NCBI GenBank assembly: GCA_964035575.1
Contig: OZ037833.1
Span: 1,364,001 to 1,428,000 of the forward strand
Length of the DNA stretch: 64,000 nucleotides
Direction of reading: 5' to 3'
DNA from: Rhynchopus sp. YZ270_cl-10
Lineage: Eukaryota
Of this stretch, positions 1 through 64,000 are shown in pieces. Numbering within the stretch: the stretch's first letter is position 1; the number at the start of each line of letters is the position of its first letter. The notes beneath the pieces were generated by a model, which worked only from the letters and a program-made list of their open reading frames with translations, searched no databases and was not told the DNA's origin. The position numbers and the translations under genes were made by a program.

Positions 1-430
1 AATCCATTTTTCCCCCATTTTTTCCCATAATTAGCGCGACCACTGAATGGACAGTCTGAAGACGGTTCGTGGAAAATTCACAGACACAGAGCCAAATGTA
101 TGCCAAGAGAAAGCCCTCGGGACGGTTAGTTTGTTTCTTTTTTTAGGTGATTAAGCCCGCAGGCTTAGGCTCATCTCAACCTTTTTTTCTTTTCTTTTTT
201 GTGCATGACGCGCATTCCTCTTCCAAGTTTTAGTTTTAGCCACCAGCACTTTTTGAAGCCCCGTGCCCCCCTTTTGTACGTATCAATTTTATTAGTTTCC
301 CCCTCCTATTCTTTTTTTTTTCCCCCAGTGCCTTCGTCCGCCGATGAACGGTGAGGTGTTTGTACTCAGGCATATTGCTAACTTTGCCGAAAGTGGAAAA
401 AAGCAAAACGGCGACACTTTTTTTTTCCCA

Positions 431-1718
431 GGGGAAGCCTCTTTTTTACTTTCAACGGATGTCATCCGTCCGATTTTGAGAAACCCCCCCCCTCCCCCCC
501 GGAGAAGATTGTAAATTTGGCAACCTGAAGTTTTCGGCTTTTGGACAGACGTAAAAAAATTCGAAAACCAGCGGAAGTGGATTTCCGAGCTCCCCGCTTT
601 TCACCACAAAAAAAATCGACCACTTTAGTGGAGTAGAAGCTAATTTAAAGTGGCTCCAGTACACAGTACACAGTACACAGTACACAGTACACAGTACACA
701 GTACACAGTACACAGTACACAGTACACAGTACACAGTACACAGTACACAGTACACAGTACACAGTACACAGTACACAGTACACAGTACACAGTACACAGT
801 ACACAGTACACAGTACACAGTACACAGTACACAGTACACAGTACACAGTACACAGTACACAGTACACAGTACACAGTACACAGTACACAGTACACAGTAC
901 ACAGTACACAGTACACAGTACACAGTACACAGTACACAGTACACAGTACACAGTACACAGTACACAGTACACAGTACACAGTACACAGTACACAGTACAC
1001 AGTACACAGTACACAGTACACAGTACACAGTACACAGTACACAGTACACAGTACACAGTACACAGTACACAGTACACAGTACACAGTACACAGTACACAG
1101 TACACAGTACACAGTACACAGTACACAGTACACAGTACACAGTACACAGTACACAGTACACAGTACAGTGAAGTCAATTTAAAGGCTCCATGGGTCTTTA
1201 TACAGTAACGTATAGGGATTTCAGTGCATAAAGGGGGGTCGGCTCCACCAAAAGTTGCGTACCGTGGAGTGTGTTCCTGAATAAAAAAAATGGTCGGAAT
1301 TGAAAGATCGTAAAAAATAAATCCAAAGGAAAAAAATCGAAAACCTTCTTCAAAAGAAATCCAACTTAGAGACGCCACTGTGCTGCGACCCAAAGAGGAG
1401 GTTTTCTTAAGGAATTCCTTAAGAAACCTGCGTAGAAACGTTCCCAAAGGGGGTACCACAGCCAAAAATCACCTAACCATCCACAGAGGCATAAAAAAAA
1501 TCGTGCGACCCCGGAATTGAACGTTTTCGTAACCGATCTTTCCAAATAAATAAAATTCGAAAAAAAAAATTTGAAGAAAATTCATAAAATCCATGTGACC
1601 ACGGTTTTGTACTAGACCCCCCCGTTGCCAAATTACCAAACTTGTCCGCTCACCCCCCCGGAGACCCCCCCCTCCCCCCCCGGATGACATCCGTTGAAAG
1701 TAAAAAAGAGGCTTCCCC
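431..1718. mobile_element. Putative non-autonomous element bounded by perfect 38-bp inverted repeats, enclosing a (CAGTACA)n array
   Basis: 431-468 GGGGAAGCCTC...GTCATCCG is the reverse complement of 1681-1718; no coding capacity. Confidence 0.45.
657..1168. repeat. (CAGTACA)n 7-bp tandem array, ~73 units
   Basis: Directly visible; explains the VLCTVYC/HSTQYTV ORFs. Confidence 0.99.
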
Positions 1719-3912
1719 AGGCCAAAAAAAAAATTTCCCCCCCGTTGAAAGCGGTCGTCGCGCGCTTCGCGCGCGCCTCCCTGCCAACCAGAGGGTATTA
1801 AAAAGCCCCCCTAGCCTCCACCAAAAAGATGGTTTTGTGTGAGGCAGTCATTTTTTTCTGTGCGGAAAACTCAGCGAAAAATATTCTCGGCATTTTGTGA
1901 TGCACGGCCAACCTACACCACCCCAACCCTTCTCTGCGGGAAAGCTTCCCTCCTCTGTGCCTTGGTAGCTTTCAGCCACTGGTGATCCGCAATCCGTAGT
2001 GGGTGTCCGCCTTCTTATCAGTAACCTTACTAAATTTATAAAAGAAATGGTGGCTATGGACTAACCAAAGGTTAGTCAGGTAACCAAAGGTTCATGGCGA
2101 AGCCACGGTACGCAACATTTCAAAAATCGCGCTTAAAATCCTAAAAAACCTTAGTTTTTTAGTCTTTACTATAGAGATGTGCGCCACCCACACACCCACA
2201 CACACTACCCACCCACACACCCCCTCACCACCAGGGGGGATTTGACCAAAAAATCGATTTTTTTAAATAAATAGTTGCTCATCAGAAAGTGAATTTTTTG
2301 GGCTTAACGTGTTGTTTGGGAGTATTGAGGCCCAAAAAAAAATATTTTTTCAGTCGTGTTCAGAATTTGGACTGCCAAATGACATGTGGCATTCGGCCAA
2401 AAATCAGCTTTTTTGGTCATTTTTACCTTGTAAAACACGACACTTGTGGCATGCTTCCCAGCACACAAAAGTGCATTAAAAAACCTGAAAAAACACATGT
2501 AATATGTGATGGTCAAAAGTGCAAGATTCCTTCGTTAATGAACTTTTTGAGTACAAGTTATACCTGGGGAATATGGTCAGATCACTCTTTTGACCATCTG
2601 GCGTTTACCACAAAAACACCACTTTTTAACACACTTTTCACCTGAAAAGCCAGTTCATGAAGGCACGAGTGAGGTTTTTTTGTGATGCGTTACCGTGAGC
2701 GGGCGCGCGAAGCGCGCACGCGAACGCCCCGCGGGAAGCGAATAGCTGACCGCCTGCCCAGTGCGTGAGGTGCTTACAAAAAAAACCACCTGTAAAAAAA
2801 GTGAGGTCCTCATCACGTTTAAATGGAAGTGTCACACAAGAACGACAGGTTTTTTAGCCCGTCACCAAATTGCACTATTTTACAGCCAAACTATGTCATG
2901 GGAAGGGTGTGCAAGCTTGCGCCGCAGGCGCACGGTACACTACTTTTATGATTTTGCCAGATCCTTTTTCTCTAAAAATGACGGCAGGAAACGGCGTTTT
3001 GTCGCGTTGAAAACGCCGTTTTCTCGGGGGGAACGGCGCTTCGCCAATTTTGAAAACGGCGTTTTTTTTAAAAGGCAAAACGGCGAAACGGCACTTAGCA
3101 ATATGCCTGTTTGTACTTGCAACTTTTTTTTTCTTTTTGAAAGATGCGTGCGCCCGTCAGGCCCGTTCATCTATTAGCGTTGTTTTGCCGTTGCTGTGTG
3201 CCGGGTTTGCCTGTATACAATCGGTTTCAGCCAGACCTACAAATGGGTCTGTGTTTATGTTTTACCTCCCCCCTTTTTTCCGTTCAGGTTCGTTGTGTCG
3301 GGGCGCGGAGTGTGCTTTGTGTGAACTGTTGTTTGCGAACAATTTCACCAGGGGGGAGACCCCAGGTGAGGTGAGGTGTTGTGTTTTTGTGTTTCTTGCG
3401 GGATCCCCTTTTTTTTGACGATCTGTCCTTGAGCTGATTGCGTGGCTGTCGTATCGACAGTCTCGACTGTTTCTCAAGTACTACAACCGTGTTAGCATCG
3501 CACTGGGCGTCTAACCTAATAGCTGTACCTTAGCCCCGACCCTTCCTCCCGCGTGTAGGTCCCAGCCAGCCATTGAAACCGTTAATCAAACTGATTTTCC
3601 TAGGTTGCTACGTGCCTCTGTGTTGGGTCACAAAAAAACAAGATACTCTGGTACTGTTATGAAAGTATTTGCTGTGTTATTTTTGAGTAAATTTACTCAA
3701 AGGTGTGTCTCACTGCGCGTGTTTCCACTTCCCCGCTATTGCATATTCGCACATTAAAACTACGACGGAGTGCTGGGCATCCAAAAGGATCGTTACCCCC
3801 CCAACCCTTGCTTAGGGCAAACAAACTTTTTTTATGCGTTCGCGTCCTGCCTGCCTAGGTTTTTTTGAGATTTTTGGGGAAAAAACTTTTTTTGAAAAAA
3901 AGTTTTTTTCAA

Positions 3913-6394
3913 GGGGAATAGTCAGATTTACCCTACCCTATTTTGAAAAAGTTCAGACTTGCCCGAAAATAAGTTCAGACTTGCCCTAAAAGTGTTTTTA
4001 GGGCAAGTCTGAACTTTTTTGGGGCAAGTCTGAACTTATTTTTAGGGCAACCCTGAACTTATTTTTAGGGCAAGTTGGGGGCTCTTGGGTCGCAGAGCCC
4101 GGCGGTCGTCGTTTTTGCGTTTCTGTTTAGGTCACCTAAATTATTTTTGGGTACTGGGTACTGGGTACTGGGTACTGGGTACTGGGTACTGGGTACTGGG
4201 TACTGGGTACTGGGTACTGGGTACTGGGTACTGGGTACTGGGTACTGGGTACTGGGTACTGGGTACTGGGTACTGGGTACTGGGTACTGGGTACTGGGTA
4301 CTGGGTACTGGGTACTGGGTACTGGGTACTGGGTACTGGGTACTGGGTACTGGGTACTGGGTACTGGGTACTGGGTGCTGGGTACTGGGTACTGGGTACT
4401 GGGTACTGGGTACTGGGTACCCAGAACGAAGGCACCTTGACAGCAGCGAAGGCAAGACAAGGTATGTACCGTGGGGGTAAATACGTAACTTTCTGGTGAA
4501 TATTCAACAAAATAATTGCGCTTTCTTCGCCCCAAGGTGTGGCAGAGCCTACTGACTCTGGGCTGACGACAAAAGGGGACATGCCCCCCCCCGTTTTTTG
4601 TAGTAGAACATTTCACAACGACGTTTCAAAGTATATTATGTATTGCATAATATTATGCTGCTTGGCCCTGAAAGCTGTCGACTCGTATTTCCTCCAAAAA
4701 GTCTCCAGAACAATATATTAAACCCTCAAGCCAACTTATTTTTTTAAGAAGTCACCTTCTTTAATTTCCCCACCACTCACAACTTCACTTTTAAACAGGT
4801 ATCGCGAGTGCAGCATCGAGAACCAACTGTGCAGAACGAGCGCATATGCGGTGGAAAGGGTGGTGGGAACACTCTGTCAGTCACTGCTATAGCCATTTAA
4901 CCCAGGGAGCATAGCTAGTGCAAGAAATTCGACTTTGGAAACCTTCCGGAAAGTCTGTCCTCTGCTTACGGAGGACGAGGCACAAGAAAATATTGCGTTC
5001 CCCCAGAAAACCAGTGCACAATTCACACTCCTTGTGGGTGGTCTTGTTGCCTTTTTGTCACAGTAATTTTGGCCCAGGCATGCTCTTGAAGCATGACAAT
5101 TTAGTGTGTATGGGGCAGGGTGTTGTTTTGTTCTGAATTCTCTTTGTTATAACATCTAAGTCAATCGCGGGTGGTGGTTTGTGTAGCGTGAGGCACTCTT
5201 TTTAGCAAACTTCCTGCGGCTGCTAAAGTGTTATTTCTTCGGATTTAACAACGTACAGCGTAACATAGTGGTTTAGCCTGGTCGACACAACCTTTGATAG
5301 ATACGGGATAACCAACCCCCTTCGACCCCTTGTGGGTTCACTGAACAAGCCCTAGTGGTAGTTAAACGCGATTGACATTTACATTCCTAGAGATGAAAGA
5401 ACAAGATAACACTTCTGTACCCGCGCATCAAAATTGTGGAAAACTTTGCACCCCAAACACCCTCAACAACGCCCGCCCCTTGTTGCTGGGAGTTGGTTCT
5501 CATGTTTGATACCTGCACAGCGGGCATTCCTCTGAGTCCAACGCATGTTTGGCCTGTCTGCGGCGTTGTACTTCAGGTGCACGAAGACAGGGTCTGGTGG
5601 TAAATTTTGCGTAGTGTCGCATTCCCTCATGTGTGGGTCACTCACACTTGGCGGTCATGTGCCACTGCGTGGGTCTGGGAATTTGGGTACCTGGGTACAG
5701 GAAATTTGTTGTGGAAGACATCAACCACCATGCATTGAGGAGGGTAAGACAGTGTTCGCAGTTTCTACCTGATAGCATTACAACATTTAACTTCTCCACG
5801 GGGGTCTTGGGCCGTTCACTCGGTTCTACCTTGACTACCGGAAGATATTCTTGAGGCCTTTTTGGTCTCTAGAATATCCGGTCTTCCCGAACGGAGGCAC
5901 ACTTTGTGTGTTACTACGACCTGGCAATTTCCAGCAGTAGGTTAAGTAATCTTTCTTGTAAATTGTTGGATCATTATCTCCTCAGTGCATGAATGCCCCA
6001 CGTGACTGGACACTTTTGTGTTTGTCATGTGGAGCTGTGGTTGCTCTTTCACGACTTTTTTCCTGTTCCTGGGTACCTGTTCCTGGACCTGGACCTGGGT
6101 ATCTGGGTACCTGGGTACCTGGGTACCCAGCCAAAGTGGCCTGACTTGTTGCCCTAAAATAAGTTCAAACTTACCCTAAAAATAAGTTCAGACTTGCCCT
6201 AAAATAAGTTCAGACTTGCCCCAAAAAAGTTCAGACTTGCCCTAAAAAAAGTGTTTGCCCTAAAAATAAGTTCAGACTTGCCCTAAAAACACTTTTAGGG
6301 CAAGTCTGAACTTATTTTCGGGCAAGTCTGAACTTTTTCATAGGGCAAGTCTGAACTTTTTCAAAATAGGGTAGGGTAAGTCTGACTATCTCCC
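3913..6394. mobile_element. Foldback/MITE-like element with long modular inverted termini made of ~21-bp AAAATAAGTTCAGACTTGCCCT subrepeats
   Basis: GGGAATAGTCAGATTTACCCTACCCTATTTTGAAAAAGTTCAGAC at ~3914 is mirrored at ~6350-6394; subrepeat clusters at 3945-4075 and 6148-6360. Confidence 0.55.
4149..4420. repeat. (GGGTACT)n 7-bp tandem array, ~39 units
   Basis: Directly visible; one GGGTGCT variant. Confidence 0.99.
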
Positions 6395-7151
6395 TTTTTT
6401 CAATTTTTTTGTGTTGGGGCTGTGTCAGGGTGTTTCCTAATTTAATTTGCTTCCGCTTCCCTAATTTAATTTGCTTCCGCTTCCGGGATTTGGAAAAAAA
6501 TTGCCAGGGAAAAAGTTTGCGGAAAAATTAGGGACGTGTTTAAAGTGCTTATTTTTTGGTATTTTCCCGAAAAAGTATGTTGGGTACCGTGCGCCTGCGG
6601 CGCTGCCTGTTCCTACCAGTTTCTACAGGCAAACACTTGGCCCCCTTTACCTTACGCTGACGGGTTTTGACCACAAGCAAGAACTTGTCCATTTTGGCAA
6701 ATTGACCCCACCACTGGCCGGACGGATTCCGAAAATGCAAATGCCGGTGTTTAAAAGCTTCACCAGCACCACTCTACTGGAAATATGAGAAAATAGTCAA
6801 AACCAGTGTCAACAGGAAAAAAAAACGAGAAAAAACCGACTCCGGAGGGTCAACTCCCGGGTTCAGCAATCACATTTGAAAAAAACTTTTTTTTGAAACA
6901 AACTTTTTTTTGCCTGCCTGCCTAGGTTTTTCTGGGTACCCTTAGGACGCGAACGCAAACGAAAAATTTGTTTGCCCTTATCAGTTTTTCTATCTTCCTG
7001 CCCAAGATTCCTTTTTCCTTTAGGTGTAGCTGTCTCTGATCCCCGTCTCCTGATTATTATTTGGGAGATTGAAAAAGAAAAAGAAAAAAAGAATAAACAC
7101 TGAGTACCCCCATTGACCTATCATAGAAGAAAATTTGGTTGCTCTGTGCTG

Positions 7152-10100
7152 AGCTCCTTAGCTCCTTAGCTCCTTAGCTCCTTAGCTCCTTAGCTCCTTA
7201 GCTCCTTAGCTCCTTAGCTCCTTAGCTCCTTAGCTCCTTAGCTCCTTAGCTCCTTAGCTCCTTAGCTCCTTAGCTCCTTAGCTCCTTAGCTCCTTAGCTC
7301 CTTAGCTCCTTAGCTCCTTAGCTCCTTAGCTCCTTAGCTCCTTAGCTCCTTAGCTCCTTAGCTCCTTAGCTCCTTAGCTCCTTAGCTCCTTAGCTCCTTA
7401 GCTCCTTAGCTCCTTAGCTCCTTAGCTCCTTAGCTCCTTAGCTCCTTAGCTCCTTAGCTCCTTAGCTCCTTAGCTCCTTAGCTCCTTAGCTCCTTAGCTC
7501 CTTAGCTCCTTAGCTCCTTAGCTCCTTAGCTCCTTAGCTCCTTAGCTCCTTAGCTCCTTAGCTCCTTAGCTCCTTAGCTCCTTAGCTCCTTAGCTCCTTA
7601 GCTCCTTAGCTCCTTAGCTCCTTAGCTCCTTAGCTCCTTAGCTCCTTAGCTCCTTAGCTCCTTAGCTCCTTAGCTCCTTAGCTCCTTAGCTCCTTAGCTC
7701 CTTAGCTCCTTAGCTCCTTAGCTCCTTAGCTCCTTAGCTCCTTAGCTCCTTAGCTCCTTAGCTCCTTAGCTCCTTAGCTCCTTAGCTCCTTAGCTCCTTA
7801 GCTCCTTAGCTCCTTAGCTCCTTAGCTCCTTAGCTCCTTAGCTCCTTAGCTCCTTAGCTCCTTAGCTCCTTAGCTCCTTAGCTCCTTAGCTCCTTAGCTC
7901 CTTAGCTCCTTAGCTCCTTAGCTCCTTAGCTCCTTAGCTCCTTAGCTCCTTAGCTCCTTAGCTCCTTAGCTCCTTAGCTCCTTAGCTCCTTAGCTCCTTA
8001 GCTCCTTAGCTCCTTAGCTCCTTAGCTCCTTAGCTCCTTAGCTCCTTAGCTCCTTAGCTCCTTAGCTCCTTAGCTCCTTAGCTCCTTAGCTCCTTAGCTC
8101 CTTAGCTCCTTAGCTCCTTAGCTCCTTAGCTCCTTAGCTCCTTAGCTCCTTAGCTCCTTAGCTCCTTAGCTCCTTAGCTCCTTAGCTCCTTAGCTCCTTA
8201 GCTCCTTAGCTCCTTAGCTCCTTAGCTCCTTAGCTCCTTAGCTCCTTAGCTCCTTAGCTCCTTAGCTCCTTAGCTCCTTAGCTCCTTAGCTCCTTAGCTC
8301 CTTAGCTCCTTAGCTCCTTAGCTCCTTAGCTCCTTAGCTCCTTAGCTCCTTAGCTCCTTAGCTCCTTAGCTCCTTAGCTCCTTAGCTCCTTAGCTCCTTA
8401 GCTCCTTAGCTCCTTAGCTCCTTAGCTCCTTAGCTCCTTAGCTCCTTAGCTCCTTAGCTCCTTAGCTCCTTAGCTCCTTAGCTCCTTAGCTCCTTAGCTC
8501 CTTAGCTCCTTAGCTCCTTAGCTCCTTAGCTCCTTAGCTCCTTAGCTCCTTAGCTCCTTAGCTCCTTAGCTCCTTAGCTCCTTAGCTCCTTAGCTCCTTA
8601 GCTCCTTAGCTCCTTAGCTCCTTAGCTCCTTAGCTCCTTAGCTCCTTAGCTCCTTAGCTCCTTAGCTCCTTAGCTCCTTAGCTCCTTAGCTCCTTAGCTC
8701 CTTAGCTCCTTAGCTCCTTAGCTCCTTAGCTCCTTAGCTCCTTAGCTCCTTAGCTCCTTAGCTCCTTAGCTCCTTAGCTCCTTAGCTCCTTAGCTCCTTA
8801 GCTCCTTAGCTCCTTAGCTCCTTAGCTCCTTAGCTCCTTAGCTCCTTAGCTCCTTAGCTCCTTAGCTCCTTAGCTCCTTAGCTCCTTAGCTCCTTAGCTC
8901 CTTAGCTCCTTAGCTCCTTAGCTCCTTAGCTCCTTAGCTCCTTAGCTCCTTAGCTCCTTAGCTCCTTAGCTCCTTAGCTCCTTAGCTCCTTAGCTCCTTA
9001 GCTCCTTAGCTCCTTAGCTCCTTAGCTCCTTAGCTCCTTAGCTCCTTAGCTCCTTAGCTCCTTAGCTCCTTAGCTCCTTAGCTCCTTAGCTCCTTAGCTC
9101 CTTAGCTCCTTAGCTCCTTAGCTCCTTAGCTCCTTAGCTCCTTAGCTCCTTAGCTCCTTAGCTCCTTAGCTCCTTAGCTCCTTAGCTCCTTAGCTCCTTA
9201 GCTCCTTAGCTCCTTAGCTCCTTAGCTCCTTAGCTCCTTAGCTCCTTAGCTCCTTAGCTCCTTAGCTCCTTAGCTCCTTAGCTCCTTAGCTCCTTAGCTC
9301 CTTAGCTCCTTAGCTCCTTAGCTCCTTAGCTCCTTAGCTCCTTAGCTCCTTAGCTCCTTAGCTCCTTAGCTCCTTAGCTCCTTAGCTCCTTAGCTCCTTA
9401 GCTCCTTAGCTCCTTAGCTCCTTAGCTCCTTAGCTCCTTAGCTCCTTAGCTCCTTAGCTCCTTAGCTCCTTAGCTCCTTAGCTCCTTAGCTCCTTAGCTC
9501 CTTAGCTCCTTAGCTCCTTAGCTCCTTAGCTCCTTAGCTCCTTAGCTCCTTAGCTCCTTAGCTCCTTAGCTCCTTAGCTCCTTAGCTCCTTAGCTCCTTA
9601 GCTCCTTAGCTCCTTAGCTCCTTAGCTCCTTAGCTCCTTAGCTCCTTAGCTCCTTAGCTCCTTAGCTCCTTAGCTCCTTAGCTCCTTAGCTCCTTAGCTC
9701 CTTAGCTCCTTAGCTCCTTAGCTCCTTAGCTCCTTAGCTCCTTAGCTCCTTAGCTCCTTAGCTCCTTAGCTCCTTAGCTCCTTAGCTCCTTAGCTCCTTA
9801 GCTCCTTAGCTCCTTAGCTCCTTAGCTCCTTAGCTCCTTAGCTCCTTAGCTCCTTAGCTCCTTAGCTCCTTAGCTCCTTAGCTCCTTAGCTCCTTAGCTC
9901 CTTAGCTCCTTAGCTCCTTAGCTCCTTAGCTCCTTAGCTCCTTAGCTCCTTAGCTCCTTAGCTCCTTAGCTCCTTAGCTCCTTAGCTCCTTAGCTCCTTA
10001 GCTCCTTAGCTCCTTAGCTCCTTAGCTCCTTAGCTCCTTAGCTCCTTAGCTCCTTAGCTCCTTAGCTCCTTAGCTCCTTAGCTCCTTAGCTCCTTAGCTC

Positions 10101-13100
10101 CTTAGCTCCTTAGCTCCTTAGCTCCTTAGCTCCTTAGCTCCTTAGCTCCTTAGCTCCTTAGCTCCTTAGCTCCTTAGCTCCTTAGCTCCTTAGCTCCTTA
10201 GCTCCTTAGCTCCTTAGCTCCTTAGCTCCTTAGCTCCTTAGCTCCTTAGCTCCTTAGCTCCTTAGCTCCTTAGCTCCTTAGCTCCTTAGCTCCTTAGCTC
10301 CTTAGCTCCTTAGCTCCTTAGCTCCTTAGCTCCTTAGCTCCTTAGCTCCTTAGCTCCTTAGCTCCTTAGCTCCTTAGCTCCTTAGCTCCTTAGCTCCTTA
10401 GCTCCTTAGCTCCTTAGCTCCTTAGCTCCTTAGCTCCTTAGCTCCTTAGCTCCTTAGCTCCTTAGCTCCTTAGCTCCTTAGCTCCTTAGCTCCTTAGCTC
10501 CTTAGCTCCTTAGCTCCTTAGCTCCTTAGCTCCTTAGCTCCTTAGCTCCTTAGCTCCTTAGCTCCTTAGCTCCTTAGCTCCTTAGCTCCTTAGCTCCTTA
10601 GCTCCTTAGCTCCTTAGCTCCTTAGCTCCTTAGCTCCTTAGCTCCTTAGCTCCTTAGCTCCTTAGCTCCTTAGCTCCTTAGCTCCTTAGCTCCTTAGCTC
10701 CTTAGCTCCTTAGCTCCTTAGCTCCTTAGCTCCTTAGCTCCTTAGCTCCTTAGCTCCTTAGCTCCTTAGCTCCTTAGCTCCTTAGCTCCTTAGCTCCTTA
10801 GCTCCTTAGCTCCTTAGCTCCTTAGCTCCTTAGCTCCTTAGCTCCTTAGCTCCTTAGCTCCTTAGCTCCTTAGCTCCTTAGCTCCTTAGCTCCTTAGCTC
10901 CTTAGCTCCTTAGCTCCTTAGCTCCTTAGCTCCTTAGCTCCTTAGCTCCTTAGCTCCTTAGCTCCTTAGCTCCTTAGCTCCTTAGCTCCTTAGCTCCTTA
11001 GCTCCTTAGCTCCTTAGCTCCTTAGCTCCTTAGCTCCTTAGCTCCTTAGCTCCTTAGCTCCTTAGCTCCTTAGCTCCTTAGCTCCTTAGCTCCTTAGCTC
11101 CTTAGCTCCTTAGCTCCTTAGCTCCTTAGCTCCTTAGCTCCTTAGCTCCTTAGCTCCTTAGCTCCTTAGCTCCTTAGCTCCTTAGCTCCTTAGCTCCTTA
11201 GCTCCTTAGCTCCTTAGCTCCTTAGCTCCTTAGCTCCTTAGCTCCTTAGCTCCTTAGCTCCTTAGCTCCTTAGCTCCTTAGCTCCTTAGCTCCTTAGCTC
11301 CTTAGCTCCTTAGCTCCTTAGCTCCTTAGCTCCTTAGCTCCTTAGCTCCTTAGCTCCTTAGCTCCTTAGCTCCTTAGCTCCTTAGCTCCTTAGCTCCTTA
11401 GCTCCTTAGCTCCTTAGCTCCTTAGCTCCTTAGCTCCTTAGCTCCTTAGCTCCTTAGCTCCTTAGCTCCTTAGCTCCTTAGCTCCTTAGCTCCTTAGCTC
11501 CTTAGCTCCTTAGCTCCTTAGCTCCTTAGCTCCTTAGCTCCTTAGCTCCTTAGCTCCTTAGCTCCTTAGCTCCTTAGCTCCTTAGCTCCTTAGCTCCTTA
11601 GCTCCTTAGCTCCTTAGCTCCTTAGCTCCTTAGCTCCTTAGCTCCTTAGCTCCTTAGCTCCTTAGCTCCTTAGCTCCTTAGCTCCTTAGCTCCTTAGCTC
11701 CTTAGCTCCTTAGCTCCTTAGCTCCTTAGCTCCTTAGCTCCTTAGCTCCTTAGCTCCTTAGCTCCTTAGCTCCTTAGCTCCTTAGCTCCTTAGCTCCTTA
11801 GCTCCTTAGCTCCTTAGCTCCTTAGCTCCTTAGCTCCTTAGCTCCTTAGCTCCTTAGCTCCTTAGCTCCTTAGCTCCTTAGCTCCTTAGCTCCTTAGCTC
11901 CTTAGCTCCTTAGCTCCTTAGCTCCTTAGCTCCTTAGCTCCTTAGCTCCTTAGCTCCTTAGCTCCTTAGCTCCTTAGCTCCTTAGCTCCTTAGCTCCTTA
12001 GCTCCTTAGCTCCTTAGCTCCTTAGCTCCTTAGCTCCTTAGCTCCTTAGCTCCTTAGCTCCTTAGCTCCTTAGCTCCTTAGCTCCTTAGCTCCTTAGCTC
12101 CTTAGCTCCTTAGCTCCTTAGCTCCTTAGCTCCTTAGCTCCTTAGCTCCTTAGCTCCTTAGCTCCTTAGCTCCTTAGCTCCTTAGCTCCTTAGCTCCTTA
12201 GCTCCTTAGCTCCTTAGCTCCTTAGCTCCTTAGCTCCTTAGCTCCTTAGCTCCTTAGCTCCTTAGCTCCTTAGCTCCTTAGCTCCTTAGCTCCTTAGCTC
12301 CTTAGCTCCTTAGCTCCTTAGCTCCTTAGCTCCTTAGCTCCTTAGCTCCTTAGCTCCTTAGCTCCTTAGCTCCTTAGCTCCTTAGCTCCTTAGCTCCTTA
12401 GCTCCTTAGCTCCTTAGCTCCTTAGCTCCTTAGCTCCTTAGCTCCTTAGCTCCTTAGCTCCTTAGCTCCTTAGCTCCTTAGCTCCTTAGCTCCTTAGCTC
12501 CTTAGCTCCTTAGCTCCTTAGCTCCTTAGCTCCTTAGCTCCTTAGCTCCTTAGCTCCTTAGCTCCTTAGCTCCTTAGCTCCTTAGCTCCTTAGCTCCTTA
12601 GCTCCTTAGCTCCTTAGCTCCTTAGCTCCTTAGCTCCTTAGCTCCTTAGCTCCTTAGCTCCTTAGCTCCTTAGCTCCTTAGCTCCTTAGCTCCTTAGCTC
12701 CTTAGCTCCTTAGCTCCTTAGCTCCTTAGCTCCTTAGCTCCTTAGCTCCTTAGCTCCTTAGCTCCTTAGCTCCTTAGCTCCTTAGCTCCTTAGCTCCTTA
12801 GCTCCTTAGCTCCTTAGCTCCTTAGCTCCTTAGCTCCTTAGCTCCTTAGCTCCTTAGCTCCTTAGCTCCTTAGCTCCTTAGCTCCTTAGCTCCTTAGCTC
12901 CTTAGCTCCTTAGCTCCTTAGCTCCTTAGCTCCTTAGCTCCTTAGCTCCTTAGCTCCTTAGCTCCTTAGCTCCTTAGCTCCTTAGCTCCTTAGCTCCTTA
13001 GCTCCTTAGCTCCTTAGCTCCTTAGCTCCTTAGCTCCTTAGCTCCTTAGCTCCTTAGCTCCTTAGCTCCTTAGCTCCTTAGCTCCTTAGCTCCTTAGCTC

Positions 13101-16100
13101 CTTAGCTCCTTAGCTCCTTAGCTCCTTAGCTCCTTAGCTCCTTAGCTCCTTAGCTCCTTAGCTCCTTAGCTCCTTAGCTCCTTAGCTCCTTAGCTCCTTA
13201 GCTCCTTAGCTCCTTAGCTCCTTAGCTCCTTAGCTCCTTAGCTCCTTAGCTCCTTAGCTCCTTAGCTCCTTAGCTCCTTAGCTCCTTAGCTCCTTAGCTC
13301 CTTAGCTCCTTAGCTCCTTAGCTCCTTAGCTCCTTAGCTCCTTAGCTCCTTAGCTCCTTAGCTCCTTAGCTCCTTAGCTCCTTAGCTCCTTAGCTCCTTA
13401 GCTCCTTAGCTCCTTAGCTCCTTAGCTCCTTAGCTCCTTAGCTCCTTAGCTCCTTAGCTCCTTAGCTCCTTAGCTCCTTAGCTCCTTAGCTCCTTAGCTC
13501 CTTAGCTCCTTAGCTCCTTAGCTCCTTAGCTCCTTAGCTCCTTAGCTCCTTAGCTCCTTAGCTCCTTAGCTCCTTAGCTCCTTAGCTCCTTAGCTCCTTA
13601 GCTCCTTAGCTCCTTAGCTCCTTAGCTCCTTAGCTCCTTAGCTCCTTAGCTCCTTAGCTCCTTAGCTCCTTAGCTCCTTAGCTCCTTAGCTCCTTAGCTC
13701 CTTAGCTCCTTAGCTCCTTAGCTCCTTAGCTCCTTAGCTCCTTAGCTCCTTAGCTCCTTAGCTCCTTAGCTCCTTAGCTCCTTAGCTCCTTAGCTCCTTA
13801 GCTCCTTAGCTCCTTAGCTCCTTAGCTCCTTAGCTCCTTAGCTCCTTAGCTCCTTAGCTCCTTAGCTCCTTAGCTCCTTAGCTCCTTAGCTCCTTAGCTC
13901 CTTAGCTCCTTAGCTCCTTAGCTCCTTAGCTCCTTAGCTCCTTAGCTCCTTAGCTCCTTAGCTCCTTAGCTCCTTAGCTCCTTAGCTCCTTAGCTCCTTA
14001 GCTCCTTAGCTCCTTAGCTCCTTAGCTCCTTAGCTCCTTAGCTCCTTAGCTCCTTAGCTCCTTAGCTCCTTAGCTCCTTAGCTCCTTAGCTCCTTAGCTC
14101 CTTAGCTCCTTAGCTCCTTAGCTCCTTAGCTCCTTAGCTCCTTAGCTCCTTAGCTCCTTAGCTCCTTAGCTCCTTAGCTCCTTAGCTCCTTAGCTCCTTA
14201 GCTCCTTAGCTCCTTAGCTCCTTAGCTCCTTAGCTCCTTAGCTCCTTAGCTCCTTAGCTCCTTAGCTCCTTAGCTCCTTAGCTCCTTAGCTCCTTAGCTC
14301 CTTAGCTCCTTAGCTCCTTAGCTCCTTAGCTCCTTAGCTCCTTAGCTCCTTAGCTCCTTAGCTCCTTAGCTCCTTAGCTCCTTAGCTCCTTAGCTCCTTA
14401 GCTCCTTAGCTCCTTAGCTCCTTAGCTCCTTAGCTCCTTAGCTCCTTAGCTCCTTAGCTCCTTAGCTCCTTAGCTCCTTAGCTCCTTAGCTCCTTAGCTC
14501 CTTAGCTCCTTAGCTCCTTAGCTCCTTAGCTCCTTAGCTCCTTAGCTCCTTAGCTCCTTAGCTCCTTAGCTCCTTAGCTCCTTAGCTCCTTAGCTCCTTA
14601 GCTCCTTAGCTCCTTAGCTCCTTAGCTCCTTAGCTCCTTAGCTCCTTAGCTCCTTAGCTCCTTAGCTCCTTAGCTCCTTAGCTCCTTAGCTCCTTAGCTC
14701 CTTAGCTCCTTAGCTCCTTAGCTCCTTAGCTCCTTAGCTCCTTAGCTCCTTAGCTCCTTAGCTCCTTAGCTCCTTAGCTCCTTAGCTCCTTAGCTCCTTA
14801 GCTCCTTAGCTCCTTAGCTCCTTAGCTCCTTAGCTCCTTAGCTCCTTAGCTCCTTAGCTCCTTAGCTCCTTAGCTCCTTAGCTCCTTAGCTCCTTAGCTC
14901 CTTAGCTCCTTAGCTCCTTAGCTCCTTAGCTCCTTAGCTCCTTAGCTCCTTAGCTCCTTAGCTCCTTAGCTCCTTAGCTCCTTAGCTCCTTAGCTCCTTA
15001 GCTCCTTAGCTCCTTAGCTCCTTAGCTCCTTAGCTCCTTAGCTCCTTAGCTCCTTAGCTCCTTAGCTCCTTAGCTCCTTAGCTCCTTAGCTCCTTAGCTC
15101 CTTAGCTCCTTAGCTCCTTAGCTCCTTAGCTCCTTAGCTCCTTAGCTCCTTAGCTCCTTAGCTCCTTAGCTCCTTAGCTCCTTAGCTCCTTAGCTCCTTA
15201 GCTCCTTAGCTCCTTAGCTCCTTAGCTCCTTAGCTCCTTAGCTCCTTAGCTCCTTAGCTCCTTAGCTCCTTAGCTCCTTAGCTCCTTAGCTCCTTAGCTC
15301 CTTAGCTCCTTAGCTCCTTAGCTCCTTAGCTCCTTAGCTCCTTAGCTCCTTAGCTCCTTAGCTCCTTAGCTCCTTAGCTCCTTAGCTCCTTAGCTCCTTA
15401 GCTCCTTAGCTCCTTAGCTCCTTAGCTCCTTAGCTCCTTAGCTCCTTAGCTCCTTAGCTCCTTAGCTCCTTAGCTCCTTAGCTCCTTAGCTCCTTAGCTC
15501 CTTAGCTCCTTAGCTCCTTAGCTCCTTAGCTCCTTAGCTCCTTAGCTCCTTAGCTCCTTAGCTCCTTAGCTCCTTAGCTCCTTAGCTCCTTAGCTCCTTA
15601 GCTCCTTAGCTCCTTAGCTCCTTAGCTCCTTAGCTCCTTAGCTCCTTAGCTCCTTAGCTCCTTAGCTCCTTAGCTCCTTAGCTCCTTAGCTCCTTAGCTC
15701 CTTAGCTCCTTAGCTCCTTAGCTCCTTAGCTCCTTAGCTCCTTAGCTCCTTAGCTCCTTAGCTCCTTAGCTCCTTAGCTCCTTAGCTCCTTAGCTCCTTA
15801 GCTCCTTAGCTCCTTAGCTCCTTAGCTCCTTAGCTCCTTAGCTCCTTAGCTCCTTAGCTCCTTAGCTCCTTAGCTCCTTAGCTCCTTAGCTCCTTAGCTC
15901 CTTAGCTCCTTAGCTCCTTAGCTCCTTAGCTCCTTAGCTCCTTAGCTCCTTAGCTCCTTAGCTCCTTAGCTCCTTAGCTCCTTAGCTCCTTAGCTCCTTA
16001 GCTCCTTAGCTCCTTAGCTCCTTAGCTCCTTAGCTCCTTAGCTCCTTAGCTCCTTAGCTCCTTAGCTCCTTAGCTCCTTAGCTCCTTAGCTCCTTAGCTC

Positions 16101-19100
16101 CTTAGCTCCTTAGCTCCTTAGCTCCTTAGCTCCTTAGCTCCTTAGCTCCTTAGCTCCTTAGCTCCTTAGCTCCTTAGCTCCTTAGCTCCTTAGCTCCTTA
16201 GCTCCTTAGCTCCTTAGCTCCTTAGCTCCTTAGCTCCTTAGCTCCTTAGCTCCTTAGCTCCTTAGCTCCTTAGCTCCTTAGCTCCTTAGCTCCTTAGCTC
16301 CTTAGCTCCTTAGCTCCTTAGCTCCTTAGCTCCTTAGCTCCTTAGCTCCTTAGCTCCTTAGCTCCTTAGCTCCTTAGCTCCTTAGCTCCTTAGCTCCTTA
16401 GCTCCTTAGCTCCTTAGCTCCTTAGCTCCTTAGCTCCTTAGCTCCTTAGCTCCTTAGCTCCTTAGCTCCTTAGCTCCTTAGCTCCTTAGCTCCTTAGCTC
16501 CTTAGCTCCTTAGCTCCTTAGCTCCTTAGCTCCTTAGCTCCTTAGCTCCTTAGCTCCTTAGCTCCTTAGCTCCTTAGCTCCTTAGCTCCTTAGCTCCTTA
16601 GCTCCTTAGCTCCTTAGCTCCTTAGCTCCTTAGCTCCTTAGCTCCTTAGCTCCTTAGCTCCTTAGCTCCTTAGCTCCTTAGCTCCTTAGCTCCTTAGCTC
16701 CTTAGCTCCTTAGCTCCTTAGCTCCTTAGCTCCTTAGCTCCTTAGCTCCTTAGCTCCTTAGCTCCTTAGCTCCTTAGCTCCTTAGCTCCTTAGCTCCTTA
16801 GCTCCTTAGCTCCTTAGCTCCTTAGCTCCTTAGCTCCTTAGCTCCTTAGCTCCTTAGCTCCTTAGCTCCTTAGCTCCTTAGCTCCTTAGCTCCTTAGCTC
16901 CTTAGCTCCTTAGCTCCTTAGCTCCTTAGCTCCTTAGCTCCTTAGCTCCTTAGCTCCTTAGCTCCTTAGCTCCTTAGCTCCTTAGCTCCTTAGCTCCTTA
17001 GCTCCTTAGCTCCTTAGCTCCTTAGCTCCTTAGCTCCTTAGCTCCTTAGCTCCTTAGCTCCTTAGCTCCTTAGCTCCTTAGCTCCTTAGCTCCTTAGCTC
17101 CTTAGCTCCTTAGCTCCTTAGCTCCTTAGCTCCTTAGCTCCTTAGCTCCTTAGCTCCTTAGCTCCTTAGCTCCTTAGCTCCTTAGCTCCTTAGCTCCTTA
17201 GCTCCTTAGCTCCTTAGCTCCTTAGCTCCTTAGCTCCTTAGCTCCTTAGCTCCTTAGCTCCTTAGCTCCTTAGCTCCTTAGCTCCTTAGCTCCTTAGCTC
17301 CTTAGCTCCTTAGCTCCTTAGCTCCTTAGCTCCTTAGCTCCTTAGCTCCTTAGCTCCTTAGCTCCTTAGCTCCTTAGCTCCTTAGCTCCTTAGCTCCTTA
17401 GCTCCTTAGCTCCTTAGCTCCTTAGCTCCTTAGCTCCTTAGCTCCTTAGCTCCTTAGCTCCTTAGCTCCTTAGCTCCTTAGCTCCTTAGCTCCTTAGCTC
17501 CTTAGCTCCTTAGCTCCTTAGCTCCTTAGCTCCTTAGCTCCTTAGCTCCTTAGCTCCTTAGCTCCTTAGCTCCTTAGCTCCTTAGCTCCTTAGCTCCTTA
17601 GCTCCTTAGCTCCTTAGCTCCTTAGCTCCTTAGCTCCTTAGCTCCTTAGCTCCTTAGCTCCTTAGCTCCTTAGCTCCTTAGCTCCTTAGCTCCTTAGCTC
17701 CTTAGCTCCTTAGCTCCTTAGCTCCTTAGCTCCTTAGCTCCTTAGCTCCTTAGCTCCTTAGCTCCTTAGCTCCTTAGCTCCTTAGCTCCTTAGCTCCTTA
17801 GCTCCTTAGCTCCTTAGCTCCTTAGCTCCTTAGCTCCTTAGCTCCTTAGCTCCTTAGCTCCTTAGCTCCTTAGCTCCTTAGCTCCTTAGCTCCTTAGCTC
17901 CTTAGCTCCTTAGCTCCTTAGCTCCTTAGCTCCTTAGCTCCTTAGCTCCTTAGCTCCTTAGCTCCTTAGCTCCTTAGCTCCTTAGCTCCTTAGCTCCTTA
18001 GCTCCTTAGCTCCTTAGCTCCTTAGCTCCTTAGCTCCTTAGCTCCTTAGCTCCTTAGCTCCTTAGCTCCTTAGCTCCTTAGCTCCTTAGCTCCTTAGCTC
18101 CTTAGCTCCTTAGCTCCTTAGCTCCTTAGCTCCTTAGCTCCTTAGCTCCTTAGCTCCTTAGCTCCTTAGCTCCTTAGCTCCTTAGCTCCTTAGCTCCTTA
18201 GCTCCTTAGCTCCTTAGCTCCTTAGCTCCTTAGCTCCTTAGCTCCTTAGCTCCTTAGCTCCTTAGCTCCTTAGCTCCTTAGCTCCTTAGCTCCTTAGCTC
18301 CTTAGCTCCTTAGCTCCTTAGCTCCTTAGCTCCTTAGCTCCTTAGCTCCTTAGCTCCTTAGCTCCTTAGCTCCTTAGCTCCTTAGCTCCTTAGCTCCTTA
18401 GCTCCTTAGCTCCTTAGCTCCTTAGCTCCTTAGCTCCTTAGCTCCTTAGCTCCTTAGCTCCTTAGCTCCTTAGCTCCTTAGCTCCTTAGCTCCTTAGCTC
18501 CTTAGCTCCTTAGCTCCTTAGCTCCTTAGCTCCTTAGCTCCTTAGCTCCTTAGCTCCTTAGCTCCTTAGCTCCTTAGCTCCTTAGCTCCTTAGCTCCTTA
18601 GCTCCTTAGCTCCTTAGCTCCTTAGCTCCTTAGCTCCTTAGCTCCTTAGCTCCTTAGCTCCTTAGCTCCTTAGCTCCTTAGCTCCTTAGCTCCTTAGCTC
18701 CTTAGCTCCTTAGCTCCTTAGCTCCTTAGCTCCTTAGCTCCTTAGCTCCTTAGCTCCTTAGCTCCTTAGCTCCTTAGCTCCTTAGCTCCTTAGCTCCTTA
18801 GCTCCTTAGCTCCTTAGCTCCTTAGCTCCTTAGCTCCTTAGCTCCTTAGCTCCTTAGCTCCTTAGCTCCTTAGCTCCTTAGCTCCTTAGCTCCTTAGCTC
18901 CTTAGCTCCTTAGCTCCTTAGCTCCTTAGCTCCTTAGCTCCTTAGCTCCTTAGCTCCTTAGCTCCTTAGCTCCTTAGCTCCTTAGCTCCTTAGCTCCTTA
19001 GCTCCTTAGCTCCTTAGCTCCTTAGCTCCTTAGCTCCTTAGCTCCTTAGCTCCTTAGCTCCTTAGCTCCTTAGCTCCTTAGCTCCTTAGCTCCTTAGCTC

Positions 19101-22003
19101 CTTAGCTCCTTAGCTCCTTAGCTCCTTAGCTCCTTAGCTCCTTAGCTCCTTAGCTCCTTAGCTCCTTAGCTCCTTAGCTCCTTAGCTCCTTAGCTCCTTA
19201 GCTCCTTAGCTCCTTAGCTCCTTAGCTCCTTAGCTCCTTAGCTCCTTAGCTCCTTAGCTCCTTAGCTCCTTAGCTCCTTAGCTCCTTAGCTCCTTAGCTC
19301 CTTAGCTCCTTAGCTCCTTAGCTCCTTAGCTCCTTAGCTCCTTAGCTCCTTAGCTCCTTAGCTCCTTAGCTCCTTAGCTCCTTAGCTCCTTAGCTCCTTA
19401 GCTCCTTAGCTCCTTAGCTCCTTAGCTCCTTAGCTCCTTAGCTCCTTAGCTCCTTAGCTCCTTAGCTCCTTAGCTCCTTAGCTCCTTAGCTCCTTAGCTC
19501 CTTAGCTCCTTAGCTCCTTAGCTCCTTAGCTCCTTAGCTCCTTAGCTCCTTAGCTCCTTAGCTCCTTAGCTCCTTAGCTCCTTAGCTCCTTAGCTCCTTA
19601 GCTCCTTAGCTCCTTAGCTCCTTAGCTCCTTAGCTCCTTAGCTCCTTAGCTCCTTAGCTCCTTAGCTCCTTAGCTCCTTAGCTCCTTAGCTCCTTAGCTC
19701 CTTAGCTCCTTAGCTCCTTAGCTCCTTAGCTCCTTAGCTCCTTAGCTCCTTAGCTCCTTAGCTCCTTAGCTCCTTAGCTCCTTAGCTCCTTAGCTCCTTA
19801 GCTCCTTAGCTCCTTAGCTCCTTAGCTCCTTAGCTCCTTAGCTCCTTAGCTCCTTAGCTCCTTAGCTCCTTAGCTCCTTAGCTCCTTAGCTCCTTAGCTC
19901 CTTAGCTCCTTAGCTCCTTAGCTCCTTAGCTCCTTAGCTCCTTAGCTCCTTAGCTCCTTAGCTCCTTAGCTCCTTAGCTCCTTAGCTCCTTAGCTCCTTA
20001 GCTCCTTAGCTCCTTAGCTCCTTAGCTCCTTAGCTCCTTAGCTCCTTAGCTCCTTAGCTCCTTAGCTCCTTAGCTCCTTAGCTCCTTAGCTCCTTAGCTC
20101 CTTAGCTCCTTAGCTCCTTAGCTCCTTAGCTCCTTAGCTCCTTAGCTCCTTAGCTCCTTAGCTCCTTAGCTCCTTAGCTCCTTAGCTCCTTAGCTCCTTA
20201 GCTCCTTAGCTCCTTAGCTCCTTAGCTCCTTAGCTCCTTAGCTCCTTAGCTCCTTAGCTCCTTAGCTCCTTAGCTCCTTAGCTCCTTAGCTCCTTAGCTC
20301 CTTAGCTCCTTAGCTCCTTAGCTCCTTAGCTCCTTAGCTCCTTAGCTCCTTAGCTCCTTAGCTCCTTAGCTCCTTAGCTCCTTAGCTCCTTAGCTCCTTA
20401 GCTCCTTAGCTCCTTAGCTCCTTAGCTCCTTAGCTCCTTAGCTCCTTAGCTCCTTAGCTCCTTAGCTCCTTAGCTCCTTAGCTCCTTAGCTCCTTAGCTC
20501 CTTAGCTCCTTAGCTCCTTAGCTCCTTAGCTCCTTAGCTCCTTAGCTCCTTAGCTCCTTAGCTCCTTAGCTCCTTAGCTCCTTAGCTCCTTAGCTCCTTA
20601 GCTCCTTAGCTCCTTAGCTCCTTAGCTCCTTAGCTCCTTAGCTCCTTAGCTCCTTAGCTCCTTAGCTCCTTAGCTCCTTAGCTCCTTAGCTCCTTAGCTC
20701 CTTAGCTCCTTAGCTCCTTAGCTCCTTAGCTCCTTAGCTCCTTAGCTCCTTAGCTCCTTAGCTCCTTAGCTCCTTAGCTCCTTAGCTCCTTAGCTCCTTA
20801 GCTCCTTAGCTCCTTAGCTCCTTAGCTCCTTAGCTCCTTAGCTCCTTAGCTCCTTAGCTCCTTAGCTCCTTAGCTCCTTAGCTCCTTAGCTCCTTAGCTC
20901 CTTAGCTCCTTAGCTCCTTAGCTCCTTAGCTCCTTAGCTCCTTAGCTCCTTAGCTCCTTAGCTCCTTAGCTCCTTAGCTCCTTAGCTCCTTAGCTCCTTA
21001 GCTCCTTAGCTCCTTAGCTCCTTAGCTCCTTAGCTCCTTAGCTCCTTAGCTCCTTAGCTCCTTAGCTCCTTAGCTCCTTAGCTCCTTAGCTCCTTAGCTC
21101 CTTAGCTCCTTAGCTCCTTAGCTCCTTAGCTCCTTAGCTCCTTAGCTCCTTAGCTCCTTAGCTCCTTAGCTCCTTAGCTCCTTAGCTCCTTAGCTCCTTA
21201 GCTCCTTAGCTCCTTAGCTCCTTAGCTCCTTAGCTCCTTAGCTCCTTAGCTCCTTAGCTCCTTAGCTCCTTAGCTCCTTAGCTCCTTAGCTCCTTAGCTC
21301 CTTAGCTCCTTAGCTCCTTAGCTCCTTAGCTCCTTAGCTCCTTAGCTCCTTAGCTCCTTAGCTCCTTAGCTCCTTAGCTCCTTAGCTCCTTAGCTCCTTA
21401 GCTCCTTAGCTCCTTAGCTCCTTAGCTCCTTAGCTCCTTAGCTCCTTAGCTCCTTAGCTCCTTAGCTCCTTAGCTCCTTAGCTCCTTAGCTCCTTAGCTC
21501 CTTAGCTCCTTAGCTCCTTAGCTCCTTAGCTCCTTAGCTCCTTAGCTCCTTAGCTCCTTAGCTCCTTAGCTCCTTAGCTCCTTAGCTCCTTAGCTCCTTA
21601 GCTCCTTAGCTCCTTAGCTCCTTAGCTCCTTAGCTCCTTAGCTCCTTAGCTCCTTAGCTCCTTAGCTCCTTAGCTCCTTAGCTCCTTAGCTCCTTAGCTC
21701 CTTAGCTCCTTAGCTCCTTAGCTCCTTAGCTCCTTAGCTCCTTAGCTCCTTAGCTCCTTAGCTCCTTAGCTCCTTAGCTCCTTAGCTCCTTAGCTCCTTA
21801 GCTCCTTAGCTCCTTAGCTCCTTAGCTCCTTAGCTCCTTAGCTCCTTAGCTCCTTAGCTCCTTAGCTCCTTAGCTCCTTAGCTCCTTAGCTCCTTAGCTC
21901 CTTAGCTCCTTAGCTCCTTAGCTCCTTAGCTCCTTAGCTCCTTAGCTCCTTAGCTCCTTAGCTCCTTAGCTCCTTAGCTCCTTAGCTCCTTAGCTCCTTA
22001 GCT
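7152..22003. repeat. (GCTCCTTA)n 8-bp satellite, ~14.85 kb, ~1850 units
   Basis: Directly visible; no interruption noticed. Confidence 0.99.
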
Positions 22004-22074
22004 TGATATGTATGGGGAAGAGTTCTGATCATATTTGCTGTCTTACTGTCTCTGTCTGTCTGACACCTTACCAA

Positions 22075-22247
22075 AAACCTGACTTACATGTTTATTTGTT
22101 CACAAAATTCCCTGGGTTAATAACCATGTAAGTCAGGTTTTTCATAACCATGTAAGTCAGGTTAGGACTACAACAGGTTCATAAACCCAACCTGACTTAC
22201 ATGTTTATTTCTTCACAAAATTCCCAGTAAATAAACATGTAAGTCAG
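22075..22247. repeat. Palindromic cluster of CCTGACTTACATG motifs (also 54337-54605)
   Basis: Alternating CTGACTTACATG / CATGTAAGTCAG. Confidence 0.85.
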
Positions 22248-22299
22248 TATGGCCGGTGCGCTGGTCAGAGGTAATATGATCATCAGGTTTGCGGGCCGA

Positions 22300-22700
22300 C
22301 CCCCTGTGCGCCCGATTAGGAATCCCCCTGTGCGCCCGGTTAGCTTTACCCCCCTGTGCGCCCGATTAGGAATATCCCCCTGTGCGCCCGATAAGCTTAC
22401 CCCCCTGTGCGCCCGATTAGGAACCCCCCTGTGCGCCCGATTAGCTTACCCCCCTGTGCGCCCGATTAGGGACCCCCCTGTGCGCCCGGTTAGCTTTACC
22501 CCCCTGTGCGCCCGATTAGGAATATCCCCCTGTGCGCCCGATAAGCTTACCCCCCTGTGCGCCCGATTAGGAACCCCCCTGTGCGCCCGATTAGCTTACC
22601 CCCCTGTGCGCCCGATTAGGGACCCCCCTGTGCGCCCGGTTAGCTTTACCCCCCTGTGCGCCCGATTAGGAATATCCCCCTGTGCGCCCGATTAGGAACC
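22300..22700 (+). repeat. ~25-bp CCCCCTGTGCGCCCGATTAG minisatellite with a 150-bp higher-order period
   Basis: ~16 units here versus ~4 in the inverted copy at 54190-54285. Confidence 0.95.
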
Positions 22701-23196
22701 ACTCTGTGCACCTACCTAGTCACTGTGACCAGGTGCCCCTACTAATATGCCTTACCAATATGGCCTGGGCTGTGTGGTATGTCGGGTGTACTACATGCTG
22801 GGACCTAAAGAGGAACCACATGCTGGAACACGGCTTTAAGCCCCCACCCATTTCAGCTGTGGTTCCTACTGTGCCCAGTCACTGTGACCAGGTGCCTGGT
22901 CAGATCTGACCAGGTACCCTTACTAATATGCCTGACCAATATGGCCAGGGGTGGTATGTCGGGTGCACAAGGGAGTTTCACGATGGGTTATCTTATGCAC
23001 AGGTACAGTGGATGTAGAAAACCCACAAACCCATTGTGTGTGGGTTTTCTGGCATAGGACTGTATGGAAAGTGCACGGGTCCACCACAGTACAACCAGTC
23101 ATGCACCAAGGGACACTGGCTGTTTTATCAATTTTTGAACTTTTTTAGACACTGCCAAACCTTCTCCATAATCTGAGATCTTGGGAAACAAGATAA

Positions 23197-23268
23197 GCTC
23201 GCGTGGCGCAATGGAAGCGCGTCGGTTCCCGACGCCGGAGGTTGCGGGTTCGATCCCCGCCGCGAGTA
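23197..23268 (+). tRNA. tRNA-Arg(CCG), atypical anticodon loop TC-CCG-AC (C33)
   Basis: Cloverleaf GCTCGCG/CGCGAGT, A and B boxes, T-run after. Confidence 0.8.
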
Positions 23269-23405
23269 CTTTTTGTTCATTCCAAAATATTTTTAGATTT
23301 CCTCCTTCTCAGAGATTTCTTGTCACAAAACTTTGCCAAATTGAAAATTCAGAAATATGAAAATATCAAAAAACAGCTCCGAAATTTGAAAGCAATCAAA
23401 AAGGA

Positions 23406-23477
23406 TTCCCCCTCCGGGGTTTGAACCCGGGTCGCCTGGGTGAAAGCCAGGTATACTAACCACTGTACTAAAGGGGA
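23406..23477 (-). tRNA. tRNA-Glu(TTC)
   Basis: Cloverleaf, loop CT-TTC-AC. Confidence 0.95.
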
Positions 23478-23574
23478 GGTGATACTTAGGCACAATCCAA
23501 AAAGGGTACTTTTGTGCAAGCTACACGGAGTTTCAAACGAAAAAAAAATTAAAAATGAAAATCCAAAAAGACAA

Positions 23575-23646
23575 GGGCTCGGCGGGGAATTGAACCCCGG
23601 ACCTCTCGCACCCTAAGCGAGAATCATGCCACTAGACCACCGAGCC
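23575..23646 (-). tRNA. tRNA-Pro(AGG)
   Basis: Cloverleaf, loop TT-AGG-GT. Confidence 0.95.
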
Positions 23647-23760
23647 ACGAATTCTCTCGCATTCTCTTCGTAACGCGGCCATAAATTTCCATCATTCCTT
23701 GTGTGTGTTTTCGTTTTGAATAAGGTCCCCATGTAAATGCTGTCTTCGCTAACAATCAGA

Positions 23761-23833
23761 TCCTCCTTGGCGCAGTCGGTAGCGCGTCAGGCTGTTAACC
23801 TGCAGGTCGTTGGTTCGAACCCAACAGGAGGAG
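23761..23833 (+). tRNA. tRNA-Asn(GTT)
   Basis: Cloverleaf, loop CT-GTT-AA. Confidence 0.95.
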
Positions 23834-24204
23834 ATTTTTCATTTTTTTGAGTTTTTGACTCAAAAACATGGGCAAAATGCCTTTATACCCTATCTAAGCA
23901 ATTAGAATGTGCTCTAAAATGCAAAAATCTTGGGAATATGGGGTTTTTGGGCACATCTGAGTTCATTGCGGGGTCGTACGATCAGATCTGAGCATCACAT
24001 AATGTCTAGAATTTTACAGGTGCAACAAACACCTGTATTTTGGTGTAACATGCATATAACCATATCTGAATACCTTAAATTTGCACGAAAATGCAAAAAT
24101 CTTGGGAATATGGGTTTTTTGAGCACATCTGAGTCAATTGCGGGGTCGTACGGTCAGATCCGAGCATCACACACTGTCTAACTGAGAAATATTTTGAAAA
24201 AAGT

Positions 24205-25030
24205 CGATTTTTTGGTGAAAATATTTTTCACAGAAAATCGAATTTTACTATTAAGATTGGCTTTGGGCATGACCCAGTAAGGTTACTATGGGCCCCATGG
24301 GACATATACACCCGAATACCAGGCCGTATTTTCAAAAAGTTGATAATCCCAGTATATGGTATGGCCCTGTGGTACGAAATTTTTGGCCGAAAAAATCGAC
24401 CAAAAAATCGTCATTTTTGGGGGTCACGGTGACAAAAAGTTGCATTTTTTCACGAAAAATGGTCGGAATGTGACTTGAATGGGCTCTAATGGGTATCGAC
24501 ATAATTTAGGTATATTATGCACATAACATACCTAAATTATGTCGATATTTCACCGGCGGAGCCGAAAAAATCGATTTTCAGGGTGTGCAAAACTGTAAAA
24601 ATGACGAAAATCGGAAAAATGACGATTTTTTGGTGAAAATATTTTTCACAGAAAATCGAATTTTACTATTAAGATTGGCTTTGGGCATGACCCAGTAAGG
24701 TTACTATGGGCCCCATGGGACATATACACCCGAATACCAGGCCGTATTTTCAAAAAGTTGATAATCCCAGTATATGGTATGGCCCTGTGGTACGAAATTT
24801 TTGGCCGAAAAAATCGACCAAAAAATCGTCATTTTTGGGGGTCACGGTGACAAAAAGTTGCATTTTTTCACGAAAAATGGTCGGAATGTGACTTGAATGG
24901 GCTCTAATGGGTATATTATGCACATAACATACCTAAATTATGTCGATATTTCACCGGCGGAGCCGAAAAAATCGATTTTCAGGGTGTGCAAAACTGTAAA
25001 AATCACCAAAATCCCAAAAATCACGATTTT
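24205..25030. repeat. ~401-418-bp tandem repeat, 2 copies (4 copies at 42960-44550)
   Basis: Identical MGPMGHIH ORFs spaced 418 bp here and 401 bp in the partner. Confidence 0.95.
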
Positions 25031-28000
25031 TTTTCAAAAATATTTTTTTCAAAAAAATCGATTTTAAAATATTGGTTTGGCTTGTGCGGGGACCTGAATC
25101 TGGGGCAACATACCCTGTGGGACATACTGGGCCCGATGCAAGGCCGATTTTTCAAAAATATGGTTGCCCCGGTAGACGGTATGGCCCTGCAGGTCAGTGC
25201 ATCGGGCCAAAAATCATGAAAAAATCATGATTTTGGGGACTGGCACCCCATGGGCACATATATCTGGGGGTGTGAAATATGCATGGAATCGACCGATTGG
25301 GGGTGTTATAGGTCCTGGGGGCCCACATGGGCCATATTTCACGCTATTGGGTCACGGGAAAGTGATTTTGACATTTTTTCATCGATTTTAGCTGTGAGAA
25401 CCCTTCAAAAACACTGATTTTGGGGTGTTTCTGAGACGGTACGCTATACCCAGGGTCATATTAGGTATTAGTCCGGTCGACTTTTTGAAAAAACGACCCC
25501 GCAATGGACTCAGGGGTGCCAGATAGTGTATATGCACCAGAATGGATTCACGGGAAAAGTCAAAATTGGGTGTCAGATACATGCTGCCATAAGTGACGAA
25601 TTTCAAAAGTTGAGATTTTTCGAAAATCAGGGTTCAGTACACGCTGTACCCAATCCTGGGGGCCAAAATTTTCAACTTTTTGAAAAAACGGGCGGTATAT
25701 GGCCCTAAAGTGTCAAAATGAGTTAATTGCGACCTCGGACGGCCTCCGGAGATGAGTAGAAGTTTATTTACTGAAAAAAAAAGTCAAAACACAGGCAAAA
25801 TCCCACCTTCCACAGGTACAGTCAAAACTTTTATCCAGATCTCATGTTTTTTCAAAAAATTTTAAATTGTTTTTATGACTAACACCTCCGAAATTTTTCC
25901 TGATAAGATGGAATATGGTCCTGTCGTAGTATGCAGTGTGTTTGCAGGCAAAAATTTGCATTTTCTCGCCCCAGACATTTTTTTATACATAAAAGTGCAT
26001 AAAGGGACCCCTGACCCCAAAATCCGGGTTCCAGCTTTTTGAAGGGGTCACCCTACAGGCCACCTCAAAAAGTTGGCCCGTAGGGCCAGCTTTTTGAAAA
26101 AACGGGGTTGCGATGTGTCCTGGGGGCCCGAAGGGCCCCCAGGACACATCGCTGGGAAAAAAATATTAGGTTTTTGGGGGTCTATATAGGGTTGCTGTGG
26201 GGGTCACATGGCCGAAAAATGGCCATTTTTGGCCTATTTTTGGCCATTTTTTTAAGGTAAAAAATCCACTTTTTTTTTGTACATCCCCTTGCCCCCGGTA
26301 AAATTTACCAAACATATGGCCCTGTTGGACATACTGGGCCCATGAGTCGGTCGCTGGATCACCAAACTAGTTGCCCTATTTGCTAAAATCATGTTTTCAG
26401 GGTCAAAAATAGGGTGTTTTTTAGGGTCAAAAATAGGGTGTTTTTCAGGGGTATGTTAACCACGTATGTGTCTTAGGGACCAAATTTTCCAGGAATGTGA
26501 ACCAATCGGGTCGCAATGGGTCCAGGGGGCCCGGAGGGCCCCCATGCAGGGAAAATTTGCAACAATCCTGGGCAATGCTGGGGGCCGATAGGGTGTGCCT
26601 ATACACGTGTTTTTACGTGTTTTTGGGCACTTTTCAGGATTTTCGAAAATTTTTGCAACACCAAAATCAAAAATTTCGGTCTAGGAGGCCCATATCTGGA
26701 AAAAATCGATATTCCAATGGCCTCATTGGGACATATTGGGCCCAGGACCCTATTTTCAGGTCCCAGGAAAAGCCAAACCAATAAAAAAAATAGCTCAGGC
26801 GACCCCCAAAAATAGGCGAAAAACAGCCATTTTTAGGGTGTTTTTTAGGGGTATTTTTACACACACAAATTGTTTACCATAGCACACCCCCAGGCTGCCT
26901 CAAAATTTTATCTTTATTTGATTTTTCCAACCCACATAGGGGTATTGGAGGCACAACTTTCACCAAGCCTGGGGAATGCGGCACTGCACACACACAACTG
27001 AAAAAGGCAAAAATCACCTGTTTTTCAAGGTGTCGCAGGGTAAATGTTGTTCCTTAAAAACCAAATTTTTTCTAAAAAATCGGCCCTGCGGGTAAAAAAA
27101 CGACACTATGGGGGGTATTCCAGGGTGTGGGGGCCCCAAAAATCCGGTTTAAGACCACGAGAGGGTCCGAATACACACCTGAGAAGGTCCCGGGGAGTAA
27201 AAAAATGGCCATTTTTGGGGGGTCAAAATCTCACTTTTTGGGGGGATGTTTGTATACCCAGTACCGACCCACTAGCTGGAATGCCCAACTTTTCGCGAAT
27301 ATGGGGGCCCGTAGGGCCCCCGGGGCCCAGGGGGCCCAAAATATCGTGTTGCAGATGCCAGGAGAACATGTTTCAATATTTTGGATACATTTTTCCATAG
27401 GGTCATTTTCAAAAGCACTGATTTTAGGGGTATTGAGCGAGGTACCCATACCCATGGGTTATCCTATATATTAGTTTTCACTCGGATGTGAAAAAACGAT
27501 GTCGCAATGGATTCAGGGGGCCCAAATAGGGTATATGGCCCAGGAAATTTTCAAAAAGTTGACCCAACCAGGTATACAGGCATACAAGCCGGTAGGTCAA
27601 CAGATAGGGTGTTTTCCGCACCCAAAATATGGGGTCATGACCATGTGGGTCAGACCTGAATTGATAAATGTTTCGCACAGGTTTTCGCGAATACCCCCTC
27701 TATTCCGAATGCGCTACAAGAGTTTTAAATATTTGGCTATTTAGATTCACTTTTAAAAACAAAATGGGTCTCCAGAACACACATGAGGTTCACATGTACC
27801 TCTACAGAAACCTTGGTTTTGGTCGGATTTTGAGGCCAATTTTTGGGTTCCCACCAATTTCCTAGGGTATACTGGGATATTGCCCGTGTGTCCAAAAGTG
27901 ATTTTTGGGGCCTTAGGACCCCGGAGAATCCATTTAACGGTCGTTTTTGCACCGGAAAGACCTATCTAGTACCCAAAAATCGAATTTTCATATTTTTGAA

Positions 28001-28665
28001 AAAGTGACCAAAAATCGACTTTTTTTGGTAACATTGTATGGCATAAATTATTCTACATAATGTGTGATGCTTGAATAAAAACTTACGACCCCATAATGTA
28101 CTCGGAACTCACCCATGTAATTGTTGAGAAAAAAAAACTTTCCGAAAAAATGAAATTTCAACCCGAATATGCACATTTGGGTCATTTTACGGCTATGTAG
28201 GTCATTTTGTATGTGTTTTTCGATTATATAGGTGATTAGGATATGTGTGATGCTCAGATTAAATCGTAAGACCCCGCAATTGACTCAAATGTGCCCAAAA
28301 ACCCTATATACCCAAGATTATTAACTTTTCCAGCATATTGGACATCCTTAGGTATGGTTATAAGCCATGATACGGCTATTGCTGGAAAAATAGCCGTAAA
28401 TTGTGGTTGGTATTGATTTCAGAAATTATGTGATGCTTAGATCATGCCATAGACGCTTTTAATGGATTCATATGAGCTCATACTACCCATATACCCCTTC
28501 AGAAGCCCCTTTTGACTCTTATGAATATCCTTATATAGGCTTCCACTTGTGCAGAACCTTCTCAGTGTACAAGATGTTAGGTACAAAAAAACCATCATAT
28601 TTTTTACACTACTGGCATGCTTCCCAGGACACGTCTGTACTCAGAACGTTGTAGAGAAAAAAGGC

Positions 28666-28777
28666 AACCAACGATTTCTAAAGCTACAGTTTCTGTACTT
28701 CATTGGTATGGAAGCATGAAGATTATATCTTCTCACACAACTTTGTCAAACATGGCCAGTCTCGAAAGAGACTGGCC
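28666..28777 (+). ncRNA. Spliced-leader (SL) RNA gene
   Basis: 40-nt exon ending CAGTTTCTGTACTTCATTG, GTATG donor, AACTTTG Sm-like site, 3' GAAA hairpin, T-run. Confidence 0.95.
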
Positions 28778-29099
28778 TTTTTTACGTTAGCATGATCGTC
28801 TTGTGCACAAGAAGCAAACCCAAAAACACACACGATTCACACATGACATAACACACAAGTGCTTACTGCACCCCATTTTTATATCGCCTGCAAAACCATA
28901 TTTGTGACACTTGTTCCCCTTCAGAAGCCACTGTTGACTCTGTCGAATATCCTTCTGTAGGATCACACTTAAGGATATTTTTATGTAGAACCTTCACAGT
29001 GACCAAGATGTCAGGTACGAAAAAGCAACCGTATTATAGACATTGGCAGAAGGCTTCCCAGAACAAGTGGGTACCTAGAACATTGTAGAGAAAAAGGGC

Positions 29100-29211
29100 A
29101 ACCAACGATTTCTAAAGCTACAGTTTCTGTACTTCATTGGTATGGAAGCATGAAGATTATATTCTTCACACAACTTTGTCAAAACATGGCCAGTTTCGAA
29201 AGAGACTGGCC
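29100..29211 (+). ncRNA. SL RNA gene
   Basis: Same exon and intron structure. Confidence 0.95.
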
Positions 29212-29518
29212 TTTTTTACGTTAACATCACCTTGTGCAAACCCAAAAAACACACATGATTCCCATGTTCTTCGAATATTTTGGTGATTAGGATATGTGTA
29301 ATGCTCAGATTAAATTGTACGACCACGCAATTGACTCAAATGAGCCCAAATATCCCGTATTCCCAAGATTTTTGGACTTTCGAGCACATTGGGCATCCTT
29401 AGGTATGTTTATAAGCCACTCTACGGCTATGTTAGAAAAAAAACCCACCATAATAATGATACATATGGCATGATTCCCAGAACATGTTGGCACTTAGAAC
29501 ATTGTAGAGAAAAAGGGC

Positions 29519-29630
29519 AACCAACGATTTCTAAAGCTACAGTTTCTGTACTTCATTGGTATGGAAGCATGAAGATTATTCTTCTCACACAACTTTGTCA
29601 AAACATGGCCAGTTTCGAAAGAGACTGGCC
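29519..29630 (+). ncRNA. SL RNA gene
   Basis: Same exon and intron structure. Confidence 0.95.
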
Positions 29631-29712
29631 TTTTTTACGTTAACACGATCGTCTTGTGCACAAGAAGCAAAAAAACCCACACAACAACAGCAGAAGTTTA
29701 GAACCACATTCA

Positions 29713-29750
29713 GACCCTGACCCAACTCCAACAAGGGGCCCCTGTCTTGT
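29713..29750 (+). promoter_or_regulatory. Upstream element CTGACCCA(C/A)CTCCAACAAG...CCCTGTCTTGT (also 30292, 30881, 31602, 34066, 46547; minus strand ~60152-60191, ~62604-62640)
   Basis: CTGACCC lies 57-59 nt upstream of U6, SRP and both vault-like paralogues. Confidence 0.75.
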
Positions 29751-29773
29751 CAACCACCTTGTGCATATATACT

Positions 29774-29878
29774 GGACCCCAGAAATGGGACATCCGTTAA
29801 AATTGGATCGATACAGAGAAGATTAGCATGGTCCCTGCGCAAGGATGACACGCATTAATCGAGAAAGTATCAACTTTT
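29774..29878 (+). ncRNA. U6: U6 snRNA
   Basis: ATACAGAGAAGATTAGCATGG...GCGCAAGGATGACACGCA, 3' T-run. Confidence 0.97.
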
Positions 29879-30097
29879 TTTTTGTCCCCCGGATCACACG
29901 TATTTTTTACACTGGTGTCTTCTTCATGCTTCCCAGACCAACACATATGTGCAGACATGCCCATCACCCACAGGTGGCAAGTGGCAGGCTGCAGTAACCC
30001 ATTGAAATATTGGTTTCAAAAAACGACCATATGGTTTATGCTACTGGCATGCTTCCCTGAGCATATACATGTCGAAAGCTGTGTAGAGAAAAAGAGC

Positions 30098-30209
30098 AAC
30101 CAACGATTTCTAAAGCTACAGTTTCTGTACTTCATTGGTATGGAAGCATGAAGATTATTCTTCTCACACAACTTTGTCAAAACATGGCCAGTTTCGAAAG
30201 AGACTGGCC
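30098..30209 (+). ncRNA. SL RNA gene
   Basis: Same exon; part of the 579-bp SL-U6 tandem unit. Confidence 0.95.
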
Positions 30210-30352
30210 TTTTTTACGTTAACACGATCGTCTTGTGCACAAGAAGCAAAAAAACCCACACAACAACAGCAGAAGTTTAGAACCACATTCAGACCCTGAC
30301 CCAACTCCAACAAGGGGCCCCTGTCTTGTCAACCACCTTGTGCATATATACT

Positions 30353-30457
30353 GGACCCCAGAAATGGGACATCCGTTAAAATTGGATCGATACAGAGAAG
30401 ATTAGCATGGTCCCTGCGCAAGGATGACACGCATTAATCGAGAAAGTATCAACTTTT
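30353..30457 (+). ncRNA. U6: U6 snRNA, second copy
   Basis: Identical, 579 bp downstream. Confidence 0.97.
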
Positions 30458-30676
30458 TTTTTGTCCCCCGGATCACACGTATTTTTTACACTGGTGTCTT
30501 CTTCATGCTTCCCAGACCAACACATATGTGCAGACATGCCCATCACCCACAGGTGGCAAGTGGCAGGCTGCAGTAACCCATTGAAATATTGGTTTCAAAA
30601 AACGACCATATGGTTTATGCTACTGGCATGCTTCCCTGAGCATATACATGTCGAAAGCTGTGTAGAGAAAAAGAGC

Positions 30677-30788
30677 AACCAACGATTTCTAAAGCTACAG
30701 TTTCTGTACTTCATTGGTATGGAAGCATGAAGATTACTCTTCTCACACAACTTTGTCAAAACATGGCCGGTTTCGAAAGAGACTGGCC
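30677..30788 (+). ncRNA. SL RNA gene
   Basis: Same exon. Confidence 0.95.
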
Positions 30789-30942
30789 TTTTTTACGTTA
30801 GCATGATTGTCTTTGTGTGTCTTTGTGCAAAGCAAAAAAAAACACACACAAGAAGTGAGGATCTTCAAAACCACGTTTTTGACCTGACCCACCTCCAACT
30901 AGACAACCCTGTCTTGTATTCCGACAATATGGTATCTATTGA

Positions 30943-31252
30943 GCCGGGATGTGTTGGCTGCATCCTGAAACCCCTAGCTTCTGGGGGGGCAAGCTTCTCC
31001 AGAACTGGGCACTCTTTGAGGTGGACCAAAGGCACCTTCAACTTCTGTGTTGATGTGTTGTCCGTGTTAGTCTACTGTCCTGTTTGCGGCCTTGGTGTAA
31101 ACCAGGGCAACAATCAGAGTGAAATGGGGTGAACCGGGCCAGGCTGGTCTCACAGAGCAGCTCATAACTCCTGCAGTGGACAGTTCAAGGATCGCAGCAC
31201 AGAGCAGAGTGAGGGTGTTTCCAACTCAATGGCTTGAACTGGAGAAGCGTTT
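30943..31252 (+). ncRNA. SRP (7SL) RNA
   Basis: 5' GCCGGG Alu-like start; GGGGTGAACCGGGCCAGG...AGCAG helix 8; helix 6 GCCTTGGT-GTAA-ACCAGGGC; GCTTCTCCAG/CTGGAGAAGC closing helix; T-run. Confidence 0.88.
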
Positions 31253-31417
31253 CTTTTTTACATTTTTCCATGTGAACATTGTTTCCACATCACCATACAC
31301 ATGTGTTGTTGATACACCCCACCACGTTGCCCAGACCATTCCTACCCACATTATTCACCACAAGTGGCATGTTTACCAGTACATGTTGGTGCTTAGAGCA
31401 ATGTTAAGAAAAAGGGC

Positions 31418-31530
31418 AACCAACGATTTCTAAAGCTACAGTTTCTGTACTTCATTGGTATGGAAGCATGAAGATTATATTCTTCTCACACAACTTTGTC
31501 AAACATGGCCAGCCTCGAAAGAGACTGGCC
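31418..31530 (+). ncRNA. SL RNA gene
   Basis: Same exon. Confidence 0.95.
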
Positions 31531-31661
31531 TTTTTTACGTCACCATGAGAAAAAACATTCACACATATGATGCATGTACAAAGTGCACAGGTGTGTGTGT
31601 CACCCTGACCCACCTCCAACAAGACAACCCTGTCTTGTTTTCCCATACTCTCCCTATGTTT

Positions 31662-31983
31662 GGGTGCTAAGTTAGTGTGCTACTTCGAAACCAAACAACT
31701 CGTTCAGCAACAGCTAAAACTTGAAAAGACCTTTCTTATCAGAAAATTCTTTACAATTTTTATGATGTGTCCTGCTGTGGGCCTGATATGGCCCAAGGCG
31801 GAACCACTTTCATATGATGTAAATCCCGTACGTTCGTACAGAATATTACCCATGATGATTATTCTTACATTAGCGTGTAACACTAATTCTGACTGCGTTC
31901 TATTTCACACTTCAAATATTAGAACTGGATGTGGGGCTGCCAGTTTACTGGTGGTCCCGATCCAGCACACAACGCAAGCACCC
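31662..31983 (+). ncRNA. Unidentified ~320-nt structured RNA, vault-RNA-like
   Basis: U6-type upstream element; GGGTGCT/AGCACCC and GTGTGCT/AGCACAC terminal stems; TACTTCGA motif; T-run; diverged paralogue at 46608. Confidence 0.65.
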
Positions 31984-32101
31984 TTTTTTATATTACCCCA
32001 CCCAGTACCCCCCCTGTGTCTGTGTTGTTGCCTAAAAAAGCATCACCTTTTACAGGCTTCCTTGTGGGGAGTGTTCGGTCAAGTGATAGTGATGAAGAAG
32101 G

Positions 32102-32170
32102 ACAGGGGCGAGTTTTCTCGTGAAATGCTTTGAAGCCTCTGACATTGAGAGGCTCGCTCCGACCTCTGTT
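32102..32170 (+). ncRNA. Candidate ~70-nt structured small RNA
   Basis: GCTTCC element ~48 nt upstream; ACAGGGG/CCTCTGT closing stem with two hairpins; T-run. Confidence 0.3.
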
Positions 32171-32267
32171 TTTAATAACCCTTACCGGTAACCACTGTGT
32201 ATGTATGGTATGTATGGTATGTATGATATGTTGCCTTTGTGTGTTTGTTTTTGTTTTGTTAAAAAAG

Positions 32268-32456
32268 AGGGTATGCCACTCCTGGATGTTGTGCAGCTCC
32301 AGGGCAACATGTGTGAACGGACCAGGTTGCCCTGGCGACCCGTCACCCCAATGAGAAATTGCGTTAATATCATCAGTGCACAAGGCACTGTATCAGATAT
32401 TAAGCTGATAAGAACAGATAATACACTTGATCTTAGCCAAAAGGCCGAGAAGGTAT
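32268..32456 (-). ncRNA. U2: U2 snRNA (branch-site recognition GUAUUA)
   Basis: ATACCTTCTCGGCCTTTTGGCTAAGATCAAGTGTATTATCTGTTCTTATCAG. Confidence 0.97.
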
Positions 32457-32606
32457 GACTTCTTTTTAGTCCATACCAAATTCGACACCCATGTACAGGG
32501 AAGCATGATGATGATCAATATTACTAGGAAACAACAAGGCAAACAGATTACACACCCATGTCACAGGGAAGTGAGCGAAGGTGATGATCAATCGTAGTAA
32601 AAACAA

Positions 32607-32748
32607 GGCCGCCGAAGCAGCTACACAAATTGCCAATGTGGCAACGCCGAAGCGGCCCATGGCGGGAATTGGGTAGTTTTCAACCAGCAATCTCTCCACA
32701 GCGTCCCTATTTGGTCATTGCTTATGGAATTATCCCGAGCGCAAGAAT
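32607..32748 (-). ncRNA. U4: U4 snRNA
   Basis: 5' TTCTTGCGC complementary to U6 GCGCAAGGA; TTGCTGGTTGAAAACT; Sm-like AATTTGTG. Confidence 0.92.
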
Positions 32749-32909
32749 ACCTCCTTTTCTCCCAGTCGTGTCACAAAGCTATGTCAACAGGGAAGCGTGT
32801 TGGGGTGGTAACATAAAGACACCACGTAAAGCTAACACACCAGAACTACCACCACCAATGTGCCTCCCTGTAGACATCTGTGCAGCCGATAGGTGGAACA
32901 AACAAGGGC

Positions 32910-33119
32910 AAGACTGTACTCTACACAGGATCTGTTTTTGAGTGCATTCGTGTTGAAGATTGTTTTCTTCGGCACAAGACCAAAGCTGGATGATGACATA
33001 GGTTGGGCATGTGCAGCATGAGCACTTGCGATGATTGTCACATACTTCTTGTATTGTTTTGTCTCTCCCCTGTATGGCGCAGGGAAGAGTACCAGGCACA
33101 GCCCTTCCACTTACAGCTT
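32910..33119 (+). ncRNA. U3: U3 snoRNA
   Basis: AAGACTGTACT...CAGGATC (boxes A'/A), GATGATGA (C'), GAGC (B), GATGA (C), AAGCTG/CAGCTT stem. Confidence 0.88.
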
Positions 33120-33271
33120 GTTTTTAAGAAAAACCTCAAAAAAGGCTTCACATTACTTTTTTCACCTTCAAGGACATCTTGATCAATCAAGAAGTTACCA
33201 CACTATCCTCGCTCTCAACATGCTTCCATGTGTAGCAAAGTGCATACAGCAATAGAACAAAACAGAGCCAT

Positions 33272-33380
33272 ATCACGGTTCTTGCCCATATCGAACTCAT
33301 CTTTCGCCTTTTACTAAAGATGACCGTGGGTAAGAGCCACTAAGTGAAAGCATAATTTTTGAAGGGGCCTTTGTGTCTCA
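33272..33380 (+). ncRNA. U5: U5 snRNA
   Basis: Loop I CGCCTTTTACT in a CATCTTT/AAAGATG stem; Sm AATTTTTG. Confidence 0.95.
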
Positions 33381-33458
33381 TCTGTTTTTAAGTCTTGACA
33401 ACCACTACGCTTCCCTGAAGGTGTTGGAGTTTCGCATGTTGTTAAACTCAGCTAGAGG

Positions 33459-33617
33459 TTACATACCTTACTGGTGTCTGACCTGATCAACAAGGGCGTC
33501 GACACACCAGTGGCCCTTGCATTGCACTGCGCAGGGGATACTGGTGGCACTAGCTTCGGCTGGCTTGCACAGTGAAATTTTTGACAGCGGCGGTGCTGTG
33601 CTTTGCACAAACCCGCC
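33459..33617 (+). ncRNA. U1: U1 snRNA (5' ACAUACCU)
   Basis: GATCAACAAG (U1-70K-type loop), ATTGCAC (U1A loop), Sm AATTTTTG; start uncertain (33456-33461). Confidence 0.92.
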
Positions 33618-33902
33618 TTTTTAAACAAACAAACCAAAACAAACGTGATCACACAAACCATCATGTTACCCAGTAAACCCAGTAAACCCAGCACACTGGT
33701 CTAGAGGGATCGACCACTGAGTGGTGACCTGTGAGCACACAGGCACCTGCTCCGATGCAGTAGTGCAGCGCACTAAGTGCTGTGCTAAGGACTGGCCAAA
33801 CTTGTTAAACCTGCTGACCCACAAACCGGTTTTCACAACCGAAGCAAAAACAAGCTCAGAAATAAAAAGCTCTTCAAAGGTTTTCGAACCTGACTCAGTA
33901 TT

Positions 33903-34021
33903 GGATTCGGCCATACTCTGGTGAATACACCTCATCCCGCCTGATTTGAGAAGTTAAGCACCAGCAGGCCTGGATAGTACTGGCGTGGGTGACCAGCTGG
34001 GAAGTCCGGGTGCTTGAATCC
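33903..34021 (+). rRNA. 5S rRNA
   Basis: GGATTCGGCCATAC...GAAGTTAAGC...TAGTACT...GAATCC plus T-run, 119 nt. Confidence 0.97.
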
Positions 34022-34127
34022 TTTTTGCTTTTCTTCCGTGTTGGTGTGTGGTTTTAGGACATCCAGACCCTGACCCACCTCCAACAAGACAACCCTGTCT
34101 TGTATCCCTGTGTTTGTTGCACTATCC

Positions 34128-34587
34128 AGAGAGCAGAAATGAGGGGAGACTACACCACCGACGGTGCTTCAGCCTACAGGAGCATGCTGGAATGTGAATG
34201 CTGCATGACAGCATTCACAATTTCACCTTTGGTGAGATGGAGATGAGCGCAAAGGTGCAAAAATGCACAACAAAAACTGAGGAAGAGGCATCCATACTCC
34301 CCAGAAGGGACGTGCGCACCTGCAGCCAAAAATTCTCCTGTGCTTAATATCATGCGCGCTGGGGATGCCGAAATAGCTAAACTGTTGCAAGAAGTGGGAC
34401 TAATTCCCAGGCAGTTGCCCTGTACAACATGCAAGTCCACAATGCCAGAAACACTGTACTGGACACCAAGATACTCCAAGAAGATCGCAAACTGGCCTTA
34501 TTTTAGGTGAAATGACCTAATGCAGAGTGCAGCGGAACAGGGGAGACAAATAAAGTTTCCTGTACCATGCAACACCCAAGACCTTTT
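34128..34587 (+). ncRNA. Candidate ~460-nt transcript of unknown identity
   Basis: U6-type element at the expected distance; several hairpins; boundaries inferred. Confidence 0.3.
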
Positions 34588-34657
34588 GCACAAGTGAAGC
34601 AAAAACAAGCTCAGAAATATAAAGCTCTTCAAAGGTTTTCCACCCAGACCCATTATT

Positions 34658-34776
34658 GGATTCGGCCATACTCTGGTGAATACACCTCATCCCGCCTGAT
34701 TTGAGAAGTTAAGCACCAGCAGGCCTGGATAGTACTGGCGTGGGTGACCAGCTGGGAAGTCCGGGTGCTTGAATCC
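34658..34776 (+). rRNA. 5S rRNA
   Basis: Identical copy. Confidence 0.97.
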
Positions 34777-34859
34777 TTTTTTCCTTATTTGTGGTGTAAC
34801 ACACAGAAGTTGGTTGAAAAGTGAACTGATAGTATTCAGCGCAAAGCATGATTATTGAA

Positions 34860-34931
34860 GGGTATATAGCTCAGTGGTAGAGCATTCGGCTGCAGTCCGA
34901 ACGGTCCCTGGTTCGAACCCGGGTGTGCCCT
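34860..34931 (+). tRNA. tRNA-Cys(GCA)
   Basis: Loop CT-GCA-GT. Confidence 0.95.
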
Positions 34932-35032
34932 CTCTTTTTGTTTCAAGACCAGATTTTCTCTTGAGTGTTACTTCTCCCTTTTTGGTTTTGAATTCCATCC
35001 CCACCTTGTAAAGATTCGTTTAAGAAATGTAA

Positions 35033-35105
35033 GGGGGTTTAGCTCAAATGGTAGAGCGCTCGCTCAGCATGCGAGAGGTAGAGGGATCGATACCCTCAAT
35101 CTCCA
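35033..35105 (+). tRNA. tRNA-Ala(AGC), C33
   Basis: G3:U70; loop TC-AGC-AT. Confidence 0.93.
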
Positions 35106-35196
35106 AACATTTTTTGGCTTGGAAACACTGTTGTGATATTTCCAGATCTCGATTCTTTTTGGTACCAAAGAAAAAGAAGGAAGCGACAGAATTGTA

Positions 35197-35268
35197 TCTC
35201 CTATGGTGTAGTGGTTAGCACTCGAGACTCTGAATCTCGCGACCGCGGTTCGAATCCGCGTAGGAGAA
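35197..35268 (+). tRNA. tRNA-Gln(CTG)
   Basis: Loop CT-CTG-AA. Confidence 0.95.
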
Positions 35269-35361
35269 CTTTCCTTTTTCTCCGTTTCGTCCCTTGTTAT
35301 TCTCCTCTATGACTGGTTGAAACACATTCCCACTTCCATATTCTTGTTGGCTTTTATTGAA

Positions 35362-35443
35362 GGCGAGATGGCCGAGTGGTCTAAGGCGCCAGGTTAAGGC
35401 CCTGGTCCCTTCGGGGGCGTGGGTTCAAACCCCACTCTCGTCA
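35362..35443 (+). tRNA. tRNA-Leu(AAG)
   Basis: Long variable arm; loop TT-AAG-GC. Confidence 0.95.
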
Positions 35444-35532
35444 CTTGTTATTCTTTTTCATTTTCATTTTCAATCTATCCCTTTTGTTTTGTTTTCAAGA
35501 TTGTGCAAAACACAAAAAGCACACTTGTCAGG

Positions 35533-35605
35533 TCCTCCTTGGCGCAGTCGGTAGCGCGTCAGGCTGTTAACCTGCAGGTCGTTGGTTCGAACCCAACAGG
35601 AGGAG
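35533..35605 (+). tRNA. tRNA-Asn(GTT)
   Basis: Same as 23761. Confidence 0.95.
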
Positions 35606-35664
35606 ACTTTTTTCCCTTCTCAAACCATTTTCTGTTCTTTGCAAAAGTCATAAAAAACTGGGAA

Positions 35665-35746
35665 GGCGAGATGGCCGAGCGGTCTAAGGCGCCAGGTTTA
35701 GGCCCTGGTCTCTTCGGAGGCGTGGGTTCAAACCCCACTCTCGTCA
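35665..35746 (+). tRNA. tRNA-Leu(TAG)
   Basis: Loop TT-TAG-GC. Confidence 0.95.
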
Positions 35747-35810
35747 CGTTATTACCATTTTTCCGCAGAAAACCCACCTCTTGTGGAAAACAGTTCCGGT
35801 CATTATTGTA

Positions 35811-35883
35811 GCAGCTATCGTCTAGTGGTTAGGACGCTCGCCTCACACGCGAGAGATCGTCGGTTCAATCCCGACTAGCTGTA
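35811..35883 (+). tRNA. tRNA-Val(CAC)
   Basis: Loop CT-CAC-AC. Confidence 0.95.
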
Positions 35884-35973
35884 ATTTCTTTTTGAACTTT
35901 CCTTCACATTTTCGTTCAATGCAACGATCGAAAAGATGTCCCCATGCAGATAATAGTTTTGCCTACTATCAGA

Positions 35974-36045
35974 TCCGCTGTAGTATAGTGGTTAGAACAG
36001 CCGGCTCTCACCCGGCAGACCGGGGTTCAATTCCCCGCAGCGGAA
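35974..36045 (+). tRNA. tRNA-Glu(CTC)
   Basis: Loop CT-CTC-AC. Confidence 0.95.
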
Positions 36046-36139
36046 AATACTTTTTTTTAGACCAAGTTTTGGAGAGAAGAATTTCTGACTTTTGAATATT
36101 AACGCCATCATGTAAATCTGGATGAAGAAAATAATCAGT

Positions 36140-36211
36140 GGCTTAGTGGTCTAGTGGCATGATTCTCGCTTCGGGTGCGAGAGGTCCAGGGTTCGATTCC
36201 CTGCTGAGCCC
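36140..36211 (+). tRNA. tRNA-Pro(CGG)
   Basis: Loop TT-CGG-GT. Confidence 0.95.
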
Positions 36212-36425
36212 CTCTTTTTATTTAGGTAGTTTCTTGCTTGGGAATTGTTTAGAAAAATTATTTCCACATCTTTTCGACCACCAAAATCCCAAGATGAGGA
36301 AGTTTGGAAAAGTGCATTTTTGTGAAAGTATTTTGCCATATCTTTGTTGTCACCAAAATCCCAAGATAGTGAGAGAATCTTGAAAAATCATTTTCCATAT
36401 TTTCACTTCCCAGTGAAAAAGAGAA

Positions 36426-36498
36426 TACCCATGGTGGGGATCGAACCCACAATCTTTCGCTTAGGAAGCGAACGCCTTATCCATTGGGCTACACGGGC
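36426..36498 (-). tRNA. tRNA-Arg(CCT)
   Basis: Loop TT-CCT-AA. Confidence 0.95.
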
Positions 36499-36604
36499 CT
36501 AATAGTTTTACCTTCTTTCCTTTTCTCTGGGGTGGTCAAATTTAGGACAAGAGACTTTTCTGCATGACCACCCCACAATGATTCTTTGGTTTAAATGAAT
36601 GTGA

Positions 36605-36677
36605 GCCTCCCTAGCTCAGTCGGTAGAGCGCAAGGCCCTTAACCTTGTGGTCGCGGGTTCGAGCCCCGCGGGAGGTG
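36605..36677 (+). tRNA. tRNA-Lys(CTT), C33
   Basis: Loop CC-CTT-AA. Confidence 0.93.
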
Positions 36678-36994
36678 CTTTTCTTTTTGAATGTTCACGA
36701 TTTTGAGGCAAATGAAAACCAAAAAATATTTCCTCCACTTGATCTCAGTTCTGTTTCGTTGGCAAGTTGAGAGTGGAATTTGGGTGAAAATATGTGTTTT
36801 CCGAACCAACACAGGACTCCCACCGACCGGTGTAGGTTTTGCGTTCAACCAGGTGTGAACTGCTTCCACTCGCGAAAAGTGCCAGACCCTTTTGCTGGGG
36901 ATAGCACGTTTCAGCCCCACAACTTATCTCCTTTCTGGGCATGTCCAGTGTGCTCAGCTGCCGCTTCTTGGCGACTCACCAGTACAGAATGGTG

Positions 36995-37345
36995 GAATCC
37001 AGCACAGAATGGAATGGCTGGGAAATCCTTAGCAATCCATAATTCAGATGGAAAAACTCCTGACCTGGCTATTGAATTTTCGGATCATTTTCTCAGTCAC
37101 AATGCAAGCACAGAATGGAAACCAAAACCAAGCACAGAATGGAACACGGCTATAAGACTCCAGCCATTCCATTCTGTGCTGGTTTTTCGTTTCCATTCTG
37201 TGCTTGCATTGTGACTGAGAAAATGATCTGAAAATTCAATACCCGGGTCAGGAGTTTTTTTTTCCACTCCTAACAAATCCTTACAGTAAGCCAAAAAGTC
37301 TCCAGCCATTCCATTCTGTGCTGGTTTTTGGAGCCCATTCTGTGA
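36995..37345. mobile_element. ~350-bp imperfect palindrome (MITE/foldback-like) with CACAGAATGGAA subrepeats; copy at ~56900-57250
   Basis: 37052-37150 mirrors 37161-37260. Confidence 0.6.
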
Positions 37346-37474
37346 GCACTCGCTCGGGCCTGTACTGGAGTACGGCCAGGCCATCTCCCTTCTGCGTTCC
37401 TGCCTGTCACATCCAGTGCTCAGTTGCTGCTTCTTCAGCACAACCGCATCACATCACATCACCAAAAAATAGAA

Positions 37475-37546
37475 AGGCAACTGGGGGGATCGAACCCCCG
37501 ACCCTTGGTTTACAAGACCAATGCTCTGCCACTGAGCTAAATCGCC
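37475..37546 (-). tRNA. tRNA-Thr(TGT)
   Basis: Loop CT-TGT-AA. Confidence 0.95.
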
Positions 37547-37628
37547 GCTGATTAAGATGCTTTTGCTGTTTCTCCTGCGAAGAAGTTTTTCAAGACAACA
37601 CAGAAAGGAAAGTGTGTAAAAAAAGAAA

Positions 37629-37699
37629 TGACCCTAGACGGAATCGAACCGCCGTTGATGGATTTGGAATCCATAGTGCTACCGCTACACCATAGGGCC
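37629..37699 (-). tRNA. tRNA-Trp(CCA) with a Gln-like D-arm
   Basis: ATGGA-TT-CCA-AA-TCCAT. Confidence 0.88.
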
Positions 37700-37784
37700 C
37701 ATGATTTAGGGCTTCAATGCGTTTAGCATGAAGGTGGAAATTTTGCTGAAAATCCCACACAAAGGAAAAAGACACACAAAAAAG

Positions 37785-37857
37785 TGCGAGGTGCCAGGAT
37801 CGAACTGACGACCTTAGGATTATGGGACCTACGCGCTCCCGACTGCGCCAACCTCGC
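37785..37857 (-). tRNA. tRNA-Met(CAT) elongator, C33
   Basis: G1:C72, TTCGA T-loop, U31:U39, loop CC-CAT-AA. Confidence 0.93.
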
Positions 37858-37946
37858 CTTGATATTATCGTATCATTAAGAAATACATGGGGTGCAAATT
37901 TCTACAGGTTTGTGTGCAAACCCGCAAACCCGCAAACCCGCAAACC

Positions 37947-38017
37947 TGTGAAGAATATAATCTTCATGCTTCCATACCAATGAAGTACAGAAACTGTAGC
38001 TTTAGAAATCGTTGGTT
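37947..38017 (-). pseudogene. 3'-truncated SL RNA gene at a duplication junction
   Basis: Exon intact; sequence breaks before the Sm site next to (GCAAACCC)n. Confidence 0.85.
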
Positions 38018-38339
38018 GCCCTTTTTCTCTACAATGTTCTAGGTACCCACTTGTTCTGGGAAGCCTTCTGCCAATGTCTATAATACGGTTGCTTTTTCGT
38101 ACCTGACATCTTGGTCACTGTGAAGGTTCTACATAAAAATATCCTTAAGTGTGATCCTACAGAAGGATATTCGACAGAGTCAACAGTGGCTTCTGAAGGG
38201 GAACAAGTGTCACAAATATGGTTTTGCAGGCGATATAAAAATGGGGTGCAGTAAGCACTTGTGTGTTATGTCATGTGTGAATCGTGTGTGTTTTTGGGTT
38301 TGCTTCTTGTGCACAAGACGATCATGCTAACGTAAAAAA

Positions 38340-38452
38340 GGCCAGTCTCTTTCGAGACTGGCCATGTTTGACAAAGTTGTGTGAGAAGAATATAATCTTC
38401 ATGCTTCCATACCAATGAAGTACAGAAACTGTAGCTTTAGAAATCGTTGGTT
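38340..38452 (-). ncRNA. SL RNA gene
   Basis: Same exon. Confidence 0.95.
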
Positions 38453-38759
38453 GCCCTTTTTCTCTACAATGTTCTAAGTGCCAACATGTTCTGGGAATCA
38501 TGCCATATGTATCATTATTATGGTGGGTTTTTTTTCTAACATAGCCGTAGAGTGGCTTATAAACATACCTAAGGATGCCCAATGTGCTCGAAAGTCCAAA
38601 AATCTTGGGAATACGGGATATTTGGGCTCATTTGAGTCAATTGCGTGGTCGTACAATTTAATCTGAGCATTACACATATCCTAATCACCAAAATATTCGA
38701 AGAACATGGGAATCATGTGTGTTTTTTGGGTTTGCACAAGGTGATGTTAACGTAAAAAA

Positions 38760-38871
38760 GGCCAGTCTCTTTCGAAACTGGCCATGTTTTGACAAAGTTG
38801 TGTGAAGAATATAATCTTCATGCTTCCATACCAATGAAGTACAGAAACTGTAGCTTTAGAAATCGTTGGTT
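38760..38871 (-). ncRNA. SL RNA gene
   Basis: Same exon. Confidence 0.95.
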
Positions 38872-39193
38872 GCCCTTTTTCTCTACAATGTTCTAGGTAC
38901 CCACTTGTTCTGGGAAGCCTTCTGCCAATGTCTATAATACGGTTGCTTTTTCGTACCTGACATCTTGGTCACTGTGAAGGTTCTACATAAAAATATCCTT
39001 AAGTGTGATCCTACAGAAGGATATTCGACAGAGTCAACAGTGGCTTCTGAAGGGGAACAAGTGTCACAAATATGGTTTTGCAGGCGATATAAAAATGGGG
39101 TGCAGTAAGCACTTGTGTGTTATGTCATGTGTGAATCGTGTGTGTTTTTGGGTTTGCTTCTTGTGCACAAGACGATCATGCTAACGTAAAAAA

Positions 39194-39305
39194 GGCCAGT
39201 CTCTTTCGAGACTGGCCATGTTTGACAAAGTTGTGTGAGAAGATATAATCTTCATGCTTCCATACCAATGAAGTACAGAAACTGTAGCTTTAGAAATCGT
39301 TGGTT
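39194..39305 (-). ncRNA. SL RNA gene
   Basis: Same exon. Confidence 0.95.
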
Positions 39306-42300
39306 GCCTTTTTTCTCTACAACGTTCTGAGTACAGACGTGTCCTGGGAAGCATGCCAGTAGTGTAAAAAATATGATGGTTTTTTTGTACCTAACATCTT
39401 GTACACTGAGAAGGTTCTGCACAAGTGGAAGCCTATATAAGGATATTCATAAGAGTCAAAAGGGGCTTCTGAAGGGGTATATGGGTAGTATGAGCTCATA
39501 TGAATCCATTAAAAGCGTCTATGGCATGATCTAAGCATCACATAATTTCTGAAATCAATACCAACCACAATTTACGGCTATTTTTCCAGCAATAGCCGTA
39601 TCATGGCTTATAACCATACCTAAGGATGTCCAATATGCTGGAAAAGTTAATAATCTTGGGTGTATAGGGTTTTTGGGCACATTTGAGTCAATTGCGGGGT
39701 CTTACGATTTAATCTGAGCATCACACATATCCTAATCACCTATATAATCGAAAAACACATACAAAATGACCTACATAGCCGTAAAATGACCCAAATGTGC
39801 ATATTCGGGTTGAAATTTCATTTTTTCGGAAAGTTTTTTTTTCTCAACAATTACATGGGTGAGTTCCGAGTACATTATGGGGTCGTAAGTTTTTATTCAA
39901 GCATCACACATTATGTAGAATAATTTATGCCATACAATGTTACCAAAAAAAGTCGATTTTTGGTCACTTTTTCAAAAATATGAAAATTCGATTTTTGGGT
40001 ACTAGATAGGTCTTTCCGGTGCAAAAACGACCGTTAAATGGATTCTCCGGGGTCCTAAGGCCCCAAAAATCACTTTTGGACACACGGGCAATATCCCAGT
40101 ATACCCTAGGAAATTGGTGGGAACCCAAAAATTGGCCTCAAAATCCGACCAAAACCAAGGTTTCTGTAGAGGTACATGTGAACCTCATGTGTGTTCTGGA
40201 GACCCATTTTGTTTTTAAAAGTGAATCTAAATAGCCAAAAATTTAAAACTCTTGTAGCGCATTCGGAATAGAGGGGGTATTCGCGAAAACCTGTGCGAAA
40301 CATTTATCAATTCAGGTCTGACCCACATGGTCATGACCCCATATTTTGGGTGCGGAAAACACCCTATCTGTTGACCTACCGGCTTGTATGCCTGTATACC
40401 TGGTTGGGTCAACTTTTTGAAAATTTCCTGGGCCATATACCCTATTTGGGCCCCCTGAATCCATTGCGACATCGTTTTTTCACATCCGAGTGAAAACTAA
40501 TATATAGGATAACCCATGGGTATGGGTACCTCGCTCAATACCCCTAAAATCAGTGCTTTTGAAAATGACCCTATGGAAAAATGTATCCAAAATATTGAAA
40601 CATGTTCTCCTGGCATCTGCAACACGATATTTTGGGCCCCCTGGGCCCCGGGGGCCCTACGGGCCCCCATATTCGCGAAAAGTTGGGCATCCCAGCTAGT
40701 GGGTCGGTACTGGGTATACAAACATCCCCCCAAAAAGTGAGATTTTGACCCCCCAAAAATGGCCATTTTTTTACTCCCCGGGACCTTCTCAGGTGTGTAT
40801 TCGGACCCTCTCGTGGTCTTAAACCGGATTTTTGGGGCCCCCACACCCTGGAATACCCCCCATAGTGTCGTTTTTTCACCCGCAGGGCCGATTTTTTAGA
40901 AAAAATTTGGTTTTTAAGGAACAACATTTACCCTGCGACACCTTGAAAAACAGGTGATTTTTGCCTTTTTCAGTTGTGTGTGTGCAGTGCCGAATTCCCC
41001 AGGCTTGGTGAAAGTTGTGCCTCCAATACCCCTATGTGGGTTGGAAAAATCAAATAAAGATAAAATTTTGAGGCAGCCTGGGGGTGTGCTATGGTAAACA
41101 ATTTGTGTGTGTAAAAATACCCCTAAAAAACACCCTAAAAATGGCTGTTTTTGGCCTATTTTTGGGGGTCGCCTGAGCTATTTTTTTTATTGTTTTGGCT
41201 TTTCCTGGGACCTGAAAATAGGGTCCTGGGCCCAATATGTCCCAATGAGGCCATTGGAATATCGATTTTTTCCAGATATGGGCCTCCTAGACCGAAATTT
41301 TTGATTTTGGTGTTGCAAAAATTTTCGAAAATCCTGAAAAGTGCCCAAAAACACGTAAAAACACGTGTATAGGCACACCCTATCGGCCCCCAGCATTGCC
41401 CAGGATTGTTGCAAATTTTCCCTGCATGGGGGCCCTCCGGGCCCCCTGGACCCATTGCGACCCGATTGGTTCACATTCCTGGAAAATTTGGTCCCTAAGA
41501 CACATACGTGGTTAACATACCCCTGAAAAACACCCTATTTTTGACCCTAAAAAACACCCTATTTTTGACCCTGAAAACATGATTTTAGCAAATAGGGCAA
41601 CTAGTTTGGTGATCCAGCGACCGACTCATGGGCCCAGTATGTCCAACAGGGCCATATGTTTGGTAAATTTTACCGGGGGCAAGGGGATGTACAAAAAAAA
41701 AGTGGATTTTTTACCTTAAAAAAATGGCCAAAAATAGGCCAAAAATGGCCATTTTTCGGCCATGTGACCCCCACAGCAACCCTATATAGACCCCAAAAAA
41801 CCTAATATTTTTTTCCCAGCGATGTGTCCTGGGGGCCCTTCGGGCCCCCAGGACACATCGCAACCCCGTTTTTTCAAAAAGTTGGCCCTACGGGCCAACT
41901 TTTTGAGGTGGCCTGTAGGGTGACCCCTTCAAAAAGCTGGAACCCGGATTTTGGGGTCAGGGGTCCCTTTATGCACTTTTATGTATAAAAAAATGTCTGG
42001 GGCGAGAAAATGCAAATTTTTGCCTGCAAACACACTGCATACTACTACAGGACCATATTCCATCTTATCAGGAAAAATTTCGGAGGTGTTAGTCATAAAA
42101 ACAATTTAAAATTTTTTGAAAAAACATGAGATCTGGATAAAAGTTTTGACTGTACCTGTGGAAGGTGGGATTTTGCCTGTGTTTTGACTTTTTTTTTCAG
42201 TAAATAAACTTCTACTCATCTCCGGAGGCCGTCCGAGGTCGCAATTAACTCATTTTGACACTTTAGGGCCATATACCGCCCGTTTTTTCAAAAAGTTGAA

Positions 42301-42959
42301 AATTTTGGCCCCCAGGATTGGGTACAGCGTGTACTGAACCCTGATTTTCGAAAAATCTCAACTTTTGAAATTCGTCACTTATGGCAGCATGTATCTGACA
42401 CCCAATTTTGACTTTTCCCGTGAATCCATTCTGGTGCATATACACTATCTGGCACCCCTGAGTCCATTGCGGGGTCGTTTTTTCAAAAAGTCGACCGGAC
42501 TAATACCTAATATGACCCTGGGTATAGCGTACCGTCTCAGAAACACCCCAAAATCAGTGTTTTTGAAGGGTTCTCACAGCTAAAATCGATGAAAAAATGT
42601 CAAAATCACTTTCCCGTGACCCAATAGCGTGAAATATGGCCCATGTGGGCCCCCAGGACCTATAACACCCCCAATCGGTCGATTCCATGCATATTTCACA
42701 CCCCCAGATATATGTGCCCATGGGGTGCCAGACCCCAAAATCATGATTTTTTCATGATTTTTGGCCCGATGCACTGACCTGCAGGGCCATACCGTCTACC
42801 GGGGCAACCATATTTTTGAAAAATCGGCCTTGCATCGGGCCCAGTATGTCCCACAGGGTATGTTGCCCCAAATTCAGGTCCCCGCACAAGCCAAACCAAT
42901 ATTTTAAAATCGATTTTTTTGAAAAAAATATTTTTGAAAAAAAATCGTGATTTTTGGGA

Positions 42960-44550
42960 TTTTGGTGATTTTTACAGTTTTGCACACCCTGAAAATCGAT
43001 TTTTTCGGCTCCGCCGGTGAAATATCGACATAATTTAGGTATGTTATGTGCATAATATACCCATTAGAGCCCATTCAAGTCACATTCCGACCATTTTTCG
43101 TGAAAAAATGCAACTTTTTGTCACCGTGACCCCCAAAAATGACGATTTTTTGGTCGATTTTTTCGGCCAAAAATTTCGTACCACAGGGCCATACCATATA
43201 CTGGGATTATCAACTTTTTGAAAATACGGCCTGGTATTCGGGTGTATATGTCCCATGGGGCCCATAGTAACCTTACTGGGTCATGCCCAAAGCCAATCTT
43301 AATAGTAAAATTCGATTTTCTGTGAAAAATATTTTCACCAAAAAATCGTCATTTTTCCGATTTTCGTCATTTTTACAGTTTTGCACACCCTGAAAATCGA
43401 TTTTTTCGGCTCCGCCGGTGAAATATCGACATAATTTAGGTATGTTATGTGCATAATATACCCATTAGAGCCCATTCAAGTCACATTCCGACCATTTTTC
43501 GTGAAAAAATGCAACTTTTTGTCACCGTGACCCCCAAAAATGACGATTTTTTGGTCGATTTTTTCGGCCAAAAATTTCGTACCACAGGGCCATACCATAT
43601 ACTGGGATTATCAACTTTTTGAAAATACGGCCTGGTATTCGGGTGTATATGTCCCATGGGGCCCATAGTAACCTTACTGGGTCATGCCCAAAGCCAATCT
43701 TAATAGTAAAATTCGATTTTCTGTGAAAAATATTTTCACCAAAAAATCGTCATTTTTCCGATTTTCGTCATTTTTACAGTTTTGCACACCCTGAAAATCG
43801 ATTTTTTCGGCTCCGCCGGTGAAATATCGACATAATTTAGGTATGTTATGTGCATAATATACCCATTAGAGCCCATTCAAGTCACATTCCGACCATTTTT
43901 CGTGAAAAAATGCAACTTTTTGTCACCGTGACCCCCAAAAATGACGATTTTTTGGTCGATTTTTTCGGCCAAAAATTTCGTACCACAGGGCCATACCATA
44001 TACTGGGATTATCAACTTTTTGAAAATACGGCCTGGTATTCGGGTGTATATGTCCCATGGGGCCCATAGTAACCTTACTGGGTCATGCCCAAAGCCAATC
44101 TTAATAGTAAAATTCGATTTTCTGTGAAAAATATTTTCACCAAAAAATCGTCATTTTTCCGATTTTCGTCATTTTTACAGTTTTGCACACCCTGAAAATC
44201 GATTTTTTCGGCTCCGCCGGTGAAATATCGACATAATTTAGGTATGTTATGTGCATAATATACCCATTAGAGCCCATTCAAGTCACATTCCGACCATTTT
44301 TCGTGAAAAAATGCAACTTTTTGTCACCGTGACCCCCAAAAATGACGATTTTTTGGTCGATTTTTTCGGCCAAAAATTTCGTACCACAGGGCCATACCAT
44401 ATACTGGGATTATCAACTTTTTGAAAATACGGCCTGGTATTCGGGTGTATATGTCCCATGGGGCCCATAGTAACCTTACTGGGTCATGCCCAAAGCCAAT
44501 CTTAATAGTAAAATTCGATTTTCTGTGAAAAATATTTTCACCAAAAAATC
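42960..44550. repeat. 401-bp tandem repeat, 4 copies
   Basis: ORF starts at 43080/43481/43882/44283. Confidence 0.97.
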
Positions 44551-44579
44551 GACTTTTTTCAAAATATTTCTCAGTTAGA

Positions 44580-46030
44580 CAGTGTGTGATGCTCGGATCT
44601 GAGCGTACGACCCCGCAATTGACTCAGATGTGCTCAAATACCCCATATACCCAAGATTTTTGCATTTTCGAGTGAAAAGAAGGTTCGTACAGAGGTCATA
44701 TGCCTGTGTACAGGTTTATTTGCCTGTAACCCCTATGTTTGAGCACCGGCTAAGTTGTAGAGAGGGCCTGATACTCGGAATTGACCGTGCGACCCCGCAA
44801 TTGACTCAGATTGGCCCAAAAACCCTATATACCCAAGATTTCTTCATTTTCGTGCAAATTTGAGGTATTTAGATATGGTTATATGCATGTTACACCAAAA
44901 TACAGGTGTTTGTTGCACCTGTAAAATTTGAGACATTGTGTGATGCTCTAATCTGATCGTACGACCCCGCAATTGACTCAAAAATGCCCAAAAACCCCAT
45001 ATTCCCAAGATTTTTGCATTTTCGAGCATATATGAGCCATTTAGATATGATTATTAGCCATTTTACCCAATATACAGGTGTTTGTTGCATAGCTAAAATT
45101 CTAGACATTGTCTGATGCTCGGATCTGACCGTACGACCCCGCAATTGACTCAGATGTGCCCAAAAACCCTATATATCCAAGATTTCTTCATTTTCATGCG
45201 TATTTGAGACATTCAGATATGGTTATATGCATTTTACACCAAAATACATGTGATTGTTGCTTTTTTGAAATTCTAGACATTGTGTGATACTCGGATCTGA
45301 TCGTGCGACCCCGCAATGAACTCAAATGTGCCCAAAAAACCCATATTCCCAAGATTATTGCATTTTAGAGCATTTTTAAGCTACTTACATGTGGTTATTA
45401 GCCATTTTACCCAAAATAGACATGTTTATTGCATAGTTGAAATTCTAGGTATTGTGTGATGCTCGGATCTGATCGTGCGACCCCGCAATTGACTCAGATG
45501 TGCCCAAAAAACCCATATTCCCAAGATTTTTGCATTTTCGTGCAAATTTAAGGTATTCAGATATGGTTATATGCATGTTACACCAAAATACAGGTGTTTG
45601 TTGCACCTGTAAAATTCTAGACATTATGTGATGCTCAGATCTGATCGTACGACCCCGCAATGAACTCAGATGTGCCCAAAAACCCCATATTCCCAAGATT
45701 TTTGCATTTTAGAGCACATTCTAATTGCTTAGATAGGGTATAAAGGCATTTTGCCCATATTTTTGCGACATTTTACCGATTAGGATACTTCTGATGCTCC
45801 AATCAAATCGTCCGACCCCGCAATGGATTCAGAATGGCCCAAAAACCCTATATTCCCAAGATTTTTGCACTTTTAAGGGTTTCTGACATCCTTAGATAGG
45901 ATAAAGAGGCATTTTCAGGTATTTTGATAAACGGACATTTTGTCTATTAGGATATGTGTGATGCTCAGATTGATTCATCTGACCTCATAATGGATTCAGG
46001 AGCCCCTAAATATGCCATTTTCCCAAAAAT
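44580..46030. repeat. Diverged 172-bp satellite, ~9 units (relatives at 23900-24180, 28060-28480, 47890-48460, 51010-51600)
   Basis: GACCCCGCAA at 44963, 45135, 45307, 45479, 45651. Confidence 0.9.
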
Positions 46031-46269
46031 TTCTCACTTTTGACAATTTTGAAGATTCTCAGAAAGAGTGAGGAGACAAAAAAATGAGAAAAATCTGGAA
46101 AAACCAAAATATATTATTCGTCTCAGGTGTTGAACCCGGGACCGAAAGAATATCGGACCACAGTACAACACACTAGGATTTTCTGACGCAAGTATTTTTT
46201 TAGTTTTTTATGGATGCGCACAGCTAAGAACCGGTCTGACAATTTAGATCTATTTTTCGGTGTATTTAT

Positions 46270-46335
46270 CCAGTTGGTCACCCGCGCCAGTACTATCCAG
46301 GCTTGGAGGTGTCTAACTTCTCAGGTAAAAACGGA
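46270..46335 (-). pseudogene. Degenerate 5S rRNA fragment
   Basis: GGTCACCCGCGCCAGTACTATCCAGGC...TAACTTCTCA resembles the reverse complement of the 5S copies. Confidence 0.7.
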
Positions 46336-46378
46336 CTGGTAATAAGTCTTCCCAGCTTTTCCACCCAGACCTATTATT

Positions 46379-46497
46379 GGATTCGGCCATACTCTGGTGA
46401 ATACACCTCATCCCGCCTGATTTGAGAAGTTAAGCACCAGCAGGCCTGGATAGTACTGGCGTGGGTGACCAGCTGGGAAGTCCGGGTGCTTGAATCC
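46379..46497 (+). rRNA. 5S rRNA
   Basis: Identical copy. Confidence 0.97.
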
Positions 46498-46607
46498 TTT
46501 TTCCTTTTCTTCTGTTGTATTAGGTGTGCACATTTGAGGACGTCCAGACCCTGACCCACCTCCAACAAGACGACCCTGTCTTGTATTCCGATGTTTGCTG
46601 TATGTTT

Positions 46608-46937
46608 GGGTGCTAAGTTAGTGTGCTACTTCGAAACCAAACAACTCGTTCAGCAACAACAAAAACTTGAAAAAGACATTTCTTCCAAGGAAAATTCTTT
46701 TACAATTTTGTGTGAAGACCGGTCATGTTGCGGGCCCGATGTGGCCTGCGACGGACTACTCTCATATGATAGTAAATCCCGTACAATCTGTACAGAATAT
46801 TACCATGACGATATTATTCTTACATTCGTGTAAACTAATCTTCCGATTGCGTTCTATTTCACACTTCAAATATTAGAACTGGATGTGGGGCTGCCAGTAT
46901 ACTGGTGGTCCCGATCCAGCACACAACGCAAGCACCC
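46608..46937 (+). ncRNA. Vault-RNA-like ~330-nt RNA, diverged paralogue
   Basis: Same ends and upstream element as 31662; central region diverged. Confidence 0.65.
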
Positions 46938-47058
46938 AATTTTTTTTGCCGCCCGTCCACAGTCCATGTGTGCACCAGTGACCACAAAACAAACCCATAA
47001 ATAAAAGTTAGGCTGGAAAGTCTTGGGGACCATAAAAGGAAAGCTCAGAAAAAAACCT

Positions 47059-47130
47059 AGGCCGCTGTGGGGATTGAACCCACGACCCCATCATTACGGA
47101 TGATGTGCTCTACCACTGAGCTAAACAGCC
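47059..47130 (-). tRNA. tRNA-Thr(CGT), C33
   Basis: Loop TC-CGT-AA. Confidence 0.93.
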
Positions 47131-47206
47131 ACATTTTAGGGAGCAAGGTGTGAAAGCTCTGAGAACCAATTTACACAGGAGAAACAAATCAGAAGAAAAA
47201 AAACTG

Positions 47207-47278
47207 TGGACCCTGAGAGGTTCGAACTCTCGGCCTCCCGTATGCGGAACGGGCGCTCTTCCACTGAGCTAAGAGCCC
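47207..47278 (-). tRNA. tRNA-Ala(CGC), C33
   Basis: G3:U70; loop TC-CGC-AT. Confidence 0.93.
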
Positions 47279-47354
47279 CACAATTATGATGATTCTTTAA
47301 AACAACAAGCTTTGGGCGAAAATAGTTTTAGATGATCACACAACGAAGAAAAAG

Positions 47355-47436
47355 TGACGAGGGTGAGGTTTGAACTCACGCCCCCGAAGAGACTACGACC
47401 TGAACGTAGCGCCTTAGACCACTCGGCCACCTCGCC
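47355..47436 (-). tRNA. tRNA-Leu(CAG)
   Basis: Loop TT-CAG-GT. Confidence 0.95.
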
Positions 47437-47557
47437 TTACTAGGCTTCTTCGTTAAAAATTTTTTCACCATTGCGGAGGTATGAAGGAAATTTTTGATGC
47501 GTGCTCTGTACATTTCAAAAGACCCCCTTCAAAGAAAAGAAGATGGAGAGAAAGCAT

Positions 47558-47630
47558 GGCGCTATAGCTCAGTGGTTAGAGCGCTCGCCCAGTAAGCGAG
47601 AGGTCGAGGGTTCGATCCCCTCTAGTGCCT
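47558..47630 (+). tRNA. tRNA-Thr(AGT), C33
   Basis: Loop CC-AGT-AA. Confidence 0.93.
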
Positions 47631-47714
47631 TGTTTTTTGTTCACTGTTCTATTTCTAGTCCGTTGTTAGGTCACAAACAACCTGTTCACATGTTGTCCAC
47701 CATGACTCAGTATT

Positions 47715-47833
47715 GGATTCGGCCATACTCTGGTGAATACACCTCATCCCGCCTGATTTGAGAAGTTAAGCACCAGCAGGCCTGGATAGTACTGGCGTGG
47801 GTGACCAGCTGGGAAGTCCGGGTGCTTGAATCC
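47715..47833 (+). rRNA. 5S rRNA
   Basis: Identical copy. Confidence 0.97.
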
Positions 47834-48539
47834 TTTTTACTATTTTTTACTGAAGCACAAAGTTGTTCTGGATTGCTCACACAGGATCAAAAACGCGAAA
47901 ACGTTGGGAATATGTGTTATTTGGGTGCTCCTGAATGCATTATGAGGTTGGACGATTTGATTGGAGCATCAGAAGTGCCCTGATCGATTTGGCGAAAATG
48001 ACCCAGTAAACTGTCTTTTTTGCCTCTATTCTGCAATAGCAAAAATGGCCAAAAACGCAAAAACGTTGGGAAAATGGGTTATTTGGGCGCTCCTGAATGC
48101 ATTGTGATGTTGTAACCACAAATTGGAGTATCACACATATCCTCAGTGAAACATGGAATTTTCCCATTTTTCACCGGATATTTCGTAACAGCAAAAATGG
48201 TCAAAAACGCGAAAACGTTGGGATAATGGGTTATTCGGCTGCTCCTGAATGCATTATGATGTTGTAAACGCAAATTAGAGCATCAGAAGTGTCCTAATCG
48301 AGGTGGCTAAAATGACCCAGCAAAATGTCATATTCACCGCTATTCTGCAATAGCCAGATCGTCAAAAATGGGAAACTAACGGGAAAATGGGATGTTTGGA
48401 TGCTCCTGAATCCATTATGAAGTCGTAACCGCAAATTGGAGCATCACACATCATGCCCTAATCACTTACTCCCAGTGAAAATTTATTTGGGATGTGTGGA
48501 ATGTACAGGACTTCCCCCTGCACAGCAAAAAGGCAATAA

Positions 48540-48621
48540 CGCGGACGGCAGGATTTGAACCTGCGCGGGCAGAGCCCAATGCATTTCGAGTGCACCTCCG
48601 TAACCACTTGGATACGTCCGC
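48540..48621 (-). tRNA. tRNA-Ser(CGA)
   Basis: Long variable arm; loop CT-CGA-AA. Confidence 0.95.
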
Positions 48622-48700
48622 TACTGTTCCTTTGCAACTTCTGGAGGAGTCACGAAAGACGAGGAGAACTGAACAAGATTCATCGAACAAAAAAAGGCTT

Positions 48701-48773
48701 TGCTCCCGGCGGGGTTTGAACCCGCGATCCCAGGCTCATAAGACCTGTGCCTTAACCACTAGGCCACGAGAGC
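48701..48773 (-). tRNA. tRNA-Ile(TAT), intronless
   Basis: Loop CT-TAT-GA. Confidence 0.95.
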
Positions 48774-48799
48774 GTCGAGCCCTTTTATCCCTTGATAAG

Positions 48800-48870
48800 G
48801 CGACCGTGGTCTAGTGGCATGATGGACCCCTCCCAAGGGTTCGACCCGGGTTCGATTCCCGGCGGTCGCA
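48800..48870 (+). tRNA. tRNA-Gly(CCC)
   Basis: Loop CT-CCC-AA. Confidence 0.95.
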
Positions 48871-48920
48871 TAGCCTTTTTTAAGCCGGGCATGTAGAAAA
48901 CATTGTTGGAAGTAATTAGA

Positions 48921-48993
48921 AGCAGAGTGGCGCAGTGGTCAGCGCGGTGGGCTCATAACCCACAGGTCATAGGATCGAAACCTATCTCTGCTA
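48921..48993 (+). tRNA. Initiator tRNA-Met(CAT)
   Basis: A1:U72, GGG/CCC anticodon stem, ATCGAAA T-loop, U33. Confidence 0.96.
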
Positions 48994-49094
48994 GATAACC
49001 TTTTTCGATGAACCCATTTTTTTGACCTGAAAAAAATTTTTTGCACACCAAAAAAAAGTTGGTCAGACCCTTGCCAACATCTCACTAAGTTTGG

Positions 49095-49167
49095 GCAGCT
49101 ATCGTCTAGTGGTTAGGACGTCCGCCTTACACGCGGAAGATCGCTGGTTCAATCCCAGCTAGTTGTA
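49095..49167 (+). tRNA. tRNA-Val(TAC)
   Basis: Loop CT-TAC-AC. Confidence 0.95.
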
Positions 49168-49259
49168 CTTTTCATTTTTGAATTTCCTTCACAATTTTTT
49201 ACAGGTGGTGTTGACTGTGATGGGACACTTCCTTAAAGCGAGAAAAGAATATGAAACAA

Positions 49260-49332
49260 GCCCCATTGGCGCAATGGATAGCGCGTTGGACTTCTAATCC
49301 AAAGGTTGTGGGTTCGAGTCCCACATGGGGTA
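49260..49332 (+). tRNA. tRNA-Arg(TCT)
   Basis: Loop CT-TCT-AA. Confidence 0.95.
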
Positions 49333-49420
49333 ATTCTTTTCTTTGTTTTTTATTTTTCAGATTCGGTGCGATTGAAGACTTTCTCTGGACGCATTCTTTT
49401 TAAAAACAGGCTTCATTGTA

Positions 49421-49492
49421 TCCTCGGTAGTATAGAGGTCAGTATTTCCGCCTGTCACGCGGAAGACCCGGGTTCAATTCCCGGCCGGGGAA
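49421..49492 (+). tRNA. tRNA-Asp(GTC), A73
   Basis: Loop CT-GTC-AC. Confidence 0.95.
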
Positions 49493-49595
49493 CTCTTTTT
49501 ATGTGTTGTGTTTTCTTCTGTTTCTCTCTTTTTCTCCGTTTTGGTTGTCCTTTCTCATCGTTCTCATTTCATTTCTAATATAAATCTGTTGGCAA

Positions 49596-49677
49596 GGCAG
49601 GATGGCCGAGAGGTCTAAGGCGGAGGACTCAAGTTCCTTTCTCTTCGGAGGCGTGGGTTCAAACCCCACTCCTGTCA
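49596..49677 (+). tRNA. tRNA-Leu(CAA)
   Basis: Loop CT-CAA-GT. Confidence 0.95.
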
Positions 49678-49786
49678 CACTTTTTTCCTTCTGTTGTCCA
49701 GAATCAATTTTTCAAGGAATCAGTTTTTTCACAATTTGTTTTTTCTGTCCACATTTTTTTGTGACACAAAATCTCGAAAAAAAGAG

Positions 49787-49858
49787 GGGCTCAGCAGGGA
49801 ATCGAACCCTGGACCTCTCGCACCCAAAGCGAGAATCATGCCACTAGACCACTAAGCC
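49787..49858 (-). tRNA. tRNA-Pro(TGG)
   Basis: Loop TT-TGG-GT. Confidence 0.95.
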
Positions 49859-49979
49859 TTCGTTTTGTACCCATATTCCCATTTTCTTCTGTCCAAAATT
49901 TTTTTTATTTTGACACAGTTTTGGATTTTGGGCGGTGAATGCACACACCATCTCGTTTCTATGAACCATATAAATGTCA

Positions 49980-50053
49980 GCACCTATGGTCTAGTTGGTT
50001 ATGACGCCTCGTTAACACCGAGGAGGTCTCCGGTTCAAACCCGGATAGGTGTA
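49980..50053 (+). tRNA. tRNA-Val(AAC)
   Basis: Loop TT-AAC-AC. Confidence 0.95.
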
Positions 50054-50682
50054 CACTTCTTTTTGTGTGTTTGTTTTTTGGCCTTGTATTGCCCATTTTT
50101 TTTGGGGGTGAGAGCACATCCGCAAACACGTGTCATAATGCTAACGTTTGCGGCTGTGCTACTCTGCCAATTTTTTTGGATTTGGTGAAAAATGGTACCA
50201 AAATCAAATCCTGGAGCGATCAGTTTTTTGTTGCCGGAAGCACATGCGGAAATGGGTGGGAATTCCTTAACATTTCCACATGTGCTTCCTTTTCAGTCCT
50301 TTCCATCTCGAACGAACTTTGATCAGTGGGAACATGAAACAGACTGACTTATGTGTTATGACATAGCATCTCAGCTCAACCTGATTGCAGGCCAAAAAAT
50401 AATTTTCGGCCAAAATTTTTTTTAAGTTTTTGTTGCCAGAAGCCATATGCTGAAACTTGCACAACACACAGTGAGCTGTGCGCCCACAACGGAGGGCCTG
50501 TTCTGTGCGCCCACAATGGGGGGGTGTTCTGTGCGCCCATATCGGGGTCTGCGCTGTGCGCCCGACGTACCAAAAAATTTTCGTCCAAAAAATTGGGATG
50601 TAGTAGCACAGCGCACTTTTCCAATGTAGTAGCACAGCGCACATTGAAAATTGTTATTAGAGTTGAGGGGAAAAAAGAGAAG

Positions 50683-50699
50683 TGCCTCCACCTGGGATT

Positions 50700-50748
<49 letters not shown>

Positions 50749-50755
50749 AAGAGGC
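50683..50755 (-). tRNA. tRNA-Phe(GAA)
   Basis: Loop CT-GAA-GA. Confidence 0.95.
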
Positions 50756-50833
50756 CTTGTTTTAGGGTATGTATATTTTTTACACGGCCAACATTTTTTG
50801 AACAGGCCAAAGCCAAAGTAGTAGAAAAAGTAT

Positions 50834-50906
50834 TGGTCGTGACAGGGCTCGAACCTGGGACCGTTGGCTTATTAGACCAATGCTCTACCGACTGAGCTAC
50901 ACGACC
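50834..50906 (-). tRNA. tRNA-Ile(AAT)
   Basis: Loop CT-AAT-AA. Confidence 0.95.
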
Positions 50907-51714
50907 GACAATAATGACGAAAGGAATCGCCAACCTGGGGTACGCACTATTTTTTTCTATTGTGCACAAAACTGTACATTTTTGCATGACATCATCTTAC
51001 CGATGTTCCACAATAGCAAAATGGTCAAAAATGCGAAAACCTTGCGAAAATGGGTTATTTGGGTGCTCTTGAATCCATTATGAGGTTGAACGATGTGATT
51101 AGAGCATCAGAAGTACCCTGATCGAGTTGATGAAAATGACCCAGTAAACTGCCTATTGTACTGCCATTCCACAATGGCAAAAATGGTCAAAAAGGCGAAA
51201 ACGTTGGGAAAATGGGTTTTTTGAGCTCTCCTGAATGCATTATGAGGTCAGAATCGCAAATTGGAGCACCAGAAGTGCCCTGATCGAGTTGGCGAAAATG
51301 ACCCAGTAAAATGACTTTTGTGCCACCATTCCACGAATGGCAAAATGTTCAAAAATGTGAAAATATTGGGAAAACGGGTTATTCGGCTGCTCATGAAGCC
51401 ATTATGAGGTCAGAATCGCCAATTGGAGCATCAGAAGTGTCCTGATAGAGTTGGTTAAAATGACCCACTAAAATGCCCATTGTACCACTATTGCGCAAGA
51501 GCAAAATGCTCAAAAATGTGAAAACGTTGGGAAAATGGGTTATTCGGATGTTCCTGAACGCATTATGAGGTCAGACTCGCCAATCGGACCATCACACACA
51601 TCCTCATCGCTAAAAGACCCTCAAAATCACAGGTACGACGCAATGGTGTCAGTTCATATTTTTGTGTGTTGACTGTCCCAACCAAAAAATAATCAACAAA
51701 ATATGGCAAAAAAA

Positions 51715-51786
51715 TGGACATTGAGGGGTTCGAACCCTCGGCCTCCCGTATGCAGAACGGGCGCTCTACCACTGAGCTAAACGCCC
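51715..51786 (-). tRNA. tRNA-Ala(TGC), C33
   Basis: G3:U70; loop TC-TGC-AT. Confidence 0.93.
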
Positions 51787-51899
51787 CTGATAAATGTCCC
51801 TCAAGGAGAGGTACTTGGGGCACTTTCTGTTCGTCTTTTTGTCAATTTTTTTCAAGAACGCAACAAGCCTTGAAATTGACTCTTTCCTTTAAAACGAAT

Positions 51900-51971
51900 G
51901 CCCGCCTAGCTCAGCGGTAGAGCGTTGGACTTTTAATCCAATGGTCGTGGGTTCGATCCCCACGGCGGGTG
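51900..51971 (+). tRNA. tRNA-Lys(TTT)
   Basis: Loop CT-TTT-AA. Confidence 0.95.
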
Positions 51972-52048
51972 CCTACTTTTTTGGATCAATTGGATTCTCT
52001 TTTTTGTGCTCATTTTCAGGATCTGGGGCGTTGTGCTTCCTCAACTAT

Positions 52049-52130
52049 GCTGACGTATCCAAGTGGTTACGGAGGTGGACTTGAAATCCACTGGGCTCTG
52101 CCCGCGCAGGTTCGAACCCTGCCGTCAGCG
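52049..52130 (+). tRNA. tRNA-Ser(TGA)
   Basis: Loop CT-TGA-AA. Confidence 0.95.
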
Positions 52131-52244
52131 TTCTTTACCTTTTCGTTTGATTTCTGTGATCTATGTTTTGTCATCAAATGCAGAGATTGAAGATGTGTGT
52201 GACAAAGCTCCAAAAAATATTGAAAACACTTGGAAAAAGAAAAG

Positions 52245-52316
52245 TTCTCCCACGCGGGTTTGAACCGCGGCTACTGGATTCAAAGTCCAGGGTGCTAACC
52301 ACTACACCATAGGAGA
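52245..52316 (-). tRNA. tRNA-Gln(TTG)
   Basis: Loop CT-TTG-AA. Confidence 0.95.
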
Positions 52317-52418
52317 GATAATCCGGATCCTTTTGTTCACACAACAACGATGGAAAATTTGGTGGTTGCAGGTACACACAAGTACCCCACAATGATTCTT
52401 TGATTTAAGTTAATATGA

Positions 52419-52491
52419 GCCTCCCTAGCTCAGTCGGTAGAGCGCAAGGCCCTTAACCTTGTGGTCGCGGGTTCGAGCCCCGCGGGAGGTG
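52419..52491 (+). tRNA. tRNA-Lys(CTT), C33
   Basis: Loop CC-CTT-AA. Confidence 0.93.
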
Positions 52492-52717
52492 CTTTTTGTA
52501 TTGATACCTGAATTTTTCTGAATTTTTTTTATTTGTTGGAAAACATGGTGTGTTGGTCGTTGTGCAATGAGCCCGCCATCGTGCGAAATCGTGCCCAAAA
52601 AAAATTTTTGGTGGTCACAATTGCGATGATTTTTGGTGATCCCACCCAGACCAAATCGCACTAACTAAGTTGTTAAGCAAAGTACAAGCTTCGTCCTAAG
52701 TACTGACAGGTAATTAA

Positions 52718-52799
52718 GCGGACGTACCCAAGTGGTTACGGGGCTCGCCTGCTAAGCGAGTGTGCTCTGCATGCGCAAGTTCGAACCTTGCCGTTCGCG
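52718..52799 (+). tRNA. tRNA-Ser(GCT)
   Basis: Loop CT-GCT-AA. Confidence 0.95.
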
Positions 52800-53052
52800 T
52801 TTTTTATACACTGCATTGATACCTTTTTTCATTCTTTTCTGAACTTTTTCAAACTCAAAAAAAAACCTGAAAAAATCTGTTTTATCTTCAGGTCAAGAAT
52901 CTCCAAGTTAGGACAACATTCAAGATGTTTGGTTTTTTTGGTGAGACAACCTTGGAAATCCTGAACAATAGTTTCAACATCAAGATGACACACAACTTGG
53001 GTTTTTAGCTCAAAATCAAAAATAGAGTCAAAAACTCAAAAAAATGAAAAAT

Positions 53053-53125
53053 CTCCTCCTGTTGGGTTCGAACCAACGACCTGCAGGTTAACAGCCTGAC
53101 GCGCTACCGACTGCGCCAAGGAGGA
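53053..53125 (-). tRNA. tRNA-Asn(GTT)
   Basis: Inverted copy of 23761. Confidence 0.95.
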
Positions 53126-53239
53126 TCTGATTGTTAGCGAAGACAGCATTTACATGGGGACCTTATTCAAAACGAAAACACACACAAGGAATGATGGAAA
53201 CTTATGGCCTTGGTACGAAGAGAATGCGAGAGAATTCGT

Positions 53240-53311
53240 GGCTCGGTGGTCTAGTGGCATGATTCTCGCTTAGGGTGCGAGAGGTCCGGGGTTCAATTCC
53301 CCGCCGAGCCC
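53240..53311 (+). tRNA. tRNA-Pro(AGG)
   Basis: Inverted copy of 23575. Confidence 0.95.
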
Positions 53312-53408
53312 TTGTCTTTTTGGATTTTCATTTTTATTTATTTTTTCGTTTGAAATTCCGTGTTCCTTGCACAAAAGTACCCTTTTTGGATTGTGCCTAA
53401 GTATCACC

Positions 53409-53480
53409 TCCCCTTTAGTACAGTGGTTAGTATACCTGGCTTTCACCCAGGCGACCCGGGTTCAAACCCCGGAGGGGGAA
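53409..53480 (+). tRNA. tRNA-Glu(TTC)
   Basis: Inverted copy of 23406. Confidence 0.95.
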
Positions 53481-53617
53481 TCCTTTTTGATTGCTTTCAA
53501 ATTTCGGAGCTGTTTTTTGATATTTTCATATTTCTGAATTTTCAATTTGGCAAAGTTTTGTGACAAGAAATCTCTGAGAAGGAGGAAATCTAAAAATATT
53601 TTGGAATGAACAAAAAG

Positions 53618-53689
53618 TACTCGCGGCGGGGATCGAACCCGCAACCTCCGGCGTCGGGAACCGACGCGCTTCCATTGCGCCACGCGAGC
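53618..53689 (-). tRNA. tRNA-Arg(CCG), C33
   Basis: Inverted copy of 23197. Confidence 0.8.
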
Positions 53690-54844
53690 TTATCTTGTTT
53701 CCCAAGATCTCAGATTATGGAGAAGGTTTGGCAGTGTCTAAAAAAGTTCAAAAATTGATAAAACAGCCAGTGTCCCTTGGTGCATGACTGGTTGTACTGT
53801 GGTGGACCCGTGCACTTTCCATACAGTCCTATGCCAGAAAACCCACACACAATGGGTTTGTGGGTTTTCTACATCCACTGTACCTGTGCATAAGATAACC
53901 CATCGTGAAACTCCCTTGTGCACCCGACATACCACCCCTGGCCATATTGGTCAGGCATATTAGTAAGGGTACCTGGTCAGATCTGACCAGGCACCTGGTC
54001 ACAGTGACTGGGCACAGTAGGAACCACAGCTGAAATGGGTGGGGGCTTAAAGCCGTGTTCCAGCATGTGGTTCCTCTTTAGGTCCCAGCATGTAGTACAC
54101 CCGACATACCACAGCCCAGGCCATATTGGTAAGGCATATTAGTAGGGGCACCTGGTCACAGTGACTAGGTAGGTGCACAGAGTGGTTCCTAATCGGGCGC
54201 ACAGGGGGATATTCCTAATCGGGCGCACAGGGGGGTAAAGCTAACCGGGCGCACAGGGGGATTCCTAATCGGGCGCACAGGGGGTCGGCCCGCAAACCTG
54301 ATGATCATATTACCTCTGACCAGCGCACCGGCCATACTGACTTACATGTTTATTTACTGGGAATTTTGTGAAGAAATAAACATGTAAGTCAGGTTGGGTT
54401 TATGAACCTGTTGTAGTCCTAACCTGACTTACATGGTTATGAAAAACCTGACTTACATGGTTATTAACCCAGGGAATTTTGTGAACAAATAAACATGTAA
54501 GTCAGGTTTTTCATAAACACGTAAGTCAAGCCAAAAACATGTGGCCATACTGACTTACATGTTTATGAACTGGGATTTTTGTGAATAAATACACATGTAA
54601 GTCAGCATGGGTTTATAAACATGATCATCAAATTTTTTTTCGATTGTGACGGAAGTTGTGACTGAACTGACTTACCATGTCGAGCAAAAACCCGCATCAG
54701 ACAAAAAAAAAATTTCTCCACTAAGAATCCTTACGCAAGAAAGAGTACACATCATTTCCACTTTTTCGTTTTGAACGAGTTTGTGACCGACCTGAAACCG
54801 TCCGAAACCATATTGTTTTGCTTTTTCCAATCGCAAAAAGAGAG

Positions 54845-54915
54845 TGCGTAATCCGGGAATCGAACCCGGGCCGACCCCGTGGCGGGGGGCCATTCTACCA
54901 CTAGACCAATTACGC
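54845..54915 (-). tRNA. tRNA-Gly(GCC), C33
   Basis: GCCCC-CC-GCC-AC-GGGGT. Confidence 0.92.
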
Positions 54916-55031
54916 TACGATATTAGTCGAAATTGTGCTCGAGTTGCCGCTCGTTGCATGGTTGAAAAATATTTCACAATATCCCTCGAAATAAAACCCT
55001 TTCTGAGATCCCAATAAGTGGGAATATTCAA

Positions 55032-55103
55032 GCGGTTATGGTTTAGTGGTTAGAACACCCGTTTGTGGCACGGGAGACCCGAGTTCAATTCTCGGTAACC
55101 GCT
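55032..55103 (+). tRNA. tRNA-His(GTG), U73
   Basis: Loop TT-GTG-GC. Confidence 0.95.
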
Positions 55104-55191
55104 TTTTTAGCTGTACAATCAACCGTCTAAATTTTTTTTCAACTCCAAAAATATGCAGGCCACATAAAAAATACTATTGCCTAAAGACATG

Positions 55192-55263
55192 GACCGTGTG
55201 GCTCAATGGAAGAGCGCCTGACCACGGATCAGGCGGTTGCAGGTTCGAGTCCTGCCACGGTTG
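55192..55263 (+). tRNA. tRNA-Arg(ACG), C33
   Basis: Loop CC-ACG-GA. Confidence 0.93.
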
Positions 55264-55352
55264 CTTCTTTTTTTAGGCAATTTGAAGAATTTGAAATTAT
55301 TTTCATTTTGAAATCGCCCCTCACAAAGAAAACACTTTGCATGAAAGTAACA

Positions 55353-55424
55353 GCACTTATGGTATAACGGTTAGTATTCTCGCCTTCCAAGCGAGCGGCC
55401 CGGGTTCGACTCCCGGTAAGTGCA
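55353..55424 (+). tRNA. tRNA-Gly(TCC)
   Basis: Loop CT-TCC-AA. Confidence 0.95.
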
Positions 55425-55712
55425 GTTCTTTTTTTAAAGGGGGAAGCAAAATTTTCATGTTCAGAAAATTTTTTCTGAAATGTCAGCTTTTCAAAGAATT
55501 TCCAGTTTTCAAGTTTTTCCTTCAAAAATTTTTCAAGGTTCTTATGGGTGGGTTGACTACCAAAAAATCCAAAATCCCGGGGTGACCCCTTCCCACTGGA
55601 CCCAATGTTTTTATCTGTTGTGACTGTAACTTGTCACTGTAATTCATTTGACACCAACCTCTCACTTTTTTGTGTTTTCAAAAAAGTTCAAAAAAACAAT
55701 GTTCAAAAAGTT

Positions 55713-55785
55713 AACCCCGTGCGGGACTCGAACCCGCAACCTTTGGATTCGAAGTCCAACGCGCTATCCATTGCGCCAACGGGGC
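55713..55785 (-). tRNA. tRNA-Arg(TCG)
   Basis: Loop CT-TCG-AA. Confidence 0.95.
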
Positions 55786-55847
55786 CTGATTTGATTTTCA
55801 TCAGAAAAGAAACGAAACAATGAGTGGGAGCCCTGTACAAAAAAGAA

Positions 55848-55919
55848 TTCCCCGGCCGGGAATTGAACCCGGGTCTTCCGCGTGACAGGCGGAAATACTG
55901 ACCTCTATACTACCGAGGA
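55848..55919 (-). tRNA. tRNA-Asp(GTC), A73
   Basis: Same as 49421. Confidence 0.95.
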
Positions 55920-56018
55920 TACAATCTTCACTCTGATTTATTTTCGCGGATTAAAATGGTCTAAAATGAGCACAGAAATGACGAAAATGCATGAAAATTT
56001 GTGAACAAAAAAATGAAT

Positions 56019-56100
56019 CGCAGTCGGCAGGACTTGAACCTGCGCGGGCAGAGCCCAATGGATTTCTAGTCCACCTCCGTAACCACTTGGATACGACTGC
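56019..56100 (-). tRNA. tRNA-Ser(AGA)
   Basis: Loop CT-AGA-AA. Confidence 0.95.
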
Positions 56101-56178
56101 TGTAATTCTCACCGTTCTTTGTTTTTAGGCAGTCATCTGTTTGCAGAAAATAATCTGGAACACGAAAACGAAAAAAAA

Positions 56179-56262
56179 TCCTCTCGGCCGGAATCGAACC
56201 AGCGACCGCTCGATAACCGAGTATTCTACAGTCGAGCGCTCTACCAATTGAGCTACGAGAGG
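56179..56262 (-). tRNA. tRNA-Tyr(GTA) with an 11-nt intron
   Basis: C1:G72; CT-GTA-G then intron AATACTCGGTT. Confidence 0.93.
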
Positions 56263-56386
56263 TTCTACAACTGTCATTGTTTTCACAGAAGCCCATAAAA
56301 TTTTTTGGCTCAAAAAAATTTTTTTGCCACACAAACCTGTAGAAATTTGCACCCCATGTATTTCTTAATGATACGATAATATCAAG

Positions 56387-56459
56387 GCGAGGTTGGCGCA
56401 GTCGGGAGCGCGTAGGTCCCATAATCCTAAGGTCGTCAGTTCGATCCTGGCACCTCGCA
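56387..56459 (+). tRNA. tRNA-Met(CAT) elongator, C33
   Basis: Inverted copy of 37785. Confidence 0.93.
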
Positions 56460-56544
56460 CTTTTTTGTGTGTCTTTTTCCTTTGTGTGGGATTTTCAGCA
56501 AAATTTCCACCTTCATGCTAAACGCATTGAAGCCCTAAATCATG

Positions 56545-56615
56545 GGCCCTATGGTGTAGCGGTAGCACTATGGATTCCAAATCCATCAACGGCGGTTCGA
56601 TTCCGTCTAGGGTCA
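56545..56615 (+). tRNA. tRNA-Trp(CCA)
   Basis: Inverted copy of 37629. Confidence 0.88.
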
Positions 56616-56697
56616 TTTCTTTTTTTACACACTTTCCTTTCTGTGTTGTCTTGAAAAACTTCTTCGCAGGAGAAACAGCAAAAGCATCTTAATCAGC

Positions 56698-56769
56698 GGC
56701 GATTTAGCTCAGTGGCAGAGCATTGGTCTTGTAAACCAAGGGTCGGGGGTTCGATCCCCCCAGTTGCCT
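56698..56769 (+). tRNA. tRNA-Thr(TGT)
   Basis: Inverted copy of 37475. Confidence 0.95.
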
Positions 56770-57584
56770 TTCTATTTTTTGGTGATGTGATGTGATGTGG
56801 TTGTGCTGAAGAAGCAGCAACTGAGCACTGGATGTGACAGGCAGGAACGCAGAAGGGAGATGGCCTGGCCGTACTCCAGTACAGGCCCGAGCGAGTGCTC
56901 ACAGAATGGGCTCCAAAAACCAGCACAGAATGGAATGGCTGGAGACTTATAGGCTTACTGTAAGGATTTGTTAGGAGTGGAAAAAAAAACTCCTGACCCG
57001 GGTATTGAATTTTCAGATCATTTTCTCAGTCACAATGCAAGCACAGAATGGAAACGAAAAACCAGCACAGAATGGAATGGCTGGAGTCTTATAGCCGTGT
57101 TCCATTCTGTGCTTGGTTTTGGTTTCCATTCTGTGCTTGCATTGTGACTGAGAAAATGATCCGAAAATTCAATAGCCAGGTCAGGAGTTTTTCCATCTGA
57201 ATTATGGATTGCTAAGGATTTCCCAGCCATTCCATTCTGTGCTGGATTCCACCATTCTGTACTGGTGAGTCGCCAAGAAGCGGCAGCTGAGCACACTGGA
57301 CATGCCCAGAAAGGAGATAAGTTGTGGGGCTGAAACGTGCTATCCCCAGCAAAAGGGTCTGGCACTTTTCGCGAGTGGAAGCAGTTCACACCTGGTTGAA
57401 CGCAAAACCTACACCGGTCGGTGGGAGTCCTGTGTTGGTTCGGAAAACACATATTTTCACCCAAATTCCACTCTCAACTTGCCAACGAAACAGAACTGAG
57501 ATCAAGTGGAGGAAATATTTTTTGGTTTTCATTTGCCTCAAAATCTCAGAAACCTGCAAAATCGTAAACATTCAAAAAGAAAAG

Positions 57585-57657
57585 CACCTCCCGCGGGGCT
57601 CGAACCCGCGACCACAAGGTTAAGGGCCTTGCGCTCTACCGACTGAGCTAGGGAGGC
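57585..57657 (-). tRNA. tRNA-Lys(CTT), C33
   Basis: Inverted copy of 36605. Confidence 0.93.
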
Positions 57658-57765
57658 TCACATTCATTTAAACCAAAGAATCATTGTGGGGGGTGGTCAT
57701 GCAGAAAAGTCTCTTGTCCTAAATTTGACCACCCCAGAGAAAAGGAAAGAAGGTAAAACTATTAG

Positions 57766-57838
57766 GCCCGTGTAGCCCAATGGATAAGGCGTTCGCTTCC
57801 TAAGCGAAAGATTGTGGGTTCGATCCCCACCATGGGTA
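57766..57838 (+). tRNA. tRNA-Arg(CCT)
   Basis: Inverted copy of 36426. Confidence 0.95.
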
Positions 57839-58052
57839 TTCTCTTTTTCACTGGGAAGTGAAAATATGGAAAATGATTTTTCAAGATTCTCTCACCATCT
57901 TGGGATTTTGGTGACAACAAAGATATGGCAAAATACTTTCACAAAAATGCACTTTTCCAAACTTCCTCATCTTGGGATTTTGGTGGTCGAAAAGATGTGG
58001 AAATAATTTTTCTAAACAATTCCCAAGCAAGAAACTACCTAAATAAAAAGAG

Positions 58053-58124
58053 GGGCTCAGCAGGGAATCGAACCCTGGACCTCTCGCACCCGAAGCGAGA
58101 ATCATGCCACTAGACCACTAAGCC
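58053..58124 (-). tRNA. tRNA-Pro(CGG)
   Basis: Inverted copy of 36140. Confidence 0.95.
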
Positions 58125-58218
58125 ACTGATTATTTTCTTCATCCAGATTTACATGATGGCGTTAATATTCAAAAGTCAGAAATTCTTCTCTCCAAAACTT
58201 GGTCTAAAAAAAGGTATT

Positions 58219-58290
58219 TTCCGCTGCGGGGAATTGAACCCCGGTCTGCCGGGTGAGAGCCGGCTGTTCTAACCACTATACTACAGCGGA
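58219..58290 (-). tRNA. tRNA-Glu(CTC)
   Basis: Inverted copy of 35974. Confidence 0.95.
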
Positions 58291-58380
58291 TCTGATAGTA
58301 GGCAAAACTATTATCTGCATGGGGACATCTTTTCGATCGTTGCATTGAACGAAAATGTGAAGGAAAGTTCAAAAAGAAAT

Positions 58381-58453
58381 TACAGCTAGTCGGGATTGAA
58401 CCGACGATCTCTCGCGTGTGAGGCGAGCGTCCTAACCACTAGACGATAGCTGC
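58381..58453 (-). tRNA. tRNA-Val(CAC)
   Basis: Inverted copy of 35811. Confidence 0.95.
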
Positions 58454-58517
58454 TACAATAATGACCGGAACTGTTTTCCACAAGAGGTGGGTTTTCTGCG
58501 GAAAAATGGTAATAACG

Positions 58518-58599
58518 TGACGAGAGTGGGGTTTGAACCCACGCCTCCGAAGAGACCAGGGCCTAAACCTGGCGCCTTAGACCGCTCGGCCATCTCGCC
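58518..58599 (-). tRNA. tRNA-Leu(TAG)
   Basis: Inverted copy of 35665. Confidence 0.95.
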
Positions 58600-58658
58600 T
58601 TCCCAGTTTTTTCTGACTTTTGCAAAGAACAGAAAATGGTTTGAGAAGGGAAAAAAGT

Positions 58659-58731
58659 CTCCTCCTGTTGGGTTCGAACCAACGACCTGCAGGTTAACAG
58701 CCTGACGCGCTACCGACTGCGCCAAGGAGGA
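58659..58731 (-). tRNA. tRNA-Asn(GTT)
   Basis: Inverted copy of 35533. Confidence 0.95.
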
Positions 58732-58820
58732 CCTGACAAGTGTGCTTTTTGTGTTTTGCACAATCTTGAAAACAAAACAAAAGGGATAGATTGAAAATGA
58801 AAATGAAAAAGAATAACAAG

Positions 58821-58902
58821 TGACGAGAGTGGGGTTTGAACCCACGCCCCCGAAGGGACCAGGGCCTTAACCTGGCGCCTTAGACCACTCGGCCATCTCG
58901 CC
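58821..58902 (-). tRNA. tRNA-Leu(AAG)
   Basis: Inverted copy of 35362. Confidence 0.95.
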
Positions 58903-58995
58903 TTCAATAAAAGCCAACAAGAATATGGAAGTGGGAATGCGTTTCAACCAGTCACAGAGGAGAATAACAAGGGACGAAACGGAGAAAAAGGAAAG

Positions 58996-59067
58996 TTCTC
59001 CTACGCGGATTCGAACCGCGGTCGCGAGATTCAGAGTCTCGAGTGCTAACCACTACACCATAGGAGA
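58996..59067 (-). tRNA. tRNA-Gln(CTG)
   Basis: Inverted copy of 35197. Confidence 0.95.
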
Positions 59068-59158
59068 TACAATTCTGTCGCTTCCTTCTTTTTCTTTGGT
59101 ACCAAAAAGAATTGAGATCTGGAAATATCACAACAGTGTTTCCAAGCCAAAAAATGTT

Positions 59159-59231
59159 TGGAGATTGAGGGTATCGATCCCTCTACCTCTCGCATGCTGA
59201 GCGAGCGCTCTACCATTTGAGCTAAACCCCC
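59159..59231 (-). tRNA. tRNA-Ala(AGC), C33
   Basis: Inverted copy of 35033. Confidence 0.93.
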
Positions 59232-59325
59232 TTACATTTCTTAAACGAATCTTTACAAGGTGGGGATGAAATTCAAAACCAAAAGGGGAAAAGTAACACA
59301 CAGAAAATCTTGAAACAAAAAAGAG

Positions 59326-59397
59326 AGGGCACACCCGGGTTCGAACCAGGGACCGTTCGGACTGCAGCCGAATGCTCTACCACTGAGCTATATACCC
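59326..59397 (-). tRNA. tRNA-Cys(GCA)
   Basis: Inverted copy of 34860. Confidence 0.95.
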
Positions 59398-59480
59398 TTC
59401 AATAATCATGCTTTGCGCTGAATACTATCAGTTCACTTTTCAACCAACTTCTGTGTGTTACACCACAAATAAGGAAAAAA

Positions 59481-59599
59481 GGATTCAAGCACCCGGACTT
59501 CCCAGCTGGTCACCCACGCCAGTACTATCCAGGCCTGCTGGTGCTTAACTTCTCAAATCAGGCGGGATGAGGTGTATTCACCAGAGTATGGCCGAATCC
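59481..59599 (-). rRNA. 5S rRNA
   Basis: Inverted copy of 34658. Confidence 0.97.
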
Positions 59600-60235
59600 A
59601 ATAATGGGTCTGGGTGGAAAACCTTTGAAGAGCTTTATATTTCTGAGCTTGTTTTTGCTTCACTTGTGCAAAAGGTCTTGGGTGTTGCATGGTACAGGAA
59701 ACTTTATTTGTCTCCCCTGTTCCGCTGCACTCTGCATTAGGTCATTTCACCTAAAATAAGGCCAGTTTGCGATCTTCTTGGAGTATCTTGGTGTCCAGTA
59801 CAGTGTTTCTGGCATTGTGGACTTGCATGTTGTACAGGGCAACTGCCTGGGAATTAGTCCCACTTCTTGCAACAGTTTAGCTATTTCGGCATCCCCAGCG
59901 CGCATGATATTAAGCACAGGAGAATTTTTGGCTGCAGGTGCGCACGTCCCTTCTGGGGAGTATGGATGCCTCTTCCTCAGTTTTTGTTGTGCATTTTTGC
60001 ACCTTTGCGCTCATCTCCATCTCACCAAAGGTGAAATTGTGAATGCTGTCATGCAGCATTCACATTCCAGCATGCTCCTGTAGGCTGAAGCACCGTCGGT
60101 GGTGTAGTCTCCCCTCATTTCTGCTCTCTGGATAGTGCAACAAACACAGGGATACAAGACAGGGTTGTCTTGTTGGAGGTGGGTCAGGGTCTGGATGTCC
60201 TAAAACCACACACCAACACGGAAGAAAAGCAAAAA

Positions 60236-60354
60236 GGATTCAAGCACCCGGACTTCCCAGCTGGTCACCCACGCCAGTACTATCCAGGCCTGCTGGTGCT
60301 TAACTTCTCAAATCAGGCGGGATGAGGTGCATTCACCAGAGTATGGCCGAATCC
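60236..60354 (-). rRNA. 5S rRNA (one substitution)
   Basis: Inverted copy of 33903. Confidence 0.97.
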
Positions 60355-60639
60355 AATACTGAGTCAGGTTCGAAAACCTTTGAAGAGCTTTTTATTTCTG
60401 AGCTTGTTTTTGCTTCGGTTGTGAAAACCGGTTTGTGGGTCAGCAGGTTTAACAAGTTTGGCCAGTCCTTAGCACAGCACTTAGTGCGCTGCACTACTGC
60501 ATCGGAGCAGGTGCCTGTGTGCTCACAGGTCACCACTCAGTGGTCGATCCCTCTAGACCAGTGTGCTGGGTTTACTGGGTTTACTGGGTAACATGATGGT
60601 TTGTGTGATCACGTTTGTTTTGGTTTGTTTGTTTAAAAA

Positions 60640-60798
60640 GGCGGGTTTGTGCAAAGCACAGCACCGCCGCTGTCAAAAATTTCACTGTGCAAGCCAGCCG
60701 AAGCTAGTGCCACCAGTATCCCCTGCGCAGTGCAATGCAAGGGCCACTGGTGTGTCGACGCCCTTGTTGATCAGGTCAGACACCAGTAAGGTATGTAA
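60640..60798 (-). ncRNA. U1: U1 snRNA
   Basis: Inverted copy of 33459. Confidence 0.92.
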
Positions 60799-60876
60799 CC
60801 TCTAGCTGAGTTTAACAACATGCGAAACTCCAACACCTTCAGGGAAGCGTAGTGGTTGTCAAGACTTAAAAACAGA

Positions 60877-60985
60877 TGAGACACAAAGGCCCCTTCAAAA
60901 ATTATGCTTTCACATAGTGGCTCTTACCCACGGTCATCTTTAGTAAAAGGCGAAAGATGAGTTCGATATGGGCAAGAACCGTGAT
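60877..60985 (-). ncRNA. U5: U5 snRNA
   Basis: Inverted copy of 33272. Confidence 0.95.
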
Positions 60986-61137
60986 ATGGCTCTGTTTTGT
61001 TCTATTGCTGTGTGCACTTTGCTACACATGGAAGCATGTTGAGAGCGAGGATAGTGTGGTAACTTCTTGATTGATCAAGATGTCCTTGAAGGTGAAAAAA
61101 GTAATGTGAAGCCTTTTTTGAGGTTTTTCTTAAAAAC

Positions 61138-61347
61138 AAGCTGTAAGTGGAAGGGCTGTGCCTGGTACTCTTCCCTGCGCCATACAGGGGAGAGACAAAA
61201 CAATACAAGAAGTATGTGACAATCATCGCAAGTGCTCATGCTGCACATGCCCAACCTATGTCATCATCCAGCTTTGGTCTTGTGCCGAAGAAAACAATCT
61301 TCAACACGAATGCACTCAAAAACAGATCCTGTGTAGAGTACAGTCTT
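61138..61347 (-). ncRNA. U3: U3 snoRNA
   Basis: Inverted copy of 32910. Confidence 0.88.
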
Positions 61348-61508
61348 GCCCTTGTTTGTTCCACCTATCGGCTGCACAGATGTCTATAGGGAGGCACATT
61401 GGCGGTGGTAGTTTTGGTGTGTTAACTTTACGTGGTGTCTATATGTTACCACCCCAACACACTTCCCTGTGGACATAGCTTTGTGACACGACTGGGAGAA
61501 AAGGAGGT

Positions 61509-61650
61509 ATTCTTGCGCTCGGGATAATTCCATAAGCAATGACCAAATAGGGACGCTGTGGAGAGATTGCTGGTTGAAAACTACCCAATTCCCGCCATGG
61601 GCCGCTTCGGCGTTGCCACATTGGCAATTTGTGTAGCTGCTTCGGCGGCC
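61509..61650 (+). ncRNA. U4: U4 snRNA
   Basis: Inverted copy of 32607. Confidence 0.92.
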
Positions 61651-61803
61651 TTGTTTTTACTAATAAGATTGATCATCACCTTCACTTACTTCCCTGTGAC
61701 ATGGGTGTGTAATCTGCTTGCCTTGTTGTTTCCTAGTAATATTGATCATAATCATGCTTCCCTGTACATGGGTGTCGAATTCGGTATGGACTAAAAAGAA
61801 GTC

Positions 61804-61992
61804 ATACCTTCTCGGCCTTTTGGCTAAGATCAAGTGTATTATCTGTTCTTATCAGCTTAATATCTGATACAGTGCCTTGTGCACTGATGATATTAACGCA
61901 ATTTCTCATTGGGGTGACGGGTCGCCAGGGCAACCTGGTCCGTTCACACATGTTGCCCTGGAGCTGCACAACATCCAGGAGTGGCATACCCT
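61804..61992 (+). ncRNA. U2: U2 snRNA
   Basis: Inverted copy of 32268. Confidence 0.97.
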
Positions 61993-62255
61993 CTTTTTTA
62001 ACAAAACAAAAACAAACATACCATACATACCATACATACACAGTGGTTACCACTGTGATGTGGGTTATTAAAAACAGAGGTCGGAGCGAGCCTCTCAATG
62101 TCAGAGGCTTCAAAGCATTTCACGAGAAAACTCGCCCCTGTCCTTCTTCATCACTATCACTTGACCGAACACTCCCTGCAAGGAAGCCTGTAAAAGGCGA
62201 TGCTTAGGCAACAACACAGACACAGGGGGGGTGCTGGGTGGGAAAATATAAAAAA

Positions 62256-62580
62256 GGGTGCTTGCGTTGTGTGCTGGATCGGGACCACCAGTAAACTGGC
62301 AGCCCCACATCCAGTTCTAATATTTGAAGTGTGAAATAGAACGCAGTCAGAATTAGTGTTACACGCTAATGTAAGAATAATCATCATGGGTAATATTCTG
62401 TACGAACGTACGGGATTTACATCATATGAAAGTAGTTCCGCCTTGGGCCATATCAGGCCCAACAGCAGGACCGCATCATAAAAATTGTAAAGAATTTTCT
62501 TAAATAGAAAGGTCTTTTCAAGTTTTAGCTGTTGCTGAACGAGTTGTTTGGTTTCGAAGTAGCACACTAACTTAGCACCC
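62256..62580 (-). ncRNA. Vault-RNA-like RNA, third variant
   Basis: Inverted, slightly diverged copy of 31662. Confidence 0.65.
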
Positions 62581-62701
62581 AAACATAGGGAGAGTATGGG
62601 AAAACAAGACAGGGTTGTCTTGTTGGAGGTGGGTCAGGGTGACACACACTTTGTACATGCATCATATGTGTGAATGTTTTTTCTCATGGTGACGTAAAAA
62701 A

Positions 62702-62814
62702 GGCCAGTCTCTTTCGAGGCTGGCCATGTTTGACAAAGTTGTGTGAGAAGAATATAATCTTCATGCTTCCATACCAATGAAGTACAGAAACTGTAGCTTT
62801 AGAAATCGTTGGTT
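62702..62814 (-). ncRNA. SL RNA gene
   Basis: Same exon. Confidence 0.95.
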
Positions 62815-63137
62815 GCCCTTTTTCTCTACAATGTTCTAGGTACCCACTTGTTCTGGGAAGCCTTCTGCCAATGTCTATAATACGGTTGCTTTTTCGTACC
62901 TGACATCTTGGTCACTGTGAAGGTTCTACATAAAAATATCCTTAAGTGTGATCCTACAGAAGGATATTCGACAGAGTCAACAGTGGCTTCTGAAGGGGAA
63001 CAAGTGTCACAAATATGGTTTTGCAGGCGATATAAAAATGGGGTGCAGTAAGCACTTGTGCATTAGGTCAGGTGTGAATTGGGTGTGTTTTTGGGTTTGC
63101 TTCTTGTGCACAAAGACAATCGTGCTAACGTAAAAAA

Positions 63138-63250
63138 GGCCAGTCTCTTTCGAGGCTGGCCATGTTTGACAAAGTTGTGTGAGAAGAATATAATCTTCAT
63201 GCTTCCATACCAATGAAGTACAGAAACTGTAGCTTTAGAAATCGTTGGTT
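63138..63250 (-). ncRNA. SL RNA gene
   Basis: Same exon. Confidence 0.95.
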
Positions 63251-64000
63251 GCCTTTTTTCTCTACAACGTTCTGAGTACAGACGTGTCCTGGGAAGCATG
63301 CCAGTAGTGTAAAAAATATGATGGTTTTTTTGTACCTAACATCTTGTACACTGAGAAGGTTCTGCACAAGTGGAAGCCTATATAAGGATATTCATAAGAG
63401 TCAAAAGGGGCTTCTGAAGGGGTATATGGGTAGTATGAGCTCATATGAATCCATTAAAAGCGTCTATGGCATGATCTAAGCATCACATAATTTCTGAAAT
63501 CAATACCAACCACAATTTACGGCTATTTTTCCAGCAATAGCCGTATCATGGCTTATAACCATACCTAAGGATGTCCAATATGCTGGAAAAGTTAATAATC
63601 TTGGGTATATAGGGTTTTTGGGCACATTTGAGTCAATTGCGGGGTCTTACGATTTAATCTGAGCATCACACATATCCTAATCACCTATATAATCGAAAAA
63701 CACATACAAAATGACCTACATAGCCGTAAAATGACCCAAATGTGCATATTCGGGTTGAAATTTCATTTTTTCGGAAAGTTTTTTTTTCTCACCAATTACA
63801 TGGGTGAGTTCCGAGTACATTATGGGGTCGTAAGTTTTTATTCAAGCATCACACATTATGTAGAATAATTTATGCCATACAATGTTACCAAAAAAAGTCG
63901 ATTTTTGGTCACTTTTTCAAAAATATGAAAATTCGATTTTTGGGTACTAGATAGGTCTTTCCGGTGCAAAAACGACCGTTAAATGGATTCTCCGGGGTCC

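Follow-up and report, generated by a model that had tools for sequence, protein, structure and literature searches.

Within the window, the whole 64,000-nt stretch of DNA that was analysed, we found a block of 24-26 kb whose genes are all small-RNA genes. The explanation that we favour, and that we consider reasonably probable, is that this block recurs as a unit in a multi-copy array which is expanded and trimmed by unequal recombination, the number of units setting the dosage of most small stable RNAs together. Such a unit would contain roughly one gene per tRNA type together with SL RNA, 5S, U1-U6, U3, SRP RNA and one unassigned RNA, and would continue head-to-tail past the window. The window itself likely shows the array at a rearranged margin that adjoins a satellite.

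Gene content of the island and its tRNA core

The first-pass annotation had described positions 23197-63250 as an island of stable small-RNA genes without protein genes, holding 66 tRNA, six 5S and 12 SL RNA genes as well as snRNAs, U3 and SRP RNA, and both the genes and these counts were confirmed, with ARAGORN for the tRNAs and Rfam for 5S, snRNAs, U3 and SRP RNA. All 66 tRNA genes called by ARAGORN lie in 23197-59397, but much of this total is duplication within the window, and the island, real as its genes are, is interrupted by two stretches of repeat spacer, 4.8 and 7.1 kb long, that carry no genes; it probably continues beyond the right window edge. Scoring above the Rfam gathering score were six 5S genes, two each of U2, U4, U5 and U6, and one SRP RNA, while the two U1 genes (68 bits, cut-off 69.5; E ~4e-15) and the two U3 genes (35 bits, cut-off 80; E ~4e-6) fell below theirs. 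The 12 SL exons are all identical, and 11 of the SL genes are whole, the one at 38017 (minus strand) having lost its 3' end. No Rfam match to 18S, 5.8S or 28S rRNA was obtained in the window, and SL, 5S and U2 genes share one block without rDNA. The nine open reading frames of at least 120 aa in 23197-63250 all overlap RNA genes, repeats or spacers, which agrees with the claimed lack of protein genes; Pfam searches with six uninterrupted island reading frames gave no significant match, and the sole match of a protein search over the segment core1 was an unrelated tRNA-Phe frame.

The tRNA core (47059-59397) carries 48 genes at a density of 3.9 genes per kb, 21 on the plus and 27 on the minus strand, with one internal 5S gene (47715). 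When introns are allowed these genes supply 44 anticodons and initiator Met, and the earlier claim of 45 types in 12.3 kb stands, as counted against the generally known list of 46 standard eukaryotic tRNA types. Leu(TAA) is the only type absent from the core, and the doubled types are Asp(GTC), Lys(CTT) and Asn(GTT) alone; under a naive null of 48 draws from 46 equally likely types, at least 45 types would be reached by chance with P = 1.7e-14. The tRNA-Tyr(GTA) gene (56179-56262, minus strand) has an 11-nt intron and is called Ser if introns are disallowed. Since the strands are mixed and a T run lies behind every tRNA gene, the core consists of separate transcription units and not of an operon. 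The spacers between core tRNA genes are non-repetitive, and most carry no tandem repeat. No candidate for tRNA-Sec or Leu(TAA) was present in the window, the low-threshold ARAGORN output being noise. In Diplonema papillatum the tRNA-Leu(UAA) gene is missing from the whole genome as well (PMC10161547), and its absence here supports a loss wider than one species.

The organism is likely a diplonemid, judging from the SL exon, U2, the 5' end of U1 and the Leu-UAA absence. U2 is full-length (192 of 192 model positions), and the 5' end of U1 is complementary to the G/GTATG donor reported for three diplonemids. The SL known as 'Euglenozoa 14' we take to be that of Diplonema. The SL found here differs from it at three positions (PMC3795323).

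Copies of the unit and the explanations for them

The near-complete right unit (38744-62685; 23,942 bp) holds about 60 genes. It consists of SL genes, a spacer, 5S, X1b and the 48 core tRNA genes, as well as three further 5S genes, U1, U5, U3, U4, U2 and X1c, without U6 or SRP. Its 5S gene followed by X1b (46608-46937) occupies 46379-46937 on the plus strand, and beyond the core, at 59480-62580, lie two 5S genes, an X2 copy, U1 (60640-60798), U5, U3 (61138-61347), U4, U2 and X1c. The start of a further copy follows on the minus strand (62686-64000), with an SL hybrid (62814), an SL gene (63250) and spacer. It is a direct repeat of 38744-40055 and gives a period of 23,942 bp; this second tandem copy is visible over 1.3 kb only, and the window contains no two complete units in a row.

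The left copy (22073-37920) starts 70 bp beyond a satellite of 1856 copies of an 8-mer with zero mismatches (7152-22003, plus strand), and is an inverted, circularly permuted unit without core1 (~7.3 kb) and core2 (~1.8 kb). Its genes comprise 18 tRNAs, six SL, two U6, SRP, X1, U2, U4, U3, U5, U1 and two 5S. It opens with tRNA genes Arg(CCG), Glu(TTC), Pro(AGG) and Asn(GTT) (23197-23833), an inverted copy of 53025-54284 which at a deletion junction (23861) meets a copy of 45765. A gene-free spacer of 172-bp and 401-bp repeats (23834-28665) is an inverted copy of part of 38284-45765. Six SL genes on the plus strand (28666-31525; at 28666, 29100, 29519, 30098, 30677 and 31418) are interleaved with two U6 genes (29775 and 30354, plus strand) and the SRP RNA gene (30943-31250, plus strand), U6 and SRP being confined to this copy, and the SL-U6 module is doubled with a period of 579 bp. 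Then come the snRNA/U3 block identified with Rfam (32266-33617; U2 and U4 on the minus, U3, U5 and U1 on the plus strand), 5S, X2 (about 34128-34500) and 5S (33903-34777, plus strand), and 14 tRNA genes (34860-37857) that form an inverted copy of 56387-59397. At the inversion junction (37900-37950) the truncated SL gene is joined through 3.9 copies of an 8-mer that neither parent segment contains. Followed along the minus strand, the left copy runs from the snRNA/tRNA segment through the SL genes and spacer into the segments that come before it in the right copy, a circular order that is expected from a head-to-tail source. No single copy in the window has everything, the right one being without U6 and SRP and the left one without most tRNAs.

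Across a duplicated segment of 6.5 kb the copies differ by 42 substitutions, 29 of them transitions. Named genes make up 34% of this segment and hold two of the 42 (p = 7e-6), or six if X1 is included (p = 5e-4). As the copies differ mainly in the spacers, they are real. One spacer is present in three copies, with pairwise distances of 1, 10 and 11 substitutions. The SL gene at 62814 is a hybrid that joins the 29100-type upstream flank to the 31418-type downstream flank, and the one at 38452 is another hybrid; both point to unequal recombination.

Similar small-RNA clusters were found in the related assemblies with which the locus was compared. In relative L002 a unit of 8.59 kb is repeated 2.3 times head-to-tail and contains six SL genes, U5, U1, U3, U4, SRP, U2, U6, X1 and two 5S genes but no tRNA genes; relative L001 has SRP, U3, U5, U1, U2, U4 and SL within 2.4 kb, and relative L008 has U5, SRP, U6, SL and 5S with 10 tRNA calls within 2.6 kb. 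The suggestion that the block is a repeated unit is therefore supported by the direct period of 23.9 kb, the inverted copy with the same circular order, the three diverged spacer copies, the hybrid SL genes and the head-to-tail unit in a relative. In the L002 bin no tRNA cluster turned up in the candidates that were scored (150 of 308; 40 of 155), and as the L002 unit has no tRNA genes either, the combined tRNA and snRNA unit is not group-wide. Other eukaryotic contigs of the L002 bin may belong to another organism.

Segments of the unit were also followed on public contigs by means of spurious gene calls serving as markers, the counts being of contig records, some of which may come from different assemblies of a single organism. 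On this basis the X2 segment marker has six variants on 30 records (longest contig 74 kb), the Tyr-Ser marker six entries on 18 records whose contigs reach 1.20 Mb, the SL-SRP marker 11 entries on 38 records, the Arg-Gly spacer marker eight records, and the Phe-Ile marker a cluster of seven sequences and a singleton. Near-identical pieces lie on at least nine different contigs, the nine different longest contigs of the SL-SRP marker measuring 0.36-1.96 Mb, which makes the idea of one dedicated locus doubtful. Both core1 representatives examined (n = 2) are broken inside tRNA genes. As a sign of high copy number, in the range of tens to more than a hundred, the marker records are suggestive only. 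Exact look-ups of the markers gave no match in 17 of 20 cases, and no match to the SL was found in viral contigs.

An unlikely alternative is a low-copy single cluster, gathered at one locus, of which a segment was duplicated locally and in inverted orientation, once or twice; the many contig records would then be repeated assemblies of the same organism and dead fragments, and dosage would be independent of unit number. It would fit the single complete tRNA core in the window, the rearranged state of the long-contig fragments and the fact that contig records are not assignable to assemblies, and in short-read drafts of two diplonemids U1 is present in no more than three copies in one and two in the other (PMC12621601). 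Against this, the inverted copy keeps the circular order, a third spacer copy lies at the 23.9-kb period, each marker has several sequence variants, and L002 has a true tandem unit; moreover, D. papillatum has 110 SL and 163 U2 genes (PMC10161547), far more than one or two clusters of SL, U2 and 5S would supply.

That the unit exists or is multiplied as an extrachromosomal circle of ~25 kb, with the chromosomal copies and fragments captured at DNA breaks, we regard as very unlikely. The ribosomal DNA of Euglena is an extrachromosomal circle, and the circular permutation is as compatible with a circle as with a tandem array, but the block is joined to the 14.9-kb satellite and to further non-unit DNA in the window, its copies are diverged, inverted and deleted instead of uniform, and the markers occur on contigs of up to 1.96 Mb. 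The broken pieces on megabase contigs do recall D. papillatum, with its NUMTs and its ~3600 scattered pieces of 28S (PMC10161547), and the L002 unit lay in the bin of a bacterial genome, which may reflect the high coverage of its DNA. Equally improbable is an assembly artefact, in which separate high-copy repeats (an L002-like snRNA-SL-5S unit, tRNA clusters and satellites) became joined at stretches of identical SL, 5S or tRNA sequence and the order in the window would not be that in the cell: the hybrid SL joins resemble repeat-induced misjoins and the X2-bearing contigs are all of 74 kb or less, as for a repeat that is hard to assemble, but the tRNA genes are joined by non-repetitive spacers, the copies differ by substitutions that tend to lie outside genes, the bases inserted at the inversion junction occur in neither parent and would not arise from a join by overlap, the Met-Tyr-Ser join marker (its two longest forms) is on five contig records, four with a different variant, and the independent assemblies of the relatives show the same kinds of linkage, so that misassembly is unlikely to be the origin of the clustering.

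Under the favoured reading of a tandem array, recombination between identical SL genes would explain why the right copy has lost the U6-U6-SRP segment, and may also have doubled the SL and SL-U6 modules. Extra demand would be met by doubling within the unit (SL, 5S, Asp, Asn and Lys-CTT), and broken pieces would be shed to other chromosomes.

Upstream motifs and the X1 and X2 elements

A 9-nt motif is common to U2, U4, U3, U5 and U1, lying ~48 nt upstream of them (52 nt for U1 as delimited here), and overall an upstream motif was located at -47/-48 in nine of the 10 genes examined, the exception being U1 at -52 as delimited. The motifs fall into two classes, one of SL, U1, U2, U3, U4 and U5 and the other of U6, SRP and X1, and the same grouping is found in L002, although with different sequences. 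These motifs are putative promoters, and those of the U6 class likely serve polymerase III as gene-external promoters. Trypanosomatid U6, U3 and SRP genes adjoin an upstream tRNA gene. In that group the transcription of U6, U3 and 7SL depends on neighbouring tRNA genes (bioRxiv 10.1101/2023.12.15.571829). In contrast, the U6, U3 and SRP genes of the window have their own shared upstream elements and are not tRNA-adjacent, the nearest tRNA genes being more than 1.7 kb off.

The unnamed promoter-bearing elements of the first-pass annotation fared differently: X1 is supported as an RNA gene, but X2 is not. X1a (31662-31983, plus strand) is ~325 nt long, with a U6/SRP-type upstream element and a T-run end. 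X1 is conserved and folded, with a size range of 270-340 nt and a terminal helix followed by a T run; X1b represents a diverged second type. Conservation and folding support X1 as an RNA gene of no assigned class with homologues, although a sequence profile of X1 had no match in L001 or L008, and no match to Rfam was obtained at E<=5. With RNase MRP or RNase P RNA it shares the U6-type upstream element, size, terminal helix and T run. The hallmarks of those RNAs are the CR-I/CR-V catalytic pseudoknot motifs and a GARAR loop (PMC13184271); a GARAG-type motif was missing in all six X1 copies, a conserved CR-I was likewise not found, and a conserved 6-bp complementarity has a nesting similar to that of the MRP/P pseudoknot but the wrong spacing. 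Compared with telomerase RNA of the type-3-promoter kind (PMC8287931), X1 shares the U6/SRP upstream element and the T-rich end. The template of such an RNA matches the telomere repeat plus one base, and a template for standard 6- or 7-mer repeats or for the window satellites was found in none of the six copies, which show only a 5-nt periodicity. On the most far-reaching reading of the locus, which we hold tentatively, X1 would represent a new class of RNA or else an RNase MRP or telomerase RNA that has been strongly remodelled.

X2 has a U6-type upstream element, yet it is unconserved and its fold is not significant; with no homologue in five related loci and a z of -1.7 it was provisionally rejected as an RNA gene, and is probably inserted spacer debris. 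A transposase fragment, suggested by eye only, was also rejected, as Pfam gave nothing significant. The protein-atlas matches of X2 were weak (score 0.93; recognition 2153, below 2300; DUF8422 on 19-23% of members), and a profile search yielded nothing beyond its own spurious gene calls apart from two chance-like matches. Eight other spacer stretches with hairpins were rejected as RNA genes (z +0.3 to -1.9, against -5.7 for the SL control).

Comparison with known systems and meaning

D. papillatum has a tandem unit of SL RNA, 5S rRNA and U2 snRNA and 211 tRNA genes, the arrangement of which is not given in the main text; the unit was called exceptional and is apparently absent from other diplonemids (PMC10161547). 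The window resembles this species in having SL, 5S and U2 in a unit apart from rDNA, in the missing Leu(UAA) and in an SL gene of similar size, but three genes alternate there, against about 60 from all small-RNA classes here and nine RNA types in one unit in L002. Trypanosomatids have clusters of 2-10 tRNA genes at ~40 loci, mostly single copy and without SL (bioRxiv 10.1101/2023.12.15.571829), and Leishmania tarentolae has a 2.7-kb cluster of U3, 10 tRNA genes, U1 and 5S (PMC2784804). Shared with these are mixed-strand tRNA clusters with snRNA, U3, SRP and sometimes 5S, and an intron only in tRNA-Tyr; here, however, 48 tRNA genes lie in 12.3 kb, segments are duplicated and SL is present. In Euglena gracilis U3 is also directly upstream of U5 (PMC2784804), but there the two are convergent, whereas they are on the same strand here and in L001 and in another order in L002.

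Outside the Euglenozoa, Entamoeba has tandem tRNA units, sometimes with 5S and an unassigned RNA of ~200 nt, in 25 separate arrays with 1-5 tRNA types each and short tandem repeats between genes (PMC2652664), in contrast to the one unit, 45 types and short non-repetitive spacers found here. Xenopus has a 3.18-kb tandem unit with eight tRNA genes, and 5S-snRNA linkages occur in fish and oyster (PMC1635290, PMC2652664); there different small-RNA genes are likewise co-amplified as one tandem unit, but with few types only and dispersed genes alongside. The largest published mixed units compared have 5-10 tRNA types. A literature search, which left most subscription papers outside its reach, found no description of such a unit, and we judge the unit in the window to be an extreme new form of linked small-RNA repeats.

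Nuclear tRNA genes are usually scattered or in groups of a few. We tentatively propose that the entire set of small stable RNA genes may here be held in one cassette of ~25 kb that is amplified like rDNA and dosed by a single copy number, the genes outside it being mostly broken captures. If this is true, tRNA supply would be nearly independent of codon use, except for the three doubled genes. The finding contradicts the published view of multi-gene SL units as a peculiarity of D. papillatum, and yields one conserved unassigned RNA, X1, with homologues identified. The gene-external upstream elements of U6 and SRP in a euglenozoan would help in building promoters for a group in which genetic tools are few, and they also bear on the history of trypanosome transcription.

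Gene content of the island

The first-pass annotation had described this region as an island of small-RNA genes without protein genes, and this was borne out: 66 tRNA genes were called between 23197 and 59397 by ARAGORN, with which Rfam agrees, and no protein gene was detected in the island. When introns were allowed, the core at 47059-59397 was found to hold 48 tRNA genes representing 45 types of a 46-type list, including a tRNA-Tyr (56179-56262) with an 11-nt intron; doubling was confined to Asp(GTC), Lys(CTT) and Asn(GTT), and Leu(TAA) was the sole standard type absent. As a random draw from 46 types would be expected to yield about 30 of them (P(>=45) = 1.7e-14), the core is a non-random, one-of-each set and not a heap of duplicates. 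Since D. papillatum lacks tRNA-Leu(UAA) genome-wide (PMC10161547), the set probably includes every type that the group uses, except for selenocysteine tRNA.

The first-pass counts of the other RNAs also stood. Six 5S, two each of U2 (full length), U4, U5 and U6, and one SRP RNA scored above the Rfam gathering score, two U1 genes fell just under the cut-off (E 4e-15) and are kept at 89-91% in relatives, and two U3 genes fell well under it (E 4e-6). All 12 SL exons were identical, 11 of them lying in whole genes, and 5S is linked with SL and not with rDNA. On the minus strand, a decayed 5S fragment (46269-46334) is followed by a tRNA-like stretch (46104-46334 together) that ends like a T-arm and forms no valid cloverleaf (z -1.9); both are perhaps pseudogenes. 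A published euglenozoan SL, which we take to be that of Diplonema, was used for comparison. From this SL, as listed in PMC3795323, the window exon differs at three places. The 5' end of U1 pairs with the G/GTATG donor reported in three Diplonemidae (PMC12621601). This 5' end (33459-33475) is not of the usual sequence; it also complements the donor region of SL, and it recurs in two relatives, a metagenome contig (L001, at 1092) and a eukaryotic contig in a bacterial bin (L002, at 2286). The SL exon, the full-length U2, the U1 5' end, the SL-5S linkage and the missing Leu-UAA together make it likely that the DNA comes from a diplonemid; the window contains no phylogenetic marker.

Copies of the unit

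Comparison of the window with itself resolved the island into a mosaic of copies, no one of which carries every gene. The right unit begins at 38744 with SL genes, a 7-kb repeat spacer, 5S, the unnamed element X1 and the larger segment of core tRNAs, continues with a short four-tRNA segment and the smaller core segment, and ends with a 6.5-kb segment holding 14 tRNAs, two 5S genes, U1, U5, U3, U4, U2 and X1; from 62686, that is 23,942 bp past the first, SL genes and the same spacer appear again. As this next tandem copy is seen for 1.3 kb only, the array itself is an inference. A 401-bp spacer repeat, whose length variant resembles those of rDNA spacers, has two marker copies on the left (24196-25189) and four on the right (42905-44560).

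Further copies were sought through spurious proteins that public gene callers had made over unit DNA, which form clusters of 50-240 aa in a public protein collection; the figures are contig records, not copies, and may recur across assemblies of one organism. The segment of X2, a second unnamed element, gave 30 records in six variants (longest 74 kb), the Tyr-Ser segment 18 (up to 1.20 Mb), the SL-SRP segment 38 near-identical ones (nine distinct longest contigs, 0.36-1.96 Mb), the Arg-Gly spacer eight, and the Phe-Ile segment a cluster of seven sequences and one singleton; of 20 exact look-ups 17 gave no match, an outcome that is uninformative. The two Phe-Ile representatives lie on contigs of 1.42 Mb and 0.78 Mb; both end inside tRNA genes and pass into rearranged sequence. 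Such lengths agree with the 0.5-1.8 Mb given for diplonemid chromosomes in PMC10161547, and the simplest reading is of a multi-copy, poorly assembled block that has shed pieces to many chromosomes, to which the scattered 28S pieces of D. papillatum may be likened (PMC10161547). That the island is a low-copy cluster with local duplication appears unlikely.

Between the two copies of the 6.5-kb segment there were 42 substitutions, 29 of them transitions, and named genes, which make up 34% of the segment, carried only two (p = 7e-6); the three spacer copies differ by 1, 10 and 11 substitutions. Since the substitutions spare genes and the spacer copies have diverged, the copies are real, and we give misassembly very little weight. 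The left copy (22073-37920) is inverted and runs from the 6.5-kb segment through SL genes and spacer to the four-tRNA segment, with the larger core segment deleted at 23861; it alone carries the two U6 genes and SRP RNA. Its order is that expected from a head-to-tail or circular source, and an extrachromosomal circle is in our judgement quite improbable.

The SL gene at 62814 takes its upstream flank from one SL type and its downstream flank from the type that lies five genes on, the join being the exact loss of the U6-U6-SRP segment, and a second hybrid, at 38452, doubles a module. At the inversion junction an SL gene is cut, and 3.9 copies of an 8-mer present in neither parent may represent a repair insertion. 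Elsewhere in the window a single 8-mer forms a 14,852-bp array (7152-22003) with zero mismatches, its C-rich strand on the plus strand as in a left telomere, yet with 7 kb of other DNA to its left; two further simple satellites, with 7-mer units, occupy 657-1167 and 4148-4420. Between tRNA-Lys and tRNA-Thr, at 37052-37259 and 56985-57248, there is an inverted repeat whose 93-bp arms (94%) consist of a 14-26-nt motif, and a similar nested palindrome occurs at 54330-54610 and 22070-22250; these look like small non-autonomous elements.

Probable transcription signals and the unnamed RNAs

Neighbouring core tRNA genes switch strand in 18 of 47 cases, and a run of four T lies within 25 nt downstream of all 66 tRNA genes, which makes them separate units and not an operon. 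For five SL types, U2, U3, U4 and U5, a 9-nt motif was found at a distance of 47-48 nt on the upstream side; for U1 as delimited the distance is 52 nt. Against the background rate of this motif, five snRNA matches at one offset are unlikely (about 3e-13, a figure computed post hoc and hence overstated). A separate element of 36-40 nt precedes U6, SRP, X1 and X2. The same two-class grouping (U1, U2, U3, U4, U5 versus U6, SRP, X1) was seen in L002 with sequences of its own. Both classes are likely promoters, the second probably of the gene-external polymerase III type. Orphans of the SL/snRNA motif occur at 29928 and 30507, where no gene could be recognised at the 48-nt distance downstream.

MRP RNA, which Diplonema reportedly possesses, is the obvious gap in the window's small-RNA kit. 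Of the "unknown RNAs" proposed at first, X1 could be retained. It is present in three copies of 325-330 nt and folds far more stably than shuffled sequences (z -5.9, -7.4), as does the homologue in the L002 unit (E 8e-16; z -4.0), and the long terminal helix is kept, with 5 of 37 consensus pairs changed on both sides in a comparison of two species only. X1 had no match in Rfam, lacked conserved motifs of the MRP/P type described in PMC13184271, and showed no template for standard telomere repeats or local satellites by the approach set out in PMC8287931. A divergent RNase MRP or P RNA is possible but less likely than not, telomerase RNA is doubtful, and there is an even chance that X1 is something else. 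X2 could not be retained, being neither conserved in related loci nor folded (z -1.7); it lies in X1's position behind the homologous 5S gene and is probably an insert by which a copy of X1 was displaced.

Relatives, known systems and a proposed origin

Related loci were gathered by SL pattern, which gave four independent kinds of evidence. L001, of 2.4 kb, has an identical SL exon and carries SRP, U3, U5, U1, U2, U4 and SL between spacers unrelated to those of the window. Three contigs from one bacterial bin (L002, L005, L007; CBDCEV010000009.1, ...067.1, ...076.1) hold an 8.59-kb unit, repeated 2.3x head-to-tail and in rearranged variants, with six SL genes, U5, U1, U3, U4, SRP, U2, U6, X1 and two 5S genes; no tRNA genes were found in them. 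The more distant L008 (NZ_JABSOU010000224.1; 58% GC, 5S 79% identical) has U5, SRP, U6, SL, 5S and 10 tRNA calls in 2.6 kb. These loci indicate that clustering is a lineage trait, in which gene order is fluid and tRNA inclusion varies. The bin contigs and L008 are contaminants in two bacterial metagenome-assembled genomes that serve as species representatives.

The SL-5S-U2 unit of D. papillatum, which according to its authors is exceptional and apparently absent from other diplonemids (PMC10161547), works alike. Trypanosomatid clusters (2-10 genes each; bioRxiv 10.1101/2023.12.15.571829; PMC2784804), Entamoeba arrays (1-5 types each; PMC2652664) and the Xenopus unit (eight tRNAs; PMC1635290) also work alike, but the window's unit belongs to none of these four systems by size or content. 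No unit with a whole tRNA set was found described in the literature searched, and supplements or papers outside the search could hold one. The unit is real, non-random and more extreme than the linked small-RNA units compared.

The observed content, divergence pattern and hybrids point to an explanation that, taken whole, with the amplification, dosage and promoters it supposes, we consider rather probable. A compact one-of-each set would have been gathered first and amplified afterwards as a unit, modules being gained or lost as identical SL (and 5S) genes recombine unequally, while selection would keep genes intact and spacers drift. The overall supply of these RNAs would then be set by unit number, and local doubling may boost SL, 5S, Asp, Asn and Lys-CUU.

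Follow-up and report, generated by a model that had tools for sequence, protein, structure and literature searches.

Clade-wide C/T flipping at tRNA position 33 in a likely diplonemid lineage, and its possible origin in C33-to-U33 editing

Uridine 33 of the anticodon loop is a textbook invariant of translation; C33 is nearly as good in the laboratory, and the reason for the conservation of U33 is a standing question. Precedents for C-to-U deamination at other tRNA positions are C8-to-U8 editing in 30/34 tRNAs of the archaeon Methanopyrus kandleri (PMC3695527) and editing of C32 and C34 in Trypanosoma brucei (PMC11802342, PMC8677022). The C33 of yeast tRNA-Leu(GAG) is described as unedited and of only minor effect (bioRxiv 10.64898/2026.02.20.707122). 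With regard to modification, one study reports that C33 blocks t6A formation by the yeast and E. coli enzymes and that human and nematode KEOPS accept it (PMC8887486). Our literature search found no eukaryotic case of widespread C33.

The window analyzed here is the whole 64-kb stretch of DNA, in which ARAGORN identified 66 tRNA genes, 51 with T33 and 15 with C33 (Table 1). C33 was present in 10/45 tRNA types (Lys-CTT, three genes; Ala-AGC, Arg-CCG and elongator Met, two each; Ala-CGC, Ala-TGC, Arg-ACG, Gly-GCC, Thr-AGT and Thr-CGT, one each), exactly the set listed in an earlier note on this DNA. As that note had also stated, all duplicates of these types, which lie on both strands, carry an identical base 33, and no U33 copy of any of them was found within the window. 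Nor do the genes look degraded: they have the features of Pol III type 2 genes (cloverleaf with its stems, A and B boxes, the other invariant bases and a T-run terminator), a run of four or more Ts lies ≤25 nt downstream of 15/15 C33 genes, T8, Y32 and R37 are kept in 45/45 types, and the Rfam tRNA scores range from 53 to 74 bits in 66/66 genes. The T33 of the initiator Met, which had been singled out earlier, is indeed present but is not notable, because this is the usual state in bacteria and yeasts (PMC8887486), and both states were found in relatives. The cluster is partly duplicated as inverted repeats (e.g., 31373-37920 versus 62859-56323, 98%), and no credible protein gene was found in the window. 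Neither the window nor the related loci contain an 18S rRNA gene or a protein suited to phylogeny. Contigs from an independent run (X1), taken as DNA because the spacers are covered too, span 30/30 bins of the region compared, 47000-49250, which takes in only 3/15 C33 genes; none of the differences listed falls at C33 sites 47099, 47247 and 47590. Two other runs (X12 and X14) matched in scattered fragments, derived from related DNA; X14 had one difference in Thr-AGT, and neither run has any bearing on editing.

Table 1. Features of the window, with the position of base 33 where it is C
Feature	Coordinates	Strand	Remark
Whole tRNA cluster	23197..59397		66 genes, 44 anticodons plus initiator Met; no Leu-UAA, no Sec
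tRNA-Arg(CCG)	23197..23269	+	C33 at 23228
Six spliced-leader RNA genes (40-nt exon, then GT), two U6 genes, SRP RNA gene	28666..31457	+	Lineage markers
U2, U4, U5 snRNA and 5S rRNA genes	32266..34777		Repeated at 59480-61994
tRNA-Ala(AGC)	35033..35105	+	C33 at 35065
tRNA-Lys(CTT)	36605..36678	+	C33 at 36637
tRNA-Met, elongator	37784..37857	-	C33 at 37825
Six further spliced-leader exons	37978-39305 and 62775-63250	-	
tRNA-Thr(CGT)	47059..47130	-	C33 at 47099; no listed difference in independent-run contigs
tRNA-Ala(CGC)	47206..47278	-	C33 at 47247; no listed difference in independent-run contigs
tRNA-Thr(AGT)	47558..47630	+	C33 at 47590; no listed difference in independent-run contigs
tRNA-Met, initiator	48921..48993	+	T33 (comparison)
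tRNA-Ala(TGC)	51715..51786	-	C33 at 51755
tRNA-Lys(CTT)	52419..52492	+	C33 at 52451
tRNA-Arg(CCG)	53617..53689	-	C33 at 53658
tRNA-Gly(GCC)	54844..54915	-	C33 at 54884
tRNA-Arg(ACG)	55192..55264	+	C33 at 55223
tRNA-Tyr(GTA)	56179..56262	-	T33; 11-nt intron
tRNA-Met, elongator	56387..56460	+	C33 at 56419
tRNA-Lys(CTT)	57584..57657	-	C33 at 57625
tRNA-Ala(AGC)	59159..59231	-	C33 at 59199

The host likely belongs to the diplonemid clade. Its tRNA set, complete except for Leu-UAA, lies beside spliced-leader, snRNA, 5S and SRP genes, and the spliced-leader genes back the link to Euglenozoa suggested earlier. We take the spliced-leader exon entered as “Euglenozoa 14” to be that of Diplonema, and kinetoplastid snRNAs are known to be shorter. 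The exon of the window, with its GT donor, closely matches that entry in a passage of PMC3795323 that leaves the species unstated, while the literature search found no paper naming the exact exon. Absence of tRNA-Leu(UAA) and full-length U2, U4, U5 and U6 agree with the description of Diplonema papillatum in PMC10161547. Readable supplements yielded no tRNA sequences for either Diplonema or Blastocrithidia. Diplonemid gene-gain tables hold no tRNA deaminase among their entries; a THUMP-domain family is expanded there, a weak lead.

Flipping between C and T at tRNA position 33 is clade-wide, with 32, 37 and 38 fixed. A metagenome scan neutral on N33 gave 17 related clusters, corresponding to 12 lineages, in which 115/245 alleles have C33. 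The isotypes concerned differ by lineage; 36/46 types have C33 in some lineage, and it reaches about 60% of the genes in one cluster. The ten types of the window are thus real but not a special set, the trait being extremely labile across the clade. It had also been argued that C33 in relatives would reduce the novelty of the case; this does not hold, as the relatives are unannotated metagenome contigs. By parsimony, N33 underwent 56 changes, in 33/43 types, and is the most variable tRNA position, compared with 2 changes each at 32, 37 and 38, 6 at 60, 9 at 59 and 10 at 16; within the tight clade A the figure for N33 was 24/88 changes. High counts at 33 with low counts at 32, 37 and 38 indicate that the loop is not generally relaxed and that one site only is affected. 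Among four syntenic pairs, N33 differs at 3/33 sites, compared with 45/541 for spacer transitions and 13/2433 for other tRNA sites; N33 thus evolves at about the spacer transition rate. The base is C or T in 393/394 alleles, i.e., the pair that a deaminase equates. Seven types (Asn, Gly-CCC, Phe, Ser-GCT, Trp, Tyr and Val-CAC, about 14% of types) never have C33. A GTDB scan with the initiator pattern returned 0 matches, and a viral scan with the Ser pattern returned two phage loci, with C33 in 2/33.

RNA polymerase III terminates at T-runs, and an internal T-run could be read as a terminator. In the relatives, the share of C rises with the length of the T-run that a T would create (34/124, 38/66, 32/44 and 11/11), and T-run together with A34 predicts the N33 state (p 2e-5 on the tree), a rule found after about 19 other comparisons and missed by the earlier note. 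G+C at 35/36, a purine at 35 and the fixed-U class added nothing beyond this context (p 0.78, 0.14 and 0.44). The window itself does not follow the context rule (5/20, 2/16, 2/7 and 1/2), and 0/20 single-base tests were significant there. Several candidate rules were discarded: G or C at both 35 and 36 (p 0.013 in the window) failed across the clade (p 0.34; p 0.78 with context), the class of seven never-C types gave p 0.001-0.01 alone but p 0.44 after DNA context, and a queuosine rule found no common behavior, His having C33 in 5/7 lineages and Asp in 1/5. In one lineage (L033) the downstream runs are mostly T5+, yet C33 is found in 23/46, and short terminators are therefore not the whole cause. 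Where there is neither T-run nor A34, the fit puts the share of C at about 0.24 versus 0.42-0.50 in spacers, from which it follows that a small cost of C remains.

The alternatives posed earlier, a deaminase or tolerance, were the correct ones, and the comparative evidence leans to editing because the site looks hidden from RNA-level selection. We think it slightly more probable than an even chance that these are working tRNA genes whose C33 is turned into U33 by a tRNA cytidine deaminase as the transcript matures, which would preserve the U-turn in the functional molecule. Hidden by editing, the gene base would then be set by mutational bias and by selection acting at the level of transcription, which would favor C wherever a T extends a T-run inside the gene; candidate enzymes are ADAT2/3 or a mitochondrial CDAT-type, the editors of neighboring 32 and 34 in trypanosomes. 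The weak-pairing Lys-UUU has C33 in 7/8 lineages although it is t6A-type, which we count for editing. The rival with a substantial, if smaller, chance is that C33 persists unchanged in mature tRNA. In that case the ribosome, the synthetases and the enzymes that modify the loop would no longer favor U33, a change perhaps initiated by short Pol III terminators in T-rich anticodons and followed by pyrimidine drift. C33 is functional without editing in yeast tRNA-Leu(GAG) and in animal and plant initiator tRNA, and the G33 with C32-G38 in Thr-UGU of one relative (L013) is beyond repair by any deaminase; these observations, like the residual lean to U (the small cost of C) and the never-C types, favor tolerance and speak against editing. 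Tolerance would, however, require that C and U replace each other at the U-turn position more readily than do the bases at 16, 20, 47, 59 and 60, and this in 36/46 types; the N33 state bears no trace of anticodon strength, and several separate machineries would have to relax, whereas editing needs one gain.

Two further explanations have little probability. Repeated selection of C33 as an escape from viral or bacterial anticodon nucleases, reverting when the pressure lifts, is very unlikely: the spliced-leader exon of this clade occurs on a giant-virus contig, so viruses likely infect the clade, but N33 is no faster than spacer transitions, its changes are spread over most isotypes instead of a few targets, DNA context predicts its state, and no tRNA-nuclease family was found among 94 viral ORFs from part of that contig. 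We give slightly less credence still to the C33 genes being silent, of minor importance or misassembled, with working U33 copies elsewhere. The window is only part of a genome and both alleles coexist in a few relatives (Ala-AGC in L010, Gln-CTG in L007), but the cluster makes up a complete set, conservation across lineages with randomized spacers is as strong in C33 genes as in U33 genes, and independent assemblies of one lineage agree at 44/44 and 32/32 sites; the occurrence of C33 in relatives effectively rules out pseudogenes and assembly error.

If U is restored, a new broad-specificity anticodon-loop deaminase would be involved, and editing would free the gene base for DNA-level pressures. 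If C stays, this would be a eukaryote translating with up to half of its tRNAs lacking the U-turn uridine, and a natural system for what enforces U33. In either case, tRNA predictors penalizing C33 would under-call such genes. On balance, we slightly favor a eukaryotic clade with a general C33-to-U33 deaminase, in which the loop's most conserved base would become the genes' fastest-evolving one, internal Pol III terminators would be avoided, and archaeal C8 editing would have its first eukaryotic counterpart, at a new position. The likeness to CDAT8 of M. kandleri is that most tRNA genes there are reported to have C at an otherwise invariant U, restored by one deaminase (PMC3695527, PMC11802342). 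That enzyme, a CDD-FLD-THUMP protein, edits position 8, which is T in 45/45 types here, with C at 33, and the target site is thus different. Diplonema papillatum, as described in PMC10161547, also lacks tRNA-Leu(UAA), has SL RNA linked to 5S and U2, and was suggested by its authors to have C-to-U activity by ADAT2/3; it differs in having 211 tRNA genes with 46 anticodons, and the main text is silent on position 33. The T. brucei systems, ADAT2/3 with Trm140 (C32 to m3U32 in tRNA-Thr) and TbmCDAT (C34 to U34 in mitochondrial tRNA-Trp), are Euglenozoan examples of anticodon-loop C-to-U changes on either side of 33 (PMC11802342, PMC8677022, PMC6382703), but in these accounts they act on one or three tRNAs, at 32 or 34, and U33 is genome encoded and, in mitochondrial Trp, thiolated. 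Natural C33 or G33 tRNAs, such as the animal and plant initiator Met, Saccharomyces cerevisiae Leu(GAG) and Candida Ser(CAG) with G33, share function without U33 (PMC9023262, PMC5041475, bioRxiv 10.64898/2026.02.20.707122); as described there they are single fixed exceptions per genome, whereas here most types have C33 in some lineage.

ARAGORN recovered 66 tRNA genes in the window, a set of 44 anticodons plus the initiator Met, without Leu-UAA and Sec. Position 33, the base 5' of the anticodon, is T in 51 of them and C in 15. The ten C33 types named in the earlier note are exactly those that we found, with every duplicate concordant, and these genes are otherwise normal: Rfam tRNA scores are 53-74 bits for 66/66 genes, T8, Y32 and R37 are kept in 45/45 tRNA types, and a T-run lies 3' of each of the 15 C33 genes. 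Contigs of an independent sequencing run (X1) span the whole aligned interval and, among the rows listed, do not differ at the three C33 sites there (3/15 C33 genes compared). An initiator Met with U33 is the usual state in bacteria and yeasts, according to passages of PMC8887486. The tRNA-Asn has a U27-C43 mismatch that leaves an anticodon stem of only 4 bp, as in all relatives listed.

Coordinates of the features discussed
Feature	Sequence	Position	Strand
Smaller 7-bp arrays	Window	657-1167; 4148-4420	
8-bp perfect tandem array (1856 copies, 14.85 kb)	Window	7152-22003	
tRNA genes	Window	23197-59397	
Pol III-type and small RNA gene cluster	Window	23197-63250	
tRNA-Asn (example)	Window	23761-23833	
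Interval aligned to X1	Window	47000-49250	
Capsid ORF	L036 (giant-virus contig)	959-3112	minus

The window also holds 12 spliced-leader (SL) exons with GT donors, genes for U2, U4, U5, U6, SRP and 5S, and a tRNA-Tyr gene interrupted by an 11-nt intron. We take the "Euglenozoa 14" entry to be the Diplonema SL exon; the SL exon of the window closely resembles that entry as it appears in part of PMC3795323. In D. papillatum, Leu-UAA is absent and SL is linked with 5S and U2 (PMC10161547, in part). The host of the tRNA cluster is likely a diplonemid. Almost the entire complement of Pol III-type and small RNA genes (the full tRNA set along with 5S, SRP, snRNAs and SL) is gathered in one cluster, as in the related loci L010, L024 and L033; in relatives, ~45 tRNA genes occupy 5 kb, in shuffled order and separated by spacers whose median length is 17-35 nt.

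A pattern for the Ser D-arm of this lineage, with either C or T permitted at position 33, matched 32 loci in a scan of metagenome contigs. Fifteen were left out, ten prokaryotic- or phage-looking and five small kinetoplastid-like by our judgement, the latter with T33 in 14/14 genes. The other 17 are compact clusters. Identity of shared tRNAs is 86-91% with the window and 89-100% among the clusters, seven of which have a near-identical SL exon. Merging near-duplicate assemblies left 12 lineages, in which C33 occurs in 115/245 distinct alleles (Sec excluded) and, in at least one lineage, in 36/46 tRNA types. Counts per locus were 23/46 (L033), 20/45 (L010), 17/27 (L017) and 2/16 (L027). The pattern is not noise, since independent assemblies of one lineage agree (44/44 for L010/L022, 32/32 for L025/L033). 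The C33 trait is real and clade-wide. Genes for Leu-UAG, Val-UAC, Leu-UAA and Ile-AAU were not found in the 17 loci, including the near-complete L010 and L033, and may be off-contig; Ile-GAU is carried in place of Ile-AAU. On a single contig (L013), tRNA-Thr(UGU) has G33 plus G38 facing C32.

A 237,777-base IMG/VR contig (L035-L042) is a giant virus with NCLDV capsid, VLTF3 and A32 matches. It bears at least 10 copies of the clade's SL exon, each 35-76 nt 5' of an ORF and lacking the GT donor; the copies probably derive from trans-spliced mRNAs that were retro-copied, which suggests that the virus has its host in this clade.

On a tree inferred from the tRNA sequences with positions 33-36 removed, position 33 took 56 of 617 parsimony changes over 62 positions, affecting 33/43 types. 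The second-most variable position had 29, and there were 2 each at 32, 37 and 38, 6 at 60, 9 at 59 and 10 at 16. Within clade A, a tight subgroup, 24/88 changes fall at position 33. L007 and L017 differ at 5/14 position-33 sites vs 1/955 other tRNA sites, and their tRNA gene flanks have random-level identity. The base is C or T in 393/394 alleles and G in the remaining one. In four of 20 syntenic pairs, picked for most aligned spacer (L007 in two), differences were 3/33 at position 33, 45/541 for spacer transitions and 13/2433 at other tRNA sites. Thus position 33 changes roughly as fast as neutral transitions do and no faster, on small numbers.

Its state in the related lineages was not predicted by anticodon strength, a purine at 35, t6A class or family box, but by DNA context. 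The share of C rose with the T-run that T33 would make, 34/124, 38/66, 32/44 and 11/11 for runs of 1, 2, 3 and 4 (on-tree p 1.3e-4 for run length, 2e-5 for run + A34). With both fitted, fixed-U class, G+C at 35/36 and purine 35 had no added effect; fixed-U class was significant when tested alone. Pol III terminates at T-runs. Downstream runs are mostly 3-4 long in clade A, so an internal TTT or TTTT could serve as a terminator there. By locus, runs of mostly just 3-4 are seen in L007, L010, L017, L024 and L034, very short putative terminators, vs 5-7 in 65/66 window genes. Spacers are markedly poor in TA (observed/expected 0.22). Three points count against the generality of the DNA-context rule: it is post hoc, it is not seen in the window itself (T5-7 terminators, spacer G+C 0.34), and L033 has C33 at 50% with mostly T5+ downstream runs.

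The U-turn is made by base 33 (PMC5041475, in part), and here this base is less constrained than bases without a known general role, its neighbours being fixed and its state tracking DNA context. Deamination of C33 to U33 seems the simplest reading and, judged from gene sequences, probably the right one, if by no means safely so; the finished tRNA would be the same whether the gene has C33 or T33. C33 might instead work unedited, a serious possibility to which we give somewhat less than an even chance: yeast Leu(GAG) is functional with C33 (bioRxiv 10.64898/2026.02.20.707122, in part), human and nematode KEOPS accept it (PMC8887486, in part), one G33 allele exists among the relatives, and C is slightly short in neutral contexts (fitted 0.24 vs 0.42-0.50 in spacers). 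Escape from a nuclease as the driver of C33 fits poorly and is very improbable; that the C33 genes are silent copies, an equally awkward fit, is hardly credible.

Among the papers listed by a search of mostly non-subscription literature, we found no report of clade-wide C33 or of C33 editing in a eukaryote. In the parts available, PMC9023262 and PMC5041475 give C33 or G33 just as single exceptions, and PMC12153298 (one supplement included) and PMC10275265 yielded nothing on position 33. The trait is directly testable. C33-to-U deamination would have precedents in trypanosome tRNA editing at 32 and 34 (PMC11802342, PMC8677022, PMC6382703) and in CDAT8, which acts on C8 in 30/34 tRNAs of M. kandleri (PMC3695527, PMC11802342). 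A cytidine deaminase is reported from Diplonema mitochondria (PMC12699882). If editing holds, the C33 case would work like CDAT8-type editing, but it is not a member of the CDAT8 system proper, position 8 being intact here.
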